From an uncultured Verrucomicrobiae bacterium (lineage in GTDB: Bacteria > Verrucomicrobiota > Verrucomicrobiia > Palsa-1439), in the NCBI GenBank assembly GCA_963812605.1, contig CAWEWF010000001.1, positions 480,001-544,000 on the forward strand: 64,000 nucleotides of DNA, in the 5' to 3' direction. Made by a program: the position numbers and the translations under genes. Shown here piece after piece: positions 1 through 64,000 of this stretch (its first letter is position 1; each line of letters opens with the position of its first letter). The notes beneath the pieces are model-generated. The model saw nothing but the letters and a program-made list of their open reading frames with translations, ran no database searches and had not been told where the DNA came from.

Positions 1-397
1 CCTTCACATCGAGGACGACGAGCGGGTACTGGTGATAGTCCGATGTGAATTGCAGGAGCGCACCGGCTTCCAGATGCAGATCGATACGACTCTGGAGCCG
101 GATCGGCCCGCTCAGCCAAAGACCTGCCGGGACAACAAGTTTTCCGCCGCCCTGCCGCTGGAGTAACGCGATGGCCTTGGCAAACGCTTCCGTGTTGAGT
201 GTTTTTCCGTCGCCAACCGCGCCGAAATCCGTGAGATGGGCAATGCGGTTGGGAATGGCCGGTTCTTTGATTCGGGGCAGCGGATCAGCGGCCGGTGTCG
301 ACGTGGCGGCGGCGATCAACAGCCACACGATTATACTCCCGCGAGACGCGAATGAAATCCGGCACAAGCTGCCACGCAACAGCGATTGTCTTTTCAT
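1..397 (-). CDS. Glycoside hydrolase family 28 (polygalacturonase-like), 5' part; runs off the window edge
   Basis: Manual translation from ATG 397: signal-like N-terminus, then TDFGAVGDGKTLNTEAFAKAI...GGGKLVVPAGLWLSGPIRLQSRIDLHLEAGA, the typical GH28/pectate-lyase-3 N-terminus. Confidence 0.85.
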   Translation of the reverse strand, partial: MKRQSLLRGSLCRISFASRGSIIVWLLIAAATSTPAADPLPRIKEPAIPNRIAHLTDFGAVGDGKTLNTEAFAKAIALLQRQGGGKLVVPAGLWLSGPIRLQSRIDLHLEAGALLQFTSDYHQYPLVVLDVK

Positions 398-444
398 AAG
401 CTCTACTGTCTAGTAAGCTACCGATTGCCGACAAGCAAGAAAGG

Positions 445-1035
445 ATGGTCATGATGGCTTTCACATTGCCGATTGGAGACAAGGCCCTCGATTTCAAGTT
501 GCCCGCCACGGATGGGAAGACCTACCGGCTCGCGGATTTCGATGATGCCAAGGTGCTGGTGATTTTTTTTACCTGCAATCATTGTCCCTACGTCACGGGG
601 TCGGACGAGGTGACCAGGCGGACAGCGGAGCAATTCGCTCCGCAGGGCGTCAGGTTTGTGGGGATCAATTCCAACAGTCAAAATACCTACGCGGAGGATG
701 ACTTTCCGCACATGGTGGCGCGGATGAAGGAGAAGAAGTTTCCCTGGGTCTACCTGCGTGACGAATCGCAGGACGTCGCCCGCGCCTACGGGGCGTTGCG
801 CACGCCGCACTTTTACGTGTTCGACCGGTCCCGAAAGCTCATCTACACCGGGCGGGGGGTTAACACGCCGCGCGACACGAGCAAGATGACCGTGAACGAT
901 TTGGAGCGGGCGTTGCGGGAACACTTGGCCGGGCAGCCACTGAGCCAGCCCAAGACCAACCCGATTGGCTGCAACGTGAAATGGGACGGCAAGGACGCAC
1001 ACTGGATGCCGGCCGAAGCCTGCGACCTGGTCTAG
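445..1035 (+). CDS. Thioredoxin-fold AhpC/TSA family protein (PRX-like1)
   Basis: FTCNHCPYV motif, [20 protein letters not shown]. Confidence 0.9.
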
Positions 1036-1038
1036 ACG

Positions 1039-2043
1039 ATGCGAGTCTTGATCATCGGCGGGACGGGGCTGATCAGCCGGGGGATCGTCAAGCACCTGCT
1101 GGCGCGGGACGCCGAGGTCACCGTCTTCAATCGCGCGCAACGGGAGGATACCTTGCCCGCTGCTGTGAAGCGGCTGACCGGCGACCGCAACCAGTCCGCG
1201 GATTTCGAACGACAATTCGCCGCGACACATTTCGATGTGGTCATCGATATGGTCTGTTTCACACCCGAGCAGGCGGCCAGTGACGTGCGCGCCTTCCACG
1301 GCCGGTGCGAACAGTTTATCTTCTGTTCGACCGTTTGTACCTATGGCGTGAAAGCGCCGCCGCAGGTGCTGGTCGACGAGTCATTCCCGCAGGAACCGAT
1401 CAGCGGATACGGGCGCAACAAACTGGCCTGCGAACAAATCTTTCGTCACGCCCAGGACGAGGGACATTTTCAAGTGACGATCATTCGTCCCAGCAGCACT
1501 TACGGCGCCGGAGCACCGTTGATCGACAACCTGGAACCTGATGCCGTGGCGTGGGACCGCATCGAGCGCGGGCTACCCGTGCTCTGTGCCGGTGATGGGC
1601 TGGGACTGTGGCAATCCACGCATCGCGACGATTGCGGCAAGCTTTTCGCCTACGCGGCGCTCCAGCCGCGGACCTACGGCCAGGATTACAATGCCACGCG
1701 CGAGGAGGTTTTCACCTGGCGGGACTATTATCGCCAGGCGGCCGCCGCGCTCGGCAAGACGGCGCAGTTGGTGTTCCTGCCGGCCGACTGGATCGTTCGC
1801 CACGATCCATCACGCTTCGGTTTGCTCAACGAAATTAGCCGGTTTCACGGCGCGTACAACTCGGCCAAGGCCCGTCGCGACGTTCCCGAATTCGTTTGCG
1901 AGATTGACCTGACCTGTGGAGCGACCGAAACCTTCGCCGATCTCCGTCGCCGCGGCGCCTGGCGGGACAGCCGGGCGGATACGCTCTATCAATCGATGAT
2001 CGAGGAGGCGCTGGCGTTCGGCGTTGCGCCGGTTCCAGCCTGA
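1039..2043 (+). CDS. NAD-dependent epimerase/dehydratase (extended SDR)
   Basis: IIGGTGLISRG Rossmann motif; YGRNK (YxxxK). Confidence 0.85.
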   Translation: MRVLIIGGTGLISRGIVKHLLARDAEVTVFNRAQREDTLPAAVKRLTGDRNQSADFERQFAATHFDVVIDMVCFTPEQAASDVRAFHGRCEQFIFCSTVCTYGVKAPPQVLVDESFPQEPISGYGRNKLACEQIFRHAQDEGHFQVTIIRPSSTYGAGAPLIDNLEPDAVAWDRIERGLPVLCAGDGLGLWQSTHRDDCGKLFAYAALQPRTYGQDYNATREEVFTWRDYYRQAAAALGKTAQLVFLPADWIVRHDPSRFGLLNEISRFHGAYNSAKARRDVPEFVCEIDLTCGATETFADLRRRGAWRDSRADTLYQSMIEEALAFGVAPVPA

Positions 2044-2058
2044 ACACGATCCGGTTCT

Positions 2059-2847
2059 TTAACGGAGCAGGCTGGTGTACATCGGCCTGGCGTGAACAAC
2101 ACCGCCATTGAAGTAGAAGGTCTTTTCGTACGAGAATGTTTGGGCGGTACGGTCGTAGGTCAGGGTCCGCGGGCCATCCGTGTAATTCGGGTCATACACA
2201 TGGAAGGCAAATTGGTGGGAATCCGGCGGGTCGATTTCTTCATAAACCGTAACGGCATGATTGATGTTCACCTGCGGGAAATTATAGAGCCACACCACCA
2301 TCGGGTGGCCTTGATGCAACCAACCCTGGAGGCTCCCGCACAGCCGCGCCTGATGTTCGGGTGAAGGTTCGAACGGCATGGGGAATTTCCGCAGATGGAA
2401 ATAGGTGGTCCAACCGGCGCCCATGTTGGCGCGCAAAAGGCGGCCTTCGCGCTCGCTCAATTCGTGCAAGCTGGCAAAACCGGGAAAAACAACGCGTTGG
2501 TCGGCGCCTTCGCTGGGCCACCACGCCGCGCGGTCGCGCACGTCACGAATGCGTCGCGCCAGTTCCGCGGCAGTCACGGGCGAAGCTTGCGGCTCAAAGC
2601 GGGCGTGTTTCCAGAATTGCACCACACCCGCGGCCATGATGAAACAGCGGCGGGTATAGGCATGTTCGCGTTCCAGCGACTTCGCATCCGACGCCGGAAC
2701 GCTATTTTGAGAATTGAAAACCAATTCGTTGGCGTACGCAAAGGTGTCCTGTTGAAAGTTGAAGGGCCGGCCCGCGCCTGCGGTAGGTTGCACCGACGCG
2801 CAACCCATGGAAATCATCAACAGGCCGACTGCAATCAGAATTCGCAT
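2059..2847 (-). CDS. Predicted lipoprotein with a papain-like Cys-His-Asp arrangement
   Basis: Lipobox-like MISMGC after a hydrophobic stretch; RRCFIM...INHAVTVY...HVYDPN; overlaps the upstream hpnK-like stop. Confidence 0.6.
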   Translation of the reverse strand: MRILIAVGLLMISMGCASVQPTAGAGRPFNFQQDTFAYANELVFNSQNSVPASDAKSLEREHAYTRRCFIMAAGVVQFWKHARFEPQASPVTAAELARRIRDVRDRAAWWPSEGADQRVVFPGFASLHELSEREGRLLRANMGAGWTTYFHLRKFPMPFEPSPEHQARLCGSLQGWLHQGHPMVVWLYNFPQVNINHAVTVYEEIDPPDSHQFAFHVYDPNYTDGPRTLTYDRTAQTFSYEKTFYFNGGVVHARPMYTSLLR

Positions 2848-3557
2848 GTTTTCAACTCCAACAAGCACTGCACGTCGGCATCGTTCTCCACGGTGCGTGG
2901 ATGAAAAAAGAACTCGTGAAGTCCCGCCGGCAGTTGCCGTACCGCCGCCGCAACCTCACGTGACTGCATATGGAACGTGCGACCCAGACCCCAGATCGTA
3001 TCCGTGCGCCGATAGGGACAGTGCCGGCGGCGTGGCTCGACCCACAGCTTATCCATAACTCCAAAAACAATTGCGGCCGGGCTTGGGGAGAAGAACTGCG
3101 GTTTGCCCGAGCGAATCCAGCCCTCGAATCGCGACGGCAAGACATTCAACATTGCCTTGTACACAAATGGATGGGCGTGCAGATGATGGTGGGAGTTGAC
3201 GAAGGCACACGGCAGGCTGGTTGCGTGAAACAACTCCCATTGCGCTTTCACTTCGGCGCGCATCAAGCGCCGCGCGTTGGGGGACAGGCCGATGGCCCAG
3301 CCGGCTCCCCAATGCGATTCACCCCACGGCCAGGCGTTGCGGGTGATGGGTTTTGAGTCGCAGAGATGCAGATGCCAGCCGACCTGGAGGCCCGGATTGT
3401 CCCGAGCCAGCCGGACGGCATCCTCCGTGGCCGCCTGGCCCATCATCAGGCTGGCGCCCTGCAGGACCCCCTGACGATGGGCGCGGAGGATCGCCTGGTT
3501 GACCTCCGGGCTCATCCCAAAATCGTCCGCAATGAAAAACACTTCTCTGCCGTGCAT
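2835..3557 (-). CDS. ChbG/HpnK (YdjC) family deacetylase
   Basis: FIADDFG, GWHLHL, NSHHHLH, EFFFHP motifs; start taken at MHGREV. Confidence 0.85.
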   Translation of the reverse strand: MHGREVFFIADDFGMSPEVNQAILRAHRQGVLQGASLMMGQAATEDAVRLARDNPGLQVGWHLHLCDSKPITRNAWPWGESHWGAGWAIGLSPNARRLMRAEVKAQWELFHATSLPCAFVNSHHHLHAHPFVYKAMLNVLPSRFEGWIRSGKPQFFSPSPAAIVFGVMDKLWVEPRRRHCPYRRTDTIWGLGRTFHMQSREVAAAVRQLPAGLHEFFFHPRTVENDADVQCLLELKTCEF

Positions 3558-3579
3558 GTTTAACGTAGATTCTGCCGCA

Positions 3580-4572
3580 ATGTCTGGGTCGACGCAATTC
3601 CTGATCACCGGGGGCACCGGTTTTATTGGACGCCATGTAGTGCGTCGGCTTCTCGCCCGGGGTGCGAGAGTACGCGTCTTTTGCCGCACCCCGGAGAAGG
3701 CCCAACGGTTATTCGGTGACCGGGTTGAGATTGTGCGCGGGGACTTGCGGGATCGCGCCAGCGTTGCGGCGGCGATGCCGGGCTGCGACGCGGTCATTCA
3801 CCTGGGCGCGACGTTCCAGTTTGGGCGCAAGGTGCGGCGGATCCATGAGGAGACGAACGTATCGGGCACGAAATATTTATTGGAGGCCGGCGAGCGGATT
3901 GGTGTCCGGCGGTTCGTGCACGTGGGTTCCTGCGGCGTGCTGGAGGGCCGCCGGGAGTTGCTGACGGAGCGCGACTTTCCGCGCGCCGTGGGTGTCCGCG
4001 AGTCGTATCGGCGTTCCAAGTGGCTGGGCGAAGTGGCCGCGCTGGAAGCCGCGGGCCGCGGGTTGCCGGTGACGATTGCCAGCCCGACGAGTCCGCTCGG
4101 CGCCGGTGACGAGAAGCCAACGCCGACGGGGCGAATTGTTCGAGACTACTTGCGCGGACAGTTTCCCTTTGGCGCCCATGTGGGCTTGAACTTTGTCCAT
4201 GTAGAGGATCTCGCCGAGGGGGTCCTGGCGGTGGCGGAACGGGGCCGAACCGGTGAACGCTATCTACTCGGTCATCATAACGTGTGGCTCGATGAGTTTC
4301 TCCGGGTACTGGCGCGGATTACCAATCGTCCCGCCCCGCGGATTATCCTGCCGCAGGCGGCGATTACGCTGGCGGGCGTCGTCGGCGAGGCGACAGGCAG
4401 CGAACGGGTCTGTTGGGAAACCGCGGCGCACGCGCGCCGGCGGCAGTGGTTCGACTTCTCGAAAGCCGCCGCGGAATTGGGTTGGAGCCCGCGAGCGCCC
4501 CTGGATGCGATCGCTGGCGAGTCGGTCCAGTGGTTCCAGGCATGGCAGAATCAAGCGCGGGTCACGGGCTGA
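3580..4572 (+). CDS. HpnA-like NAD-dependent epimerase/reductase (dihydroflavonol-reductase-like SDR)
   Basis: ITGGTGFIG, YRRSK, GDEKPTPTGRIV, GERYLLG. Confidence 0.8.
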   Translation: MSGSTQFLITGGTGFIGRHVVRRLLARGARVRVFCRTPEKAQRLFGDRVEIVRGDLRDRASVAAAMPGCDAVIHLGATFQFGRKVRRIHEETNVSGTKYLLEAGERIGVRRFVHVGSCGVLEGRRELLTERDFPRAVGVRESYRRSKWLGEVAALEAAGRGLPVTIASPTSPLGAGDEKPTPTGRIVRDYLRGQFPFGAHVGLNFVHVEDLAEGVLAVAERGRTGERYLLGHHNVWLDEFLRVLARITNRPAPRIILPQAAITLAGVVGEATGSERVCWETAAHARRRQWFDFSKAAAELGWSPRAPLDAIAGESVQWFQAWQNQARVTG

Positions 4573-4581
4573 GGAAATCAA

Positions 4582-5757
4582 ATGTCGCAACATTTTGAAT
4601 GGTTGTTGGTCGGTTGGTCCCTGCTGGCTTTTTGCTGGTGGGGGATCACGCTCTGGCTTGTCGCTCGCGAGCGCCATCAACAGCGCTTGCAAACAACGAG
4701 GGTGGTTCAGGCCGTCCAGCAGAGGCCCCCGCTATCTATTTTCAAGCCCATCCCGTCGCTGCACGGTGGCCAGCCTGCGCCACAACTTGTCGCGGCTTTG
4801 GAATCATTCATCAGTCAGTTGACCGCGGATGCCGAGATGCTGCTGGGGATTGAGGAAGCCGAGGCGGCAGCCTGGGAGCCCGTCATCGGGAGGTGGCGAC
4901 GGATGTATCCCGGTGGACGGCTGAACGTCATCGTTGCCCCGCGGCCCGGGCAATTCCACAGCCCGAAAGTTTCCTGGTTTCACCACCTGGCGCGATACGC
5001 CGAGGGCGAGATTTGGCTGTGGAGCGATGCGGACATTGTCGCGCCGGCCGGATCGCTGGACGCGATGCGGCTGGAGTTTTCGGAGAGTGGCGCGGGAATG
5101 GTGACGTGTCCCTACGTGGTCCGTGACATCGGGCCGGCTTCCATGATGCTGGAGGCGTTGTTTGTAAACATGGAATTCTACCCGGGCGTGCTGTTTTGCC
5201 GGGAAATGGGTCCCGTGCAATTTGGGTTGGGGCCGGCGATGATGTTTTCGGCGGCGCGTTTTCGCGAACGCGCGCAGTGGGAGATATTGGGCGCGCGCAT
5301 GGCGGACGACAACGCGCTGGGCCGGGCAATGGCACCGGTGAAGGTCAGCGAAACCACGGTGGTGACTTTTGCGGCGGAATCGGATTGGCGGGACGCGATT
5401 GAGCACTACTTCCGCTGGCAAAAAACGGTACGCTGGTGTCAGCCCGCCGGTTTCGCGGGGTTGATCACGATCCAACCGATGTTGGGTTGGCTCGCGGCAG
5501 TGCTCCTGCATCCCGGCAGCCCGGTCGCCTGGCTGGGATTGGCGGCGACGGGGCAGGTCGAGGTGTTGACGGCGGCGACGTTGTTTTGGCTGATCGGCTG
5601 CGAACTGCGCTCGTGGTGGGTGGTCAGTTTGTGGAGCCTGTTGCTGCGGCCGTTGACGTGGGTTGCCTGCTGGATGCCGTGGCCGGTGGTGTTCCGTTCG
5701 CAGAAGCGGAAATGGTGGAGCTTGTATCATTCGGTGCCGCTGGAGGGCGAAACCTGA
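4582..5757 (+). CDS. HpnI/ceramide glucosyltransferase-like glycosyltransferase (GT2/GT21)
   Basis: N-terminal TM, SIFKP, SPKV, WSDADI, MADD, RWQKTVR, C-terminal TMs. Confidence 0.8.
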   Translation: MSQHFEWLLVGWSLLAFCWWGITLWLVARERHQQRLQTTRVVQAVQQRPPLSIFKPIPSLHGGQPAPQLVAALESFISQLTADAEMLLGIEEAEAAAWEPVIGRWRRMYPGGRLNVIVAPRPGQFHSPKVSWFHHLARYAEGEIWLWSDADIVAPAGSLDAMRLEFSESGAGMVTCPYVVRDIGPASMMLEALFVNMEFYPGVLFCREMGPVQFGLGPAMMFSAARFRERAQWEILGARMADDNALGRAMAPVKVSETTVVTFAAESDWRDAIEHYFRWQKTVRWCQPAGFAGLITIQPMLGWLAAVLLHPGSPVAWLGLAATGQVEVLTAATLFWLIGCELRSWWVVSLWSLLLRPLTWVACWMPWPVVFRSQKRKWWSLYHSVPLEGET

Positions 5758-5788
5758 AACGAGTGTTGCCATTGCGGCACGGGGCGAA

Positions 5789-6394
5789 ATGTCGTTGGTG
5801 ATCGCGCAACTGGCGGGGGTGGTGGTGTTTTGCATCGGGGTGCTGGCGCTGGGACTGTGGTTGCGGCGGCGCCCTTCGGCGAATGCGGCGCGGCGCACGA
5901 GCATGATCAGTCATATTTTATTTCACGCGGGATTATCGGTGCCAATGGTGTGGGGGCTTTTTTGGCCGAGCATTGGCCGGTTCGATGCGATCGTGGGGTT
6001 GACATCCCTGCCCCTGCCGGCGATGTGGGAAATCCTGGGCGGTTGCCTGCTGCTGGCGGGATTTTATTTGGCGGCGCTTTCCATGATTGTGTTGATGAAA
6101 TGGGGGCAAGGGTTGGCTTCATTTGTCCTGTCCCAACGCGTTGTCGAAATGAACTTGTACGAGCGGTTGCGCAATCCGATGGCGCTCGGGTGGTACCTCA
6201 TGTGCCTGGGCCTTGCCGGTTGCGCCTGCTCGACGTACCTGATGCTCTACTTGCTACTCGGCCACATTCCGGCCCACATTTTCTACCTGAAATTTTTTGA
6301 GGAGCGCGAATTGGAACTTCGTTTTGGTCAGAGCTACCTCGCCTATAAGCGGCGGGTTCCGTTCTTGATTCCCCGCTGGAGGCCCGCGTCATGA
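5789..6394 (+). CDS. Isoprenylcysteine carboxyl/phospholipid methyltransferase family membrane protein
   Basis: Multi-TM; RNPM...EERELELRFGQSYLAYKRRVPFLIP. Confidence 0.8.
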   Translation: MSLVIAQLAGVVVFCIGVLALGLWLRRRPSANAARRTSMISHILFHAGLSVPMVWGLFWPSIGRFDAIVGLTSLPLPAMWEILGGCLLLAGFYLAALSMIVLMKWGQGLASFVLSQRVVEMNLYERLRNPMALGWYLMCLGLAGCACSTYLMLYLLLGHIPAHIFYLKFFEERELELRFGQSYLAYKRRVPFLIPRWRPAS

Positions 6395-8625
6395 GCGAAC
6401 GCGTCGTGGTGACCGGTATTGGCGCCGTGACCCCGTTAGGCCTGGATTTTCCGGCAACCTGGCGGCGGTTGGTGTCGGGCGAACAAGCAGCCGCGCCTGT
6501 CACTCTGTTTGATGTTGCCGGCTGTCGCTGCAAACTCGCCGCGACGGCGCAATTGCCCGATCTTCCCAATCTCACTCCCAAAGAGCTGTCACGCCTCCCG
6601 CGGGCCAGCCGTCTCGCATTGCCCGCGGCGCAAGAAGCGCTGGCGAACGCTCGATTACTGAACGATCAAGGGCAATCGCGCCTGCCGCACCTGGCCCTTT
6701 CCGTCAGCACCACCGGCGGCGGCATGGCGCTGGGCGAACAGTTTCTGCGGGCCATGCTCACGCAACAACGGGTTGCGCGGCAGTTCTTCCCGGTTGCGCG
6801 TTATCAGGCGCAAAACCAGGCGCATGATCTCCATGAGTACCTCGGCTTTCGCGGGCCAATGACGATTGTCGCGAATGCCTGCGCCAGCGGCGCCAATGCG
6901 ATCGGCCACGGCGCGGATTTGATTCGTTCCGGTGTCGCGGATTGCGTTCTAGTGGGCGGCTTTGAAGCGTTGACCGAGTTGATCTTTGTCGGTTTCGATT
7001 GTTTGCAGGCCATGAGTCCCGAGCGCTGCCGGCCGTTTGACATGGCGCGCAATGGTTTGATGCTCGGCGAAGCGGCAGCGTTTGCGGTGCTGGAGTCGGA
7101 GTCGCACGCCCACGCGCGCGGCGCAAACATCCTGTGCGAACTGGCGGGTTATGGGCACGGAACCGATTTGCATCATTTGACGCAACCGCATCCCGGTGGA
7201 GTTGCCGCCGTGGCGGCAATGCGCCAGGCCATCGCCGAAGCCGGCGGCAACGCGTCCGACATCGTTTACATAAACGCACACGGCACCGGCACGCCGCTTA
7301 ACGACACGAGCGAAGGCGCGGCGTTTACGGCGGTGTTTGGCGAGGACGGCGCAATTCCTTCGCATCTGCGCATCAGTTCCACAAAAGCCGCGATTGGTCA
7401 TACCCTCGGCGCGGCGGGCAGTATTGAAGCCTTGTTTGCGATGGCGGCGTTGGAGTCGGGACAATTGCCGCCCAACCTGAATGTCCGGCAACCGGAGCCG
7501 GCAGTGGCCGCGAACCTTGTGACGACGGGAGAACAACAAGCCGGAATGGCGGCGACATTGACCGTGAATCTCGGGTTTGGCGGTTCGAACGCGGCGCTGG
7601 TTTTCAAGCGGTACGATCAAGGCACTCGCCGCCGAACGCATGGCGGCCCCCGATCACCGCAGGAACTGGCCATTTGCGGAATGGGCGCGGTGTTGCCAGC
7701 GGAAACGCCGCAACACATGAAGGGATTGCACACGGCGACGGGTGAGCACACGGTGCTTTGCGTGGACAGAACCCGGGAACCCCTGGCGGCCTTGCAGAAC
7801 GAATCGCGAGTGCGGCGGGCCGGTCCGATCACCCTCTATATGCTGGCTGCGGCGCAACAGGCGTTGGCCGCGAGTCCGTCGATCCCGCGTGACCGTCTGG
7901 GGATCGTCGCGACCTTCAATACGGGCGCGGTGGTCTCCACGCGACGGTTCTTTGATGGCGTCGTCAAGGCCGGGCAACGGTTTGCCAGTCCCAACGTGTT
8001 TCCCGAGACGGTCTTCAATTCACCAACCAGCCATGTAGCGGCAGTGCTCGGAGTGACTGGACCATGCTCTTCGCTTGTCGGGGACAACACGGCATGGGTC
8101 AATGGAATCAGTGTGGCGGCGACCTGGCTGGCGAACGGATTGGTGGAACACGCGCTGGTGATCGGCGCGGAGGAACTCGATCCCATCGCGGTTGACGCCT
8201 ACCAGCGCGCGGGTTGGCTCTCACCGCCGGTGCGGACGGGTTTTGTGCCGAGCGAAGGCGCCGGTGCGTTGCTTTTGGGGCGGCCGAAATCCGGAGAAGA
8301 ATTGCGTATCGCGCAATGGACGGAAGGTTTCACGTACCGCAGACGAGCTGATGCGTTGTCATCGGCGCGGGAATGCCTCGCGCAGTTTCCAGCGGACGTC
8401 CTGCGTTGTCGCAACGCGCCCCACAACTGGTTTCACCGCGTCGAAGAACAGTTGCCCGGTGGGAAACCGTTGCCATTGCCCTATCGCGGCGAGGCGTTTG
8501 TGGCGTCCGCCGCCTGGAGCACGATCGACGCGGCGGAAATAGCGCGGCGCGAGGGACGCAGGATTTTACTGCCCATCTGGGGCTTGAGCGGGCAATGTTC
8601 CGCTTTGCTTTTGGCCGACGGATGA
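6391..8625 (+). CDS. Fused beta-ketoacyl synthase (FabF-like KS) + chain-length-factor-like domain
   Basis: Active KS motifs ACASG, HGTGT, GHTLG, GFGG; second KS-fold domain (ASPNVFPETVFN, GAEE, SEGAGALLL) lacks the catalytic Cys motif. Confidence 0.85.
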   Translation: MSERVVVTGIGAVTPLGLDFPATWRRLVSGEQAAAPVTLFDVAGCRCKLAATAQLPDLPNLTPKELSRLPRASRLALPAAQEALANARLLNDQGQSRLPHLALSVSTTGGGMALGEQFLRAMLTQQRVARQFFPVARYQAQNQAHDLHEYLGFRGPMTIVANACASGANAIGHGADLIRSGVADCVLVGGFEALTELIFVGFDCLQAMSPERCRPFDMARNGLMLGEAAAFAVLESESHAHARGANILCELAGYGHGTDLHHLTQPHPGGVAAVAAMRQAIAEAGGNASDIVYINAHGTGTPLNDTSEGAAFTAVFGEDGAIPSHLRISSTKAAIGHTLGAAGSIEALFAMAALESGQLPPNLNVRQPEPAVAANLVTTGEQQAGMAATLTVNLGFGGSNAALVFKRYDQGTRRRTHGGPRSPQELAICGMGAVLPAETPQHMKGLHTATGEHTVLCVDRTREPLAALQNESRVRRAGPITLYMLAAAQQALAASPSIPRDRLGIVATFNTGAVVSTRRFFDGVVKAGQRFASPNVFPETVFNSPTSHVAAVLGVTGPCSSLVGDNTAWVNGISVAATWLANGLVEHALVIGAEELDPIAVDAYQRAGWLSPPVRTGFVPSEGAGALLLGRPKSGEELRIAQWTEGFTYRRRADALSSARECLAQFPADVLRCRNAPHNWFHRVEEQLPGGKPLPLPYRGEAFVASAAWSTIDAAEIARREGRRILLPIWGLSGQCSALLLADG

Positions 8626-8653
8626 CCTAAGTAATTGATAGAGGATAGGGCAC

Positions 8654-8923
8654 ATGGCTGAAGTCTCACTGGATGAATTGAAGAAACTGGTCGTCGAGAA
8701 CTGCGTCCTGAAAATCAAACCCGAAGAAATCGGGGAGGGGACGCCGTTGTTCGGGCCGGGCAGCGTCGGGCTGGACTCGCTGGACGCGCTGCAATTGACG
8801 GTGGCCATCGAGCAGCAATATGGGATTGTGATCAACGACGCGCAAGTGGCGCGGCAGGCGTTGCAATCCCTCGGCGCACTGCGTCTGTGGTTGGCGCAAC
8901 AAGCCGGGCCCGGTGCCAAGTAA
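8654..8923 (+). CDS. Acyl carrier protein
   Basis: GLDSLDAL phosphopantetheine site; 89 aa. Confidence 0.9.
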   Translation: MAEVSLDELKKLVVENCVLKIKPEEIGEGTPLFGPGSVGLDSLDALQLTVAIEQQYGIVINDAQVARQALQSLGALRLWLAQQAGPGAK

Positions 8924-8935
8924 CCGTGAGCGTTT

Positions 8936-10192
8936 ATGAATGGTCCGTCTGTCTACGACACAATCATTATCGGCGGCGGCCCCGGTGGCAGCACGGCGGG
9001 CGCATTTCTGGCGAAGGCGGGGCAGCGGGTGCTGGTGCTGGAGCGCGAGGTTTTCCCGCGCTTTCACATCGGTGAATCGCTCCTGCCGTTTGGGAACGAC
9101 GTGCTCAAGGAAACCGGCGCGTGGCCGAAGGTGGAAACGGCCGGGTTTCAGCCGAAGTTCGGCGCGGAATTTTTTGTCGGCAACGGTTCGCGCTGGCAAC
9201 GGTTCTGGTTCGCGAACGGCTTGGTGCCGGGTTACGGGCAAACCTTCCAGGTCGAGCGCGCGAGGTTCGACCATGTCCTGCTCGATCATGCCAGCGCGTG
9301 CGGCTGCGAAGTGCGGCAGGGTTGCGCGGCGAAGGAAGTGGCGCGCGAAGGCGATGGCTGGCGCGTCACGCTGGCTGACGGCGAGGTACGCGGGCGCTGG
9401 TTAATCGACGCCAGCGGCCGAGATACCTTTGTCGGACGCACGCTGGGCCTGCCGAAAAACCCCGTCAATATCCCGAAACGCGTGGCTGTCTACGCGCATT
9501 TCAAGGACGCCTATCGCAATCCCGGCGATGCGGAAGGACATATCACGATCGTGCGGCTGGCGGATGGGTGGTTTTGGCTGATTCCGTTGGCGGGCGGCAA
9601 AACCTCGGTTGGCATGGTACGGATGCTTGACGACCTGAAGCAGTTCGGCGGCACGGTCGAGGAATGGTTCACGAAAACGATCGCGGAGAGCAGCGAGTTG
9701 TCGCGGCGCATGAAGGGCGCGCAGCAGATGGGAGAGTTTTACAAGACCTCTGACTACAGTTATCGCTACGCGCAACTGGCCGCGGACCGCGCGCTGTTAA
9801 TCGGCGACGCGGGCGGGTTCATCGACCCGATATTTTCTTCGGGTGTGCACATTGCCACCAAGTCGGGAAAATGGGCGACGGAGTTGATCTTGCGCGCCGA
9901 TGCCCGGGGGCGCGCGCTGACCGCAGGCGAACAACAGCGTTATACGCGGGAAATGCACCGGTTCATGGATATTTATCGCGACATGATCCTGATGTACTAC
10001 GACAACCGCGCCTTCGAGGTGTTCATGAACCCGCAGAACCGCTTCCGCATGGTCCAGACGGTGAACTCGATCCTCGCGGGCAACATGCGTCGTTCCTTCG
10101 ATGTATGGTGGCGGGTGAAGCTCTTTCGCCTGGTCTGTGCGATAAATCGCCGTGTGCGGATTGTGCCGCAACTGGATTACACCGAGACTTGA
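8936..10192 (+). CDS. FAD-dependent halogenase-like oxidoreductase
   Basis: GGGPGG, FPRFHIGESLLP, WFWLIP (WxWxIP), GDAGGFIDPIFSSGV. Confidence 0.8.
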   Translation: MNGPSVYDTIIIGGGPGGSTAGAFLAKAGQRVLVLEREVFPRFHIGESLLPFGNDVLKETGAWPKVETAGFQPKFGAEFFVGNGSRWQRFWFANGLVPGYGQTFQVERARFDHVLLDHASACGCEVRQGCAAKEVAREGDGWRVTLADGEVRGRWLIDASGRDTFVGRTLGLPKNPVNIPKRVAVYAHFKDAYRNPGDAEGHITIVRLADGWFWLIPLAGGKTSVGMVRMLDDLKQFGGTVEEWFTKTIAESSELSRRMKGAQQMGEFYKTSDYSYRYAQLAADRALLIGDAGGFIDPIFSSGVHIATKSGKWATELILRADARGRALTAGEQQRYTREMHRFMDIYRDMILMYYDNRAFEVFMNPQNRFRMVQTVNSILAGNMRRSFDVWWRVKLFRLVCAINRRVRIVPQLDYTET

Positions 10193-11097
10193 AACCGCAC
10201 TACTCGCAGACATTTTATCGCGCGTTTTGGTTCAGCCCCGGCGTTACGTTCGCCCGGCTCCTTGGCGTCAAGGGCGCGCGCGCCGTGGGTCGCATGCTGG
10301 CCGAGGCCTATCGGCTGACACATCCGCGGGCGCGGGCGGTCGTGCGCGAGAACCTGGCGCTGCTCTGCGGCCCACAATTGCGCGAACAAACCGTCCGCCG
10401 CACGTTTCGCAATTTTGGCGCGACGCTCGCGGATTATTTTCAACTGGGCGCGCGCGACAAACCGCATGCGCTGGCCCTGATCGAGTCGCGCCGCGGGTTC
10501 GAGCACATCCAGGGGGCGCTGGCCGACGGCAAAGGCGCGCTGCTGGTAACGGTGCACACGGGATTGTTTGAACTGGGCGGGGTATTGATGGAGGAATTTC
10601 GGCTGCCGCTGGTCGTGCTCTCGTTGCCGGAACCAAGCGCGGCGCTAAACCACTGGCGCGCCGCATATCGCCAGGGCTGGAGCGCGGAAACCCTGGAAGT
10701 CGGGACGGACCAATTCAGTTTTGTGGACATCTCGCGCCAACTCGCGCAGGGCAAATGCGTCGCGATGCTCATGGACCGACCGCACGGCAATGGCGACGTG
10801 GTGTTCGCGGATTTTCCCCATGGGCGGGTGCCGTTTTCGACGGGGCCCGTGTGGCTCAGCTTGTTGACGGGCGCGCCTTTGGTGGCGGTGAACATCCTGG
10901 CGACGGAATCGGGCGGCTACGCGCTGGAGGCGCTGCCGCCCCTGCGCTGGCAATGGCGCGGCCCCGACCGCGTCGCGACCGTTCGCGAGTACACGCTCGA
11001 ACTCGCCAACCATTTTCGTGAACCGTTATGCAATCATCCCGACCAATGGTATCAATTCACACCGCTGTCGCGGCTTTCCTCCTCGGCATCGGCCTGA
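10189..11097 (+). CDS. Lysophospholipid/lipid A (LpxL-like) acyltransferase
   Basis: ALLVTVHTGLFE (HxxxxE), MLMDR, HPDQWYQF; TTG start overlapping the upstream stop. Confidence 0.8.
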   Translation: MKPHYSQTFYRAFWFSPGVTFARLLGVKGARAVGRMLAEAYRLTHPRARAVVRENLALLCGPQLREQTVRRTFRNFGATLADYFQLGARDKPHALALIESRRGFEHIQGALADGKGALLVTVHTGLFELGGVLMEEFRLPLVVLSLPEPSAALNHWRAAYRQGWSAETLEVGTDQFSFVDISRQLAQGKCVAMLMDRPHGNGDVVFADFPHGRVPFSTGPVWLSLLTGAPLVAVNILATESGGYALEALPPLRWQWRGPDRVATVREYTLELANHFREPLCNHPDQWYQFTPLSRLSSSASA

Positions 11098-11672
11098 CCG
11101 CGGCCCGCGCGGACACGAATGCCGAGGCGTTTATCGCGCACCAGGCGGCCACGCAAACGTTTGAAGCCGACCTGCGCCAGGTGTTTCACTGGAGTTTTCC
11201 GCGCAAGCACGTCGAGAGCCTCGGCCACATCAGCTACCAGGCCCCGGATTTTCTCGCGATTGTCCTGACCAATCCCGCGGCGGAACTGGTCCTCGTGCGT
11301 GGGGACGACCTCTATATCCAGCGCGACAAAAAGGCGCCGGCGAAGTACAAGTTGGAGGTGCACAACGGCAAACCGACGCAGAACGTGCAGTTTCTGTTGA
11401 GTTTTTTCCAGAACGGCTGCACGAATTTTGCCGGGCTTTTTGACGCCACTGTCACGCAGAGCAATGATAATCAAACGGTCATGCTCCGGCCCAAACACCC
11501 GGCGCTGATGTTGCCGCTGCGCTCCGTGGAGAATGTCATCGCGTGGCCGTCGTTCGACGTGCGCTCGATGCGGATCGGCTTGATACTGGATAGCTACATT
11601 ACCTACGAGTTTAAGAATCCGCGCCGCAATCAACCGCTCGCTGCTGCCGTCTTCGAGGTGCCGAAATCATGA
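11046..11672 (+). CDS. LolA-like outer-membrane lipoprotein/lipid carrier
   Basis: Signal peptide, TFEADLRQ...GHISYQAPD, C-terminal NQPLAAAVF. Confidence 0.65.
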   Translation: MVSIHTAVAAFLLGIGLTAARADTNAEAFIAHQAATQTFEADLRQVFHWSFPRKHVESLGHISYQAPDFLAIVLTNPAAELVLVRGDDLYIQRDKKAPAKYKLEVHNGKPTQNVQFLLSFFQNGCTNFAGLFDATVTQSNDNQTVMLRPKHPALMLPLRSVENVIAWPSFDVRSMRIGLILDSYITYEFKNPRRNQPLAAAVFEVPKS

Positions 11673-12076
11673 GCCTCACACCACACGGTCCCGGTTTTTC
11701 ATTTCTCGATTCGTTTGAAATCATCGAACCACGGAAGCGCGGTCGCGGCCGCAAATGGCTCGACCCGGCCGCGCCGTTTTTCGCCGATCATTTTCCCGGC
11801 AACCCGTTGATGCCCGGCGTGTTGCTCATCGAATGCGCTGCGCAGGCGGCCGGTGTGCTGTGGCGGCCATCGGGCGGGGCCTTTCTCGCTGCCGTGAGCC
11901 AGTTTCGCTTCCGCAAGCCGGTCTTGCCGGATCAAACGTTGGAAATTGAGGTAACACTGGAAAAGGAGATGGGCGCCTTCGCCGAATTCGACGCCGTCTT
12001 GCGCGTCGGCCCAACGGTGGTGACTCAAGGCAAGCTGACGCTGAGCCGAGGGCTATCTTTTACACCAACTGCTTGA
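11669..12076 (+). CDS. FabZ/FabA-like 3-hydroxyacyl-ACP dehydratase
   Basis: FFADHFPGNPLMPGVLLIECAAQ; FRKPVLP. Confidence 0.9.
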   Translation: MSLTPHGPGFSFLDSFEIIEPRKRGRGRKWLDPAAPFFADHFPGNPLMPGVLLIECAAQAAGVLWRPSGGAFLAAVSQFRFRKPVLPDQTLEIEVTLEKEMGAFAEFDAVLRVGPTVVTQGKLTLSRGLSFTPTA

Positions 12077-12542
12077 GTAAGGCATCCAATAGGCGATTAA
12101 GCGAGTCTTGTACTTCTAATGATTCTGGCAATGGGAGACATAAGAAAGTTCTTTTGTATCGTTCGAAACTAAAAATGTCGAGCTCCTGACCGTTCCATTC
12201 AAATTTCATTTTGTCAATCGGCTTGTGATAGAAGCTTACGTAAATGATAGGTTCATTCGGCTTATCGACCGTCCACCAGAAACCGCAGTCAATCACTGTT
12301 TCCTCGTTGCGAGGAGATCGCCCAGAGATTGTTGTTGCGATCCAATATCCGTCATTGCCACCGCCTCCAATACTGGGACGGCGCTCCTGGGGTACCTCGA
12401 CTAAAGGCGACCAATGTTTTTTAGCATCGACAGCTTTACGGAGCGCTTCCCACATTGCGCCTTCAAACGCAGCGACGGTGTTTTTTGCCTCGACGTACTG
12501 CCGCAGACCTTCCTGAAGGAATGGCCTCATTTCGTTTTGCAT
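12060..12542 (-). CDS. Hypothetical protein (AT-richer islet)
   Basis: Open frame coupled to the upstream nuclease stop; no motif recognised. Confidence 0.6.
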   Translation of the reverse strand: MQNEMRPFLQEGLRQYVEAKNTVAAFEGAMWEALRKAVDAKKHWSPLVEVPQERRPSIGGGGNDGYWIATTISGRSPRNEETVIDCGFWWTVDKPNEPIIYVSFYHKPIDKMKFEWNGQELDIFSFERYKRTFLCLPLPESLEVQDSLNRLLDALLKQLV

Positions 12543-13450
12543 TATTTCTCTCCGTCCTGAACGGCCAAGATATCCAGCCAACTCAATGCCATTTGAAGTT
12601 GGCTCATAGTTGACCAAGTCACTTTCGGTTCCAATAAGCCCAAGAGTTTTTGTTCAATTGCTGCACAATACGTCCAACCCCAAACTTGCCACACCAATGA
12701 CTCCTGGCCTTCCCATAGGCAGCGGCGCAATCCCCGAACAATATCCCTCCACTCAATCAGGTTAATTTCGCAGTCATTTGAAGACGTGCTCGCGACGGCG
12801 TCCCAAGCCGACACCAATTCTTGTGTAAGGAGAATGAAGTGATGCCATTCTCCCTTGGGTCTCAATGCCTCAAGCTTTTTAGCGGTATCAAAAGTTTTGT
12901 CTAATTGCTCGTCCCAGATTTTTACCTCCATATCGGTAAATGCTCCTGATCTCCATTCTACCACGATGTCAGCTCGGCGCTTTCGATCTTCTGTAGGTTC
13001 CTCACGCCATATATCTTTCGGTGACGCAAACGATGCCGGATCGCAATGCATAGATGAGCCGAAGATAGTTTCTGCGAGAACACCAGTGGTTGATGCCTGA
13101 AGCAACCAACCAAGCCAATCAGACCAATCCTCCTCTCGAGATAGGCGGAGTGGGCGAAATTTTTCCATATCGAAAGATGACGGATCACCGCCCAAGGGTT
13201 GTAGTCTCTGTTCCCATCGACGCTTCGCGCAGTCGCAACGAGTTTTGGTTGGCTCGAGTGCGTCACGAGCCTTGTCTCGCATCGATGTAATCGAGTTCCA
13301 TCTTAGATTTCGTACTTGCCACACAGTGAAAGCTTTGAGGAAAGCCCAAGAGGGTAATGCGTTCGCCAGAGGAAGAGGTCGTGGCGCTTGGGAAATGTTT
13401 TTCTCCAGCATGGTACGCAGTGTAAGAACGGTGAGATTTTCCGTCAACAA
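12542..13450 (-). CDS. PD-(D/E)XK nuclease superfamily protein; start uncertain
   Basis: EEDWSDWLGWLL...WREE...RRADIVV...DMEVKI. Confidence 0.65.
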   Translation of the reverse strand: MLTENLTVLTLRTMLEKNISQAPRPLPLANALPSWAFLKAFTVWQVRNLRWNSITSMRDKARDALEPTKTRCDCAKRRWEQRLQPLGGDPSSFDMEKFRPLRLSREEDWSDWLGWLLQASTTGVLAETIFGSSMHCDPASFASPKDIWREEPTEDRKRRADIVVEWRSGAFTDMEVKIWDEQLDKTFDTAKKLEALRPKGEWHHFILLTQELVSAWDAVASTSSNDCEINLIEWRDIVRGLRRCLWEGQESLVWQVWGWTYCAAIEQKLLGLLEPKVTWSTMSQLQMALSWLDILAVQDGEK

Positions 13451-13476
13451 CAGACAGTCGGCGGCTACGACACAAA

Positions 13477-13500
13477 CGCAGGCTAAAGCCCGCGGCTACA
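13477..13500 (-). repeat. GTAG-type REP-like hairpin
   Basis: Reverse strand TGTAGCCGCGGGCTTTAGCCTGCG: GTAG foot plus imperfect palindrome. Confidence 0.6.
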
Positions 13501-13575
13501 ACTTTGTCGAAATTGATTCGCGAAGTGAGAGGGTGAGCCTCTTACTTGAGAGGCTGACGGGGCACTAGCAGATTC

Positions 13576-13866
13576 TCATACGGGGACAAGGTCAATCTTA
13601 AGCTTTCGACCAACAACACGCGCTGCTTTGTCAAGGGTCTGGAGGGTCACGGAGGTGTTGCCCGCGTTCAGCAGGCGATCAACGGCGGCACGGCTCGTGT
13701 TCATTCTTTCAGCCATCGCACTCTTCGAAAGAGCCTGAGCTTCCATGAGCTTTTCGAGCTTGATGGCAATCGCCCGTTTGGCCGCATGGATTTCGACCTC
13801 TTCGTAAATTCCTTCCTTCTTCAGGAAGTCATCGAAATTGCTGCCTCGGTGTTTATTCTTTTTCAT
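13576..13866 (-). CDS. XRE/HTH antitoxin (HigA-like)
   Basis: GSNFDDFL N-terminus; HTH SKSAMAERMNTSRAAVDRLL; downstream of the toxin. Confidence 0.85.
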   Translation of the reverse strand: MKKNKHRGSNFDDFLKKEGIYEEVEIHAAKRAIAIKLEKLMEAQALSKSAMAERMNTSRAAVDRLLNAGNTSVTLQTLDKAARVVGRKLKIDLVPV

Positions 13867-14212
13867 AGCCCCTTACGTAAATTGCCCTGCGCTTTTTCGC
13901 TAGTTTGAGATCGTCATCCGGCGCTTTGCGCGCCTTCTTGATAAAGCCATGCAACAAGATAATTTCTTGCTCGTAAACCGTGAACAACGTCCGCGCGATC
14001 CGATTCTTTAGCGATGACCGCACTTCCCAGACTTGCTGCCCCAGATTGTCAACCAGTGGCTTCCCGATCGGCCAGCTATACTGAACGGTCTTAATATCTT
14101 CACCGATGATCTTTCGGTCTTCTTTTGGGAGATCTTTCAACCATTCACGGACCGGTTCGTTGCCCGCTTCCGTCCTAAAAAACACCACTTGAATCGGCTG
14201 ATCTCTTTCCAC
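13853..14212 (-). CDS. RelE/HigB (Gp49/DUF891-like) toxin
   Basis: GNEPVREWL...WEVRS...ILLHGFIKK. Confidence 0.85.
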   Translation of the reverse strand: MERDQPIQVVFFRTEAGNEPVREWLKDLPKEDRKIIGEDIKTVQYSWPIGKPLVDNLGQQVWEVRSSLKNRIARTLFTVYEQEIILLHGFIKKARKAPDDDLKLAKKRRAIYVRGYEKE

Positions 14213-14260
14213 ATCTGCTGTAATGTATCAAAAATGATACACTCTGTCAAGGCGGACGAA

Positions 14261-15505
14261 TCAAATCACCGCGCTAAGCCGCTCTTTCAGTTCAGCGGTG
14301 TGAAGTTTGCCGCGGTCGGTTCTGGGGAGGGCGGGGGCGAGGAGCCAGGTTTTGGGGAGTTTCCACGTCGGGAGGGTCTTTAGTAATTCTTGTTCGATGT
14401 CGGCGCGGACACGACCAGTTTCGACGGCGGCGGCGAGGTAGTCGTTGCCGCGTTTGTCTTGCAGGACGGTGACCCAGGCGTCGTTGATGCCGCGTAGTTC
14501 GCGCAAGGCGCGTTCGATTTCGGCTGGGGCGACTTTTTTGCCGCCGAGATTGGCGACTTCGCCGCCGCGACCGAGCAGGCGTAGTTCGCCGTAGCGATTC
14601 CATTCGCCGAGATCGGGCAACGTGGCTTTGCCCGCCGGGCTGTTTACTGCGATGCGGCCATCGCGGCGAATCCTGACTTTTACGCCAGCCAGTGGCTTGC
14701 CGACACTGCGGCCGCTCAATGTCGCGGTGCCAATGCGGTCGTAGCAGATGCCGCCGGTTTCAGACGAACCGTAAAAATTGTGGATCTTAATGCCGAACCG
14801 CCGGTGGAATTGTTGCGCCACTTCCGCCGTTAATGGTGCGCCCGCGGAAATCACCAACCGCAAACTCGGCGGTTTGGTTGCGCCTTCCAATTGTGCCAGC
14901 GCGCGCAGGATCGCGGGAACGGTCGGCAAGACGGTGACTTCGTGCTCCTCGATCAAGCGCAGGATTTGGCGCGGGACGAACGCCTGCGCGCAAACGACCG
15001 CTATCCCCTGCAACAGCAAGGGCATGACCAGATTGCCCAGTCCGTAGGAATGGCCCAGCGGAATGATGGCGAGGTTGCGGTCGGCGGGGCGAAGGCCCAT
15101 GGTGCGGATGATGTGTTCGCCGTCCGCCCGCAGATTGGCGGCGGAGCAGAAAACACGCTTCAGATCGCCGGTCGTACCCGAGGTAAGCTTCACGCAGCAG
15201 ACCGGGGACTTCCGGCGCGGGCCGAGACGGCGAATGGTTTCGCGTTGTGTTTCCGGGGGCAACGAGATATCGAGTGGGACCGCGGCGGCGCCAATTTTCT
15301 GGATGGCAAGAAAGGTAGCTAGCCAGAGGGCGGTGTTCGGTTGACAGATGGGCACGTAGGGGCCGCGAAACATTGTAACCAGATGTTCGGCTTCCGCGGT
15401 GAGTTGGGCCGCGGACCACGCGCGGCCGGTGTCGGCGTCGATCACCACCGGTTTTTCAGCGCAGCGCGCGGCGGTGGCCTGCCACAATGCCCAGAGCGAG
15501 GTCAT
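14261..15505 (-). CDS. AMP-dependent acyl-CoA/acyl-ACP ligase (short)
   Basis: LTSGTTG, ISAGAPL, YGSSETG, LPRTDRGK. Confidence 0.85.
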   Translation of the reverse strand: MTSLWALWQATAARCAEKPVVIDADTGRAWSAAQLTAEAEHLVTMFRGPYVPICQPNTALWLATFLAIQKIGAAAVPLDISLPPETQRETIRRLGPRRKSPVCCVKLTSGTTGDLKRVFCSAANLRADGEHIIRTMGLRPADRNLAIIPLGHSYGLGNLVMPLLLQGIAVVCAQAFVPRQILRLIEEHEVTVLPTVPAILRALAQLEGATKPPSLRLVISAGAPLTAEVAQQFHRRFGIKIHNFYGSSETGGICYDRIGTATLSGRSVGKPLAGVKVRIRRDGRIAVNSPAGKATLPDLGEWNRYGELRLLGRGGEVANLGGKKVAPAEIERALRELRGINDAWVTVLQDKRGNDYLAAAVETGRVRADIEQELLKTLPTWKLPKTWLLAPALPRTDRGKLHTAELKERLSAVI

Positions 15506-16803
15506 ACGTCCTGGCGCAACTCGTATTTGTACCCGATTTTCCCGAAATAAATTCGCAAGAACGGCGCGGTGATAACGGTGCTAAAAATGGCCATAAGCAC
15601 GAGCATGGTAAACACATTCGGCGGGATGACGCCAAGATCGAAACCGACATTGATCACCACGAGTTCCATGAGGGCGCGGGTGTTCATCATGATACCGAGG
15701 CAACCCGCGTCCGACCAGGTCAGGCCGCAGAACCGCGCGGCCACCGAGCAACCGAAAAACTTGCCGAAAGTGGCCGTGCCGATGATGACCAGGCACCAGC
15801 CCCAGAGCGCGGGCGAGTCGAGACCGTTTACGTTGGTGCGCAGCCCGGTAAACGTGAAGAAGATGGGCAGGAAGAAGACCGAGACGAAATGTGACACGGT
15901 TTTTTTCCAGGCGGCGACGAATTCGGGTTGATCGTGCAGCAACATCCCGAGGATGAACCCGCCAAAAATGACGAAAATGCCGAGGGAGTAGGTGACCAGG
16001 CCGTAAACGAAAACCAAACCGATAATCATCGCCATGAGATCGTGGGAGAGAAACTCATTGGCGGGATGGAAGGCGTTCACCAGCTTCTTCAGCAAGGGCC
16101 TGACGATGAAAAGGCTGATCAGAAGGAATACGACCAGCAACCCGAGGTTGATGGCAAAGGTCTGCGAGGAGAACTCGGAAACCGTCAAGGCGCTGACGAC
16201 TGCCAGCAGGATCCAGCCGACGACGTCATTGATGGCAGCGGCGGTAATGGCGATCGCGCCGATGCGGGTCTTCGTAATTCCCAGTTCCATCATGATCCGA
16301 CCCAGAATCGGGATGGCAGTGATGGACATGGCCACGGCGACGAACAAGCGGTAGCCCAGCGGATTCACCGACGGCGCGAGTGTTGCATGCGACGAAGCGG
16401 CCACCAGCCAGCCGAGGACGAAGGGCAGGGCGATCCCCGCGGCGGACACGCCGAGCATGATGTTGCGATTCTGTTTTTCGCGGAGATGACTGAAGTCGAA
16501 CTCGAGTCCGATTTGGAACATCAGCAGCACCAAGCCGATCTGGCTGAGAATGATCAGGGGCACCGGTGAAGTTGATTTGAAAACGAGGTTGAACTGGTCC
16601 GGAAACAACCGTCCAAATAATGACGGTCCCAGAAGCAGGCCGCCGACGATTTCCCCGACCACGCGGGGCTGTCCCAGCAATCGCGCGGTTTTCGCGGCCA
16701 GGCGCGCGGCGGCGAGGATGAAGAGGAGTTGCACCAGGGTGAAAGAGACGAGCTTTTCCGTCTCGTGGATGGAAGGGGTCGCGGCGGCGAGGACCGGGGT
16801 CAT
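15502..16803 (-). CDS. Cation:proton antiporter (CPA2/Kef-type)
   Basis: GQPRVVGEIVGGLLLGPS, SITAIPILGRI, NDVVGW, LPIFFTFTGL, MNTRALMEL. Confidence 0.9.
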   Translation of the reverse strand: MTPVLAAATPSIHETEKLVSFTLVQLLFILAAARLAAKTARLLGQPRVVGEIVGGLLLGPSLFGRLFPDQFNLVFKSTSPVPLIILSQIGLVLLMFQIGLEFDFSHLREKQNRNIMLGVSAAGIALPFVLGWLVAASSHATLAPSVNPLGYRLFVAVAMSITAIPILGRIMMELGITKTRIGAIAITAAAINDVVGWILLAVVSALTVSEFSSQTFAINLGLLVVFLLISLFIVRPLLKKLVNAFHPANEFLSHDLMAMIIGLVFVYGLVTYSLGIFVIFGGFILGMLLHDQPEFVAAWKKTVSHFVSVFFLPIFFTFTGLRTNVNGLDSPALWGWCLVIIGTATFGKFFGCSVAARFCGLTWSDAGCLGIMMNTRALMELVVINVGFDLGVIPPNVFTMLVLMAIFSTVITAPFLRIYFGKIGYKYELRQDV

Positions 16804-16804
16804 A

Positions 16805-17827
16805 TCAGGAAAGCACCGCGGAGGAAGCGCCGTTGCGCAAGTGTTCCGCGATACTGATACGGCTGGGCTGACAGCCCGCCTGTTCGATGGCTGACAGCAC
16901 GCGCTCTTCATCCATAATGATGCGGTCACGTTTGTAGATCGGGTAATCGGAGCGAACGTTGCGGGGGGTGAAATTGATCGTGGCGAGGTTGGCGCCTGCC
17001 TGGAAAGCGCGCACGTAGCCGTTTGCGGAAACCAATTTCATGGCGCTGACGGCCGGGATGAGCCAACGGGGCGCGGTCAATCGCATCCAGGCCAGACAAT
17101 TCAAGGTTTGCTCGATGCACCCATTTGGCGCATCGGAGAAAGGAGTTTGTCCCCCGGCGACAAACGGGCTCACGCTGCCGCCCGCCAGTGGCAGTGTGGT
17201 CAATAACTGCAACGATTGCGTGAGGTGCTCATCGGTTTGTCCCGGCAGTCCCACGATCAATCCCGACGACACCTTCCAGCCGGTGCCGGCGAGATAACGG
17301 ATGGCCTCGATGCGTTGGGCCAGTGTTCCCGGGGCTTCGATGAAACGGTAGTGCTGCGCATCGCCGGTTTCAATTTTCAACACATAGTAATCACCGCCGG
17401 CTTCACGGAGTTCGTCGTACTCGCGCGATGTCAGCGTGCCGAGACAAAGCGTGACGCCGAGGTCGGTGCGCCGGCGCAACTCGCGCACCAGCGGCAGCAC
17501 GACTTCGCGCACCGCCACGGGATCTTCACCCGCCTGGATGTCAATGTCCGTGATGGAAGCGGGCCGGTGATGGATGATCAGGTCGGCGAGTTGGTCCGCC
17601 GCGAGCCGGTAGCGCGCCAGGTCGCGGTTGTCGCGCCGCATCGCGCAGTAATGGCAATTCTGGCGGCAATAGTTCGACAACTCCACGACGCCACGCACAA
17701 ATACGCGGCGGCCAAACACCGTGTCCCGCGCGGCGGCGGCCCGCGCATGAAATGCCTGTTGCACGCCATTGCCGCCGCCCAACCAAAAAAAATCTTGCCT
17801 GGTCTCACCCATTGCTGATGAGAGCAT
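16805..17827 (-). CDS. Radical SAM enzyme of the BioB/HydE/PylB group
   Basis: RGVVELSNYCRQNCHYCAMRRDN, KIETG, SGLIVGLPGQT, GANLATINFTP...YPIY. Confidence 0.8.
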   Translation of the reverse strand: MLSSAMGETRQDFFWLGGGNGVQQAFHARAAAARDTVFGRRVFVRGVVELSNYCRQNCHYCAMRRDNRDLARYRLAADQLADLIIHHRPASITDIDIQAGEDPVAVREVVLPLVRELRRRTDLGVTLCLGTLTSREYDELREAGGDYYVLKIETGDAQHYRFIEAPGTLAQRIEAIRYLAGTGWKVSSGLIVGLPGQTDEHLTQSLQLLTTLPLAGGSVSPFVAGGQTPFSDAPNGCIEQTLNCLAWMRLTAPRWLIPAVSAMKLVSANGYVRAFQAGANLATINFTPRNVRSDYPIYKRDRIIMDEERVLSAIEQAGCQPSRISIAEHLRNGASSAVLS

Positions 17828-17942
17828 AATAATCGATTGAGGAACAAACTCAACCCCGACTTCCAAATAATGGCGGAATTAGTACGGGGCTGTGCGGCAA
17901 GCGCCGACGGACAGGAGGCGAGGCGAAGGAGGGTGGGCCGTG

Positions 17943-18371
17943 TTACACCCGGGCACTCAACACGCGCGTGGAGGGATCGCCCACGAGTTTGCGGATGATT
18001 GAGAGCGCCTCGTCGATGCGGAGGGGCTTGTGGACGAAAGCGTCGATCGGATACTGCTTCATGATTTGGCGAAGATGCATTTCTTCGGCGCCCGAGAAGA
18101 GAACAACCTTGATATTCGGGTTCAACTTTCGCAGATGTTGGACGGTCTGGCCGCCATCGAGCGTGGGCATGAAGTAATCCAGCAACACGAGGTCGGTGCA
18201 GTCCGGGTTGCGCGCGAATTTCTCCAGTGCCCGCATGGGGTTCGAAGCGACTTCGACCGTGTAGCCGTGACGCTGCAAGACGCCTCTGGCGAGCGCGGAG
18301 TTGACGCTGTCATCATCGATGATCAGAATGCGGATGTCGTTTTGCGTGGCTTCGTTAATTGGGTCACTCAT
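17943..18371 (-). CDS. Single-domain response regulator receiver
   Basis: ILIIDDD, DLVLLDYFMP, HKP. Confidence 0.9.
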   Translation of the reverse strand: MSDPINEATQNDIRILIIDDDSVNSALARGVLQRHGYTVEVASNPMRALEKFARNPDCTDLVLLDYFMPTLDGGQTVQHLRKLNPNIKVVLFSGAEEMHLRQIMKQYPIDAFVHKPLRIDEALSIIRKLVGDPSTRVLSARV

Positions 18372-18515
18372 CGGCGTTTACGATCCTTTCCGCTAAATCT
18401 TCGCCTATTTTGTAGCAGGCGGTATGCCATTCGATATCCTGCGCCGTAATGATAGCCAAGTACTTGCGAAAGTGGCCCCAGAATGGAATGGGCCCTGCTT
18501 TATTCGTTGTCCGTA

Positions 18516-18905
18516 ATGGTGGCGATCAAGACCAAGAGCCGTGGCAGAGTCCTCGCGATCGACGATGAACCCGAACTTCTCGAGATCGTGAAGGGCAGCC
18601 TGGAACCTTATGGGTTCGAAGTCCACACGGCAACCAGCGGCAAGGAGGGCGTGGAATTCTATGAGCAAAACTGGAAAAACATCGACCTGGTTCTGCTCGA
18701 TTTCCTAATGCCGGGAATGAGCGGGGATTTGGTCTTCGAATGCCTGAAGCGGAAGAACCCCGATGTCCGCACCCTGCTGCTTACCGGCTGTGAAGATTCC
18801 GTGGCCAAGAGGATGTTTGAAGAGGGCCTTTGGGGCTACGTGCACAAACCGTTTGTCTTGCAAGAATTCGTGCAGCAAATAGCCGAAGCTATCGAATCCG
18901 TCTGA
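18516..18905 (+). CDS. Single-domain response regulator receiver
   Basis: LAIDDEP, DLVLLDFLMPG, HKPF. Confidence 0.9.
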   Translation: MVAIKTKSRGRVLAIDDEPELLEIVKGSLEPYGFEVHTATSGKEGVEFYEQNWKNIDLVLLDFLMPGMSGDLVFECLKRKNPDVRTLLLTGCEDSVAKRMFEEGLWGYVHKPFVLQEFVQQIAEAIESV

Positions 18906-18929
18906 GTCGGACAGGCGGCAGCAACGGGA

Positions 18930-19553
18930 TCAGTACCGCTGGGAATTTGAATTCGGTCCGGAAGGAGGCGGGTTTTCGGTGCTGGAGACGCTCCGTTGCC
19001 CGGCTTGCTGAATTCCCTTTTTGAAGACCGACTCCCCGCCGTCGCCATAGCCAGAGATGAATCCACGTTGAAAATCATCGCGCACCCAGGACGGCCCATT
19101 GACGATGTAGGCTTGCAGATACTCGACAAACCAATTCCACGTGACTGTTTTGTTCCTCAGTCCCTTGCCGGCGTCATGACCCAGCACCAGATAACTGCGC
19201 GTGTCATTTGCCGGATAAACGGGAGCCCGGTCATTGTACGAAACCGCCGGGCCAGAGTCATAATAATATTGTGGCGCATAATTATAGCCGTCGTAATAAT
19301 AGGTCGGCGGATAATCGTAGTAATAATAGTAGTAGGGTGAACCATAATACGGGTACCAAAACGGGAACGCGCCGACAAAAAAGAACCCAGGCCGACCGTG
19401 AAAATGATCGTGATCGAAGTGGCCGCCGCCCCAGTGACCAACTGAGCCCTGACCCGGACCGCCAAACCCGCCCATGCGGGCGTTTGCGGATGGCAGTACG
19501 ACCAAAAACGGTATGCCCAACAGCAAAATCAAGTTTCGAAAGAACCGTTTCAT
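18930..19553 (-). CDS. Secreted Gly/His- and Tyr/Pro-rich hypothetical protein
   Basis: Signal peptide (ANA), GG-rich segment, PYYGSPYYYYYYDYPP tract. Confidence 0.7.
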   Translation of the reverse strand: MKRFFRNLILLLGIPFLVVLPSANARMGGFGGPGQGSVGHWGGGHFDHDHFHGRPGFFFVGAFPFWYPYYGSPYYYYYYDYPPTYYYDGYNYAPQYYYDSGPAVSYNDRAPVYPANDTRSYLVLGHDAGKGLRNKTVTWNWFVEYLQAYIVNGPSWVRDDFQRGFISGYGDGGESVFKKGIQQAGQRSVSSTENPPPSGPNSNSQRY

Positions 19554-19699
19554 ATCTGATCACCTTTCTGCAAGATTAGATGCTTCGGAACGGGCTTTGG
19601 TTCAATAGTTGCCGTCGATGAAGGGACTTGGTATCCGCGCACTTAGGTTGCTTTCGTGTGGAATTTGTACTATTACCTACCGTAGGAACAGGGAGCGAG

Positions 19700-20164
19700 A
19701 TGGCGACGATCACTTTGGACGTCAATGGACGGAAACAGCCGGTCGATGTCGCGACGGATACGCCACTGTTATGGGTGCTACGCGAGACGCTGGGGATGAC
19801 GGGAACGAAGTTCGGTTGCGGCCGCGGTTTGTGTGGATCATGCACGGTGCATATCGACGGCGAAGCGATCCGCTCGTGCGTGACGCCGGTTGAGTCCGTC
19901 GAGGGGAAAAAGATTACGACCATCGAGGGGTTGTCATCCGACCGAAGCCACCGGCTGCAACGCGCGTGGATTGCGGAAGAGGTCCCGCAATGCGGCTACT
20001 GCCAGAGCGGGCAGATCATGACCGCGGCGGCGCTGCTCACGCGGAAACCGCATCCCACGGACGACGACATCGACGCCACGATGACCAACCTCTGCCGCTG
20101 CGGCACCTATGTGCGGATTCGGCGCGCGATTCATCGGGCGGCGCAGGAGGGAGGCGGGAAGTGA
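19700..20164 (+). CDS. iorA: Isoquinoline 1-oxidoreductase alpha-like (2Fe-2S) subunit
   Basis: [28 protein letters not shown]. Confidence 0.9.
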
Positions 20165-22305
20165 ACACAACCGTTCCCGTCAATCGCCGCGATTTCATCA
20201 AGATTGTTTCCACGGCAGGCGGCGGGCTGCTCCTGGGCGTTTATTTACCGTCGCTGGCCCGCGTCTTCGCGGAGACGACGCCGAAATCCGGCGAGCTGTT
20301 CGCGCCCAACGCCTGGATTCGCATTACGCCTGACAACGTGATCACCATTCTCGTGGACAAATCCGAGATGGGACAGGGAGTGGAGACCTCGCTGCCGATG
20401 CTGGTGGCGGAGGAATTGGAAGTGAATCTGGCGAAGATCCGCACGGAATTCGCGCCGGCGGGGCCGGCGTACCAGAATCCTCGGATGGGTCAGCAGGGAA
20501 CCGGTGGCAGCAGCAGTGTGCATGCGTCCTTCGATCCGTTGCGCCGGGCCGGCGCCACTGCCCGCGAGATGTTGATCGCCGCCGCGGCACAACAGTGGGG
20601 GACCGATCCCCAATCGTGCCACGCGCGCGATGGATTCGTCATCAACGAACACACTGACAAGAAACTCAGTTATGGCGAGTTGGTTGAGACGGCGGCGAAA
20701 ATTCCCGTGCCGAAGAATGTCGCGCTGAAAGAGGCGAAGGATTGGACGTTGGTGGGCAAGCCTGCTCATCGCCTTGATACGCCACTTAAGGTGGACGGCA
20801 CGGCAGTCTTCGGCATCGATGTGAAAGTGCCCGACGCGCTCGTGGCGGTCGTGGCGCGCTGCCCGGTGTTTGGCGGGAAAGTGAAGAGCTTTGACGCGAC
20901 CGCGGCGAAAAAGATGGCGGGCGTGAAGAATGTTTTGCAGATCGGCAACGGCGTGGCGGTGGTGGCAGATGGATTTTGGGCGGCGAAGAAAGGCCGCGAC
21001 GCACTCAAGATCGAATGGGATGAGGGCGTCAACGCCAAACTCAGCAGCGCCAGCATCACGGAGAAACTGAAGGCGCTTGCGGAGAAGCCCGGCGCGGACG
21101 CGCGCAAGGAAGGCGATGCCGACAAGGCGCTGGACGGCGCGACCAAAAGGATTGAAGCGGTTTATGAAGTGCCGTTCCTCGCGCACGCGACGATGGAACC
21201 GATGAATTGCACGGCGCGCGTGCGCAAGGATGGCTGTGACGTCTGGGTCGGCACGCAAGGGCAGACGCTGGCGCAACGCACGGTGGTGGGGATCACCGGA
21301 CTCCCCGTCGAAGCGGTCAAGATCCATACAACGTATCTCGGCGGCGGTTTTGGACGGCGGTTTGCGGCGGATTTTGTGGCGGACGCGGTCGAAACTTCCA
21401 AGGCAATCGGCGCGCCCGTGAAAGTCATCTGGACCCGCGAGGAGGATATGCAGCATGACCTGTATCGGCCCGCGACGTATAACCGGCTGGCGGCGGCGCT
21501 GGACAAGGACGGTTTGCCCGTGGCGTGGACCCATCGGATTGTCGGGCCGTCCATCATGATGGGCGTGTTTCCGGGCGCGGTGAAAGATGGCATTGACCCG
21601 ACGGGTGTCGAGGGCGCGGCGAACCTGCCCTACGACATTGCGAATATCCATGTCGAGTACACGATTGCCGATTTGGGAGTGCCGGTGTGGTTCTGGCGTT
21701 CGGTGGGCAATTCGCAGAATTCGTTCATCACAGAAAGCTTTTTTGACGAACTTGCGGTGGCGGCGGGCAAGGACCCGTTTGAATTTCGCCGGGGGCTGCT
21801 GGAGAAATCGCCGCGACACAAGGCCGTGCTGGAATTGGCGGCGGCGAAAGCGGGTTGGGGGCAGCCGTTGCCGAAAGGCCGGGCGCGCGGCATCGCGGTG
21901 GCCGAATCCTTTGGCACTTTCGTGGCCGAAGTCGCGGAGGTGTCGCTCGATGAGGATGGCGGCGTGAAGGTGAACCGCGTGGTGTGCGCGGTGGATTGCG
22001 GCACGGTGGTCAATCCGGACACCGTCGCGGCGCAGATGGAAAGCGCCATCGTGTTCGGGCTGACGGCGGCGCTCAAAGGCGAGATCACGATTGAGAACGG
22101 GCGCGTCAAGCAGGGCAGCTTCGACAACTACGCGTTGTTGTCCATGGCCGAGACGCCCGTGATTGAGGTGCACATCGTGCCGAGCCGGGAAACCTGCGGC
22201 GGTATCGGCGAACCGGGCACGCCGCCGATTGCTCCCGCGGTCTGCAACGCCGTGTTCGCCTTGACGGGCAAACGCATCCGGCGATTGCCGATCAAAATTG
22301 CCTAG
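20161..22305 (+). CDS. iorB: Isoquinoline 1-oxidoreductase beta-like molybdopterin-binding subunit with Tat motif
   Basis: NRRDFIK Tat signal, [30 protein letters not shown]; GTG start overlapping iorA. Confidence 0.9.
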
Positions 22306-23721
22306 GGAGCGAGCGGCAGGAAATCTTTCGTCATGGTGTTTCTCCAGGATCGGCTGACGGCCGTTTTGCTACCGCTCAAGTTCATGAGTACAACTTCTGC
22401 ACGGTTCGAGCTTCCCGAAGGATCGCCGGCCGGCACAGCCAGCGCGATTTCATTGGCGTTTCGCCAACTCGGGATGAGTTGGTCAGAGTTTTGGTTGTTG
22501 GTATAGACGTTGGCTTCCTGTAGCGGCACCAATTTTCCGGTGTCCAGGAACAAGATACTCACCTCCCCGGCATTGCCGGGGATTGCCACCTTCTTTTTGT
22601 CCGGGCTGAGCGCAAAGCGGTCGGCGCGGTTTGGCAAATGTTCGATGTCCGCCGGGAGGACGACTGATTCGACGGACTGGGTTGCACCGGCTGGGAGCGC
22701 GAACAATGTGAGTTGACCCGGCATATCGGCGGTGATGGCCGGCAGGTGAACGGGAGCCGCGGCGAATAAAATCCGTCCGTCCGGCAGGCAGGCCACGTGC
22801 GTGACATTTCCACTGAGCAGCACGCCGGCCAGGTCTTTGGCCGGAGGGAACTCGGCGAGTAGCTGGTCGTTCGTCCCACAAACTTGGTGGGTGGTGATGG
22901 TGCCGAGTTGCACGCTCTTGCTCAGGAACTCGGTACGGTACCGTAAATTTGGCGTAAACAAGGTTTTGGCCGTCGATCGACCAGTCGGCTTCGGTAGCGC
23001 CTTCGTCCACCAAGGTGGTTTGAGCATGGGGGGTTCGGGGGATGACATAGAGGGACGGGTGTTCCGGTGTATCCCCGGCAAACGCGATCACTTGTCCGTT
23101 CGGCGAGGCCGCCACCCAGAGAATCCCGAAGGGGAAACGGACCAGCAGTTGATCGGCAGGCGGTTCGGACGGCAGAACATTGCGGATGACGATCTCGTGG
23201 ATGTCGGGAGTGAGGTCATCGATCTTGGCTTTTTCATCCGCCGACATTGCTTCGAGGATCGGGGCGATGGCCTGTGGATTGGTTTGTCGGAGATAGAACG
23301 TCACCGACAGAACCGATGCGTGAATCGCCTCTGCCTGATCCCATTTCTTGTACGACACGGAGTCGGTGAAGTTGCTCCACGCGCCATGGTAATCCTGGAT
23401 GACTTTCACGAGGCGGTCGGCGGCTTCGGTCACGCGGTCAACGTTGTCGGTGCCCAGCAACTGTGCGTATTCATCCCAATTCTTCGGTTTGACGGCGCGG
23501 TCGACGATTACGTGATGCGAATCTGGAAGCCACGCGCGGGCGTCGGTCGCCGGGCCGAGGATGGCGCCGGAACTGTCCACCAGCCAGGTGCCATCAGCGC
23601 CCTGCACGAAAGCGTGCTGGCCGTCAGGCGCCCAATGGATGAACTCGTGCAGGTCGCAGCCGGCGGTCAACAGCAGGATACCGCTGAAGACACCGGCGAG
23701 GAAGCGACGGGAAAAGGTCAT
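22302..23721 (-). CDS. Lipoprotein with TolB/WD40-like propeller repeats; frameshift near 22935
   Basis: LTAGC lipobox; WAPDG, SPNG, WSIDG, SPDK repeats split over two overlapping frames. Confidence 0.65.
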
Positions 23722-24176
23722 TGTACGTTCTCCTTTGAGTTGGCGGCGGCGGAAGCCAGAAGATAAATTCGCTGGTTGGACCAGAAGGGAAGCGATTCGA
23801 TCTTGTTCTTCACAAGAGCCGGTTGAATTTTCGCAATCGTTGGTGGACGGGCAACCACAACGTTTTCCCGAAGAGGGTTTGCGCGGATCACCAGCGCGGT
23901 GAGGCCCACGCCGATTACGAACGAAGCCGCCAAGGCGAACACCTGCTCGGCGCGATGTCGCCAGACAAGGCGATGAACCTGGTTGGGCATCTCGACAACG
24001 GGGGCGGGGCGACGCATTACTTCGGTGGCCAGGCGAACTGTCTCCTGCAATTCACGGGCCTGCGTTGCTGCGGCGGGATCGTTGGCGAGATAATCGGCCA
24101 ACAACACCTCGGCGTCGGGGTCGAGGCGTCCCAGCGCGCGGTCCATCAACAAGCGTTCCAAAATATCGGGCTTCAT
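23718..24176 (-). CDS. Putative single-TM anti-sigma factor
   Basis: Follows ECF sigma; N-terminal ASD-like helices, ALAAS before the TM. Confidence 0.7.
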   Translation of the reverse strand: MKPDILERLLMDRALGRLDPDAEVLLADYLANDPAAATQARELQETVRLATEVMRRPAPVVEMPNQVHRLVWRHRAEQVFALAASFVIGVGLTALVIRANPLRENVVVARPPTIAKIQPALVKNKIESLPFWSNQRIYLLASAAANSKENVQ

Positions 24177-24664
24177 GATTTTGTTTCCTCCGGCTTTATC
24201 ATCGTGCCGCGCAACTGGCGCACGGCATTGTGCAACCGCGAGCGGACGGTCCCGATGGGGATGTCCAGCACGTGGGCGATTTCTTCGTAGGACAATTCCT
24301 GTTCGAGGCGCAGTTCCAGCGTGTCGCGCAATTCGGCGGGGAGATTGCGAATGGCCTCCCGCATGACGGCGAGGCGGTCGTCTTTGGCTTCCGGTGCGGA
24401 TTCGTACCAGAGCTGCGCGACGGCGGATGGATCACGCTGACGGCGGTAATGCCGCGCGAGCATGTGACGGGCGATGCCGAACAACCAGGCGCGCGGCATG
24501 GTCACCGCCGGCAGTTGATCTGTCTGGCGGACGACCTGCAGGAATGTTTCCTGCAAGAGGTCGCCGGCCGTCGCGGTATCGGGACAGCGCCGCGCGAGGT
24601 AGCTATACAGCTCGCCCGCATGCTGTCGATACAATTGCTCGATCAAACCTGGCTCGGATTGCAC
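24173..24664 (-). CDS. ECF RNA polymerase sigma factor
   Basis: DLLQETFL, AWLFGIAR, LSYEEIA...IPIGTVRSRLHNA. Confidence 0.92.
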   Translation of the reverse strand: MQSEPGLIEQLYRQHAGELYSYLARRCPDTATAGDLLQETFLQVVRQTDQLPAVTMPRAWLFGIARHMLARHYRRQRDPSAVAQLWYESAPEAKDDRLAVMREAIRNLPAELRDTLELRLEQELSYEEIAHVLDIPIGTVRSRLHNAVRQLRGTMIKPEETKS

Positions 24665-24692
24665 GTTCGTAGGATTGTCTCCTGTATCCTAG

Positions 24693-24720
24693 TAGTTGCA
24701 AGTCGAACCGGAAAAGTTCA
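24693..24720 (-). promoter_or_regulatory. Candidate ECF autoregulatory promoter
   Basis: Reverse strand GAACTT-N16-AACTA about 30 bp upstream of the ECF start. Confidence 0.4.
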
Positions 24721-24791
24721 CGGGCTTGCTTTTTGTTGCGGTGTGGCTCAGTTTCGGACTGGTAACTTTCATGGCAGAAGTGAGCAATATA

Positions 24792-25234
24792 ATGCAGTTG
24801 TCGAGAAGTGTTCTGATTACGCTTGCTGCAGGTTTTCTAGTATTGGCGGGTTGCCAGCGGAACGAAGAGGATCGTTATACTCACGCCGTTCCGGCGAGGA
24901 GCTAACTGCGAAGGCTTCCAAGCAGGATGGTCAAATTGACAGCTGGCTCGTGCGCAGCACCAATGGAATTCCGCTCCGCTGGGTTCGCGATGGGAATCAT
25001 GGCGGCAGACCGGATTCCTGGTCCTTCTTCAAAGACGGCAAGGCGTTCCTCGACGAGGTCGATTCCGACCATGATGGGAAAGTCGACACCATTTACCTTC
25101 ACGTGCTGAGTGAGGACAAGACTCGAGTCAGGGAATTCTCATTCACATTGGATGATCGCGAAAAGAATGTATTCACGGAGCGTGAAGATTCAGGCTGGCA
25201 AGAATTGCAGAAGCAAGAGAAGAAGGGCAAATAA
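24792..25234 (+). CDS. Small lipoprotein with DxDxDG Ca-binding-like loops; probable frameshift near 24865
   Basis: LAGC lipobox in one frame; DGNHGGRPD and DSDHDGKVD continue in the adjacent frame. Confidence 0.5.
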
Positions 25235-25281
25235 CTATTTGGAGCATTGGAGCCGAGGCTCGTAGGGTATTACGAAAGGCC

Positions 25282-25304
25282 GCCGCGTCGGGGCACGCGG
25301 CCTA
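25282..25304 (-). repeat. GTAG-type REP-like hairpin
   Basis: Reverse strand GTAG-GCCGCGT-GCCCG-ACGCGGC; lies between convergent genes. Confidence 0.6.
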
Positions 25305-25337
25305 CAACGGCCGGCCGAAGAAGGACGCAGTTGTCGG

Positions 25338-25812
25338 TCAGGGCTTACCGCCGCTGCTGAGTTGCTTTTCGTAGAAAATGCAGTCGAAGTCAGCGAGCTT
25401 GCCGCGGCGGACTTCCTTGAAGCCGTTTTTGGTGTAGAAATGCTGTGCGCCGACGAGGACGACGGCGGTATCCAGGTGCAACACGGAGTATCCCAGTTCT
25501 CGGGCTCGCTTTTCCAGGGCCGCGTAGATTGCCTGGCCGAATCCGTGTCTTTGAAAGTCGGCATGGACGCGCATCCGTTTGATCTCGGCTCGATCGGGGT
25601 CGGTTCGCCGCAGCGCGCCCATGGCGACGACGCGGTCTTGAAGCGTGCCGACAAGGAACTCGCCTCCGTTGTCCAAGTAGGACGGCTTCAATTTGATCCA
25701 GATCCGTATCCTATGCGCCGCCGATGTAGGCACCGGCGGCGAGCAGGGCCGTTTTGTGCAATTCGCAGACAGCATTGTGGTCGGACGGTTGATAGCGGCG
25801 AATTTGTAGCAT
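25338..25812 (-). pseudogene. GNAT N-acetyltransferase with in-frame TAG (25711-25713) and a frameshift near 25680
   Basis: MLQIRRYQPSD...GGA*DTDLDQIEAV, then in the next frame YLDNGGEF...RMRVHADFQRHGFG...FYTKNGF. Confidence 0.65.
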
Positions 25813-25934
25813 GATTGGGCCCTAGAACTGATCTCACAAATGGTGAGGGACAGGCTTCTGTGCCTGTCAAAATCCAACTACACAGGCAGGGAAGCCTTCG
25901 GGGTGCCACCGAACGTTTATGAAATGAAGACGGC

Positions 25935-25958
25935 CGCAACCGGGACGGTCGCGCTACC
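25935..25958 (-). repeat. GTAG-type REP-like hairpin
   Basis: Reverse strand GGTAG-CGCGACCG-TCC-CGGTTGCG. Confidence 0.55.
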
Positions 25959-26111
25959 GGGGAATCGATTGATTGCGAAACACGTTTCGGTCGGCGTGCA
26001 GGGCTGATGTTTGGCGGGTTGCGGAGAGGCTAGCTGAATTTGCTTTTCGCGGCGGGGGTGACGCGTTACACTGCGTTCGACCTGACACGGCTGCGGTAGG
26101 CGAGAAGCAGC

Positions 26112-28064
26112 ATGAAAACGATCTTCGATCAGTCTGAGTGCCAGAATCTTAAGAACGCGCTCGGCAAGGAGTGGTTGGAAACCAACGGCCTTGGCGGGTT
26201 TGCTTCTTCCACGATCATCGGCGCCAATACGCGACGGCAGCACGGGCTGTTGATTGCGTCGCAGCGGCCGCCGGTGGAGCGGTACGTGTTGCTCGCGAAA
26301 TTCGAGGAGCGCGTGGCGACCGATGGACACGAATCCTCGATTTCCACGAACCTTTATCCCGGCACGATCTTCCCGCACGGTTTCAATATCCAGATGGAGT
26401 TTCGGCTGCGTCCGTGGCCCACTTTCCGGTACGCGGACCACGATTTTGAAATTGAGAAGAGCGTGCTTCTCGTGCAAGGGGAGAACACGGTGGTGGTCAG
26501 CTATCGCAACTTGCGATCGCGCGTGCCGATCGAGTTGAAGCTGCGGCCGCTGCTGGCGTTTCGCGATTACAATGCGCTCGCCGAGCGCGATGAGAAGGTC
26601 AACCGTGCGTTCGAGCGCAGTAACGGCACGATCTCCGTGCAGCCGTACGCCAATCTGCCGCGGCTGTACTTCTACACGAAGCCCGACGCGGTGGACGCGA
26701 AGGCGGATTGGTACCTTGATTTTACGTACCCGGTGGAGCAGGAGCGCGGCCTGGATTTCCAGGAGGACTTGTTTACGCCATTCGAGTTGTCGTATCGGCT
26801 GACCAAGGGGCAGACGATTTATCTCGTCGTTTCGACGGAGAAAAAGAACGCGGTCAATGCGGAAGACCTCGTCGCGGGCGAACGAGAGCGGCGCAAGGAG
26901 TTCGAGCGCGTGCACGACACGTGGCGGCAGCCGCTGATCATTGCGGCGAATTCGTTTGTGGCGCGGCGCGGGAAGGACAACCTGACGGTGATGGCCGGCT
27001 ACCCGTGGTTTACGGATTGGGGCCGCGACACGATGATTGCCCTGCCGGGACTGATGCTGACGTCCGAGCGGTTCGATATCGCGCGCAAGATTTTGCTCAC
27101 GTTCGCCCAATACTGCGACAAGGGAATGATCCCGAATGTTTTCCCCAACGCGGGCGAAGAGCCGCAGTACAACACGGTGGATGCATCGCTTTGGTTTGTG
27201 GTTTCCGGCTGGAAGTACTGGAAAGCGAGCGGGGATGACGAAGGCGCGAAGCAATTGCTGCCGGCATTGAGGGAGGTCGTCAAGTATTACAAGGAAGGCA
27301 CGCGTTTTGACATTCGCGCAGACGACGACGGCCTGATAACGGCGGGGACGCCCGGCACGCAGTTGACATGGATGGATGTGAAGGTGGACGGTTACGTGCC
27401 GACACCGCGCCACGGCAAACCGGTCGAGGTCAACGCGCTTTGGCTGAATGCGGTGCTCATGCTGGCGGAGATGGAGGAGAAACTGGGGCAGAACATTCAC
27501 GGCGCCGTGGTCCTCCGGAAACTCGCGGACCAGGTCGCGGGGAATTTCGTCAAGGCGTTCTGGTTCCGTGACGGCAATTACCTCTACGACGTGATCCAGG
27601 GAGATTTTCGTGATCCGAGCGTGCGGCCCAACCAAATCTTCGCCGTCAGCCTGCCGTACTCGCCGCTGGACAAGACGCAACAGAAGGCGGTGCTCGATAT
27701 CGTGACGGAGCAGTTGCTGACGCCTTACGGGTTGCGGACATTGACACCGAAGAGCGACAAGTATTGCCCGAAGTACACGGGCAACCAGTGGCAGCGCGAT
27801 TGCGCGTATCATCAGGGGACGGTTTGGCCGTGGCTCATCGGGCCGTATTGCGACGCGTACGCAAAGGTGAATGGCGCCGGCAAGACGCAACGCAAGGAAA
27901 TCGGCAGGATCATCCAACCATTGCTGGACCACATGCAGGAAGCGGGTTTGGGTTCTATCGCGGAAATTTTCGACGGCAGTGCGCCGCATCGGCCCGTCGG
28001 TTGTTTCGCGCAGGCGTGGAGCGTGAGCGAAGTGTTGCGCACCTACGACACCTATGTGCGATGA
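26112..28064 (+). CDS. Glycogen debranching enzyme (amylo-alpha-1,6-glucosidase, archaeal type)
   Basis: EWLETNGLGGFAS, AGYPWFTDWGRD, LTWMD, YHQGTVWPW, QAWSVSE. Confidence 0.92.
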   Translation: MKTIFDQSECQNLKNALGKEWLETNGLGGFASSTIIGANTRRQHGLLIASQRPPVERYVLLAKFEERVATDGHESSISTNLYPGTIFPHGFNIQMEFRLRPWPTFRYADHDFEIEKSVLLVQGENTVVVSYRNLRSRVPIELKLRPLLAFRDYNALAERDEKVNRAFERSNGTISVQPYANLPRLYFYTKPDAVDAKADWYLDFTYPVEQERGLDFQEDLFTPFELSYRLTKGQTIYLVVSTEKKNAVNAEDLVAGERERRKEFERVHDTWRQPLIIAANSFVARRGKDNLTVMAGYPWFTDWGRDTMIALPGLMLTSERFDIARKILLTFAQYCDKGMIPNVFPNAGEEPQYNTVDASLWFVVSGWKYWKASGDDEGAKQLLPALREVVKYYKEGTRFDIRADDDGLITAGTPGTQLTWMDVKVDGYVPTPRHGKPVEVNALWLNAVLMLAEMEEKLGQNIHGAVVLRKLADQVAGNFVKAFWFRDGNYLYDVIQGDFRDPSVRPNQIFAVSLPYSPLDKTQQKAVLDIVTEQLLTPYGLRTLTPKSDKYCPKYTGNQWQRDCAYHQGTVWPWLIGPYCDAYAKVNGAGKTQRKEIGRIIQPLLDHMQEAGLGSIAEIFDGSAPHRPVGCFAQAWSVSEVLRTYDTYVR

Positions 28065-28076
28065 TCGTTGGCAATT

Positions 28077-28715
28077 ATGAAAATCTACGACATCAGCGTG
28101 TTGGTGTGCGAAGGGATGCCGACGTGGCCCGGCGATCCTGAATTGAAAATGAGCCTGGCCAGCAGCATTGCGCGGGGAGACGCGGCCAACGTCACGCACC
28201 TCGACATGGGAGCGCACACGGGAACGCATCTGGACGCGCCGTTTCATTTTGTTCCCGACGGCCCGGGCATTGAGCAGCTCCCTTTGGAAACTCTCCTGGG
28301 TCCGTGCCGGGTCTTCGATCTGACGGATGTCGACGGCAATATCACGGCGGCGGCGTTGGAAAAAGGCGATTGGCGGGGCGTGACGCGGGCGCTGTTCAAA
28401 ACGCGGAACTCGCGGCATTGGGCGAAGGACGAACATGAATTCGACAAAGAGTTTTGCGCACTGGCCGCGGACAGCGCGGGGTATTTGATCGAGAAGGGAG
28501 TGGAACTGGTGGGGGTCGATTATCTGTCGGTGGAAGCTTTCGGCAGCAAGAAGCATCCGGTCCATGAAATTTTGCTGGGGATGGGCGTAGTGATCGTTGA
28601 GAGCTTGAATTTGTCAGAAATTCCCGCCGGAGATTATGAATTGATTGCGCTGCCGGTGAAACTGAAAGGCGCGGATGGCGCGCCGGCGCGGGTGGTGTTA
28701 CGGACGTTGACGTGA
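28077..28715 (+). CDS. Cyclase/kynurenine formamidase family protein
   Basis: HTGTHLDAPFH, GVDYLS, DGAPAR. Confidence 0.9.
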   Translation: MKIYDISVLVCEGMPTWPGDPELKMSLASSIARGDAANVTHLDMGAHTGTHLDAPFHFVPDGPGIEQLPLETLLGPCRVFDLTDVDGNITAAALEKGDWRGVTRALFKTRNSRHWAKDEHEFDKEFCALAADSAGYLIEKGVELVGVDYLSVEAFGSKKHPVHEILLGMGVVIVESLNLSEIPAGDYELIALPVKLKGADGAPARVVLRTLT

Positions 28716-29083
28716 TTTCTAACAACCCGACAGCAGCGCGAGGTTCTTCATCCCGGCGCCGCGCGGCGCTCAACGCGGTCGGAGCTCTCCTCCTGCTTCT
28801 GGGAATCGCCGGCGCCGGCGTTGTTTACACAATCGGACAAACCCATTCAGCGGGGCAGACAGCCGGCGGGGATGGCAGTTGTCAGGACGGCTCGCTGTCG
28901 CCCACGGACTCGAAGAGCTTTTCGCACGATGTGCAAATGAACAATGGAGTGGCCGGGGTCCTGGTGATGAAGTGGTGGGACCTACGCGACAAGTTGAAAC
29001 GCCCCGGATCGATGGCCATCATGATTGCCGCAGGTTCAGCGGTAGTGGCGTGCGGATGTTTCCTGGCGGCGAAGCGGGGGTGA
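28712..29083 (+). CDS. Hypothetical two-TM membrane protein
   Basis: GTG start overlapping the upstream stop; two hydrophobic segments. Confidence 0.55.
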   Translation: MISNNPTAARGSSSRRRAALNAVGALLLLLGIAGAGVVYTIGQTHSAGQTAGGDGSCQDGSLSPTDSKSFSHDVQMNNGVAGVLVMKWWDLRDKLKRPGSMAIMIAAGSAVVACGCFLAAKRG

Positions 29084-29094
29084 ACAAGCTTGTT

Positions 29095-29169
29095 GGTAGG
29101 GACGGCTGTCACAGCCGTCCGCTGGCATGAATGAAACAATTTCGGACGGCTCGGAGAGCCGTCCCTACC
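29095..29169. repeat. Inverted REP doublet (REPIN/BIME-like)
   Basis: GGTAGGGACGGCTGTCACAGCCGTCC (29095-29120) and the inverted copy CGGACGGCTCGGAGAGCCGTCCCTACC (29143-29169). Confidence 0.85.
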
Positions 29170-29217
29170 GCGAATTTGCGTAGCCGGTAGAATGCGGATT
29201 TGCTACTGTCACACGTC

Positions 29218-29673
29218 ATGACGCTCGCCAGGCGCAAGACGCTCCCTCATGCACTGCCGCCACACGTTGAACCTAACGACACCATTTTCTTCCTGACGAT
29301 CTGTTGTGAACCTCGCGGCAAGAATCATCTTTGCAATCCGCACAGTGCTTCTGCGCTCTTTGACGCCACCGCTATTTATCATGAGCGAGGTAAATGGTGG
29401 ATGTATTTTTTGCTTTTGATGCCGGATCATCTACACGCACTCGTCTCATTCCCGGGCGACAACACAATGCCGAAGGTGGTGGCCGCATGGAAGAGGCACG
29501 CGGCGCGTACTCAACGCATACTCTGGCAACGAGGATTCTTCGATCATCGGTTGCGCCATGACGAAAGCCTGCGCAACAAAGAAGATTACATTCGGCAAAA
29601 CCCGGTGCGGGCGGGATTGATCGGGCAAGGCGAGAGGTGGTTGTATGTATGGCAGCCATTGTCGCACGATTGA
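29218..29673 (+). mobile_element. REP-associated tyrosine transposase (RAYT/TnpA-REP, Y1 HUH)
   Basis: FFLTIC, LMPDHLH (HUH), WQRGFFDHRLR, YIRQNPVRAGL; flanked by REPs. Confidence 0.9.
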
Positions 29674-29720
29674 TAAGAAACAGGCGTCCCGTGACTGTTC
29701 GATATAGTTCTGTTGATCAG

Positions 29721-29747
29721 CGGACGGCTCGGAGAGCCGTCCCTACC
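29721..29747 (-). repeat. REP downstream of RAYT
   Basis: Identical 27-mer to 29143-29169. Confidence 0.85.
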
Positions 29748-29838
29748 AACGGCAAAGAACCAACGGCATGAATTGAATTGAGATGTCCCTGGAGTTGGAG
29801 CTTGATTGTTGCCCGGCGTTTCTTAAGTATCTTTGGAC

Positions 29839-30621
29839 ATGCAACCCAACGTGACTTCTTTGGCGGGGAGATGCGGAATCGTTTTTGGAGTGGCCAGCAA
29901 GCGTTCGATCGCCTGGGCGATTGCGCAGGCGTGGCATGACGCCGGGGCGAAATTGGCGTTTACCTACCAGGGCGAGCGGCTGAAGGAAAACGTCGAGGAG
30001 TTGGTGTCCAGTTTTGGGGAGCGCACGCCGATGTATCCCTGTGATGTGACCAAGGATGAGGATCTCGCGCGGGTCTTCGAGCAAGTGGGGAAGGATTTCG
30101 GAAAACTCCATGTCTTGCTGCATTCGGTGGCTTACGCGCCCAAAGAAGCGCTGGAGGGCCAATTCCTCGATACCTCGCGCGAAGCTTTCCGGGTCGCCCA
30201 CGATGTCAGCGCCTATTCGTTGGTGGCAATGGCGCGGGGGGCGGCGCCGTTGATGACGGAGGGAGGGTCGATCCTGGCGATGACATATCACGGATCGGTC
30301 AAAGTGGTGCCGCACTATAATGTGATGGGGGTGGCGAAGGCTTCGCTGGAAGCTTCCGTTCGCTATCTGGCCTACGATTTGGGGCCGAGGAAAATCCGGG
30401 TGAACGCGATTAGCGCGGGCCCGGTCAATACGCTGGCCGCCCGCGGTATTTCGGGTTTCACGCAGATGCTCAAGCACCACGAAGAGCGTGCACCGCTCAA
30501 GAGAAACCTTGATCCCAAGGAACTGGGTGCTACAGGATTGTTTTTGGCAAGTGATATGTCCACGGCGACGACCGGGCAGGTCATTTACGTGGATTGTGGC
30601 TATGAAATCATGGGAATGTAG
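29839..30621 (+). CDS. fabI: Enoyl-ACP reductase
   Basis: GVASKRSIAWAIA, YNVMGVAKASLE, ISAGPVNTLAA. Confidence 0.93.
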   Translation: MQPNVTSLAGRCGIVFGVASKRSIAWAIAQAWHDAGAKLAFTYQGERLKENVEELVSSFGERTPMYPCDVTKDEDLARVFEQVGKDFGKLHVLLHSVAYAPKEALEGQFLDTSREAFRVAHDVSAYSLVAMARGAAPLMTEGGSILAMTYHGSVKVVPHYNVMGVAKASLEASVRYLAYDLGPRKIRVNAISAGPVNTLAARGISGFTQMLKHHEERAPLKRNLDPKELGATGLFLASDMSTATTGQVIYVDCGYEIMGM

Positions 30622-30920
30622 TGATTTGTTTTGATAATGGCCTCCAGGCCAGCCACATACGTATTTTTTCTTGATTTCCGGATCGCTTCAATCGCTGGTT
30701 TGTCTATCCGGCCCCGCGCCCAGGTAGCCTCTCGGCTGGTTACAGATTTTTGTGGCGGAGATTTTGCCCTTCGTAACATGTCCAGTTCGGAATTCCTGTC
30801 ATGTCAGTGGCAATTTGTAACACGGGTTACCATTGGGCGTTGCACCTTGACAAATAAGCTGCCGGGGCCTATGAACATGTTCACTTTACACTTTACCAGG
30901 CGTGATTTACGGCTTTCCTT

Positions 30921-30936
30921 TGGCTTGGAAGGTGCT
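30921..30936 (+). promoter_or_regulatory. Possible sigma-54 -24/-12 promoter
   Basis: TGGCTTGGAAGGTGCT = GG-N10-GC; weak match to consensus. Confidence 0.35.
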
Positions 30937-31003
30937 TAATGTAAGTGCGGACGCCGCCGATATCGCGGTGTCTGGGGTCAAGGTGTTGGCCTGACAGGTT
31001 TAC

Positions 31004-32416
31004 ATGTCGGGAGTCGTACTGGACATGCCAAGAGCGAAGATACTCGTAGTTGACCAAGACATCTCCTGGACCCTTAGGTTGTCGGATCTCCTCATTCAGG
31101 ACGAATGTGAGATGTTTTCGGCGAACTCGGTCCAGGATGCCATGCTGCTTCTTGACGCTCGGAGCATCGACATTGTCATTGCTGAAATCAATATGTCGGG
31201 AACGGACGGCACAGCGTTTCTGGAGCAGATGCGCCAGGTTTTCCCGGAAACCACCGTTATCGTCCACACCGCCAAGGCATCAGTGGAACAGGCCGTTCGG
31301 GCCACCAAATTGGGAATCTTCGATTACCTCCAAAAATCGGAAGATCCCGCGGCACTCACAACGCTACGAGAACGTGTCGGGCAAGTGGTACGGGAAATTG
31401 GGACGCTCGTGCGAACCTCCGTGGTGGACCCCCGAACCCGGGGGCTGCTCGCCGCGCCGGTACAAGGCTTCTACGGGATCATCAGCCAGAACCCGCAGAT
31501 GCGCGACATTTTCGAGTTGATCCAAACCATCGCGGATTCCTACGCCAACGTGCTGATCCACGGAGAAACCGGAACCGGCAAGGAACTCGTGGCCCGCGCC
31601 ATTCATGAGGCGAGCGGCCGTCACGGGAAACCGTTCGTCACGCTCGATTGCACCGCGCTGGCGCGCGAGCTCTTGGAAAGCGAGTTGTTCGGCCACGAAA
31701 AGGGCGCTTTTACGGGCGCGGTGGATCGTCACGTTGGCCGCTTCGAGCGGGCCAATGCGGGAACACTTTTTCTGGACGAAGTCGCCACCATCAACCTCAA
31801 CGTGCAAGCCAAGCTGTTACGGGTCTTGCAGACGCGCACGTTCGAGCGCGTGGGCGGTTCCAAGTCGATCTCGGTGGATGTGCGCATCATTGCGGCAACG
31901 AATCGCCCGCTGGAAACGTGCGTGGCGGAAGGAATTTTTCGCGAAGACTTATATCATCGGCTCAATGTCGTGCAGATCGAGTTGCCACCGTTGCGCGAGC
32001 GCACGGTGGACATCCCGTTGCTGGCGATGGAATTCCTGCGACGATTTTCCCGGCAGAACGGCAAGGACCTGCGCGGATTCACCGACGCCGCTATCGACGT
32101 GCTGTGCCGTTACAATTGGTCCGGCAACGTGCGCGAGTTGGAAAACGTTGTCCTGCAAGCGGTGGTGCTCGCCAAATCCTCGCTTATCGATGCCAGCGAT
32201 TTGCCCAAGCGGATTACGGAATCCAAACCCGTGCTGGGGTCGCAGTCGGCGGCGCTGGCCGACCAGTTGGGAGAACCCGAGAAACAAATTCTCATCAATG
32301 CGCTCCGCCAGCACTCAGGCAACATCAAGCGCACCGCCGAAGCCCTGCAAATCAGCCGCACGACGCTCTACGCCAAGTTGAAAAAATATCAGATCGACCC
32401 CGATGCAATCCGCTGA
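31004..32416 (+). CDS. Sigma-54 enhancer-binding protein (NtrC/FleQ-like) with atypical receiver
   Basis: GETGTGKE, ESELFGHEKGAFTGA, LFLDE, Fis-type HTH; receiver DIVIAEINM has Glu at the phospho-Asp position. Confidence 0.92.
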   Translation: MSGVVLDMPRAKILVVDQDISWTLRLSDLLIQDECEMFSANSVQDAMLLLDARSIDIVIAEINMSGTDGTAFLEQMRQVFPETTVIVHTAKASVEQAVRATKLGIFDYLQKSEDPAALTTLRERVGQVVREIGTLVRTSVVDPRTRGLLAAPVQGFYGIISQNPQMRDIFELIQTIADSYANVLIHGETGTGKELVARAIHEASGRHGKPFVTLDCTALARELLESELFGHEKGAFTGAVDRHVGRFERANAGTLFLDEVATINLNVQAKLLRVLQTRTFERVGGSKSISVDVRIIAATNRPLETCVAEGIFREDLYHRLNVVQIELPPLRERTVDIPLLAMEFLRRFSRQNGKDLRGFTDAAIDVLCRYNWSGNVRELENVVLQAVVLAKSSLIDASDLPKRITESKPVLGSQSAALADQLGEPEKQILINALRQHSGNIKRTAEALQISRTTLYAKLKKYQIDPDAIR

Positions 32417-32423
32417 ACGCGGC

Positions 32424-33926
32424 TCATTTGGACCGGCGGGAATAGATGGCCGCGACCTCATCCGTGTACGACAGGCTCCAATCCTTGTGCAGCGCCAGCA
32501 ACTCATTTAGCGGATGCGCGCGCGGAAGAAACGTCCAATCGACCTTGTACTTGCGCAGGACATCTTCCCAGCCGGGATGAGCCTGGTTTACGGTGTCGAA
32601 ATCCCGGATGAGTTCCGGACCGTAGAAGTCGTTGCGGCCGTCCACGAACACCCTATGCTCGGGCATCACCAACACCAGGTAGCCGCCCCAACCGTAGTCG
32701 TTGAACATCTCGCCACTCACAGCGCGGGGATTAGCGGTGACGAACCGGGTTGCGGCAACTGGGAAATAAGCGGGGAGGATCTCGGTGACCACGATGGGCC
32801 GGCCGCCGAAGAGTGTTGGTTTGGCGAGAACTCCGAGCAACGCGATGAGAACGACGACCACCATCACGCATCCGTTGGTCGAGTGGTCGACCCGGCTCAC
32901 GTTCGCGGAAAGTCTGCGATACCATTCCATTATGCGGCCGGGACCCGCCCTGTGAATGGCTGCCTGCCAATGCTCGGCGAGGATTGGGGTGACAACAATG
33001 GCGAAGATGGGCACATTGCGCACGGTTTGGAGCGCGAGGTGGCCCCACACACTGACCAACAGCACATCGGTCGCGTGAAGCCGTGGGCGCGCCACAATCA
33101 GCAGTACGGCCAACACGAGCAATTGCAACAAGAAGCCGCCCATCGCGGCCGAGTGAAAGCTCGGTGAGCGGAACTCGTTGGTGAACTTCGCAAGCACGGG
33201 CTCGCGCAAAAACTGCACGATGTGCGTGTGCAAGTGCCAGCCGTTCGGATTGATAAGCGAGGCCGCCACGCAGGCCACCCCCGTGATTACGAAGATCGCC
33301 GCCTTTTTTGGTTGGGCAAGATTCCCGGCGGCATAGATGCCGAGCATTACGAAGCCCGTAAAAAACGCCCCGTGAAGGTTCGCCCACAGCGTCATTAGCG
33401 GAATAAGCGGTCCCAACAACCGTAACACCCCCGCCTCGGGATGGCGGTCGAACGCGCGCAACCGCCAAGCGAATACAACGGTGAGCAGAAGCGTTATCAG
33501 ATGCGGTCGGGCCAGCCAATGATGTGTGGAGGCCAGCGCCGCCAGGAGCACAAGACCCGTTGCGAGCAACGACTCACAGTCTTCCGCCACCAGCCAACGA
33601 TACAACAGCCACAGCGTCGTCGCGATCAACAGCGCCCCCACTAATACCGCGCCGTTCCAGCCGAGCTTGTTGCCGGCGGCGGCGAAGATTACTTCGCTGA
33701 GCCACTCTTTTGAGATTAGCGGCGCGCCGAACCGGGTGTGAGAGAATTGGTCGACGCGAATCACGGCGCGGTGCTCGATCATCCACTGGCCGATCCGCCA
33801 ATGGAGGGATGGGTCGCCATCCGCATTGATCATGACCAGCCGCCAGTTCGACAAGCACAGGATGAGCAACACCACCAGCCAGATCATGGCGCCCAGCGAT
33901 GGCAGCAGCCAGCGGCGTGCGTTCAG
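32424..33926 (-). CDS. Polytopic GT-C (STT3/AglB-like) protein, paralogue 5; probable CTG start
   Basis: DGDPSLHW, FSHTR, EWLSE, LARPH, LWANLHG, NPNG, FNDYGWGGYL, VFVDGRNDFY; family call is by motif analogy. Confidence 0.7.
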   Translation of the reverse strand: MNARRWLLPSLGAMIWLVVLLILCLSNWRLVMINADGDPSLHWRIGQWMIEHRAVIRVDQFSHTRFGAPLISKEWLSEVIFAAAGNKLGWNGAVLVGALLIATTLWLLYRWLVAEDCESLLATGLVLLAALASTHHWLARPHLITLLLTVVFAWRLRAFDRHPEAGVLRLLGPLIPLMTLWANLHGAFFTGFVMLGIYAAGNLAQPKKAAIFVITGVACVAASLINPNGWHLHTHIVQFLREPVLAKFTNEFRSPSFHSAAMGGFLLQLLVLAVLLIVARPRLHATDVLLVSVWGHLALQTVRNVPIFAIVVTPILAEHWQAAIHRAGPGRIMEWYRRLSANVSRVDHSTNGCVMVVVVLIALLGVLAKPTLFGGRPIVVTEILPAYFPVAATRFVTANPRAVSGEMFNDYGWGGYLVLVMPEHRVFVDGRNDFYGPELIRDFDTVNQAHPGWEDVLRKYKVDWTFLPRAHPLNELLALHKDWSLSYTDEVAAIYSRRSK

Positions 33927-35482
33927 GGGATCCTCCCATAAATAGTGGCGACCGGATCGCTATAGACCAGTCTCCAATCGACGCGCTGGGCCAACACACG
34001 GTTCAGTGGGTGCTCTGGTGGCAGAATAGTCCAGTCGACCTGATACTTCTTCAAGATGTCTTCCCAACCGGGCTCGACGCTATTCACATGAACGAAGTCC
34101 CTGACAACTTCTTCTCCGTAAGCATCCAGGTTGGGATGGAGGAAGACCTTTCGCTCGGGCATCGCCAGGATGAAATAACCGCCCCACGTGTATTCGTTGA
34201 ACATGTTACCACGCACCGCCGTGGGGGACCGGCGCAGGAATTCAACGGCGCCGGCGGGAAACCGGCTGGCGGGAAGTTCCGTAGCCAGGAGCGGCGGGCC
34301 ACCGAAAAGTTGGGGCTTGGCCAGCACCACAATCATGGCGATCACGGCCAGCCCGGGCAGGCCCCTGGCTCCGGCCATTTGATCCACGGAGATCAAGCGC
34401 GCGGAAAGGTCCCGGTAGCGTTGAAGAATGCGAGACCGGGTTGCGGTGCGCAGGCAGGCATTCCAGTGTTCCGCAAGGATCGGTGTGACCACGATGGCGA
34501 AGAGCGGCCCATTGCGCACCATGCGTAGTGAAAGGACCAGCCAGGCTACCAGCAACAGTCCGTCCGTTACGCGCAAGCGCGGCCGTGCGATTACCAGCAG
34601 TAACAGCACTACGAGCAACAGGATGACGAATGGCACCGTACTGGGACCATGGAAATCCGGCGGGAGATATTCTTGCGCAAATCCCATCAGCAGCGGGCTC
34701 CGCATGTAGCGGAAGATTTGGACGGGGAGATGCCAGCCATTGGGGTTCAGTAGCGAAGCCAGAAAACAGGCCATACCCAGCGCCGTCAGTACCGTTACCC
34801 GCCGGCATAACGCCGGGCGTTGGTCCGCAGCCGCGCGGGCCCAATTCACGACCGTACCGATCCAGTGGATTCCGATCAGCACGAACGCGAAGACGAAAGC
34901 CCCGTGCAGATTGGCCCACAACGCCGTCAGCAAGGGCAGGAGAATCAGCAAGTGGCACGCTGTCGTACGTCCGCGCTCGAACCATCGTAATTGCCACGCG
35001 AAGACGAGCACCAGGAGTTGCGTCGCCAGATGCGGCCGGGGCAGCCAATGCGTCACACACACGGCGGCCGCCAGCAGCGTCAGCAGCGTGGCCAGCAGGA
35101 GTTCATTGCCTTCGGCGAGCAACTGCCGGTGCAACAGCCACACCACCGTGGCGCAGACCACCGAAGCCACGAGGACGATACCGCCCCAACCGAGGAGGTT
35201 ACCCGCGAGCGCGGTCACGATCTCGCTCAGCCACCACAAATTCACCAGCGGTGCGCCTCCGCGGGTGTGTGAGAATAATTCAGTTCGCAGAATCGCGTGA
35301 TGTTGCAACATCCAGTTCCCCTGCTGCCAGTGCCAGCAGGGGTCGGAGTCGGAGGCGACCATTGTCACGCGAGCGGCCGTTAGATTCGCCGCGAGAAAGA
35401 AAACCAACCAGAGGACTGTGCTGACGGATGGCAACCACCATTGGCGGTGTGGAGGCGAACGTTCGATGACGGGAGAGTTCAT
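33923..35482 (-). CDS. Polytopic GT-C-like protein, paralogue 4
   Basis: DSDPCWHW, LPRPH, LWANLHG, FNEYTWGGYF, variant VFLHPNLDAY. Confidence 0.7.
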   Translation of the reverse strand: MNSPVIERSPPHRQWWLPSVSTVLWLVFFLAANLTAARVTMVASDSDPCWHWQQGNWMLQHHAILRTELFSHTRGGAPLVNLWWLSEIVTALAGNLLGWGGIVLVASVVCATVVWLLHRQLLAEGNELLLATLLTLLAAAVCVTHWLPRPHLATQLLVLVFAWQLRWFERGRTTACHLLILLPLLTALWANLHGAFVFAFVLIGIHWIGTVVNWARAAADQRPALCRRVTVLTALGMACFLASLLNPNGWHLPVQIFRYMRSPLLMGFAQEYLPPDFHGPSTVPFVILLLVVLLLLVIARPRLRVTDGLLLVAWLVLSLRMVRNGPLFAIVVTPILAEHWNACLRTATRSRILQRYRDLSARLISVDQMAGARGLPGLAVIAMIVVLAKPQLFGGPPLLATELPASRFPAGAVEFLRRSPTAVRGNMFNEYTWGGYFILAMPERKVFLHPNLDAYGEEVVRDFVHVNSVEPGWEDILKKYQVDWTILPPEHPLNRVLAQRVDWRLVYSDPVATIYGRIP

Positions 35483-37008
35483 GAGCGGTTACGCAAAAAG
35501 ACCATGGTTTGCTGGTTGGAGAAAACCAATTGCCAATCCGTCCGCATTTCCAAAATGCGATTTAGCGGATGCTGCACGGGCAGGAGCGTCCAGCCGACAT
35601 GATATTTCCCGAGCACATTCTCCCAGGCGGGCGTCAGATGGGAGACGTCGGTGAATTCGTGGAGGAAAGCCGCGTCGTAAAAATCGTCGCGACCGTCGAT
35701 GAACACCTTGTGTTCCGGCAGGTAAAGGATGAGGTAGCCGCCCCAGCCGTCTTCGTTGAACATTTCGCCATGGACCGCCTGTGGATGCGCTCGCAGGTAA
35801 TTCACCGTTGCCACCGGAAACCGATTCGCCGAAATCTCCGTCTCCACCATTGGCTGGCCGCCGACGAATACGGGCTTCGCAAGGACGAACAGCATGGCCG
35901 CCAGGACCGTCGCCACCAGGCCGTTGCCGCCCGCGGCGCGATTCAACAAGCCCACGTCGTTCGAGACTCGGCGAAACCAGCGGCTCCCTGGCGAGTCACG
36001 CGTATCCCGCCAGCCGGCGGACAGGTGCTCGGCAAAAATTGGCGTGGCGATCAGCGCGAAAATCGGCACGTTACGCATGGCGTTCAGCCCCGAGTATAAC
36101 CAGAAGGCAACGAGAAGGAGATCGGTGGTTGCCCAGGGCCGGCGGACGACGATGAGCATCAATCCCAGCACCAATAACTGCAGGGCGAAGCCGTGCATCC
36201 CGGCGAAGTGAAAATTGGCGGAGTTCCATTCGCCCGTAAAATGCGCCCGCGTGGAGTTCCACAGGAAACCGAGCAGGTGCTGGTGAAGTTTCCACCCGTT
36301 CGGGTTCAGGAGCGTGGCCAGCGCGCAGGTCGCCCCCAGAATTCCCAGTGTCATTGCGCGGCGGCGCAACGCGGGCTGAAAAACGGCCCCGACGAAATGG
36401 ATGCCGATGAGGATGAGTCCCGCGAGAAATCCACCATGGAGATTTGTCCATAACACGATCAACGGCACCAGCCAGAGGAAAAGTTGGCGTGTGTTCACGA
36501 GATCACGATCAAACCAGCGGAGTTGCCGCTCGAAGATGACTACAAACAGCAGCGTGTACAAATGCGGTCGCGCCAGCCAGTGCGTCGAGCAGGCCAGCGC
36601 CGCCAGCATGACCAACGCCGTCGAAATCAATGTGTCGCTTCCCTCCGCCAGCAGTTGTCGGTGGAGCAACGTCAGGGTGGTCGCAATGACCAGGGCGGCG
36701 ATCAGCACCACGCCGTTCCAGCCCAACGAGTTTCCCGCCGCGGCAAAGAGCACTTCGCTCAGCCATTCCTTGGTAATGAACGGCGCGCTTGGGCGGGTGT
36801 GGGAGAACAGGTCACTGCGCATGATGGCGTGATGTTCGATCATCCAGCTACCGGTGCGCCAATGCCAACACGGGTCGCCATCGGCATTGATGAGCACCTG
36901 GCGCCACCCGGTCAGCAGGATCGCCAGGAAGAACGTGATCCAGAGGAACTGCGTGAGCGACGGCAGCCACCAGTGGCGGCGGGGGGCGATGACGGCGTCG
37001 TTGCTCAT
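35479..37008 (-). CDS. Polytopic GT-C-like protein, paralogue 3
   Basis: DGDPCWHW, EWLSE, LWTNLHG, FNEDGWGGYL, VFIDGRDDFY. Confidence 0.7.
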   Translation of the reverse strand: MSNDAVIAPRRHWWLPSLTQFLWITFFLAILLTGWRQVLINADGDPCWHWRTGSWMIEHHAIMRSDLFSHTRPSAPFITKEWLSEVLFAAAGNSLGWNGVVLIAALVIATTLTLLHRQLLAEGSDTLISTALVMLAALACSTHWLARPHLYTLLFVVIFERQLRWFDRDLVNTRQLFLWLVPLIVLWTNLHGGFLAGLILIGIHFVGAVFQPALRRRAMTLGILGATCALATLLNPNGWKLHQHLLGFLWNSTRAHFTGEWNSANFHFAGMHGFALQLLVLGLMLIVVRRPWATTDLLLVAFWLYSGLNAMRNVPIFALIATPIFAEHLSAGWRDTRDSPGSRWFRRVSNDVGLLNRAAGGNGLVATVLAAMLFVLAKPVFVGGQPMVETEISANRFPVATVNYLRAHPQAVHGEMFNEDGWGGYLILYLPEHKVFIDGRDDFYDAAFLHEFTDVSHLTPAWENVLGKYHVGWTLLPVQHPLNRILEMRTDWQLVFSNQQTMVFLRNRS

Positions 37009-38516
37009 GACAGGTGCGAGAAGACCAGCGCTTGTTGATTGGAGAAGACCAGGCTCCAGTGCGGGCTCAGTTCGAGGATGCGATTCAGCGGATGCTGTAC
37101 GGGCAGGATTGTCCAACCGATGCGGTATTTCGCAAAGACAGCTTCCCAACCGCGTTGCGGCACGTCCATCGTTTGGAAATCTCGCAACAATTCGACGCTA
37201 TAAAACTCCGCGTCGAAGAATGGCTTCCGCTCCGGCAACGCAAACTCGAGATAGCCGCCCCATAAGAAGGTATTGAACATTTCCCCGTGGATGATTTCGG
37301 GGTGCTCCCGCAGGTAGGCCACCGCATCGGTCGGATAACGACTTGCCGGAAACCCGGTCGTCAACGCCGATTTGGCGAGAATCAACAGCACACAGAGAAG
37401 CGCCGCGGCAATGGGCAGGGCGCTACCCGCCGCGCGATCGAGGGCCGTTACCCGCACGGCCCACACGTGGTAGCCTTGCCACCATGACGAAGGGAGTTCG
37501 GTCCGCACGAAATCCGTGAGCCAATGCGCCAGCAGGGGAGTGACGAGCAGCACGAAGATCGGGACATTGCGAGCGGAGAACAACGCGAGGCAACCCCAGC
37601 CGCCCACCAGCAGGACATCGGTCGCGTCCAATGACGGATGCACCACCATCAACGTCACGCCCAGCAGGAGCAACAGCAACAGGAAGCCTCGCATGCCGAC
37701 CGTGTGAAAATTCGGCGACGCGAATTCGGTCGTGAGATCCGCCAGTTCCGGTGAACGCAAGAAACCGAGAATCTGCGCGTGCAGCTTCCAGCCGTTCGGG
37801 TTCACGAACGACGCGGCGAAACAAGTCAATAGCAACACAGCAAGCGTTTTCGACATTGTGTATAAGCCGGATCGCCGCCACGCGGTACAGGCGGAGCCGA
37901 GGGCATACATGGCAATGAGCACCAAGCCCGTCATGAACGCGCCGTGCAGGTTGGCCCACAAGATCATCAATGGCGGCAAGGACAGGAACACTTGCTGCGC
38001 GGATGCGCGTCCCTGTTGGAACCGGCGCAATTGCCAGGCAAACACCAGCGTTAGCAAGTGGGTGAACAACAGTGGGCGCGCCAGCCAATGCATCGAGCCG
38101 GCGAGCATGGCCACGAGAACCAAAACCGTCGCGAGCAGGGGGTCGCAACCGTCCGCCAGCAATTGGCGGTGAAGCAGCCAGTAGATGGTGGCAATCAGCG
38201 TGGCGGCGACAAGAACGACTCCATTCCAGCCAAACTGATCACCCGCCGCCGCGTACACCACTTCGCTGAGCCACTCCATCGACACAAACGATCCCTGATG
38301 CGTATGAAGGACGTTGTTTTCCCGGACAATTGTATGATGCTGGATCGTTAATTCGCCGAATCGGCGATGCCAGGCGGGATCGCTGTCAGCACTGATGAGG
38401 ACGATGCGGGCACTGGTCAGATTCAACCCGAGAAAGAGCATGATCCAGATCATCGCGCTCAGCGACGGAAGCCACGCGCGGGCGCGGATGTCGTGGTGGG
38501 GCGAAGCGTCCTTCAC
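37005..38516 (-). CDS. Polytopic GT-C-like protein, paralogue 2 (GTG start)
   Basis: DSDPAWHR, EWLSE, LWANLHG, FNTFLWGGYL, shortened PFFDAEFY. Confidence 0.7.
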   Translation of the reverse strand: MKDASPHHDIRARAWLPSLSAMIWIMLFLGLNLTSARIVLISADSDPAWHRRFGELTIQHHTIVRENNVLHTHQGSFVSMEWLSEVVYAAAGDQFGWNGVVLVAATLIATIYWLLHRQLLADGCDPLLATVLVLVAMLAGSMHWLARPLLFTHLLTLVFAWQLRRFQQGRASAQQVFLSLPPLMILWANLHGAFMTGLVLIAMYALGSACTAWRRSGLYTMSKTLAVLLLTCFAASFVNPNGWKLHAQILGFLRSPELADLTTEFASPNFHTVGMRGFLLLLLLLGVTLMVVHPSLDATDVLLVGGWGCLALFSARNVPIFVLLVTPLLAHWLTDFVRTELPSSWWQGYHVWAVRVTALDRAAGSALPIAAALLCVLLILAKSALTTGFPASRYPTDAVAYLREHPEIIHGEMFNTFLWGGYLEFALPERKPFFDAEFYSVELLRDFQTMDVPQRGWEAVFAKYRIGWTILPVQHPLNRILELSPHWSLVFSNQQALVFSHLS

Positions 38517-40055
38517 GGTTGTTTGCGGAAAATGGTCGCGACCTCGTTGGAGTAAACGCATTGCCAATCCGGCAGCAGGGCGAGCGCCAGATTCAGGCGG
38601 TGCTCGGTGGGCAGCAGCGTCCAGCTCACGTGGTATTGCTCGAGGGCCTGCATCCAGTTGGTTCGCAGCGCCGAGGTGTCGTCATATTGACGAATCAACG
38701 ATTCCCCGTAGAAATCCGTGCGGCCATCCACAAACACGCGATGTTCCGGCAGGGCGTGCAGCAAATACCCGCCCCAGACGTACTGGTTGAACATATTGCC
38801 CTTGAATTGCTCGGGATGCATCCGGATGTAATCGACCGCCGCGACCGGCCATTTTTTTGGCGGCATCTCGGTCGGGCGCGGAAAGCCCGCGATGGCGACC
38901 AGCGCGGCCACCCCGACGAGCAGCCCGCCGCGCGATACCGCATGCGTTTCGCCCAGCCGATTCGACAACCGCCGCACCCAGGCCGGCGAACCGTCGGCGA
39001 GCGCGGTGGCGAGAATCGGCGCCACAAAGATCGCCAGCAACGGGACATTGCGTCCCACGTAGAGGGCCAGATACGTCCAGACGATCAACATCAGCCCGGC
39101 GGTTGGCGACAACCGCGGCCGCACCAGCGCCAATGTCAGAAATGTGACCCCCAGCCAGGCAAGAAACCCGCGCGAGTCGGCCTCGTGGAAATTGGAAGAG
39201 GCGTATTCGGCCAGCCAGTTTGTCAGGTAATCGGAGTGGAGAAACTCAAGATTGAGCAGATGCAGTCGGTAACCGTTCGGATTCACCAGTGAAACCAATC
39301 CGCACAGCACGATGACACCCGTGAGTGCCCGAAGCTTCTGTCGCGCCGCGAGCCAGCGGGCGGGGTCGGTCCGCCCCAGAAACAGCTCGATCACGGCGCC
39401 GAGCCAGTACACACCCAAGCGTGATGAAGCCGGCGAGATAACCGCCATGGAAATTAACCCACAACAGTGTCAGCACGCCGAGAACGATGCCCAACCGGCG
39501 GGCCGACCCATCGCGTTCGAAACGGCGCAGGGCGTCGCACCAGAGCACGGCGAACAGAAAACTGAAGGCATGCGGTCGCGCGAGCCAGTGCGTGCAGGCG
39601 GCCCAGGCAGCGAGCAAGGCGACGAAAATCGCCACCGCATGATTGCCTGTCTCGCGCAATAATTGACGATGGAGCAGGGCGAAGGTCGTGGCGATCAACA
39701 ACGCGGCGACGACGACCAGTCCATATAATCCCGCCACGCGACCCGCGAGAGCGAAAATGAGTTCCGACAGCCATTCCTTCGAGACGATGGGCTCGCCGTA
39801 GCGCGTGTGCGAAAAGACATCGGTGCGAATCGGGATGTGACCCGTTTCCAGCATGTATTCACCGACACGCCAATGCAGACACGGGTCACCGTCACTGGCG
39901 ACCATCATGGTGCGCCACGGTTGCGCCAGCAGGATCAACAGGATCGTCAACCACAACCACTGGGTGAGCGACGGCATCAGCCACGGCAATACGCCACTGC
40001 GTGACAAGGGTGGGGAAGGTGGCTCCGCTTCGGATGGATTAGCGTTCGCAGCCAT
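38513..40055 (-). CDS. Polytopic GT-C-like protein, paralogue 1; frameshift near 39415
   Basis: DGDPCLHW, EWLSE, LWVNFHG in one frame; NPNG, FNQYVWGGYL, VFVDGRTDFY in the next. Confidence 0.68.
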
Positions 40056-40087
40056 GGCGCGCAGCTTACGAAGCGCCGCCGCAATGT

Positions 40088-42226
40088 TCAACGCCGAACT
40101 GCGGCGGGGCGGCGCAGAATCGCGGCCAAATAAAACAGGCCGACGAGAATGACCAGCGCGCGGATGCCCGTGACGAACGACAGCGATTCCAGCAGGCCGC
40201 CGACCAGCGCGCCGATGAGGTTCGACCCGAGCGCCCGGGCCTTGTCCGTACAAATGGCGAAGGACTGGATGAAGATCAGCCCCGCGAAGAACACGGGCGC
40301 GGTGAGGAAGGCGCTGGCCGCGATGAGCTTGGTGATTCCCGTCAACGCGTTGAACCAATCGAGCGGGACCAACGCCAGCAGGGCCACGGTGAGCGCAAGG
40401 CCGGCGATGATCGCCCCTTGCGGCAGACGCGGCCAGCGCCAGGCCACGAGGTTCGACAACAAGATCATCACCAGCACCGCCGAGATGACGATGGCGTTGA
40501 CGATCCAGGTCATGCCGAACAATAACGTCGCGCGGCTGACGGTTTGCACTTCCAACAGCAAGAACGCCGCGCCCAACGCGAAGAAATGCCAGTCGAGTTT
40601 CGGGTTCAGGTCGAGCACACGCCGTCGCGCCAGCCAGAAACCGGCCGGGATGGCAAGGGTGACCAGCAGATGCAGTTTCGGGATCTTGGCGTGCTGCAGG
40701 TAAAGATACGGCCAGTCATCGGTGGTCACGCGGGTCGTGCCGGGCAAATGCTGTTCATGGGAGCGGATGAATTCACGCAAGGAAGCGTCGGCCACATCAT
40801 CGACACGGAGCGGCTTGTTGCCGCAGACGAGCGTGAGGTTGCCGCCGCCACCGCACTGGCGGGGGACTTCCGGCACGGAATACGCAATCGGATCATGCCC
40901 AAACACCTCGCGCACCACCCTTGCCAGACGATCGGCGATCCACCAGCGTTCGGAGCCGAAGCTGAGAATGACGATTCCGTCCGGCGCGAGCAGGCGACGC
41001 GCTTCCTCGATGCTCTCCCGTGTGTACACATAGTGATCGAGACGCAGGTTGTTGTAGGAGGAGCCCAGTGTGTGCGAGTCGAGCCAGCCGAACCAGACGA
41101 CGTCGTATCCGCCGGTCGCCTGTTTGAAATAAGCGCGGGCGTCGTTGAGCACCATGTGCACGCGCGGTGAATCGTAGGGATGTTCCGGATGGAGCTCCCT
41201 ACCCAGCGCGTAGATTTGCGGGTCGATTTCCACGCAATCGATTTGCCCAGCGCCATGGCGCAGCGCGGCTGCCGCGTCGTTGCCGCTTCCTGCGCCGACA
41301 ATCAACATCCGGCGAACCACGGGCTTGAAACAGAAAGGAAGGTTGTAGTGGCTGCGCGCGACCAGGTACGGATCGAGAATGTCCGCGTGCGCGTGGACAA
41401 AGTCGTCGGAGAGATTGAGCATCTGCTGGTAGAACGTGCCGTTGACATCCATGGCGTAGCCTTGCACGACGTGGTTCGTGCCGGGATCAGCATAGGACAA
41501 TTGCAAGGTCAGCCGATGATATGGCGACCAGACGGTCCGCCAGGACGGCTCCTGGCCCAGCCACACGACAAGAGAAGCCAGCGCCGTCAGGGCCACGGCT
41601 GTCCATGAGCCCGGTTGTCGTCCCACGAGCGCCAGGGCCGCGACCAGGCCGGCGGCCACGGCAAACCAAATGGTCGGGGTAAGCGAGGCCCAACTCAACG
41701 CGTTGAACAACCAGATGCCCGCGAGACTGCCGAGAATATTGGCGGAGTACGCTCGAATGGTCCGCGGGTGCTTCTCGAACCCGCGCCCCAGCAACTGGCC
41801 GGCCGGGACAAAGGTGAACGCAACCAGATAGGTCAACACGGCGACGACAATCAAACCACAGAGGATTTGAACGGTCGTCAATCGGAAGCCAACCAGCCAG
41901 AGCGGCGAATCCTCAAATCCGCTCAGTACATAGGAGGTATTGTGGATGTTTAGCGCCTCGAGATGCAGGGGGTTGGCGACAAGCGTCACCAGCAGGAGCA
42001 GATTCGCACCAAGCCGAACCAGGGACACGGGCCGCGACCCGAGATAGCAACCCAGACCGGTTCCAAAAAAACACACGACCAAAATGAGATTCCCCAGATA
42101 GGCAAATACGCGGATCTCGGTGCCAATCCAGCGGATCAACAGCAGTTCCGCGAACAAGATGAACGCGCCCAGCAGGAACAGCTCCATATCATTTTTGAGA
42201 AGGGAGCGTTCAAGCGGGTCACTCAT
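40088..42226 (-). CDS. Membrane protein with central spermidine-synthase-like class I SAM methyltransferase domain
   Basis: N- and C-terminal TM bundles; WSPY, LIVGAGSGND, CVEIDP, NDARAY, TDDWPYLY. Confidence 0.8.
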   Translation of the reverse strand: MSDPLERSLLKNDMELFLLGAFILFAELLLIRWIGTEIRVFAYLGNLILVVCFFGTGLGCYLGSRPVSLVRLGANLLLLVTLVANPLHLEALNIHNTSYVLSGFEDSPLWLVGFRLTTVQILCGLIVVAVLTYLVAFTFVPAGQLLGRGFEKHPRTIRAYSANILGSLAGIWLFNALSWASLTPTIWFAVAAGLVAALALVGRQPGSWTAVALTALASLVVWLGQEPSWRTVWSPYHRLTLQLSYADPGTNHVVQGYAMDVNGTFYQQMLNLSDDFVHAHADILDPYLVARSHYNLPFCFKPVVRRMLIVGAGSGNDAAAALRHGAGQIDCVEIDPQIYALGRELHPEHPYDSPRVHMVLNDARAYFKQATGGYDVVWFGWLDSHTLGSSYNNLRLDHYVYTRESIEEARRLLAPDGIVILSFGSERWWIADRLARVVREVFGHDPIAYSVPEVPRQCGGGGNLTLVCGNKPLRVDDVADASLREFIRSHEQHLPGTTRVTTDDWPYLYLQHAKIPKLHLLVTLAIPAGFWLARRRVLDLNPKLDWHFFALGAAFLLLEVQTVSRATLLFGMTWIVNAIVISAVLVMILLSNLVAWRWPRLPQGAIIAGLALTVALLALVPLDWFNALTGITKLIAASAFLTAPVFFAGLIFIQSFAICTDKARALGSNLIGALVGGLLESLSFVTGIRALVILVGLFYLAAILRRPAAVRR

Positions 42227-42324
42227 GCACAGCCGATTGAAACAGAGGCAGCGCGTTGTCGCAACCATCCTTTCACAGTTTGCGCTAGAGCTACCCCGGC
42301 AACTCTGCTAGTGGAAGGAGACGC

Positions 42325-43605
42325 ATGAGCAAGACGATGGACTGGTTACGGCGGCTGGCAACGTCTCCATTGCTGGACGTGGCGGCCATCCTGCTCGCGA
42401 TAGCGGTCGTTGTCCTCTGGGCCGTGGTACTCCCGTCGTGTTGGACCGATTTCGATTTTAACAACTTCTATGTGAGTGGCCGGATGTTGTTGGAGGGACA
42501 GAATCCCTACACGACCTCGCTGCGGGACATGAGCCAGACCCTCGGCTTCCGCTTCTTCGACGAAATTCCGATTGCCGGCTATCCGCCAAGCTTCCTGTAT
42601 GTTTTTGCAGCGCTCGCAACGCTGCCGCCACGGGTCGCGTTCATTGTCTGGCTGGCGCTGGAGATCGGTTGTTTGATCCTCCTGCTACAATTGACACACC
42701 GGTTATTGGGCGGACGATTGTCGGCCCGGGCCTGGCGGTTTGTCGTCGTGCTGACGATCATCTCACGAACCGTGAGCTACAGTCTTTTTTTTTCACAGGT
42801 GCAACTGATGCTGGCCGTTTTCGTTCTGGCCGCGTACGCGGCGCACCGTGGGGGCCGGCATGGCTGGGCGTGCCTGGCGGTTTCCGCCGCGGGAATGCTG
42901 AAGTTCTACCCATTTGTGTTACTGCCATGGTTCGTTTGGTTCGGCGGCGGCACTGTGCGAACGCGGGTGTACCGATTGCTGGGCGCCAGCGGATTTGCCC
43001 TCGTCATCTTTGTCCTGACCGGTCCCGGCCTTTGGCGCGATTTCCTGCAGCATGCGATACCCATGGCCAAGAAAGGCGTGATTGGGCGCACCTTTCATTT
43101 CTCGCTGGCGGCATTCATCACTAATTTGGGTTGCTGGTACCACGGTTTCAACCCGAGCCCGGAAGCGAACCGATGGTGGTTGCTCCTGGGAGCCTGGACC
43201 GGTTTGGCAGCGATCGCGGCCGCGTACGGCGTATGCCTGATGGGGGCGCGCGATCCCGAAGCGCAGTTTTGTCTGTTGTGTGTTGCGATGCTGATCGGAA
43301 CGCTCACTGTGGAAGGCCACTATTTTGTTTTCCTCGTGTTTCCGCTGGCGGTGATGGCAGCTCGCGTGGCGAAAGAACTCACAGTGGGCAAGGTAGTCTA
43401 TTTGCTATTGCTCGTGGTAGCGGTGAATCTCGTCGACCCACCAGACATCCCGCTTCTTTGGCGGCACCTGCTCTTGTACATTATTGTTAGCGACGCCCCG
43501 CTTTATGGACTCTTCGGATTAGCGTTTTTTTTCGGACGAGAACTGTGGATCCGGCGGGGATTGAGTGACGCGTCCATGTTGTCAGTAGAGGCGACGGGAC
43601 CATGA
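42325..43605 (+). CDS. Glycosyltransferase family 87 (DUF2029)-like GT-C
   Basis: DFNNFY..G...GQNPY, GYPPSF, SQVQ, LKFYP; polytopic. Confidence 0.75.
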   Translation: MSKTMDWLRRLATSPLLDVAAILLAIAVVVLWAVVLPSCWTDFDFNNFYVSGRMLLEGQNPYTTSLRDMSQTLGFRFFDEIPIAGYPPSFLYVFAALATLPPRVAFIVWLALEIGCLILLLQLTHRLLGGRLSARAWRFVVVLTIISRTVSYSLFFSQVQLMLAVFVLAAYAAHRGGRHGWACLAVSAAGMLKFYPFVLLPWFVWFGGGTVRTRVYRLLGASGFALVIFVLTGPGLWRDFLQHAIPMAKKGVIGRTFHFSLAAFITNLGCWYHGFNPSPEANRWWLLLGAWTGLAAIAAAYGVCLMGARDPEAQFCLLCVAMLIGTLTVEGHYFVFLVFPLAVMAARVAKELTVGKVVYLLLLVVAVNLVDPPDIPLLWRHLLLYIIVSDAPLYGLFGLAFFFGRELWIRRGLSDASMLSVEATGP

Positions 43606-45170
43606 ACGAGGCGTCCGTGCCATCCGGCGGGCGGCAGTTCTTGCGACAGGACTGGATTATCGCCCTTCTGATGTTCCTTGTCGCGTTGCTGCTGCGGATC
43701 CCGTTCCGCAGTCAAATGGCATACCACTGGGACAGTGCACAGTTCGCGCTGGCGATCAATCAATACGACATACGATTAAGCCAGCCGCATGCGCCGGGGT
43801 ACTTCCTGTATGTCATGTTGGGAAGGCTGGTGAACAATTTTGTGGGCGACCCGCACGCGAGCCTGGTGTGGATTAGCGTCGTTTTCGGAAGCGCACTGCC
43901 GGCGGTGGTGTATCGACTGGCGACGGAAATGTTCGGGCGAAAGGCTGGTGTGACAGCGGGATTATTGGCCCTAACGAGTCCACAACTGTGGTTCCATAGC
44001 TGCGTGGCCCTGACCTACTGCGTGGACAGTTTTCTGGTTTGCGCGGCGGTGTTGCTACTTTGGCGGGCGATGGCATCTGGCGGAAAATGGCGGGATGCGA
44101 TTGCCGTGGGAGCGTTGCTGGCGGTGATTGGCGGGGTTCGGCAACAGAGTGCGCTCGCCTTGCTTCCGCTGGTGGTGTTCGTGTTCTGGCGGTTCAAACG
44201 GGGGCGGGCAGCAAAATTGGCGTTGGCCGCCATGGTGGCAATCGGACTTGGAGTTCTCTGGTTCGTGCCGATGGTACGAATGTCCGGTGGATTACGAACT
44301 TACCTGGTCAGCGTGCGTCTGCAGGCGGCGAACGCTTCACCGCATCTTTTCCAGGGCGGGCGGGGCGCGCTTCTGCACAATGTGGCGGGCATCACCGGAT
44401 TCTGCTGGAACGGGTTGATCTTGGGGGCGGTGGTGTTGGTCGCGGCGCTGGTGTACCGAATGTTCCGAATGACTGCCGAACAAAAGAGTTCCTGGGACAG
44501 CCAGCACGCGCCGGGATTGGTGATCCTGGCATTGTGGATGGTCCCGTTCATCATTCTGGGGACGGTGGTCGTCACCAACCAACCGGGCCATGTCTTGAGT
44601 TATCTACCGGGATGGTTTGTGCTGGTGGGAGCCGTGGTGGGGAGCATGGAATCCAGATGGCGAAGGGCCGTGGTGATCGGTGCAGTCTGCACCGGGAATG
44701 TCGTGGCTTTTGCCGCCTGGCCGCCGCAATGGGACGGCGTTTTTTTCGGGATGGGGCGGACCGCGCGGGCCATCGCCGAGCATGACGCGCAGTTGTCGCA
44801 AATGGTGGAGAGTATCCGTCGATCGTATTCGCCGGAGAGCGTCATCCTCTGTTTTTCGGAGGAATATTATTTGTGCGGCCTGCGGCACTTCCAGCTTTAC
44901 CTGCCCGAGTATGAGCAATACCAATTCGCGGTCGATGGAACGACCTGGTATCCACCGGGCAGGCCGATGTGGCTGGTGCGCGGCGGGCATCTTGAGTTCG
45001 TCGACAAGCTCGACATCGACGGCAAGAAGGGCCTGGTGTTGGTGGTGCCGCCGGGGGAGAAGGTCGGCATCTTCACCCCGTACTTGTCGCTTGCGGGCGC
45101 GGAGGTTTTGCCGCAGAGTGAGGGCGATCTGTATTTCATTCCTGCGGAGTCGGTTAAGTTATTACGGTAA
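43602..45170 (+). CDS. DUF2723/TMEM260-like GT-C membrane glycosyltransferase
   Basis: YHWDSAQFALA...QPHAPGYFLY; GGVRQQ; polytopic with C-terminal soluble domain. Confidence 0.7.
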   Translation: MNEASVPSGGRQFLRQDWIIALLMFLVALLLRIPFRSQMAYHWDSAQFALAINQYDIRLSQPHAPGYFLYVMLGRLVNNFVGDPHASLVWISVVFGSALPAVVYRLATEMFGRKAGVTAGLLALTSPQLWFHSCVALTYCVDSFLVCAAVLLLWRAMASGGKWRDAIAVGALLAVIGGVRQQSALALLPLVVFVFWRFKRGRAAKLALAAMVAIGLGVLWFVPMVRMSGGLRTYLVSVRLQAANASPHLFQGGRGALLHNVAGITGFCWNGLILGAVVLVAALVYRMFRMTAEQKSSWDSQHAPGLVILALWMVPFIILGTVVVTNQPGHVLSYLPGWFVLVGAVVGSMESRWRRAVVIGAVCTGNVVAFAAWPPQWDGVFFGMGRTARAIAEHDAQLSQMVESIRRSYSPESVILCFSEEYYLCGLRHFQLYLPEYEQYQFAVDGTTWYPPGRPMWLVRGGHLEFVDKLDIDGKKGLVLVVPPGEKVGIFTPYLSLAGAEVLPQSEGDLYFIPAESVKLLR

Positions 45171-45198
45171 TCGGTTGGGAAGAGGCAACCATGGCCCG

Positions 45199-46806
45199 TT
45201 GAGAGCTGAAGAAGGTAAATCGGGGGGGACCGTCGGGGCGATAGCGTTGGGGCGAAGTGATTACGGGATAGCGCTGGCACTGTTCGTGGTCGCGCTCGCG
45301 CTTCGCGTCCCATTCCGCAGCCAATTTGCGTACTACTGGGACAGCGCGCAGTTTGCGCTGGCGGTTGGGGAGTACAACATTCGCATCAGCCAGCCGCATG
45401 TACCGGGTTTCTACTTGTACATACTGGCGGGCCGGCTGATGAACCTGTTCGTGGGCGAACCGCATGCGGCGTTGGTATGGCTGAGCGTCTTCGCCGGGGC
45501 GTGGTTGGTTTCCGTGGGATACCTGCTCGCGACGTTGATGTTTGGGCGCAATTGCGGCTGGGGAACGGGGTTAATCCTGCTGACCAGCCCGTTAACCTGG
45601 TTTCACAGCGAAATCGCGTTGACGACCATTTTGGACAGCGCCCTGGTGGTGAGTTTCGTGTTCGTGTGCTGGCGGGCCATCGAACGGAACGTGACGTGGT
45701 TCCAAACGATTGTGCTGGCGGCCTTGCTGGCCGCCGCGGGGGGCATTCGCCAGCAAACCGCGCCCCTGCTGGTTCCGTTGTGGATCTACGTATTCTGGGG
45801 TTTTGCGCAGCCACGCGCGCGGAAGTTCTTCTGCGCGACAGTGTTGGCGGCTGGTCTCTCCCTTCTTTGGTTCCTGCCAATGCTGAAATCAGCCGGTGGC
45901 CTGAGTGGGTACCTGGATTTGCTGCGCTTGAAATGCCAGTTTGACAGATCGCGGATTGCCTGGGCCGGCGGGGGTGTGTTCGCTCTTTTCATGGATGTTT
46001 ACTGCATGGGGAGAGCCCTGTGGGTGGGACTATGGATCGCGGCGATCCTACCGTTGATGGAGCTCGCGCATTGGGTGTTTTACGAGAAAGGGGCGGGGGT
46101 TGTTGATTCCTATCGGGCGAACGGCAGGCAATTATGTGTGCTCGGGCTGTGGATTGCGCCGATGTTGCTCTTTGGCCTGCTCATGTACGTCGAAAGGCCA
46201 GGACATGCGCTCAATCTTTTCCCAGCCGTTGTGATCCTGGCAAGTCTTGGATTGGTCAGGTTTTCACGGCAACTGGTAATCGCGAGGTCATGGGGCCTGT
46301 ATGTCGTGTTCGCGATTGTCGTGGCCGTGAATGCAGCGCTGTTCCTGTTCGCGCCCCCGTTGGTAACACGGCTGTCACTGGGGTTGCGCCTCTCAGCGAG
46401 GGAGATCCAAGAGCATGATACCGATTTGCAGGCATGCTTCCGCGTTATCCGACAGAATTGGCCAGCCAAGAATGTTATTGTGTACCACTGGTATGAGGAT
46501 TTCTTCTGGGGGTTTCGCCAGTTTCAGTATCATCTACCGGAGTACCGGAATGTGCTTCTAAGGCCGGATGCCTCTCTGCCGCGTCCGCTGGGGGGAATGG
46601 CGTGGATCGGGTACGAGAGACGGACCGCTTTTGTCGATGTCACTTCGATCCCACAAGAGCAGGATATACTTCAAAAGGAGGACATACTTCTCGTCGTGCC
46701 CCCCGGTGAGTCCGTAGAGATGTTTCGGTCGACCGTCAAATTGGGGACCGAAGTCCTACTGCTGGAATCTGGGGTGAAATTATATGTTCTGCACTTACGC
46801 CCTTGA
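45199..46806 (+). CDS. DUF2723/TMEM260-like GT-C, tandem paralogue; start approximate
   Basis: YYWDSAQFALA...QPHVPGFYLY; GGIRQQ; FRQFQYHLPEY matches LRHFQLYLPEY of the upstream copy. Confidence 0.7.
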   Translation: MRAEEGKSGGTVGAIALGRSDYGIALALFVVALALRVPFRSQFAYYWDSAQFALAVGEYNIRISQPHVPGFYLYILAGRLMNLFVGEPHAALVWLSVFAGAWLVSVGYLLATLMFGRNCGWGTGLILLTSPLTWFHSEIALTTILDSALVVSFVFVCWRAIERNVTWFQTIVLAALLAAAGGIRQQTAPLLVPLWIYVFWGFAQPRARKFFCATVLAAGLSLLWFLPMLKSAGGLSGYLDLLRLKCQFDRSRIAWAGGGVFALFMDVYCMGRALWVGLWIAAILPLMELAHWVFYEKGAGVVDSYRANGRQLCVLGLWIAPMLLFGLLMYVERPGHALNLFPAVVILASLGLVRFSRQLVIARSWGLYVVFAIVVAVNAALFLFAPPLVTRLSLGLRLSAREIQEHDTDLQACFRVIRQNWPAKNVIVYHWYEDFFWGFRQFQYHLPEYRNVLLRPDASLPRPLGGMAWIGYERRTAFVDVTSIPQEQDILQKEDILLVVPPGESVEMFRSTVKLGTEVLLLESGVKLYVLHLRP

Positions 46807-46878
46807 GAGACAGGGACTTGATGGCGGAGTTCGGCTCCCAAGAGAGCGAAAATGCATTTCTTAAAGATGACAAAAAAG

Positions 46879-46916
46879 TGTCCAGTAGTTGAACAGTATG
46901 TCCAGACGATTGGGCA
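46879..46916. promoter_or_regulatory. Candidate tandem enhancer (UAS) sites
   Basis: TGTCCAGTAGTTGAACA and TGTCCAGACGATTGGGCA, imperfect dyads 20 bp apart, about 145-180 bp upstream of a -24/-12 element. Confidence 0.45.
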
Positions 46917-47060
46917 AGAATGATGAAGCTGCGCAAAAATGAACCGTGTCGTTTGCCGGGCATGATTTATTCGTGGCGACAGTTAAAAGATTTACGGATA
47001 GCGGCTTGCAGATGCGAGGACGCACTGAGGCGGGACTTTATGGAGTCCAGAGGGTGAGGG

Positions 47061-47075
47061 TGGCACGTAAGCTGC
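47061..47075 (+). promoter_or_regulatory. Sigma-54 promoter of flp
   Basis: TGGCACGTAAGCTGC, near-consensus TGGCACG-N4-(T)TGC. Confidence 0.75.
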
Positions 47076-47154
47076 GACTGTATTTTCTCGTATAAACGTG
47101 AGTCTGTTGGATCGTTGAGCAATACGAAAAAGCCAGATGAAGGAGGTGAATGAG

Positions 47155-47328
47155 ATGAAGAGAACTCTCCGAAAAATGTATCGCGGGCTGAAGTCGCGGA
47201 AGGGCCAGAGCTTGGTCGAATACGCGCTTATCCTGGCTCTCATCGCCGTCGTGGCGATCTTGGTGCTAAAGGGCCTTGGCGGTAAGGTCAACAACACCTT
47301 GTCGTCTGTGAATGCGAACTTGCCATAA
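47155..47328 (+). CDS. flp: Flp (type IVb/c) pilin
   Basis: KG|QSLVEYALILALIAVVAI Flp motif; strong RBS AAGGAGGTGA. Confidence 0.93.
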   Translation: MKRTLRKMYRGLKSRKGQSLVEYALILALIAVVAILVLKGLGGKVNNTLSSVNANLP

Positions 47329-47356
47329 ATTGGCAAAATATTAACCATGTCCAAGC

Positions 47357-47388
47357 AGGGGTGAAGAGGCTTCCGTCTCTTCACCCCT
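47357..47388 (+). terminator. Stem-loop after flp (terminator or mRNA stabiliser)
   Basis: Perfect 12-bp stem AGGGGTGAAGAG/CTCTTCACCCCT; weak U-tract. Confidence 0.65.
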
Positions 47389-47539
47389 TCGGTCTTCCCA
47401 CTAAAATGTGTTTGCAGACAGTTGTTCGGCGGTGCTGGCGGGGGGAAAAACCCTCTGACCAGCGGCAATTTTCCACCCATCAGGAAGGACGGAACCCCAA
47501 TTATCTTTCTCAATTTTGATGTTGCAATTCTTTTCAACA

Positions 47540-47555
47540 GGGCACAGCATCTGCT
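47540..47555 (+). promoter_or_regulatory. Candidate sigma-54 promoter of cpaB
   Basis: GGGCACAGCATCTGCT = GG-N10-GC. Confidence 0.5.
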
Positions 47556-47590
47556 TGCCTTAGCATGCAAAGTCGAACAAGGAGGACTCA

Positions 47591-48428
47591 ATGGCTAAGA
47601 AATCTGGTGCAGGTGGAATCATTTTGGCCGCCGTCGTCGCGGCAACAGTCGCTGTCTATTTGGTCTGGAATATGTGGCGGCAGGAAGAGCTGCAGTCCGC
47701 AAAGCACTGGACTGAAGTGGTTGCCGCGCAACAGGACATACCGGCACGCACCAAAATAACACGTGAAATGGTCACTTTGACCCGCTACCCGAAGGAGCTC
47801 GTCATCGACGGCGCCATCCGAAATCCCAAGGATGTGGACGGGCATACCACGCTGGTAAGGATCAAGGCCAAGGAACAAATTCGGACATCGGATATTCTGG
47901 GGGAGGGACAGGCTCCGGGCCTGGCGTACGACATCCCGCCCGGTATGCGCGCCATCGCCATCGGCGCCGGCGAAGTCATGGCCGTGGGTTCGACCGTGAA
48001 ACCCGGCGACCGCGTTGACATTTTGGCCACCTATACGGACCCGGTGGCGCATCAGGAAACCACGCAGATGATCCTGCAGAACGTGCTCGTGCTCGCCGTC
48101 AACCAGGGCGAGACCGATCAGCAGGGCAAGTCAGGCGCCAAGAGTTCGATGACGCTGGCGGTAAAACCGGAAGAAGCCGAGTTGCTGACGGCGGCGGACC
48201 GCGCCGGTGCGCTGCGTGTGGCCTTGCGCGGCCTCAACGAGAAAGCCGTGATAACGACCGCAGGGCGTTGGCACGCGGGATTTCCAGGGCAAGAACACCC
48301 TCACGTTCTCGACGACGCCTCCCGACCCGCAGAGATCGACACCGATCATTATCAGCCCGCCGCGGAACCAACGGCCGGAACTCGTGATTGTCAGGGGCAT
48401 ACAAGAGACAACCGTACCGCAGCAATAG
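47591..48428 (+). CDS. cpaB: Flp pilus assembly protein CpaB/RcpC; frameshift near 48263
   Basis: SAF domain (VVAAQQDIPART), PGMRAIAI, VKPGDRVDI, LQNVLVLA; the shifted frame restores an ELVIVRG C-terminus ending at TAG 48428. Confidence 0.85.
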
Positions 48429-48471
48429 TCGCGAAGTACAGGAATTCGAAAAAGGAAAGGACAGCGTATAA

Positions 48472-50016
48472 ATGAAGAAGATGCAATGGAGGGGAATGGG
48501 GATTGTAGTTGCACTGTTAGCCATGGGGCTATTCGCAGTTTCCGACATCCGTGCGGACCAGCAAACGATTCAGGTGAGTGTCGGCCAAGCGGTTGCGGTT
48601 CCGAGCGAGAATGTTTCGAAAATTGCCCTCGCCGACCCGTCCATCGCGGACGTCGTAAACCTGTCCGACAAGGAACTTAGCGTCATCGGCAAGAAAGCCG
48701 GTATCACCACGCTGACGATCGTCAAGAGTGATGGCTCGGCAACCCAGATGTACCGCATTGAAGTCGGCAACGACGCCGTCGCGGATACCATCCGCCAGAT
48801 GATCGGGAACACCAACGTCACCGTCCATGCCATTGGCGATGCGCTGGTGCTCGACGGCAAAGTGAACGACGAAATCGAAGCGCAGCGCGCTGCGGCAATC
48901 GCCGGCGCCTACAAGCCGCAGGTCGTCAATCTTTTGGAAGTCTCGAAGCCCCGCCAGATCAAAATTCGTATCCGCATCGCGGAAGTAAATACGGAGGCGA
49001 TCAAGAATATCGGCTTCCAATGGTTTGGACCGCAGGGCCAGGTCCAGTACGCCATGCAGTATCTTGGTGGCGGCTCGATTGTAAACGGATTTGTCCCGAC
49101 CGCCAGCGAGTTTGGCACGGAAGGAACAACGTTCAGTCCGACCACCGTGTCAATGACCCTGCTCCTGGATATGTTGATCACCAAGAGCTATGCGCGGCTT
49201 CTTTCGGAACCCACCTTGGTGACCTTCAGCGGGAAGGAAGCGAGTTTCCTTGTGGGTGAAGAGATTCCCATCGTTCAGCAATTGCCGCAGTCGTTCACGG
49301 TGGAATTCAAGGAAGTCGGCGTGCGCATGAAGATCAAACCCACGTCCGACAGTGAAAACCGGATCAATACAACCATTCACGCGGAAGTTAGTCAGGTGAT
49401 TGGCACCGGCGCGAATGGTATTCCGATTATCGGCGCCAAGACGGCCGATACGACGCTGCAAGCCAGCGATGGGCAGACCATCGTGATTGGTGGTTTGCTG
49501 GAAAACAACGTGGATCGCGACATATTGCGGAAGCTCCCCTGGCTGGCGGAAATCCCGGTCATTGGGGCGCTGTTTCGTGACAAGCAGTTCGACCAGACCA
49601 AGCGCGAAGTTCTGTTTTTCATGACACCGGAAGTGGTCAAGGACGTCGATATGGATACTGCCAATGCCGCAAAGACGCCCGGAATGCAACATTGGGTCAC
49701 GACGTGGAACAAGGGGAAGATGATTCTGCCGCCGGATAAGAAGGACGACTGGGGCTTGCACAATCCTCAGCATATGGGCTTCCCCGTGCAGGACGAGGAT
49801 TCTACAAAGCCGGCCAAGCGGTCCAAGCCAACGGCTTCTACGGCCCCGGCCCCCGCCGCGAAGCCCGCGCCGGCGGCGAAGCCGGCGGCTGCGGCTCCCT
49901 CGGTCGTAACGCCAGCCGTTACGGCCCCACCGACGGCGACCACGCCCCCACCGGCGGCTGGGACTGCGCCTCAGGAGCCATCCACAAACTATTCTCCGTC
50001 CCGCCCGGCGGAGTGA
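48472..50016 (+). CDS. cpaC: Tad secretin CpaC/RcpA with BON domain and Pro/Ala/Thr-rich tail
   Basis: ALADPSIADV, EPTLVTFSGKEASFLVG, GQTIVIGGL, PWLAEIPVIGALF. Confidence 0.92.
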   Translation: MKKMQWRGMGIVVALLAMGLFAVSDIRADQQTIQVSVGQAVAVPSENVSKIALADPSIADVVNLSDKELSVIGKKAGITTLTIVKSDGSATQMYRIEVGNDAVADTIRQMIGNTNVTVHAIGDALVLDGKVNDEIEAQRAAAIAGAYKPQVVNLLEVSKPRQIKIRIRIAEVNTEAIKNIGFQWFGPQGQVQYAMQYLGGGSIVNGFVPTASEFGTEGTTFSPTTVSMTLLLDMLITKSYARLLSEPTLVTFSGKEASFLVGEEIPIVQQLPQSFTVEFKEVGVRMKIKPTSDSENRINTTIHAEVSQVIGTGANGIPIIGAKTADTTLQASDGQTIVIGGLLENNVDRDILRKLPWLAEIPVIGALFRDKQFDQTKREVLFFMTPEVVKDVDMDTANAAKTPGMQHWVTTWNKGKMILPPDKKDDWGLHNPQHMGFPVQDEDSTKPAKRSKPTASTAPAPAAKPAPAAKPAAAAPSVVTPAVTAPPTATTPPPAAGTAPQEPSTNYSPSRPAE

Positions 50017-50038
50017 TGGCCATGACGCTGGTGTTTGC

Positions 50039-50054
50039 CGGTATCGAAATTGCT
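50039..50054 (+). promoter_or_regulatory. Candidate sigma-54 promoter of cpaE
   Basis: CGGTATCGAAATTGCT = GG-N10-GC with TTGCT -12 box. Confidence 0.55.
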
Positions 50055-50087
50055 AGGTAGTAGACTGGCAAAACCGATGTAAGAATT

Positions 50088-51302
50088 ATGGATCGTATCA
50101 CCGTCATCATTGCGGAAAATGAGCTCAGCGAGCGCGAGAAGCTGAAGGGCCAGCTTGCCAATGAGCAGCGCATCGAGGTCATCGGAGAAGCGCGCGACGG
50201 GAAAGAGTGCCTGGAGCTCGTCAAGAAGCAGCGGCCGGCAGTTGTCCTTATCAAGGAAGATCTGCCGGTGGTCAACGGGCTGGCGGTCGCCGAGCAGATC
50301 ACGTCGGAAATGCCCGAAGTGGGCGTGATCCTCATACTGACGGGTTCGGAAGGCCAGGAAGTCTGGCACAAGATGCTTCGCGCCGGTATCAAGGAGTTTC
50401 TTACCCGTCCATTTCCGGACGATCGGCTTCTCGAAGAAGTGCGCAAAGTTCACGGCATCCAGTCCAAGGCGGCGAAACACGCGGCGACGGTGGTTCCCGC
50501 AAAACCCGTCGAGCCCGAAGGCCCAAAACGACGAGTCATCACCGTCACCGGTCCGCGCGGTGGCTGCGGCAAGACAATCATTGCGGCCAATCTCGCGGTG
50601 GCCCTGGCTGGTGTGAGCGAAAAGGTGGCCTTGGTCGACCTGAACCTCTGGGGCGGCGATGTCGCCATGCTCCTGGATGTTGCGCCGAAGCGCACCTTGG
50701 GCGATCTGTTGCCGGGTTTTGGCGGCATCGACTATGATGTGGTTGATAGCGTCATGTCCAAGCACGCGTCGGGGGTCTCGGTGTTGGCCGCGCCGTTGAC
50801 GGGTACATTCGATGGCTCGACGCTCTCCCGTTACATGGTGCAAAGCATCCTCGAAGCCCTGCGCGAGAATTACGAATACACGATCATCGATACCGGCTAC
50901 GCCAATTTGGAGTCCACTCTCGCCGCGATGGATTATTCAGACCTGATCCTCGTGGTGGTGGGCATGGATCTGCCGCGATTGCGCGATGGGAAGCTTTACT
51001 TGAAGAATTTGCTGGCCGCCAATTACCCGAAGGAGAAAATCCGGGTCATTGTCAATCGCTCCACCAATTCGAAGGAAATCTCCTCGTCCGAGGTCGAGAC
51101 GATCCTGGAGTTTCCGGTGACGACGCAGGTTCCGAGCGACGATGCCCTGGTGGGTTCATCGGTGAACCTCGGGCAGGCCTTTGTCAGTTCCAGCCCCGGC
51201 AAGCCGGTGTCCAGGGCGATCCTGGGCCTGGCGGAAATGGTGTCGCCGCTGGCCACGAGCGTGAAGAAACGCTCCGGGAAATGGTTTTCGTTTATACAAT
51301 GA
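50088..51302 (+). CDS. cpaE: CpaE/TadZ (pseudo-receiver + MinD/ParA-like ATPase)
   Basis: Receiver lacking phospho-Asp (VLIKEDLP); GPRGGCGKT; IIDTG. Confidence 0.88.
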   Translation: MDRITVIIAENELSEREKLKGQLANEQRIEVIGEARDGKECLELVKKQRPAVVLIKEDLPVVNGLAVAEQITSEMPEVGVILILTGSEGQEVWHKMLRAGIKEFLTRPFPDDRLLEEVRKVHGIQSKAAKHAATVVPAKPVEPEGPKRRVITVTGPRGGCGKTIIAANLAVALAGVSEKVALVDLNLWGGDVAMLLDVAPKRTLGDLLPGFGGIDYDVVDSVMSKHASGVSVLAAPLTGTFDGSTLSRYMVQSILEALRENYEYTIIDTGYANLESTLAAMDYSDLILVVVGMDLPRLRDGKLYLKNLLAANYPKEKIRVIVNRSTNSKEISSSEVETILEFPVTTQVPSDDALVGSSVNLGQAFVSSSPGKPVSRAILGLAEMVSPLATSVKKRSGKWFSFIQ

Positions 51303-51332
51303 ATGTGAGCGAGGAGGAGGTGCAGCGAATTT

Positions 51333-52631
51333 ATGGCGAACACTCCGGAAATCAGCACACAATTATATCTTGAGTCCAAAAACGCCATCCTGGCGTATTT
51401 GATCCAGAATATTGACCAGAAACTTCTCGAAAAAGGCGACGAGGCGCTGCTGCGACGTCGTGTCGAGGAATTGGTCGAGGAGAAACTTCGCTCCGAAAAA
51501 CTGCCCTTCTCGCGCCAGATGCGCAATCGGTTGGTCTCCGACATGGCCGACGAAATTCTGGGTTTCGGGCCCATCGAACCGTTGCTGCGCGACCCCACCG
51601 TCACCGAAGTCATGGTCAACCGTCCCGATCAGGTGTATTGCGAGCGCTTTGGCAAACTCGAATTGACAGACATCCAATTTCGTGACCTCCAACATATTCG
51701 TCACGTCATCGACAAAATTGTCACCCCGCTGGGCCGGCGCGTGGATGAATCCAGCCCGATGGTGGATGCCCGCCTGCCCGACGGCTCGCGCGTGAACGCC
51801 ATCATCTCGCCGTTGTCGCTCAACGGTCCGGTGCTCACGATTCGTAAGTTTTCCGTTGACCCGTATACCGTGGAAGATCTGATCGGGTTTGGCACACTGA
51901 CCCAGGGCATGGCGGCGTTTCTGGCTGCGTGCGTGAAGGTCAAACTCAACGTGCTGGTTTCGGGCGGTTCTGGCGCGGGCAAGACGACGCTGCTCAATGT
52001 GTTGTCGTCCTTCATTCCCGAAGGCGAGCGCGTGGTCACCGTCGAGGACGCGGCGGAATTGAAGCTCCACCAGCCCCACGTCGTGCGGCTTGAGTCGCGT
52101 CCGCCCAATATCGAGGGCAAGGGCGAGATCAAAATTCGCGACCTTGTCCGCAATTGCCTGCGTATGCGTCCCGACCGCATTGTGGTCGGCGAAGTGCGTG
52201 GCGGTGAGGCGCTCGATATGTTGCAAGCGATGAACACCGGCCATGAAGGCTCCATTTCAACGGTCCACTCCAACACGCCACGTGACGCGCTGGCCCGCCT
52301 GGAGACGATGGTGATGATGTCCGGCATGGACTTGCCCTCGCGCGCTATTCGCGAGCAGATTGCCGCGGCGGTCCATCTGATCGTCCAGATCGGTCGCTTG
52401 AGCGACGGCAGCCGCAAGGTCATCAGCGTGACCGAAATCCAGGGAATGGAAGGCAACGTAATCGTCCTGCAGGACCTGTTCTCCTTCCAGCAGAAGGGTG
52501 TCGGCGAAGGCGGCAAGGTGCTGGGAACGATGCAGGCCACGGGGATGGTGCCGAAATTCATTGACCGCTTCAATGCGGCGAGCATCCATTTGCCCGCGGA
52601 GATCTTTAAGAGAACGAGCGAGGTTCGCTAA
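51333..52631 (+). CDS. cpaF: Tad pilus ATPase CpaF/TadA
   Basis: GGSGAGKTT, EDAAEL, LRMRPDRIVVGEVRG, MNTGHEG. Confidence 0.95.
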   Translation: MANTPEISTQLYLESKNAILAYLIQNIDQKLLEKGDEALLRRRVEELVEEKLRSEKLPFSRQMRNRLVSDMADEILGFGPIEPLLRDPTVTEVMVNRPDQVYCERFGKLELTDIQFRDLQHIRHVIDKIVTPLGRRVDESSPMVDARLPDGSRVNAIISPLSLNGPVLTIRKFSVDPYTVEDLIGFGTLTQGMAAFLAACVKVKLNVLVSGGSGAGKTTLLNVLSSFIPEGERVVTVEDAAELKLHQPHVVRLESRPPNIEGKGEIKIRDLVRNCLRMRPDRIVVGEVRGGEALDMLQAMNTGHEGSISTVHSNTPRDALARLETMVMMSGMDLPSRAIREQIAAAVHLIVQIGRLSDGSRKVISVTEIQGMEGNVIVLQDLFSFQQKGVGEGGKVLGTMQATGMVPKFIDRFNAASIHLPAEIFKRTSEVR

Positions 52632-52632
52632 C

Positions 52633-53625
52633 ATGGCAAGCATAGTACCCATTATCGTCCTGGTCGCGGCGGCGATTTTGTTGCTCGGCTACGGCGTCTA
52701 TTTGCAGGTGACCCGGCGGCGGACCATCCTGGCCGAGCGTCTGGAAACGTACGCCAACATCGAAGAAGAAGCCGCGCGAACCACCGACGAGGAATTGCAA
52801 AAACTGGGTCAGTTCCCGCGGTTTTTGCACATGATATTCGGGCCTGGGTACATGGCGCGCGTGGAGGAAAACCTGGCGCGGGCCGATATTCCCATGCGCC
52901 CCACCGAGTATTTGTTGTTGCGGGCAGTGCTGGTCCTGGTCGGATACCTGATCGGCCGCTATGTCCTGGGCTATCTACACAGCGGTCTCATCCTGGCCGT
53001 GGCGGGTTTCATCGCGCCGATCCTGTTCGTACGCGTCCACCAGAATCGGCGACGATCCAAATTCGTCCGGCAACTGGCCGATGCGCTGATGCTGCTGACC
53101 AACTCCTTGCGTTCAGGCTACGGGTTCCTCAAGGGCCTGGAGCTGGTCGCCAAGGAAATGGGCGATCCGATTTCGAAGGAATTGAACCGCATGTTGCGGG
53201 AGGTCAACCTGGGGACAACCGTGGACGACGCGCTGTTAAACCTCGGGCGACGCATGAACAGTCAGGATTTGGACATTGTCATCGGCGCCTACCTCGTGCA
53301 GAAGGATGTTGGCGGCAATCTGACCGAAATCATGGAGAAGGTGGCCGAGACCATCCGTGAGCGGTTACGTATTCAGGGAGATGTGCGCGTGCTGACGACA
53401 CAAGGGAAGCTCTCGGGATTCATCGTGGGCTTCATGCCCTTCGTGGTCTTTTTGGTCCTCATCCTGTCTGCGCCTGATTATTTCAGCGTCATGTTTGGGC
53501 CGCCCATCTGGACGCATTTTCTGGGTTACGACGTGCCGACGGGCGTGGCGCTGATGGCGGGGGCTGTGGCCTGGCAACTGATTGGGGCCTACATGATTTA
53601 TAAGATCGTCTCCGTAAAGGTCTAA
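52633..53625 (+). CDS. tadB: TadB (T2SS-F family)
   Basis: QLADAL..L..SLRSG, GGNLTEI, TTQGKLSG. Confidence 0.92.
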   Translation: MASIVPIIVLVAAAILLLGYGVYLQVTRRRTILAERLETYANIEEEAARTTDEELQKLGQFPRFLHMIFGPGYMARVEENLARADIPMRPTEYLLLRAVLVLVGYLIGRYVLGYLHSGLILAVAGFIAPILFVRVHQNRRRSKFVRQLADALMLLTNSLRSGYGFLKGLELVAKEMGDPISKELNRMLREVNLGTTVDDALLNLGRRMNSQDLDIVIGAYLVQKDVGGNLTEIMEKVAETIRERLRIQGDVRVLTTQGKLSGFIVGFMPFVVFLVLILSAPDYFSVMFGPPIWTHFLGYDVPTGVALMAGAVAWQLIGAYMIYKIVSVKV

Positions 53626-53626
53626 C

Positions 53627-54554
53627 ATGTTTATTTTCACCATTATCACGGCACTTTTGGCGATCATCTTCGCGGCGGTCGGGTTCTACCGCACATCGGA
53701 CCGGTTTACCGTTGGCAAACGCATCGAACAGATCATGATCACCGATGCGCAGACGGCGGACGAGGAACTGGCGAAACCGTTTGTTCAGCGCGTGTTGTTG
53801 CCGCTCGGTGATTACGTCGCGAAATTGTTTCGCGGATATACACCCGCCGAGATGGCCGAGCGCACGCACAAGAAACTCGTGAAAGCGGGACTGTTCCCGC
53901 GCGTGACCGGGGTGCAATTGGTGGGCTTGTGCTGGTTCAGCGCCTCGGCTTGTGTCCTCATCGTGTTCCTGGTGATTATCGCCAGGGGTTCGCCGGGGAG
54001 GGGTCAGTTACACCGATCCGCTCAATTTGTTGCTCTTGGTGCTCGGTGCGCTGGGTGGATACGGCCTGCCGCAGTTCGTGCTCAGCCGGAAGGTGCGGAC
54101 CCGGCAGGATCTGATCCTCACCAACCTGCCTTATTCGATTGATATTCTTTCGATCAGCGTCGAGGCCGGCATGGGTTTTGACGCCGCAGTCGGCTACACG
54201 ATGCGCAAGATCAAGGGGCCGCTGGCCGAGGAATTTTCCAAGACCCTGAATGAGATCCGCCTGGGCAAACCGCGCCTGGAAGCCCTGGAGGATTTGGGCG
54301 ATCGCACGGGCGTGGACGACTTGAAGACATTCATTACGGCCGTGGTGCATGCCAGTCGCCTGGGCGGCAGCATCACCAATACGCTTCGTATTCAGGCGGA
54401 TTCGATCCGTACCCGCCGCCGTCAGCGCGCGCAAGAACAGGCCATGAAGGCCCCAATCAAGATCGTGTTCCCGTTGGTCCTGTTCATTTTTCCCGCGCTC
54501 TTCATCGTCTTGCTCGGTCCGGCGTTCATTAGCATTTTGCGCCAACTCCAGTAA
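53627..54554 (+). CDS. tadC: TadC; frameshift near 53995
   Basis: LP..ID.LSISVEAGMGFDAA, AMKAPIKIVFPLVLFIFP; split over two frames at a G-run. Confidence 0.88.
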
Positions 54555-54565
54555 ACGGCGCGGGA

Positions 54566-54979
54566 GTGGATTTGATGGTTTTGGTTAACGCCACGAAGAA
54601 AACGGTTGTCTCCGACAATTGCCATTTCGCCAACACCGTCCTGAAACGCATGGTCGGGTTGTTGAATCGTGGACAATTCGACGCGGGTGAAGGCCTGCTG
54701 CTGGACCGTTGCTACGGGATCCATACCTTCGGAATGCGTTTCCCCATCGATGTGCTGTTTCTCGACAAAGACCTCTGCGTCATCCGCGCCGTGAAAGCCC
54801 TGCCGCCGTACCGGACGTGCGTCGTCAAAAAGTCCGTTTACGTCCTGGAAGTTCCCGTTGGGGCGCTCGATGCCTCACGCACGGGCGAAGGCGACCAGAT
54901 TCAAATCCGCACGGCCAACACCGATACCACAAGCAGTGGACGGATGGCCGGGGTGGAAAAGACCCCCACCCAGTCTTAA
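54566..54979 (+). CDS. DUF192 family protein
   Basis: RMVGLL, GEGLL, IHTFGMRFPIDVLFLD, VLEVP. Confidence 0.85.
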   Translation: MDLMVLVNATKKTVVSDNCHFANTVLKRMVGLLNRGQFDAGEGLLLDRCYGIHTFGMRFPIDVLFLDKDLCVIRAVKALPPYRTCVVKKSVYVLEVPVGALDASRTGEGDQIQIRTANTDTTSSGRMAGVEKTPTQS

Positions 54980-55505
54980 TCTCCAGGGCTGGCTTTGGCG
55001 ATCAGGTAATCCCCCGCCACGCGGCAATATTTTTCCGCCCAACCCTTGATCTTTGCGCGTTCTGTCGCGCTAAGAGTGCTGACCACCCTGGCCGGCGCTC
55101 CGTAAACCAGCGAACCCGGGGGACCTGCAACCCTTCGGTCAACAGCGCGGCCGCGCCGATGATGCTCTGCTCGCCGACCACCACGCCGTTCATCAGCACC
55201 GCTCCCATGCCAATCAACACCTCGTCATGCACCGTGCATCCGTGCAGGATCGCGCGGTGCCCCACGGTCACGTAATTGCCCGCCACGCAGGCGTGTTCAT
55301 CGGCAACGTGGCACACGCTGTTGTCCTGGATGTTGGTGTGATGGCCGATGACGACCCGGTTGATGTCGCCGCGCAGCACGCTGCCAAACCAGATGCTCGA
55401 CTGTTCCCCAATTTGCGTGTCACCGATCACCCGCGCGCTGTCGGCGACGAATACGCCTGCGCCCAGTTGCGGCTTTTTGCCCAGGTATTCGAGGAGATTG
55501 CCCAT
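54976..55505 (-). CDS. Gamma carbonic anhydrase family (hexapeptide repeat); frameshift near 55118
   Basis: LRGDIN, TNIQDNSVCH, TVGHRAILHGC; the shifted frame continues SLVYGAPARVV. Confidence 0.88.
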
Positions 55506-55568
55506 GCGCGAATTCTGGCGATGCTCGTTGCAAAATGCAAAGCAGATTTGGCAAGATTCGACCGCCGT

Positions 55569-56123
55569 ATGACCAGGGGAAAACCAACGCCGCCAAAATG
55601 GATCATCGTCCGCCTCGGTGGCGACCTGAACTGGTGGCTCGACGAAGCCAGTACGGACGTGTACTGGGGTGAAGGCGCCCGCGGCCTGCTGGACCCGCGC
55701 CAGGTCGTGTACCTGGTGGAAGCGCTGGAGGAATACCAACCGTACGGTTTTCAGCGTCAGTTGCTCGACGCCGCATTCCAGTTGTTCCAACTCGAGTCCG
55801 AGCTGGATGATGACCGCCTTCGCCTGGCGCCCGCCGAGCAAGACGAGTTTGAGGGTGGTGGGGAACTCTTCGCCCTGCCGCTGATTAATGATGAGGAAAC
55901 AGGTGTCTACTACGATTTTCTCGACGCGCTCAGCGCCGCCCGCATCCGCAAGCTCAACGCCACCCACAACTATGTTCGCGACTGCACGGAGTTGGAGATG
56001 CAGGAGGAACTCGCGGCGCTCGATCGCGACCGCTACGTCGCGTCCGAGAATATTCACCCCTTTGAGGCCATCAACGAAATTCTCGAATGGAGCCCTGCCG
56101 AATGGGACGAACCCAGCTCCTAA
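55569..56123 (+). CDS. Hypothetical acidic protein
   Basis: Open frame with coding-like composition, divergent from the gamma-CA gene and overlapping the amidase start. Confidence 0.7.
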   Translation: MTRGKPTPPKWIIVRLGGDLNWWLDEASTDVYWGEGARGLLDPRQVVYLVEALEEYQPYGFQRQLLDAAFQLFQLESELDDDRLRLAPAEQDEFEGGGELFALPLINDEETGVYYDFLDALSAARIRKLNATHNYVRDCTELEMQEELAALDRDRYVASENIHPFEAINEILEWSPAEWDEPSS

Positions 56124-57275
56124 TTCTTCTCGTCGCAACCATCTCGGGCACAGTGGCTTTGGCTGACGATTGGTCGGCCTTGGAGCGCTATCAGCAAACA
56201 ATTACTCGCGCCGAGTTTGAAACTCTTCTCGCGAACGTCTACTGCCCATCGGGCGCGCTGACGAATTATCTGACCTATGGCACAAACTCCGTCGCGTGTT
56301 TATACCTCGACAGACAAGACCAATTCGTCGCTTTTCACGTTGGAGTTTGCCTCCAGGACCTCATCCAGCTTACCTCATCATCCATTTTTGAAGCGCATTG
56401 CGCTCGATCCCGGCCATATCGGCGGTGCCTGGGCCCGAATGGAGGAGCGTTTTTTCGAGCGCGGCAAGGACCGCCCGGTGCAGGAAGCCGAACTTAATCT
56501 CATGGTCGCCCGCCTGCTCAAGGCACGGCTTGAAGCGGCGGGAGCACAAGTGTTCCTGACCAAGGACAACTTCGAGCCCGTGACCGACAAACGGCCGGAG
56601 AACTTCCAGGCGCAGGCCGAACAAGAGATCAAGGAGTCCGCACGCTTTGACACCTTCCCGCCCCTGGAACGCGAAGCGGCGTTTGCCGACGCCGTCCGCA
56701 AGCGCGCCGAATTGATCTTTTACCGCAGCTCCGAGATAGCCGCCCGCGCCAGGATGCTCAACGAGAAAATCAAGCCGGACCTGACCGTCTGCCTGCACGT
56801 CAACGCCGTCGAGTGGGATGAATGCCACAGTCTGGTGGATGACAACCGGCTGGCGGTCTTTGTGCATGGCAACTATCTGGCGTCGGAATTGAAGGACGAC
56901 GACCAAAAGCTGCGGTTGTTGGAAAAGCTCCTGGAGCGCTCACATCCCACGGAGTTGGTCGTTGCCGAGGCGCTGGCAGCCGCGCTCGCGAAAGCCACCA
57001 AACTCCCGCCGGTGGACTACGGTCCGAACAGCGGCTCAGTTCATGCGGGCGACAACCCGTACGTCTTCGCCCGCAACCTCGCGGCCAACCGACTCGTTAA
57101 CGGCCCTGTCGTCTTTCTTGAACCGTACTACCAGAACAATCGCGTCACCTACCAGCGCATCCAGATGGGCGACTACGAGGGTCTGCGCAACGTGAACGGC
57201 GAGCCCATGAAAAGCATTTTCCACGAGTACGCCGACGCTGTGGCAGAGGGATTGAGCGGATTAATTGCTCGGTAG
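56102..57275 (+). CDS. N-acetylmuramoyl-L-alanine amidase (Amidase_3); frameshift near 56293
   Basis: Signal peptide; IALDPGH, EAELNL, CLHVNA, VFLEPY. Confidence 0.8.
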
Positions 57276-57491
57276 CTTGTGGCGGAACTGCTCCACCAAT
57301 CGACGGAAGCGGCTCTCATAGAGCATCTCGTAAAAGCGAAACCGCTCGGGAAACAGGCGCGCGGCCTCCGTGCGCAGAAACAACCGCTCGATGCCGATGT
57401 CGCGCTCGGAAATATCGGTCGCCACAATGAGAAAGCTGAGACGATCGACGCGCCGTTGGAACCTGCGATAGGCCTGTTCACTGGGAAACAT
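57261..57491 (-). CDS. Small hypothetical protein
   Basis: 76-aa ORF (…LFPERFRFYEMLYESRFRRLVEQFR) with helical pattern. Confidence 0.55.
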   Translation of the reverse strand: MFPSEQAYRRFQRRVDRLSFLIVATDISERDIGIERLFLRTEAARLFPERFRFYEMLYESRFRRLVEQFRHKLPSN

Positions 57492-57603
57492 GCAGGTACG
57501 GTAGCACAGCTTTAAGGAGGACGCGAACGACCCATCTGGAACTGGCTGGCCGGAAGGCACTTTTCGAGTTGATTTTTCCAGATGACGCACCCAGAATGGC
57601 GTC

Positions 57604-58161
57604 GTGATTTTGGCAATCTTGATGGTATTGGGGGCGGGGATTTTCCGGCTGGCGGCCTCCGAGTTCCACTGGTGGAACATCGCGCCGCTGGCCGCCATGG
57701 CTTTGATCGGCGGCATGTATCTCGGACGCCGCTTTGCACTGTGGGTGCCGTTGGCGGTGCTGGTGGTGACCGACGTTATCCTCAATCTGCAAATGCATTA
57801 CCCCGCATTTTACTGGCCGCGTGTGTTTGATTACGGCGCGTTTCTGCTGATTGGGCTGCTTGGCCTATGGACGCGCGAACGAAAGCCAGGCGTCAAGATC
57901 GGCGCGGCGATTGCGACACCATTCCTTTTCTTCCTGATCAGCAATTTCGCCGTCTGGCTGTTCGGGATGAGTTCCGCGAACGCGCCCTACGCCAAGACAT
58001 ATCCTGGTCTGGCGGAATGCTACACCGCTGGCTTGCCGTTCCTGCGCGGCACCGTGAAAGGCGATTGGGCATTTATGGCCGTGTTCGCCCTGACCGCCGT
58101 GCTCGTAAGGTATTTCTCAGCCGAACGCCAGCCCGGCTTGGTGTCGGAAGCCCGCGCCTGA
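57604..58161 (+). CDS. DUF6580-like putative transporter component; start uncertain
   Basis: NIAPLAAMALIGG, FFLISNFAVW, GLAECYTAGLPF. Confidence 0.7.
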   Translation: MILAILMVLGAGIFRLAASEFHWWNIAPLAAMALIGGMYLGRRFALWVPLAVLVVTDVILNLQMHYPAFYWPRVFDYGAFLLIGLLGLWTRERKPGVKIGAAIATPFLFFLISNFAVWLFGMSSANAPYAKTYPGLAECYTAGLPFLRGTVKGDWAFMAVFALTAVLVRYFSAERQPGLVSEARA

Positions 58162-58164
58162 GAC

Positions 58165-58377
58165 TCAGGCGTTCTTGGGACCGGCGACAAGCAACACGAG
58201 GCCGCCCGCCAACATCAATGCACCCGCGACCGGGGGGACGAAGTGGCTGTGGGTGGTTTCGATATGCGCTCCGAGGAAATCGATGGGCTTTCCCGGGGTC
58301 TTGTACGTGATGCCCGAGTAGGCGAGTACCACGATGCCGAGGGCAACCAGGACCAGTGCAATCATTTTCATATTCAT
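58165..58377 (-). CDS. DUF3185-like small two-TM protein
   Basis: TM-GITYKT...PPVAG-TM pattern. Confidence 0.6.
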   Translation of the reverse strand: MNMKMIALVLVALGIVVLAYSGITYKTPGKPIDFLGAHIETTHSHFVPPVAGALMLAGGLVLLVAGPKNA

Positions 58378-58414
58378 GAAATCTCCATTTTTGTTGTTTC
58401 GATTTCGCTGTGGT

Positions 58415-58564
58415 TTACACGGGCCTTCGCCCCGAGATGACATTGACCAGGATCATGATCACGGCGATTACCAGCAGGACGTGAATAAACCCGCCGATCG
58501 CGTAACCAGTTATCAGCCCCAGCAACCATAGAACAATTAGTACTACTGCGATTGTATATAACAT
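58415..58564 (-). CDS. lmo0937 family small membrane protein
   Basis: MLYTIAVVLIVLWLLG...GGFIHVLLVIA...GRR. Confidence 0.88.
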   Translation of the reverse strand: MLYTIAVVLIVLWLLGLITGYAIGGFIHVLLVIAVIMILVNVISGRRPV

Positions 58565-58650
58565 TTGGTTCTCCCTTTGGTTTGATTTGGATTCACTACC
58601 GACTGGTGTGGGCATCATGGCCTCTTCACCAGCCGGCAATGAGTTAATGT

Positions 58651-59460
58651 CTACTTGTTACTGGATGCGGCCGCTTCAATGGTCATGTTGTTGATCACGC
58701 TCTTCACGCCGTTAATGTCCGTGACGAGCTTGGTGACCAGGGCCTTCTCGGACTCATTCTTGGCTACGCCACCCACTGTGACCACGCCCTCGGTCGTCGA
58801 GACCTTGGTGTTGAGCACGCTGGTTGAATGGTGCGACAGCAATGATCCTTTCACTTCAGCAGTGATGGAGGCGTCATCGATTTTTTGACCGACTGTTTCA
58901 TTGGGCTTTGCGGGAGCGGTCGCCACCGTCATCTCATTTTTCACGCTCTTGACGCCGTCAACGTCCTTGGCGTATTCGGTGGTGAGTTCCTTTTGGGCTT
59001 CACTGGTAGCTTCGCCTCTCAAAGTGACGTTTCCGTCTTTCAACTCCACTTCCGTCGCGGTGACGCTCACATTACGATGGAATAGCAGGGCGGATTTCAC
59101 TTTCATGCTGAGCCACGTGTCCGAGTTCTCGGCAGGCTGTTCGCCTCGGACCTTGATCTGATTGTCCACGCTCGTAACGCCGGGCAACGCTGCGGCGACG
59201 TCCTGGGCCATCGGTTTGTGGCTTTCGTCGGCCACGGAGCCCGACAAGATGACGGCTCCATCTTTGGAACTGATTTTGATATGTTCGTCCTTCAGATACG
59301 TCTTATACACGTAGGTCTTCTTGAACGATGAATCGATGCGGTCATCCGTCTCGGACGCGCGCACCGGCCCGTTGGTGAACACCAACACGGCGGTGAATGC
59401 CAAAACCCCCGCGGTCATGACCAGCGCCAGCGGATAGTTTGTCTTAATTACTTTCTTCAT
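58651..59460 (-). CDS. OsmY-like protein with three BON domains
   Basis: Signal peptide; three repeats ending PGVTSVDNQI / DGVKSVKNEM / NGVKSVINNM. Confidence 0.9.
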   Translation of the reverse strand: MKKVIKTNYPLALVMTAGVLAFTAVLVFTNGPVRASETDDRIDSSFKKTYVYKTYLKDEHIKISSKDGAVILSGSVADESHKPMAQDVAAALPGVTSVDNQIKVRGEQPAENSDTWLSMKVKSALLFHRNVSVTATEVELKDGNVTLRGEATSEAQKELTTEYAKDVDGVKSVKNEMTVATAPAKPNETVGQKIDDASITAEVKGSLLSHHSTSVLNTKVSTTEGVVTVGGVAKNESEKALVTKLVTDINGVKSVINNMTIEAAASSNK

Positions 59461-59528
59461 GCTTAACATCTTTCTGTTGTTACATCCTTTGGTTGGAAGT
59501 ACGTTACGCGACTGTCAAATCGCGTGCT

Positions 59529-59546
59529 ATAAGGCAGAACCCTACC
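59529..59546. promoter_or_regulatory. 18-bp operator-like motif, copy 1
   Basis: ATAAGGCAGAACCCTACC upstream of the BON operon. Confidence 0.6.
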
Positions 59547-59634
59547 GCGCGTGGTTGGAAGTGGTTGCTGAGAATTGCTTGTGCCATCGGATCAGTGAGA
59601 CGGACAGGCGAGCGAACAAAGGCTTCTATCTTAC

Positions 59635-60699
59635 TTAGCGAAGCGGCTTCTCCTTCAAGTCATCTTGAAAGCAGCGGACCACTTTCTTGACCTCCTGAAG
59701 CAGGATCGCGCCGTAGATGATCCGGTCAATTCCCCTGGCAAAGACCAGCGTTGGCGCGGCAACGAAATCACCCCGCCACACCAGGGCGCTCGATTTCTCA
59801 CCGACGCGCATGGGCCAGATCTCACACAGCGTGGCGGCGGCGTAGTATTTGGCGCTGACGTAATACTGCACGTCCAGGATCTGGTAGTGATCGTCTTGCG
59901 GCAACAGGTAGATGGCTCCCAGGCTCAACGTGGCGTGGTGATTGGCGGTGAACAGGGTCCAGTACAGCGTTGGCGTGAGCAACCCGGATTTTTGGTCGCC
60001 GAGCAAACCGCTCTGCTGCAGCAACGTCTCGAATTGGTGGACCACCGCCGGTTGCTCGCGCATCATCTCACGAAGTTGTTTGGCGGGTGATACCGATGCC
60101 CCGCTGGCTTCGTACGGCAGCAGGCCATCGAACCCCCGGTGTTGGAACGCAGCAACACGTTTCCGCAGCAACTCCACCCAGCACGCGCTGGCACCCTGGG
60201 GATCCGGACTGCCGCTCACGCAGGTCGCGAGCTCTTGCGCCTCGGCATGTGTCAGGTTGAGATCAGATTTGTCGGCAGTGGTGGCGAGGGTCTTGTCCAG
60301 CAGCCAGCGGATGGGCCCCTGACCGGACTTCAGGCTCAGGGTTTGAAAATCTGTGGCAGCGCACGGCGCATGCACCGCTTGATACGCAAACACGCTCAGG
60401 ACTTCGTGCGGCAATGGATCCCAGACCAGCAAGCGCCGGACCGTCTCGGCCGCCGCCGCCGGTGTCACGAAACACGTCTGCGCCGAAAGCCCATTGGGGA
60501 AATTCATCAGCGAACCCCGCGTCCCGAGAATGTCACCATTCAACACACGATGGAGGTCGGCCGCGGGAAAATCGCCAAACCGTTTCACATCGTCCAGGGG
60601 CTCGGAGGCGGTCGCAATCTTTGCCGCAGCCAGGAATCCGACCACCAGACCTGCCTGGATGATCGTGAAGACGCGGTATCGTTTCTTTGGCTTCATCAT
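59635..60699 (-). CDS. Hypothetical exported protein
   Basis: N-terminal signal-like segment; 354-aa ORF. Confidence 0.7.
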   Translation of the reverse strand: MMKPKKRYRVFTIIQAGLVVGFLAAAKIATASEPLDDVKRFGDFPAADLHRVLNGDILGTRGSLMNFPNGLSAQTCFVTPAAAAETVRRLLVWDPLPHEVLSVFAYQAVHAPCAATDFQTLSLKSGQGPIRWLLDKTLATTADKSDLNLTHAEAQELATCVSGSPDPQGASACWVELLRKRVAAFQHRGFDGLLPYEASGASVSPAKQLREMMREQPAVVHQFETLLQQSGLLGDQKSGLLTPTLYWTLFTANHHATLSLGAIYLLPQDDHYQILDVQYYVSAKYYAAATLCEIWPMRVGEKSSALVWRGDFVAAPTLVFARGIDRIIYGAILLQEVKKVVRCFQDDLKEKPLR

Positions 60700-60737
60700 C
60701 GAGTGATACAGCCTCGCCGATAAGCGGACTTTTCGCC

Positions 60738-60798
60738 ATAGGGCAAAACCCTACCAAGGATGCCTGGAGGGTTCTTGATAGGTAGGGTTTTACCTTAT
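60738..60798. promoter_or_regulatory. Inverted pair of the 18-bp operator-like motif (copies 2 and 3)
   Basis: ATAGGGCAAAACCCTACC (60738-60755) and the reverse complement of ATAAGGTAAAACCCTACC (60781-60798) in a divergent intergenic region. Confidence 0.6.
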
Positions 60799-60862
60799 GG
60801 ACGGCTTGCAGCAATTACCAGATGGTGACACAGGATTATTGTCAACGGATTCGACACAAACT

Positions 60863-61582
60863 ATGGAAACCAAGTTGACCAGGCTGTCGCGACGATACGC
60901 GACGGCTTTGCGTAAACACCTGAAGCAAGGGCGTCGAGCCAGCTTGCAGCCGGCGCAAAGACTGGGACGCGGGGCCATGGCCAGCGGGCTCGAGACGTTG
61001 GATTTGGCAAGAATTCACGAAATCGCCCTCGCGCGGGTGGTGTTGCCAGGTTACTCCTCCGCCATCCGAAAGTCCATGAACGAGCGCGCGGAAATCTTTT
61101 TTGTAGAGGCCATTACCCCGATCGAAACAACTCATCGCGCCGCGCGAGAATCCAAGGTCCAATTAAAACGACTGGCCAGGACCGTGGGTCGGCGCACCGT
61201 GGACCTGGCTGCTTCTGGCCGGCAGTTGAAACAGGGAATCACCCGACGCAAGGCCGCGGAGAAGGCCCTCGAGAAAAGCGGGAAACACCGCGCCGGATTA
61301 TTGGCCGAGTCACATCGCCTGCAGGAGCATTTGCGGCATTTGGCCCGCCAGATTCTTTTGGCGCAGGAGGATAAACGAACGAGAATCAGCCGCGAGTTGC
61401 ATGATGAAGTCGCCCAGACATTGTTGGGGATCAATGTCCGGCTGTTGACGTTGAAACAGGAGGCCACGGTCAATACCAAGGGCCTCAAAAAAGAGATCGC
61501 CAACACGCAACGACTTGTGGAAAAATCGATGAAAACCATGGGCCAGTTTGCTCGTGAATTCGGCATCCATCATGAAACGTGA
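60863..61582 (+). CDS. RsbU_N-like + HisKA_3 protein lacking the HATPase domain
   Basis: LSRRYATAL...LGR.A...GLETLDLARIH; ISRELHDEVAQ; ends right after the DHp domain. Confidence 0.8.
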   Translation: METKLTRLSRRYATALRKHLKQGRRASLQPAQRLGRGAMASGLETLDLARIHEIALARVVLPGYSSAIRKSMNERAEIFFVEAITPIETTHRAARESKVQLKRLARTVGRRTVDLAASGRQLKQGITRRKAAEKALEKSGKHRAGLLAESHRLQEHLRHLARQILLAQEDKRTRISRELHDEVAQTLLGINVRLLTLKQEATVNTKGLKKEIANTQRLVEKSMKTMGQFAREFGIHHET

Positions 61583-62705
61583 ATTGACCGGGTTGTCGCG
61601 CCGCTACGTGGCGGCGCTGCGAAAACACTTGCAGCAGGGCCCGCGGGCGAGTTTGCAGCCGGCGCGGGGACTGGGACGGCGCGCCATGGCTTTGCGGCTG
61701 GAGACACTGGACCTGGCCCGTATCCACGAACAAGCCTTGATTACGCTGGTGTTGCCAAGCGACTCCCCGAGCGCCCGGGATGCGATGGTCCGGCGGGCGG
61801 GGATTTTTTTTGCCGAGGCCATTACCCCGATCGAGAAAACTCATCGCACCGCGCGGCAGGCCAGCCTCTACTTTGGCCAACTCAACCAGACGTTGCGCCA
61901 GCGCAGCGCGGACCTGGCTGTTTCGAACCAGCATTTGAGACAGGAAATCGTCCAGCGCAAGCGCGTGGAGAAATCCCTTCGGAAAAGCGAGCGGCACTAT
62001 GGCCTGTTGTTACAGCAGTCGCGGGACATGCAGGAACAATTGCGGCATCTGTCTCGCCAGCTCCTGACCGCGCAGGAGGAGGAACGCAAGAAAATCAGCC
62101 GCGAGCTGCACGATGAAATCGCGCAAACCTTGACGGGAATCAATATCCGGCTGGCGGCCCTGAAGACCGAGGCGGCGCACAACACCAAGGGGCTCCAGGA
62201 CAAAATCTCCCGCACGCAGCGGATGGTCGAGAAGTCGGTGGACATCGTGCATCGGTTCGCCCGCGAATTGCGCCCGACGGTGTTGGACGACCTGGGGCTG
62301 ATTCCCGCCCTGCATTCGTTTGTGAAAGGCTTCTCCGAGCGGACGCGCATACCCATCCGGTTGACGGTCTTTGCCGGGGTTGAAGAACTGGACAATGCCA
62401 AGCGCACGATGCTCTATCGCGTTGCCCAGGAGGCGCTCACCAACGTCGCCCGGCATGCGCAAGCCAGCCGGGTGGACGTAAACATCGAAAAACTTCCGGG
62501 TGGCATTTGCATGAAAATCAGGGACGATGGCAAATCTTTCCAGGTGGATCATATGTTGAATGCCAGGAAAAACAAGCGATTGGGGTTGCTGGGCATGCGC
62601 GAGCGCGTGGAGATGGTCGGGGGCAGCTTTAATGTGGAATCCGCGCCCGGCAAAGGCACCACCATCCAGGCGCGGGTTCCATTCGCGAACGGCAAGGGGA
62701 CCTAG
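61572..62705 (+). CDS. Soluble sensor histidine kinase (RsbU_N-like + HisKA_3 + HATPase)
   Basis: ISRELHDEIAQ, LRPTVLDDLG, QEALTNVARHA, DDGKSF, GLLGMRER. Confidence 0.92.
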   Translation: MKRELTGLSRRYVAALRKHLQQGPRASLQPARGLGRRAMALRLETLDLARIHEQALITLVLPSDSPSARDAMVRRAGIFFAEAITPIEKTHRTARQASLYFGQLNQTLRQRSADLAVSNQHLRQEIVQRKRVEKSLRKSERHYGLLLQQSRDMQEQLRHLSRQLLTAQEEERKKISRELHDEIAQTLTGINIRLAALKTEAAHNTKGLQDKISRTQRMVEKSVDIVHRFARELRPTVLDDLGLIPALHSFVKGFSERTRIPIRLTVFAGVEELDNAKRTMLYRVAQEALTNVARHAQASRVDVNIEKLPGGICMKIRDDGKSFQVDHMLNARKNKRLGLLGMRERVEMVGGSFNVESAPGKGTTIQARVPFANGKGT

Positions 62706-62710
62706 TATTT

Positions 62711-63383
62711 ATGAAACGTATCACTGTTCTGCTGGCGGAAGATCACATGGTTGTTCGTGAGGGGTTTCGGAAGTTGTTGGAAACCGAACTCGATATCGAG
62801 GTCGTTGGCGAAGCGCAAACGGGTCGCCAGGCGGTGGAACTGACCCGGAAACTTCGACCCGGCGGTGGTCGTGATGGACATCGCGATGCCGCTCCTCAAT
62901 GGATTGGAAGCCACACGGCAGATCCGCAAGGCCTTTCCGGACACCAAAGTGATCATTCTCTCCGCACACAGCGATGACGCCTACGTTGACCAGGCGATCG
63001 CGATTGGCGCGGTGGGTTTCCTGCTCAAGCAAACTTCCTCCCACAATCTGTCCGTGGCGATTCGGGAAGTTCAAAAGGGAAACACCTTTTTTAGCGCTTC
63101 CGTTTCCAAGCGGTTGCACGATCACAAGGCGCCCGCCAGAGGGGGAGCCCTGCGGAAGAAAGTGGCCTGCCTCAGTTCACGCGAGCTGGAAGTGCTCCAA
63201 CTGATTGCCGAAGGCAAGGCGAACAAAGAGACTGCGGCAGAGCTCGGCATCAGCATTAAAACGGTCGAAAAACACCGGCAGAATCTGATGGCGAAACTCA
63301 ACATCCACGAAATCTCCGGTCTCACCCGCTACGCCATCGGCGCGGGCATCATCGAGAGCAGCGTCCAGTTGACGATCCGCTAG
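62711..63383 (+). CDS. NarL/LuxR response regulator; frameshift near 62860
   Basis: LLAEDH...VVMDIAMP; LSSRELEVL.LIAEG..NKE.A..L.IS.KTVEKHR. Confidence 0.9.
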
Positions 63384-63489
63384 CCTTGGCCCCACGCGTT
63401 GGGTCCCGGATGGGGTCAACACCCCATAGCCTCTGCAAGGTCTACCAGTTTACCGTCCTTTCCAATGAAGAGAAAACCGCGCGTCCAAA

Positions 63490-64000
63490 ATGAAAGCCTT
63501 CCCAATGGATAGTCCGCAGGACAAGGAATTGGAATCTCAAATCGTTGCCTTGAACGAACGGCTTGAGCAGCAACTGGCGGAGTGCCGGGTCGAATTGCGG
63601 ATGAAGACCGGTCAATTGCGCGCGATGGCCTCCGAACTGGCGCAAGTGGAGCAGCGGGAGCGGGACCGGCTGGCGGCGATCTTGCACGATAATATGCAGC
63701 AGCTTCTGGTGGCCGCAGGGATTCAAATAGGCGTTGTGAACCACATCCTTCTGCCGATCAAGGAACGCAACGCCCTTTCCAAGGCGGACGAAATCATCAG
63801 CGAGGCGATTGCGATTTCTCGGGCGCTGACGGTGGATCTGAGTCCTCCCATCCTGCACGGGGCCCGCCTGGGCGCGGCATTGGAGTGGCTGGCCCGACGA
63901 ATGACCGAGTTATACTGCTTTACGGTGGATCTCAGCATTGACTCGCGCGCTGAAACACAGACGGAAGGCTTGCGTATCTTGCTCTTCGAAACGGTGCGGG
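63490..64000 (+). CDS. HisKA_3 histidine kinase, 5' part; runs off the window edge
   Basis: Manual translation: ...EQRERDRLAAILHDNMQQLL...LSPPILH...LGAALEWL. Confidence 0.8.
   Translation, partial: MKAFPMDSPQDKELESQIVALNERLEQQLAECRVELRMKTGQLRAMASELAQVEQRERDRLAAILHDNMQQLLVAAGIQIGVVNHILLPIKERNALSKADEIISEAIAISRALTVDLSPPILHGARLGAALEWLARRMTELYCFTVDLSIDSRAETQTEGLRILLFETVR

Follow-up and report, generated by a model that had tools for sequence, protein, structure and literature searches.

Organisation of the Locus

The window considered here, i.e., the whole stretch of 64,000 nucleotides that was analysed, originates from a soil Verrucomicrobium and harbours a cluster of genes for putative glycosyltransferases of the GT-C type adjoining the only Tad/Flp pilus operon of the genome. 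Within a block of 14.4 kb (32424-46806), nine genes encoding polytopic membrane proteins are organised in two divergent operons, flanked on the one side by the gene of an NtrC-type sigma-54 activator and on the other side by flp-cpaBCEF-tadBC-DUF192. This layout, i.e., eight GT-C-type genes and one more between the activator and the Tad operon, had been proposed in an initial annotation and was confirmed by the gene calls. The minus-strand operon runs from 42226 down to 32424 and comprises six closely packed genes, namely a membrane/SpeE-like fusion gene and five paralogues, while the plus-strand operon comprises a GT87 gene, a PMT_2/TMEM260-like gene and a paralogue of the latter, with short gaps and overlapping genes in both. 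The operons had been placed less than 100 bp apart, and the gap indeed amounts to 98 bp with a start of the minus-strand operon at 42226 or to 56 bp with a start at 42268. Inspection of the divergent intergenic region (42227..42324) revealed no convincing sigma-54 site. The glycosyltransferase genes lie 0.3-15 kb from flp in the window, none being directly adjacent to it. The window yielded no candidate for a polyprenyl-phosphate sugar synthase, and neither a GT2 synthase nor a GtrA-type flippase was found at the locus.

The Tad operon, on the plus strand, comprises (i) flp, encoding the pilin (47137..47328, alternative start at 47155; Flp_Fap, 5.4e-9), with a G/QSLVEY processing motif, (ii) cpaB/rcpC (47591..48475; RcpC, 1.7e-27, and SAF), (iii) the secretin gene cpaC/rcpA (48472..50016; Secretin, 5.9e-38, and T2SS-T3SS_pil_N), (iv) cpaE/tadZ, encoding a receiver domain and a ParA/MinD-like ATPase (50088..51302; Response_reg, AAA_31, and CbiA), (v) the ATPase gene cpaF/tadA (51333..52631; T2SSE, 8.3e-66), of which this is the sole close copy in the genome, (vi) tadB (52498..53625, the true start being probably near 52660; T2SSF, 8.6e-19), (vii) tadC (53627..54554; T2SSF, 3.6e-22, in its 3' part), and (viii) the gene of a DUF192 protein (54566..54979; PF02643, 3.4e-15), a frequent constituent of Acidobacterial tad loci, whether or not a GT-C gene is present. 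In the assembly, tadC occupies two frames and is split between about 53900 and 54070, a homologue aligning in frame 3 and then in frame 1. This genome carries a single set of cpaF, tadB and tadC, located at the GT-C locus.

At the opposite edge, the activator gene (31004..32416, plus strand) encodes an NtrC-type sigma-54-dependent response regulator (Sigma54_activat, 3.1e-70; Response_reg, AAA_lid_14, and HTH_8). Most of the related Verrucomicrobial loci carry a homologue of it, oriented convergently to the last GT-C paralogue. A candidate sigma-54 promoter, TGGCAC-N5-CTGC, is present on the plus strand 76 nt upstream of flp (47061..47076), and the element also precedes flp in loci L012, L018, and L019, i.e., in 4/4 close loci. 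A second and weaker site with two mismatches, GGGCAC-N5-CTGC, lies upstream of cpaB on the same strand (47540..47555). The flanking activator would switch on flp and possibly the whole unit.

An Unnamed Family of GT-C Proteins

The five paralogues of the minus-strand operon are P1 (32424..33887), P2 (33923..35482), P3 (35479..37008, start at 37008), P4 (37005..38561, start at 38561 or 38516), and P5 (38513..40055), which adjoins the fusion gene. Their products, of about 490 residues each, are mutually similar and share 45-51% identity with P1 (49-51% for P2, 51% for P3, and 45-47% for P4). All five carry a D-x-D motif, e.g., DGD in the first outer loop of P1 and DSD in P2, and none of the five matched a Pfam or NCBIfam model. 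In the contig of assembly GCA_963812605.1, the N and C halves of P5 lie in different frames, split near 39411-39420; one base at 39417 / 39420 is absent from the contigs of runs X1 and X4, belonging to two other studies, and the frame is thereby restored. A diversification of the paralogues was not supported. P1 to P5 correspond to old orthologous groups with a conserved order among relatives (P2 forms its own orthologous subfamily, and the subfamilies of P3 and P4 comprise 10 and 14 rows, respectively, each with a support of 100); relatives differ only in how many GT87 copies they have (0-4) and in whether the fusion gene is present.

The AF2 model of P1 (pLDDT 88.3) displays a polytopic domain with the D-x-D motif in its first outer loop and a small alpha/beta C-terminal periplasmic domain. 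Foldseek returned 22 matches at E<=0.001, including STT3 at 1.9e-7, and VIA-align yielded Z scores of 20.3 for STT3, 18.3 for AglB, 17.5 for PglB, and 16.2 for DPY19, while the C-terminal domain aligned with the globular domain of AglB-S2 (Z 8.9). As modelled, P1 is a GT-C-fold protein nearest to the oligosaccharyltransferases STT3, AglB, and PglB, all protein-modifying GT-C enzymes, with respect to both its membrane and its C-terminal domains. At the sequence level, no relation to these enzymes emerged, since the Pfam STT3 model was matched by 0/35 members of the family and profile searching of the PDB sequences yielded no hit. In place of WWDYG of the oligosaccharyltransferases, the family exhibits an invariant WGGY as a presumed counterpart.

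The unnamed proteins could alternatively lack transferase activity and serve type IV filament machines from within the membrane, as accessory proteins or assembly factors. While a family without known activity or Pfam match, with WWDYG in 0/35 members and linkage to operons of both Tad and type IVa machineries (see below), is consistent with such a role, D23 and D25 of the D-x-D motif are invariant in 35/35 members, as are many polar residues in the loops, just as in active GT-C enzymes, and five paralogues are retained beside bona fide glycosyltransferase families, making this explanation very improbable.

The plus-strand operon begins with a GT87-family GT-C gene (42325..43605; PF09594, 1.4e-21, 77.8 bits vs. 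a cut-off of 25), GT87 being described in Pfam as a family of mannan/glycolipid mannosyltransferases. The PMT_2/TMEM260-like (DUF2723-like) gene (43602..45170) matches PMT_2 above the cut-off (3.8e-9, 37.4 bits vs. 26.1) and the TMEM260-like model just below it (4.9e-5, 23.6 bits vs. 24.2). The product of its paralogue (about 45175..46806, start at 45175, 45199, or 45247; plus strand) is 40% identical to it over 515 residues and has no Pfam match. The initial designation of all eight proteins as GT-C enzymes is upheld for P1 by fold and for GT87 and PMT_2 by Pfam matches above cut-off; for P2-P5, it follows from paralogy to P1, whose own GT-C nature derives from one structure prediction and fold searches.

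The Fusion Protein Heading the Minus-Strand Operon

The gene at 40088..42226 (minus strand), initially read as a methyltransferase, does encode a polytopic membrane protein; nonetheless, its product is predicted to be an MFS-fold protein with an inserted spermidine-synthase-fold domain (residues ~228-500; Spermine_synth, 8.5e-11). The AF2 model, made on P0121, a protein differing at 2/712 residues from that of the window, places this domain between two 7-helix halves. Foldseek retrieved spermidine synthases at 3.4e-8, and VIA-align retrieved MFS transporters (Z 22.9), a spermidine synthase (Z 20.7, rmsd 3.3 A, 238 aligned residues) and lipid-flippase-like neighbours, namely LtaA (Z 20.1) and Spns1 (Z 20.2). 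In the cofactor loop, GAGSGN takes the place of the GGGDGG of spermidine synthases, and the NCBIfam equivalog match remains far below cut-off (42 vs. 260). Relatives are publicly named 'predicted membrane-bound spermidine synthase', and membrane-bound or MFS-fused spermidine synthases of the COG4262 type likewise join this fold to an MFS-fold domain; their catalytic domain, though, sits at an end, whereas here it lies between the 7-helix halves and, from charge bias, may face the periplasm. The methylated sugars once envisaged as possible for this locus are a hypothesis, the domain having a spermidine-synthase fold, an altered cofactor motif and perhaps a periplasmic location.

Linkage to Pilus Loci

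The association of the family with tad loci, anticipated in the initial annotation, was recovered well beyond this genome. Among related Verrucomicrobial loci, 19/21 assessable ones are tad-linked: in Verrucomicrobiia, tad genes are present inside five loci, and in 14/15 further genomes, cpaB is found on the contig of the locus, 1-11 kb past its edge (contig identity was verified by sequence overlap in two of them, one other being on a different contig), the linked cpaB being the sole copy in most; in L013 and L034, cpaB is on other contigs. In Acidobacteriota, where the arrangements are flp-GT-C-cpaB, GT-C-flp-flp-cpaB, or tadC-DUF192-GT-C, all loci of a first set are tad-linked (5/5). In an independent sample of 201 Acidobacterial genomes, 12/16 strong matches (E<=1e-58; 11/13 genomes) share a contig with cpaB at a distance of no more than 11 kb, in genomes of 3.5-7.6 Mb and frequently as immediate neighbours of flp, the other four being unlinked. 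At the single Gemmatimonadales locus (L047, 1/1), two GT-C genes neighbour a pair of flp genes and cpaB-F. In one distant clade (L056, L058, and L062; 3/3), the order is pilB-pilT-pilC-GT-C within a type IVa operon. L065/L066 have only pilB/pilC, 7-9 kb away. None of the six loci of a sister clade (L039-L044) is pilus-linked, and these are surrounded by glycoside hydrolases.

Additional copies of the fusion, GT87, and DUF2723-like genes occur at other positions of the genome, and the second fusion copy stands beside other PMT_2 GT-C genes, away from any tad gene. Together with the fact that PMT_2 and TMEM260-like proteins belong to protein O-mannosyltransferase families, these extra copies would fit a general periplasmic O-glycosylation system with many targets, where Flp is one client or where co-regulation explains the tad neighbourhood; general systems of this type that also modify pilin are described in Neisseria (PMC9239064). 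Tight synteny with tad across four phyla and the position between flp and cpaB are, however, unexpected for such a system, which appears improbable here.

Possible, if rather unlikely, is that the product of the GT-C enzymes is a distinct glycoconjugate of the envelope (e.g., a glycolipid, a modified lipopolysaccharide, or an adhesive polysaccharide), which would be synthesised along with Tad pili to serve attachment without being attached to the pili themselves. Eight GT-C enzymes, GT87, and an MFS protein with lipid-flippase-like neighbours resemble assembly lines for polymers or glycolipids, and the glycoside hydrolases around the sister clade, the second fusion copy away from tad genes, and the lack of a conserved acceptor site in Flp point the same way. 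On the other hand, the Acidobacterial GT-C gene is single and immediately adjoins flp and cpaB or separates them, and the queries used retrieved no further glycan genes there, which is hard to square with a stand-alone polymer pathway. Moreover, the structures nearest to P1 (STT3, AglB, PglB, Pmt, and DPY19) modify proteins and are not polymerases, fold ranking being weak evidence in this respect.

A Putative Glycosylation Pathway for the Tad Pilus

From sequence, the locus would encode a pathway for glycosylation in the periplasm that serves the Tad pilus specifically and probably has Flp as its acceptor, a reading to which we assign a probability of about 55%. The decoration of Flp, initially proposed alongside that of other exported proteins, would fit the linkage to tad and the GT-C folds; against it, the compared Flp sequences have no conserved Ser/Thr or N-x-S/T acceptor site, the latter being a difference from the oligosaccharyltransferase systems. 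N-x-S/T is present in the Flp of the window and some others and absent from those of L018, L019, and Acidobacteriota; the Flp alignment has no invariant Ser/Thr column, and Ser/Thr residues are not enriched in the Flp tail at linked loci (mean of 3.9 for 15 pilins) vs. unlinked ones (4.0 for 22 pilins).

As we infer the enzyme activities, the acceptor, the donor sugars and the order of steps, the core would be the unnamed oligosaccharyltransferase-like GT-C family, represented by a single gene beside flp in other phyla. Such an enzyme would move a sugar from a polyprenyl-phosphate donor onto a pilus subunit, most likely onto Flp, whose short C-terminal tail in the periplasm would be modified as long as the pilin, not yet assembled, resides in the inner membrane. 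In the Verrucomicrobial lineage, duplication of the gene has given rise to as many as five specialised subfamilies of old origin; the GT87 and PMT_2/TMEM260-like enzymes would extend or branch the glycan, and the fusion protein might serve to flip the lipid-linked donor or to modify it. In three-component GT-C systems, composed of a polyprenyl-phosphate sugar synthase, a flippase, and a GT-C enzyme, periplasmic GT-C enzymes are described as requiring a flipped lipid-linked donor (PMC8035078). Judging from its fold neighbours, the flippase could here be the MFS part of the fusion, although the locus differs from those systems by the lack of a GT2 synthase and a GtrA-type flippase.

Precedents exist for pilin-modifying GT-C enzymes. 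TfpW, the arabinosyltransferase of Pseudomonas aeruginosa group IV strains encoded beside pilA, glycosylates the pilin and, compared by its described features, shares with the present family a polytopic GT-C architecture, an acidic motif within the first periplasmic loop, a periplasmic C-terminal domain, and a gene located by that of the modified pilin, with the lipid-linked sugar made elsewhere (bioRxiv 10.1101/2020.04.19.049825). The substrate of TfpW, though, is a globular-headed type IVa pilin, the partner here being Tad/Flp, and TfpW has a C-terminal TPR domain and a YX6PFX7P motif, whereas the family has an alpha/beta C-terminal domain (in the P1 model), no TPR hits and YX6PFX7P in 0/35 members. 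As for Tad pili, Flp1 of A. actinomycetemcomitans is described as glycosylated (PMC6182317), while, counting against the present reading, the Caulobacter Tad pilus is described without glycan density (PMC10710030). Archaeal subunits resembling type IV pilins are reported not to assemble when glycosylation is lacking (PMC4471445). The large unnamed GT-C family also lies inside pilus operons in other phyla, which makes it a good candidate for the enzyme glycosylating Flp pili.

Organisation of the locus and integrity of its genes

The glycosyltransferase block that the initial annotation had placed between a sigma-54 activator and a flp-tad operon is real, as judged from open reading frames and Pfam scans. 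The gene of an NtrC-type activator (31004-32416, plus strand; Sigma54_activat 3.1e-70, receiver and HTH_8) is followed by six closely packed genes on the minus strand (42226 down to 32424), namely five unnamed paralogues, P1 (distal) to P5, and, beside P5, a gene for an MFS-fold membrane protein with an inserted spermidine-synthase (SpeE)-fold domain (40088-42226), and then by three genes on the plus strand (42325 to 46806), i.e., one GT87 and two DUF2723-like genes. This membrane-enzyme block spans 14.4 kb; in both operons neighbouring genes overlap or are separated by no more than 35 nt, and the divergent gap between them is 98 bp, or 56 bp if the upstream start is used. Downstream, and on the plus strand throughout, come flp (47137-47328; Flp_Fap 5.4e-9), cpaB (RcpC 1.7e-27), a secretin gene, a gene for a receiver-ParA protein (cpaE/tadZ), cpaF (T2SSE 8.3e-66), tadB, tadC and, up to 54979, a DUF192 gene. 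By Pfam matches, the components of the Tad/Flp type IVc pilus set occur together, i.e., flp, cpaB/rcpC, secretin, tadZ/cpaE, tadA/cpaF, tadB, and tadC. On the other side, an IS200-like (Y1_Tnp) transposase fragment (29200-29673) lies 1.3 kb upstream of the activator, with another Y1_Tnp copy on contig C1 of the source genome (G000:C1, about 452.1-453.0 kb; L071:12073-13029); three open frames further upstream, at 25917-28565 (882 aa), 22483-23721 (412 aa), and 24230-25234 (334 aa), have no Pfam or NCBIfam match, and the stretch 12001-14000 has a G+C content of 0.50, the rest of the window being at about 0.60.

Of the earlier reading, the gene layout stands, with two genes corrected: P5 carries a frameshift (around 39411-39420), and tadC (53627-54554, plus strand) is split over two frames in the window assembly, the break falling between about 53900 and 54070. 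Two public soil-metagenome runs from separate studies, X1 and X4, yielded contigs that cover the P5 site, and in each the absence of one base (39417 and 39420, respectively) restores the frame; the depth of these contigs is low (3.6 and 2.7), so that each alone could be an error. Fusion genes are also split in several related long-read MAGs. Considering both the intact frame in X1 and X4 and these split fusions, the P5 frameshift is taken to have arisen either in assembly or very recently. The genome's single match to a prepilin peptidase (G000:C14:645549-646215) likewise falls in two open frames, which, together with the split tadC and P5, speaks for indel errors in the assembly.

The source genome (4.17 Mb in 15 contigs, with a completeness of about 90%) holds a single cpaF/tadB/tadC set, at the window locus, and its single prepilin peptidase match lies away from it, on C14. 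Four flp genes are present, three of which encode a near-identical mature pilin with one differing residue (K/Q); of the further flp genes away from the tad locus (C6:433133-433303, C5:236621-236791, and C4:114555-114713), two are near-identical to the window flp and one is divergent.

Linkage of the family to Tad and other pili

Conserved gene order ties the unnamed family to which P1-P5 belong to Tad pili in four phyla or more. A sample of 301 Verrucomicrobiota genomes returned only distant family matches outside the window's own genome and was therefore unusable for linkage; 59 loci with relatives of the paralogues, from a scan of one genome per species queried with the window proteins and Pfam, were used instead. 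The association of homologues with tad loci, which is the key test of the reading in the initial annotation, was recovered in 19 of 21 Verrucomicrobiia loci (a count that leaves out 11 loci on short contigs) and in Acidobacteriota, both in the scan of 59 loci (5/5 loci with flanks) and in an independent sample (12 of 16 matches).

In Verrucomicrobiia, 32 loci carry two to five copies in tandem, and usually a homologue of the activator comes next, in convergent orientation. The tad genes lie within the locus DNA in five of them (L012, L018, L019, L033, and L035), and a whole-genome RcpC/CpaB search of 15 further loci placed cpaB 1-11 kb past the locus edge in 14, on the side of the GT87 and DUF2723-like genes, the gene found being mostly the only cpaB of the genome; the same-contig status of these 14 is given by sequence overlap for L011 and L024 and by equal contig numbers for the other 12. 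The apparent cpaB adjacency of L041, L034, and L013 was rejected, sequence comparison having placed cpaB on different contigs, and around L034 no tad gene occurs within 21 kb. A sister clade of single-copy genes (L039-L044) sits among glycoside hydrolases, and none of its six loci has tad genes in the flanks examined. In Gemmatimonadales, two flp genes and cpaB-F adjoin two GT-C copies (L047).

The linked Acidobacteriota loci of the scan show either the order flp-GT-C-cpaB (L054, L063, and L064) or the order tadC-DUF192-GT-C (L059 and L060). In the independent sample, 201 Acidobacteriota genomes were searched with the family profile and RcpC; cpaB is present in 32 of them, and 16 family matches at E<=1e-58 were obtained in 13 genomes, of which the 12 linked ones (11 of the 13 genomes) share a contig with cpaB, at a distance of 0.3-11 kb. 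The other four correspond to a contig edge, a second copy, a genome without a detected cpaB, and a cpaB on another contig. All ten linked regions examined confirmed the arrangement, often as GT-C-flp-flp-cpaB and sometimes with a sigma-54 activator, and in L084, first counted as unlinked, a weaker family relative adjoins cpaB. As the sampled genomes are related and not independent, no P value is given; for genomes of 3.5-7.6 Mb, a given gene would lie next to cpaB by chance in far fewer than 1 in 100 cases. The DUF192 gene (54566-54979 in the window) is frequent in Acidobacteriota tad loci (L074, L079-L082, L085-L087, L089-L091, L093, L095, and L096); as a marker of GT-C linkage it was discarded, being carried by 7 of 10 linked versus 8 of 16 unlinked Acidobacteriota loci.

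The family is not confined to Tad systems, since in three unclassified MAGs a type IVa pilus operon, pilB-pilT-pilC-GT-C, ends with a member of about 26% identity (L056:3609-11245, L058:5849-11275, and L062:170-5567), with a secretin gene (pilQ) found upstream in L056 only. Two further loci with pilB/pilC-like genes 7-9 kb away (L065 and L066) were excluded from the linkage count.

Fold and conserved motifs of the family

P1-P5 have no match in Pfam or NCBIfam, and their relatives are annotated as "hypothetical protein" in public sources. Among 35 aligned family members, none matches any Pfam family at E<=0.01, nor STT3 (PF02516) at E<=1; none of 32 more distant members matches any Pfam family; and a profile search of PDB sequences gave only spurious kinase matches (E about 0.01). 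The ESM Atlas places the family in unnamed clusters, the Dpy19, PMT_2, and STT3 clusters at a score of 0.92 being leads only. The family is large, with 29,038 matches at E<=0.001 among the 1.84 billion cluster representatives searched by profile, 19,322 of them at E<=1e-10 and 5,299 at E<=1e-30.

As modelled with AlphaFold from 35 sequences (pLDDT 88.3, pTM 0.86), P1 is a protein of GT-C fold with a polytopic membrane domain. The Foldseek check proposed in the initial annotation bore out this fold, with 22 matches at E<=0.001 for the P1 model, all GT-C, the best being STT3 (1.9e-7). With VIA-align, P1 superposes on yeast STT3 with Z 20.3 (434 residues, rmsd 4.6 A), followed by AglB (18.3), Pmt1/2 (17.7), PglB (17.5), DPY19 (16.2), ArnT (15.7), and AftA (14.4). 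Its C-terminal 115 residues gave a single moderate match, to the globular domain of AglB-S2 (Z 8.9, rmsd 3.0 A, 109 aligned). P2-P5 are putatively assigned to GT-C by their 45-51% identity to P1 only.

GT-C enzymes move sugar from polyprenyl-phosphate donors at the outer face of the membrane. In the family, D23 and D25 of the first loop are invariant in 35/35 aligned sequences, and the D-x-D-P motif is kept in all five window paralogues (as DGD or DSD); from the P1 model and the arginines preceding TM1, this loop would be extracytoplasmic. About 50 further columns are invariant in the same alignment, including E238 and a WGGY motif of the C-terminal domain (35/35 members). The C-terminal domain of oligosaccharyltransferases (OST) bears the motif WWDYG; its pattern WWD[YWF]G occurs in none of the 35 members, and neither do the proline motifs of TfpW (YX6PFX7P) and EmbC. 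Elsewhere in the genome, a distant relative (26-29% identity, 759 aa open frame; G000:C7:80517-81932, L070:8359-10638) ends in TPR repeats and adjoins genes for a UbiA-family prenyltransferase and a type I phosphodiesterase, a set resembling TfpW with its lipid-linked arabinose genes.

History of the paralogues

A FastTree tree of 113 copies, for which support is SH-like only and some long branches are flagged as unreliable, groups all Verrucomicrobial copies in a single clade (support 99) whose sister is Gemmatimonadales; Acidobacteriota and others fall outside it. Subfamilies within this clade track array position, namely P5-type (24 rows, sister to the tad-unlinked clade), P4-type (14 rows, support 100), P3-type (10 rows, support 100), and the further P2-type and P1-type groups; the smallest arrays consist of one P5-type and one P1-type gene. 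The duplications are thus old and retained, which points to a division of labour and not to recent diversification. The earlier suggestion that the paralogues had been diversified is not supported by this tree, in which the subfamilies are old and position-bound; the variable parts of the locus are instead the GT87 copy number and the presence of the fusion.

Companion enzymes of the array

The GT87 gene matches PF09594 with 77.8 bits (cut-off 25; residues 86-324) and varies from zero to four copies among close relatives in the DNA examined. The first DUF2723-like gene (43602-45170) scores above the cut-off for PMT_2 (37.4 versus 26.1 bits) and just under it for the TMEM260-like family, i.e., DUF2723 (23.6 versus 24.2); the second has no Pfam match and is placed by its 40% identity to this neighbour alone.

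For the gene at 40088-42226, first read as a methyltransferase, Spermine_synth (8.5e-11) outscores the generic methyltransferase models, and the protein combines an MFS fold with a spermidine-synthase-fold insert (PF01564, 42.2 bits versus a cut-off of 22.9). In a model of the fusion protein P0121 (two differences from the window fusion in 712 residues; pLDDT 83.6), residues ~228-500 adopt a full spermidine-synthase fold including the N-terminal beta domain (Foldseek 3.4e-8; VIA-align Z 20.7, rmsd 3.3 A), and the helices on both sides of the insert jointly form an MFS-transporter fold (Z 22.9, 315 residues), whose neighbours include the lipid flippases LtaA and Spns1. The fusion stays below the NCBIfam equivalog level for spermidine synthase (42 bits versus a cut-off of 260). 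The cofactor loop of spermidine synthases is GGGDGG; that of the fusion is GAGSGN, and either S-adenosylmethionine or its decarboxylated form may accordingly be the cofactor. A defence function was rejected, the only PADLOC match (mad2, 4.5e-16) covering the Rossmann-fold part and being read as a shared methyltransferase-type fold only.

Lys+Arg counts in the loops of 32 aligned relatives, with helix boundaries from the model, are consistent with 7+7 helices, both termini inside and the soluble domain outside. If this crude topology rule is right, the SpeE-fold domain would be periplasmic, an unusual and unexplained place for an enzyme with a nucleotide cofactor. In relatives, the fusion gene is found intact or split in nine loci and as a remnant in L019. 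In the source genome, a second copy (61% identical; G000:C8:53898-55994, L067:7839-10028) neighbours a prepilin-like N_methyl/DUF1559 gene and two GT-C genes of PMT_2 type, one of which has TPR repeats, so that the pairing of fusion and GT-C recurs; a third copy, 35% identical, lies at C1:447603-449577. In the literature, no paper combining spermidine synthase with GT-C was found among the 12 top matches.

Regulation of flp and the question of the acceptor

Upstream of flp, at 76 nt, stands a TGGCAC-N5-CTGC element, and TGGCAY-N5-YTGC also precedes flp in L012, L018, and L019, i.e., in 4/4 close loci; the pattern was not found in seven more distant flp upstream regions. Window-wide, sigma-54 patterns are at chance level (36 matches versus 37.5 expected from shuffles), so that the flp site is supported by its position and conservation only. 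No convincing sigma-54 site was seen in the divergent promoter region of the GT operons. A second sigma-54-like element, GGGCAC-N5-CTGC (47540-47555), is present about 50 nt upstream of cpaB.

The Flp prepilin spans the inner membrane once and exposes a short C-terminal tail to the periplasm, and this tail would hence be the obvious acceptor for GT-C enzymes. Flp alignments show neither a conserved N-glycosylation sequon nor any conserved acceptor residue, and the Ser/Thr content of Flp tails is the same in GT-C-linked and unlinked loci, in a small sample with phylogenetic confounding. The window showed no gene for donor synthesis, and a complex prediction for P1 and Flp gave no answer (score 0.00), i.e., neither for nor against. 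In other organisms, the Aggregatibacter Flp pilin is described as glycosylated (PMC6182317), and the Caulobacter Tad pilus lacks extra density (PMC10710030).

A candidate glycosylation system for Tad pili

Taken together, we put at roughly 0.55 the probability that the GT-C block glycosylates Flp or some other subunit of the pilus; that the block is functionally connected with the Tad pilus in one way or another is judged considerably likelier still. A gene adjoining the pilin gene is the hallmark of the pilin glycosyltransferase TfpW (bioRxiv 10.1101/2020.04.19.049825). A family gene immediately beside flp is seen in Acidobacteriota loci, and the window paralogues lie 7-15 kb from flp. TfpW differs from the family in its YX6PFX7P motif and its C-terminal TPR domain, a domain for which the family has no Pfam matches.

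Tad pili derive from archaeal pili, the subunits of which are glycosylated by the oligosaccharyltransferase AglB. On a bolder joint reading, the family would be the missing Flp glycosyltransferase, oligosaccharyltransferase-like, with WGGY in place of WWDYG, acting on non-sequon sites of the Flp tail and travelling with Tad pili since their origin, and the fusion would in addition decorate the pilus glycan outside the cytoplasm. The fusion would then place an S-adenosylmethionine-type transferase domain, supplied via its own transporter, in the periplasm, which would permit aminopropyl or methyl decoration of that glycan. As a whole, this joint reading seems improbable to us.

A GT-C gene beside a pilin gene is already known from TfpW; the novelty lies in the family, in the class of pilus, and in the multi-enzyme array with its MFS/SpeE-fold fusion. 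In full-text literature outside subscription journals, including a 2026 review, no enzyme was found to be assigned to Flp glycosylation and no GT-C family to be tied to tad loci. The MFS/SpeE-fold fusion, found twice beside GT-C genes in the genome, constitutes a second unexplained component worth study.

Tad pili serve as adhesins and phage receptors. In P. aeruginosa, pilin glycosylation is reported to block pilus-dependent phages (bioRxiv 10.1101/150227). A large family without a Pfam model and linked to Tad pili offers a directly testable candidate for an Flp-modifying enzyme, the cleanest test case being the single Acidobacteriota gene between flp and cpaB. If the glycosylation of pilus subunits is true, the reach of GT-C pilin glycosylation would widen beyond type IVa pili to include the Tad class, through a new family with an oligosaccharyltransferase-like architecture, and this could explain surface variation of Tad pili.
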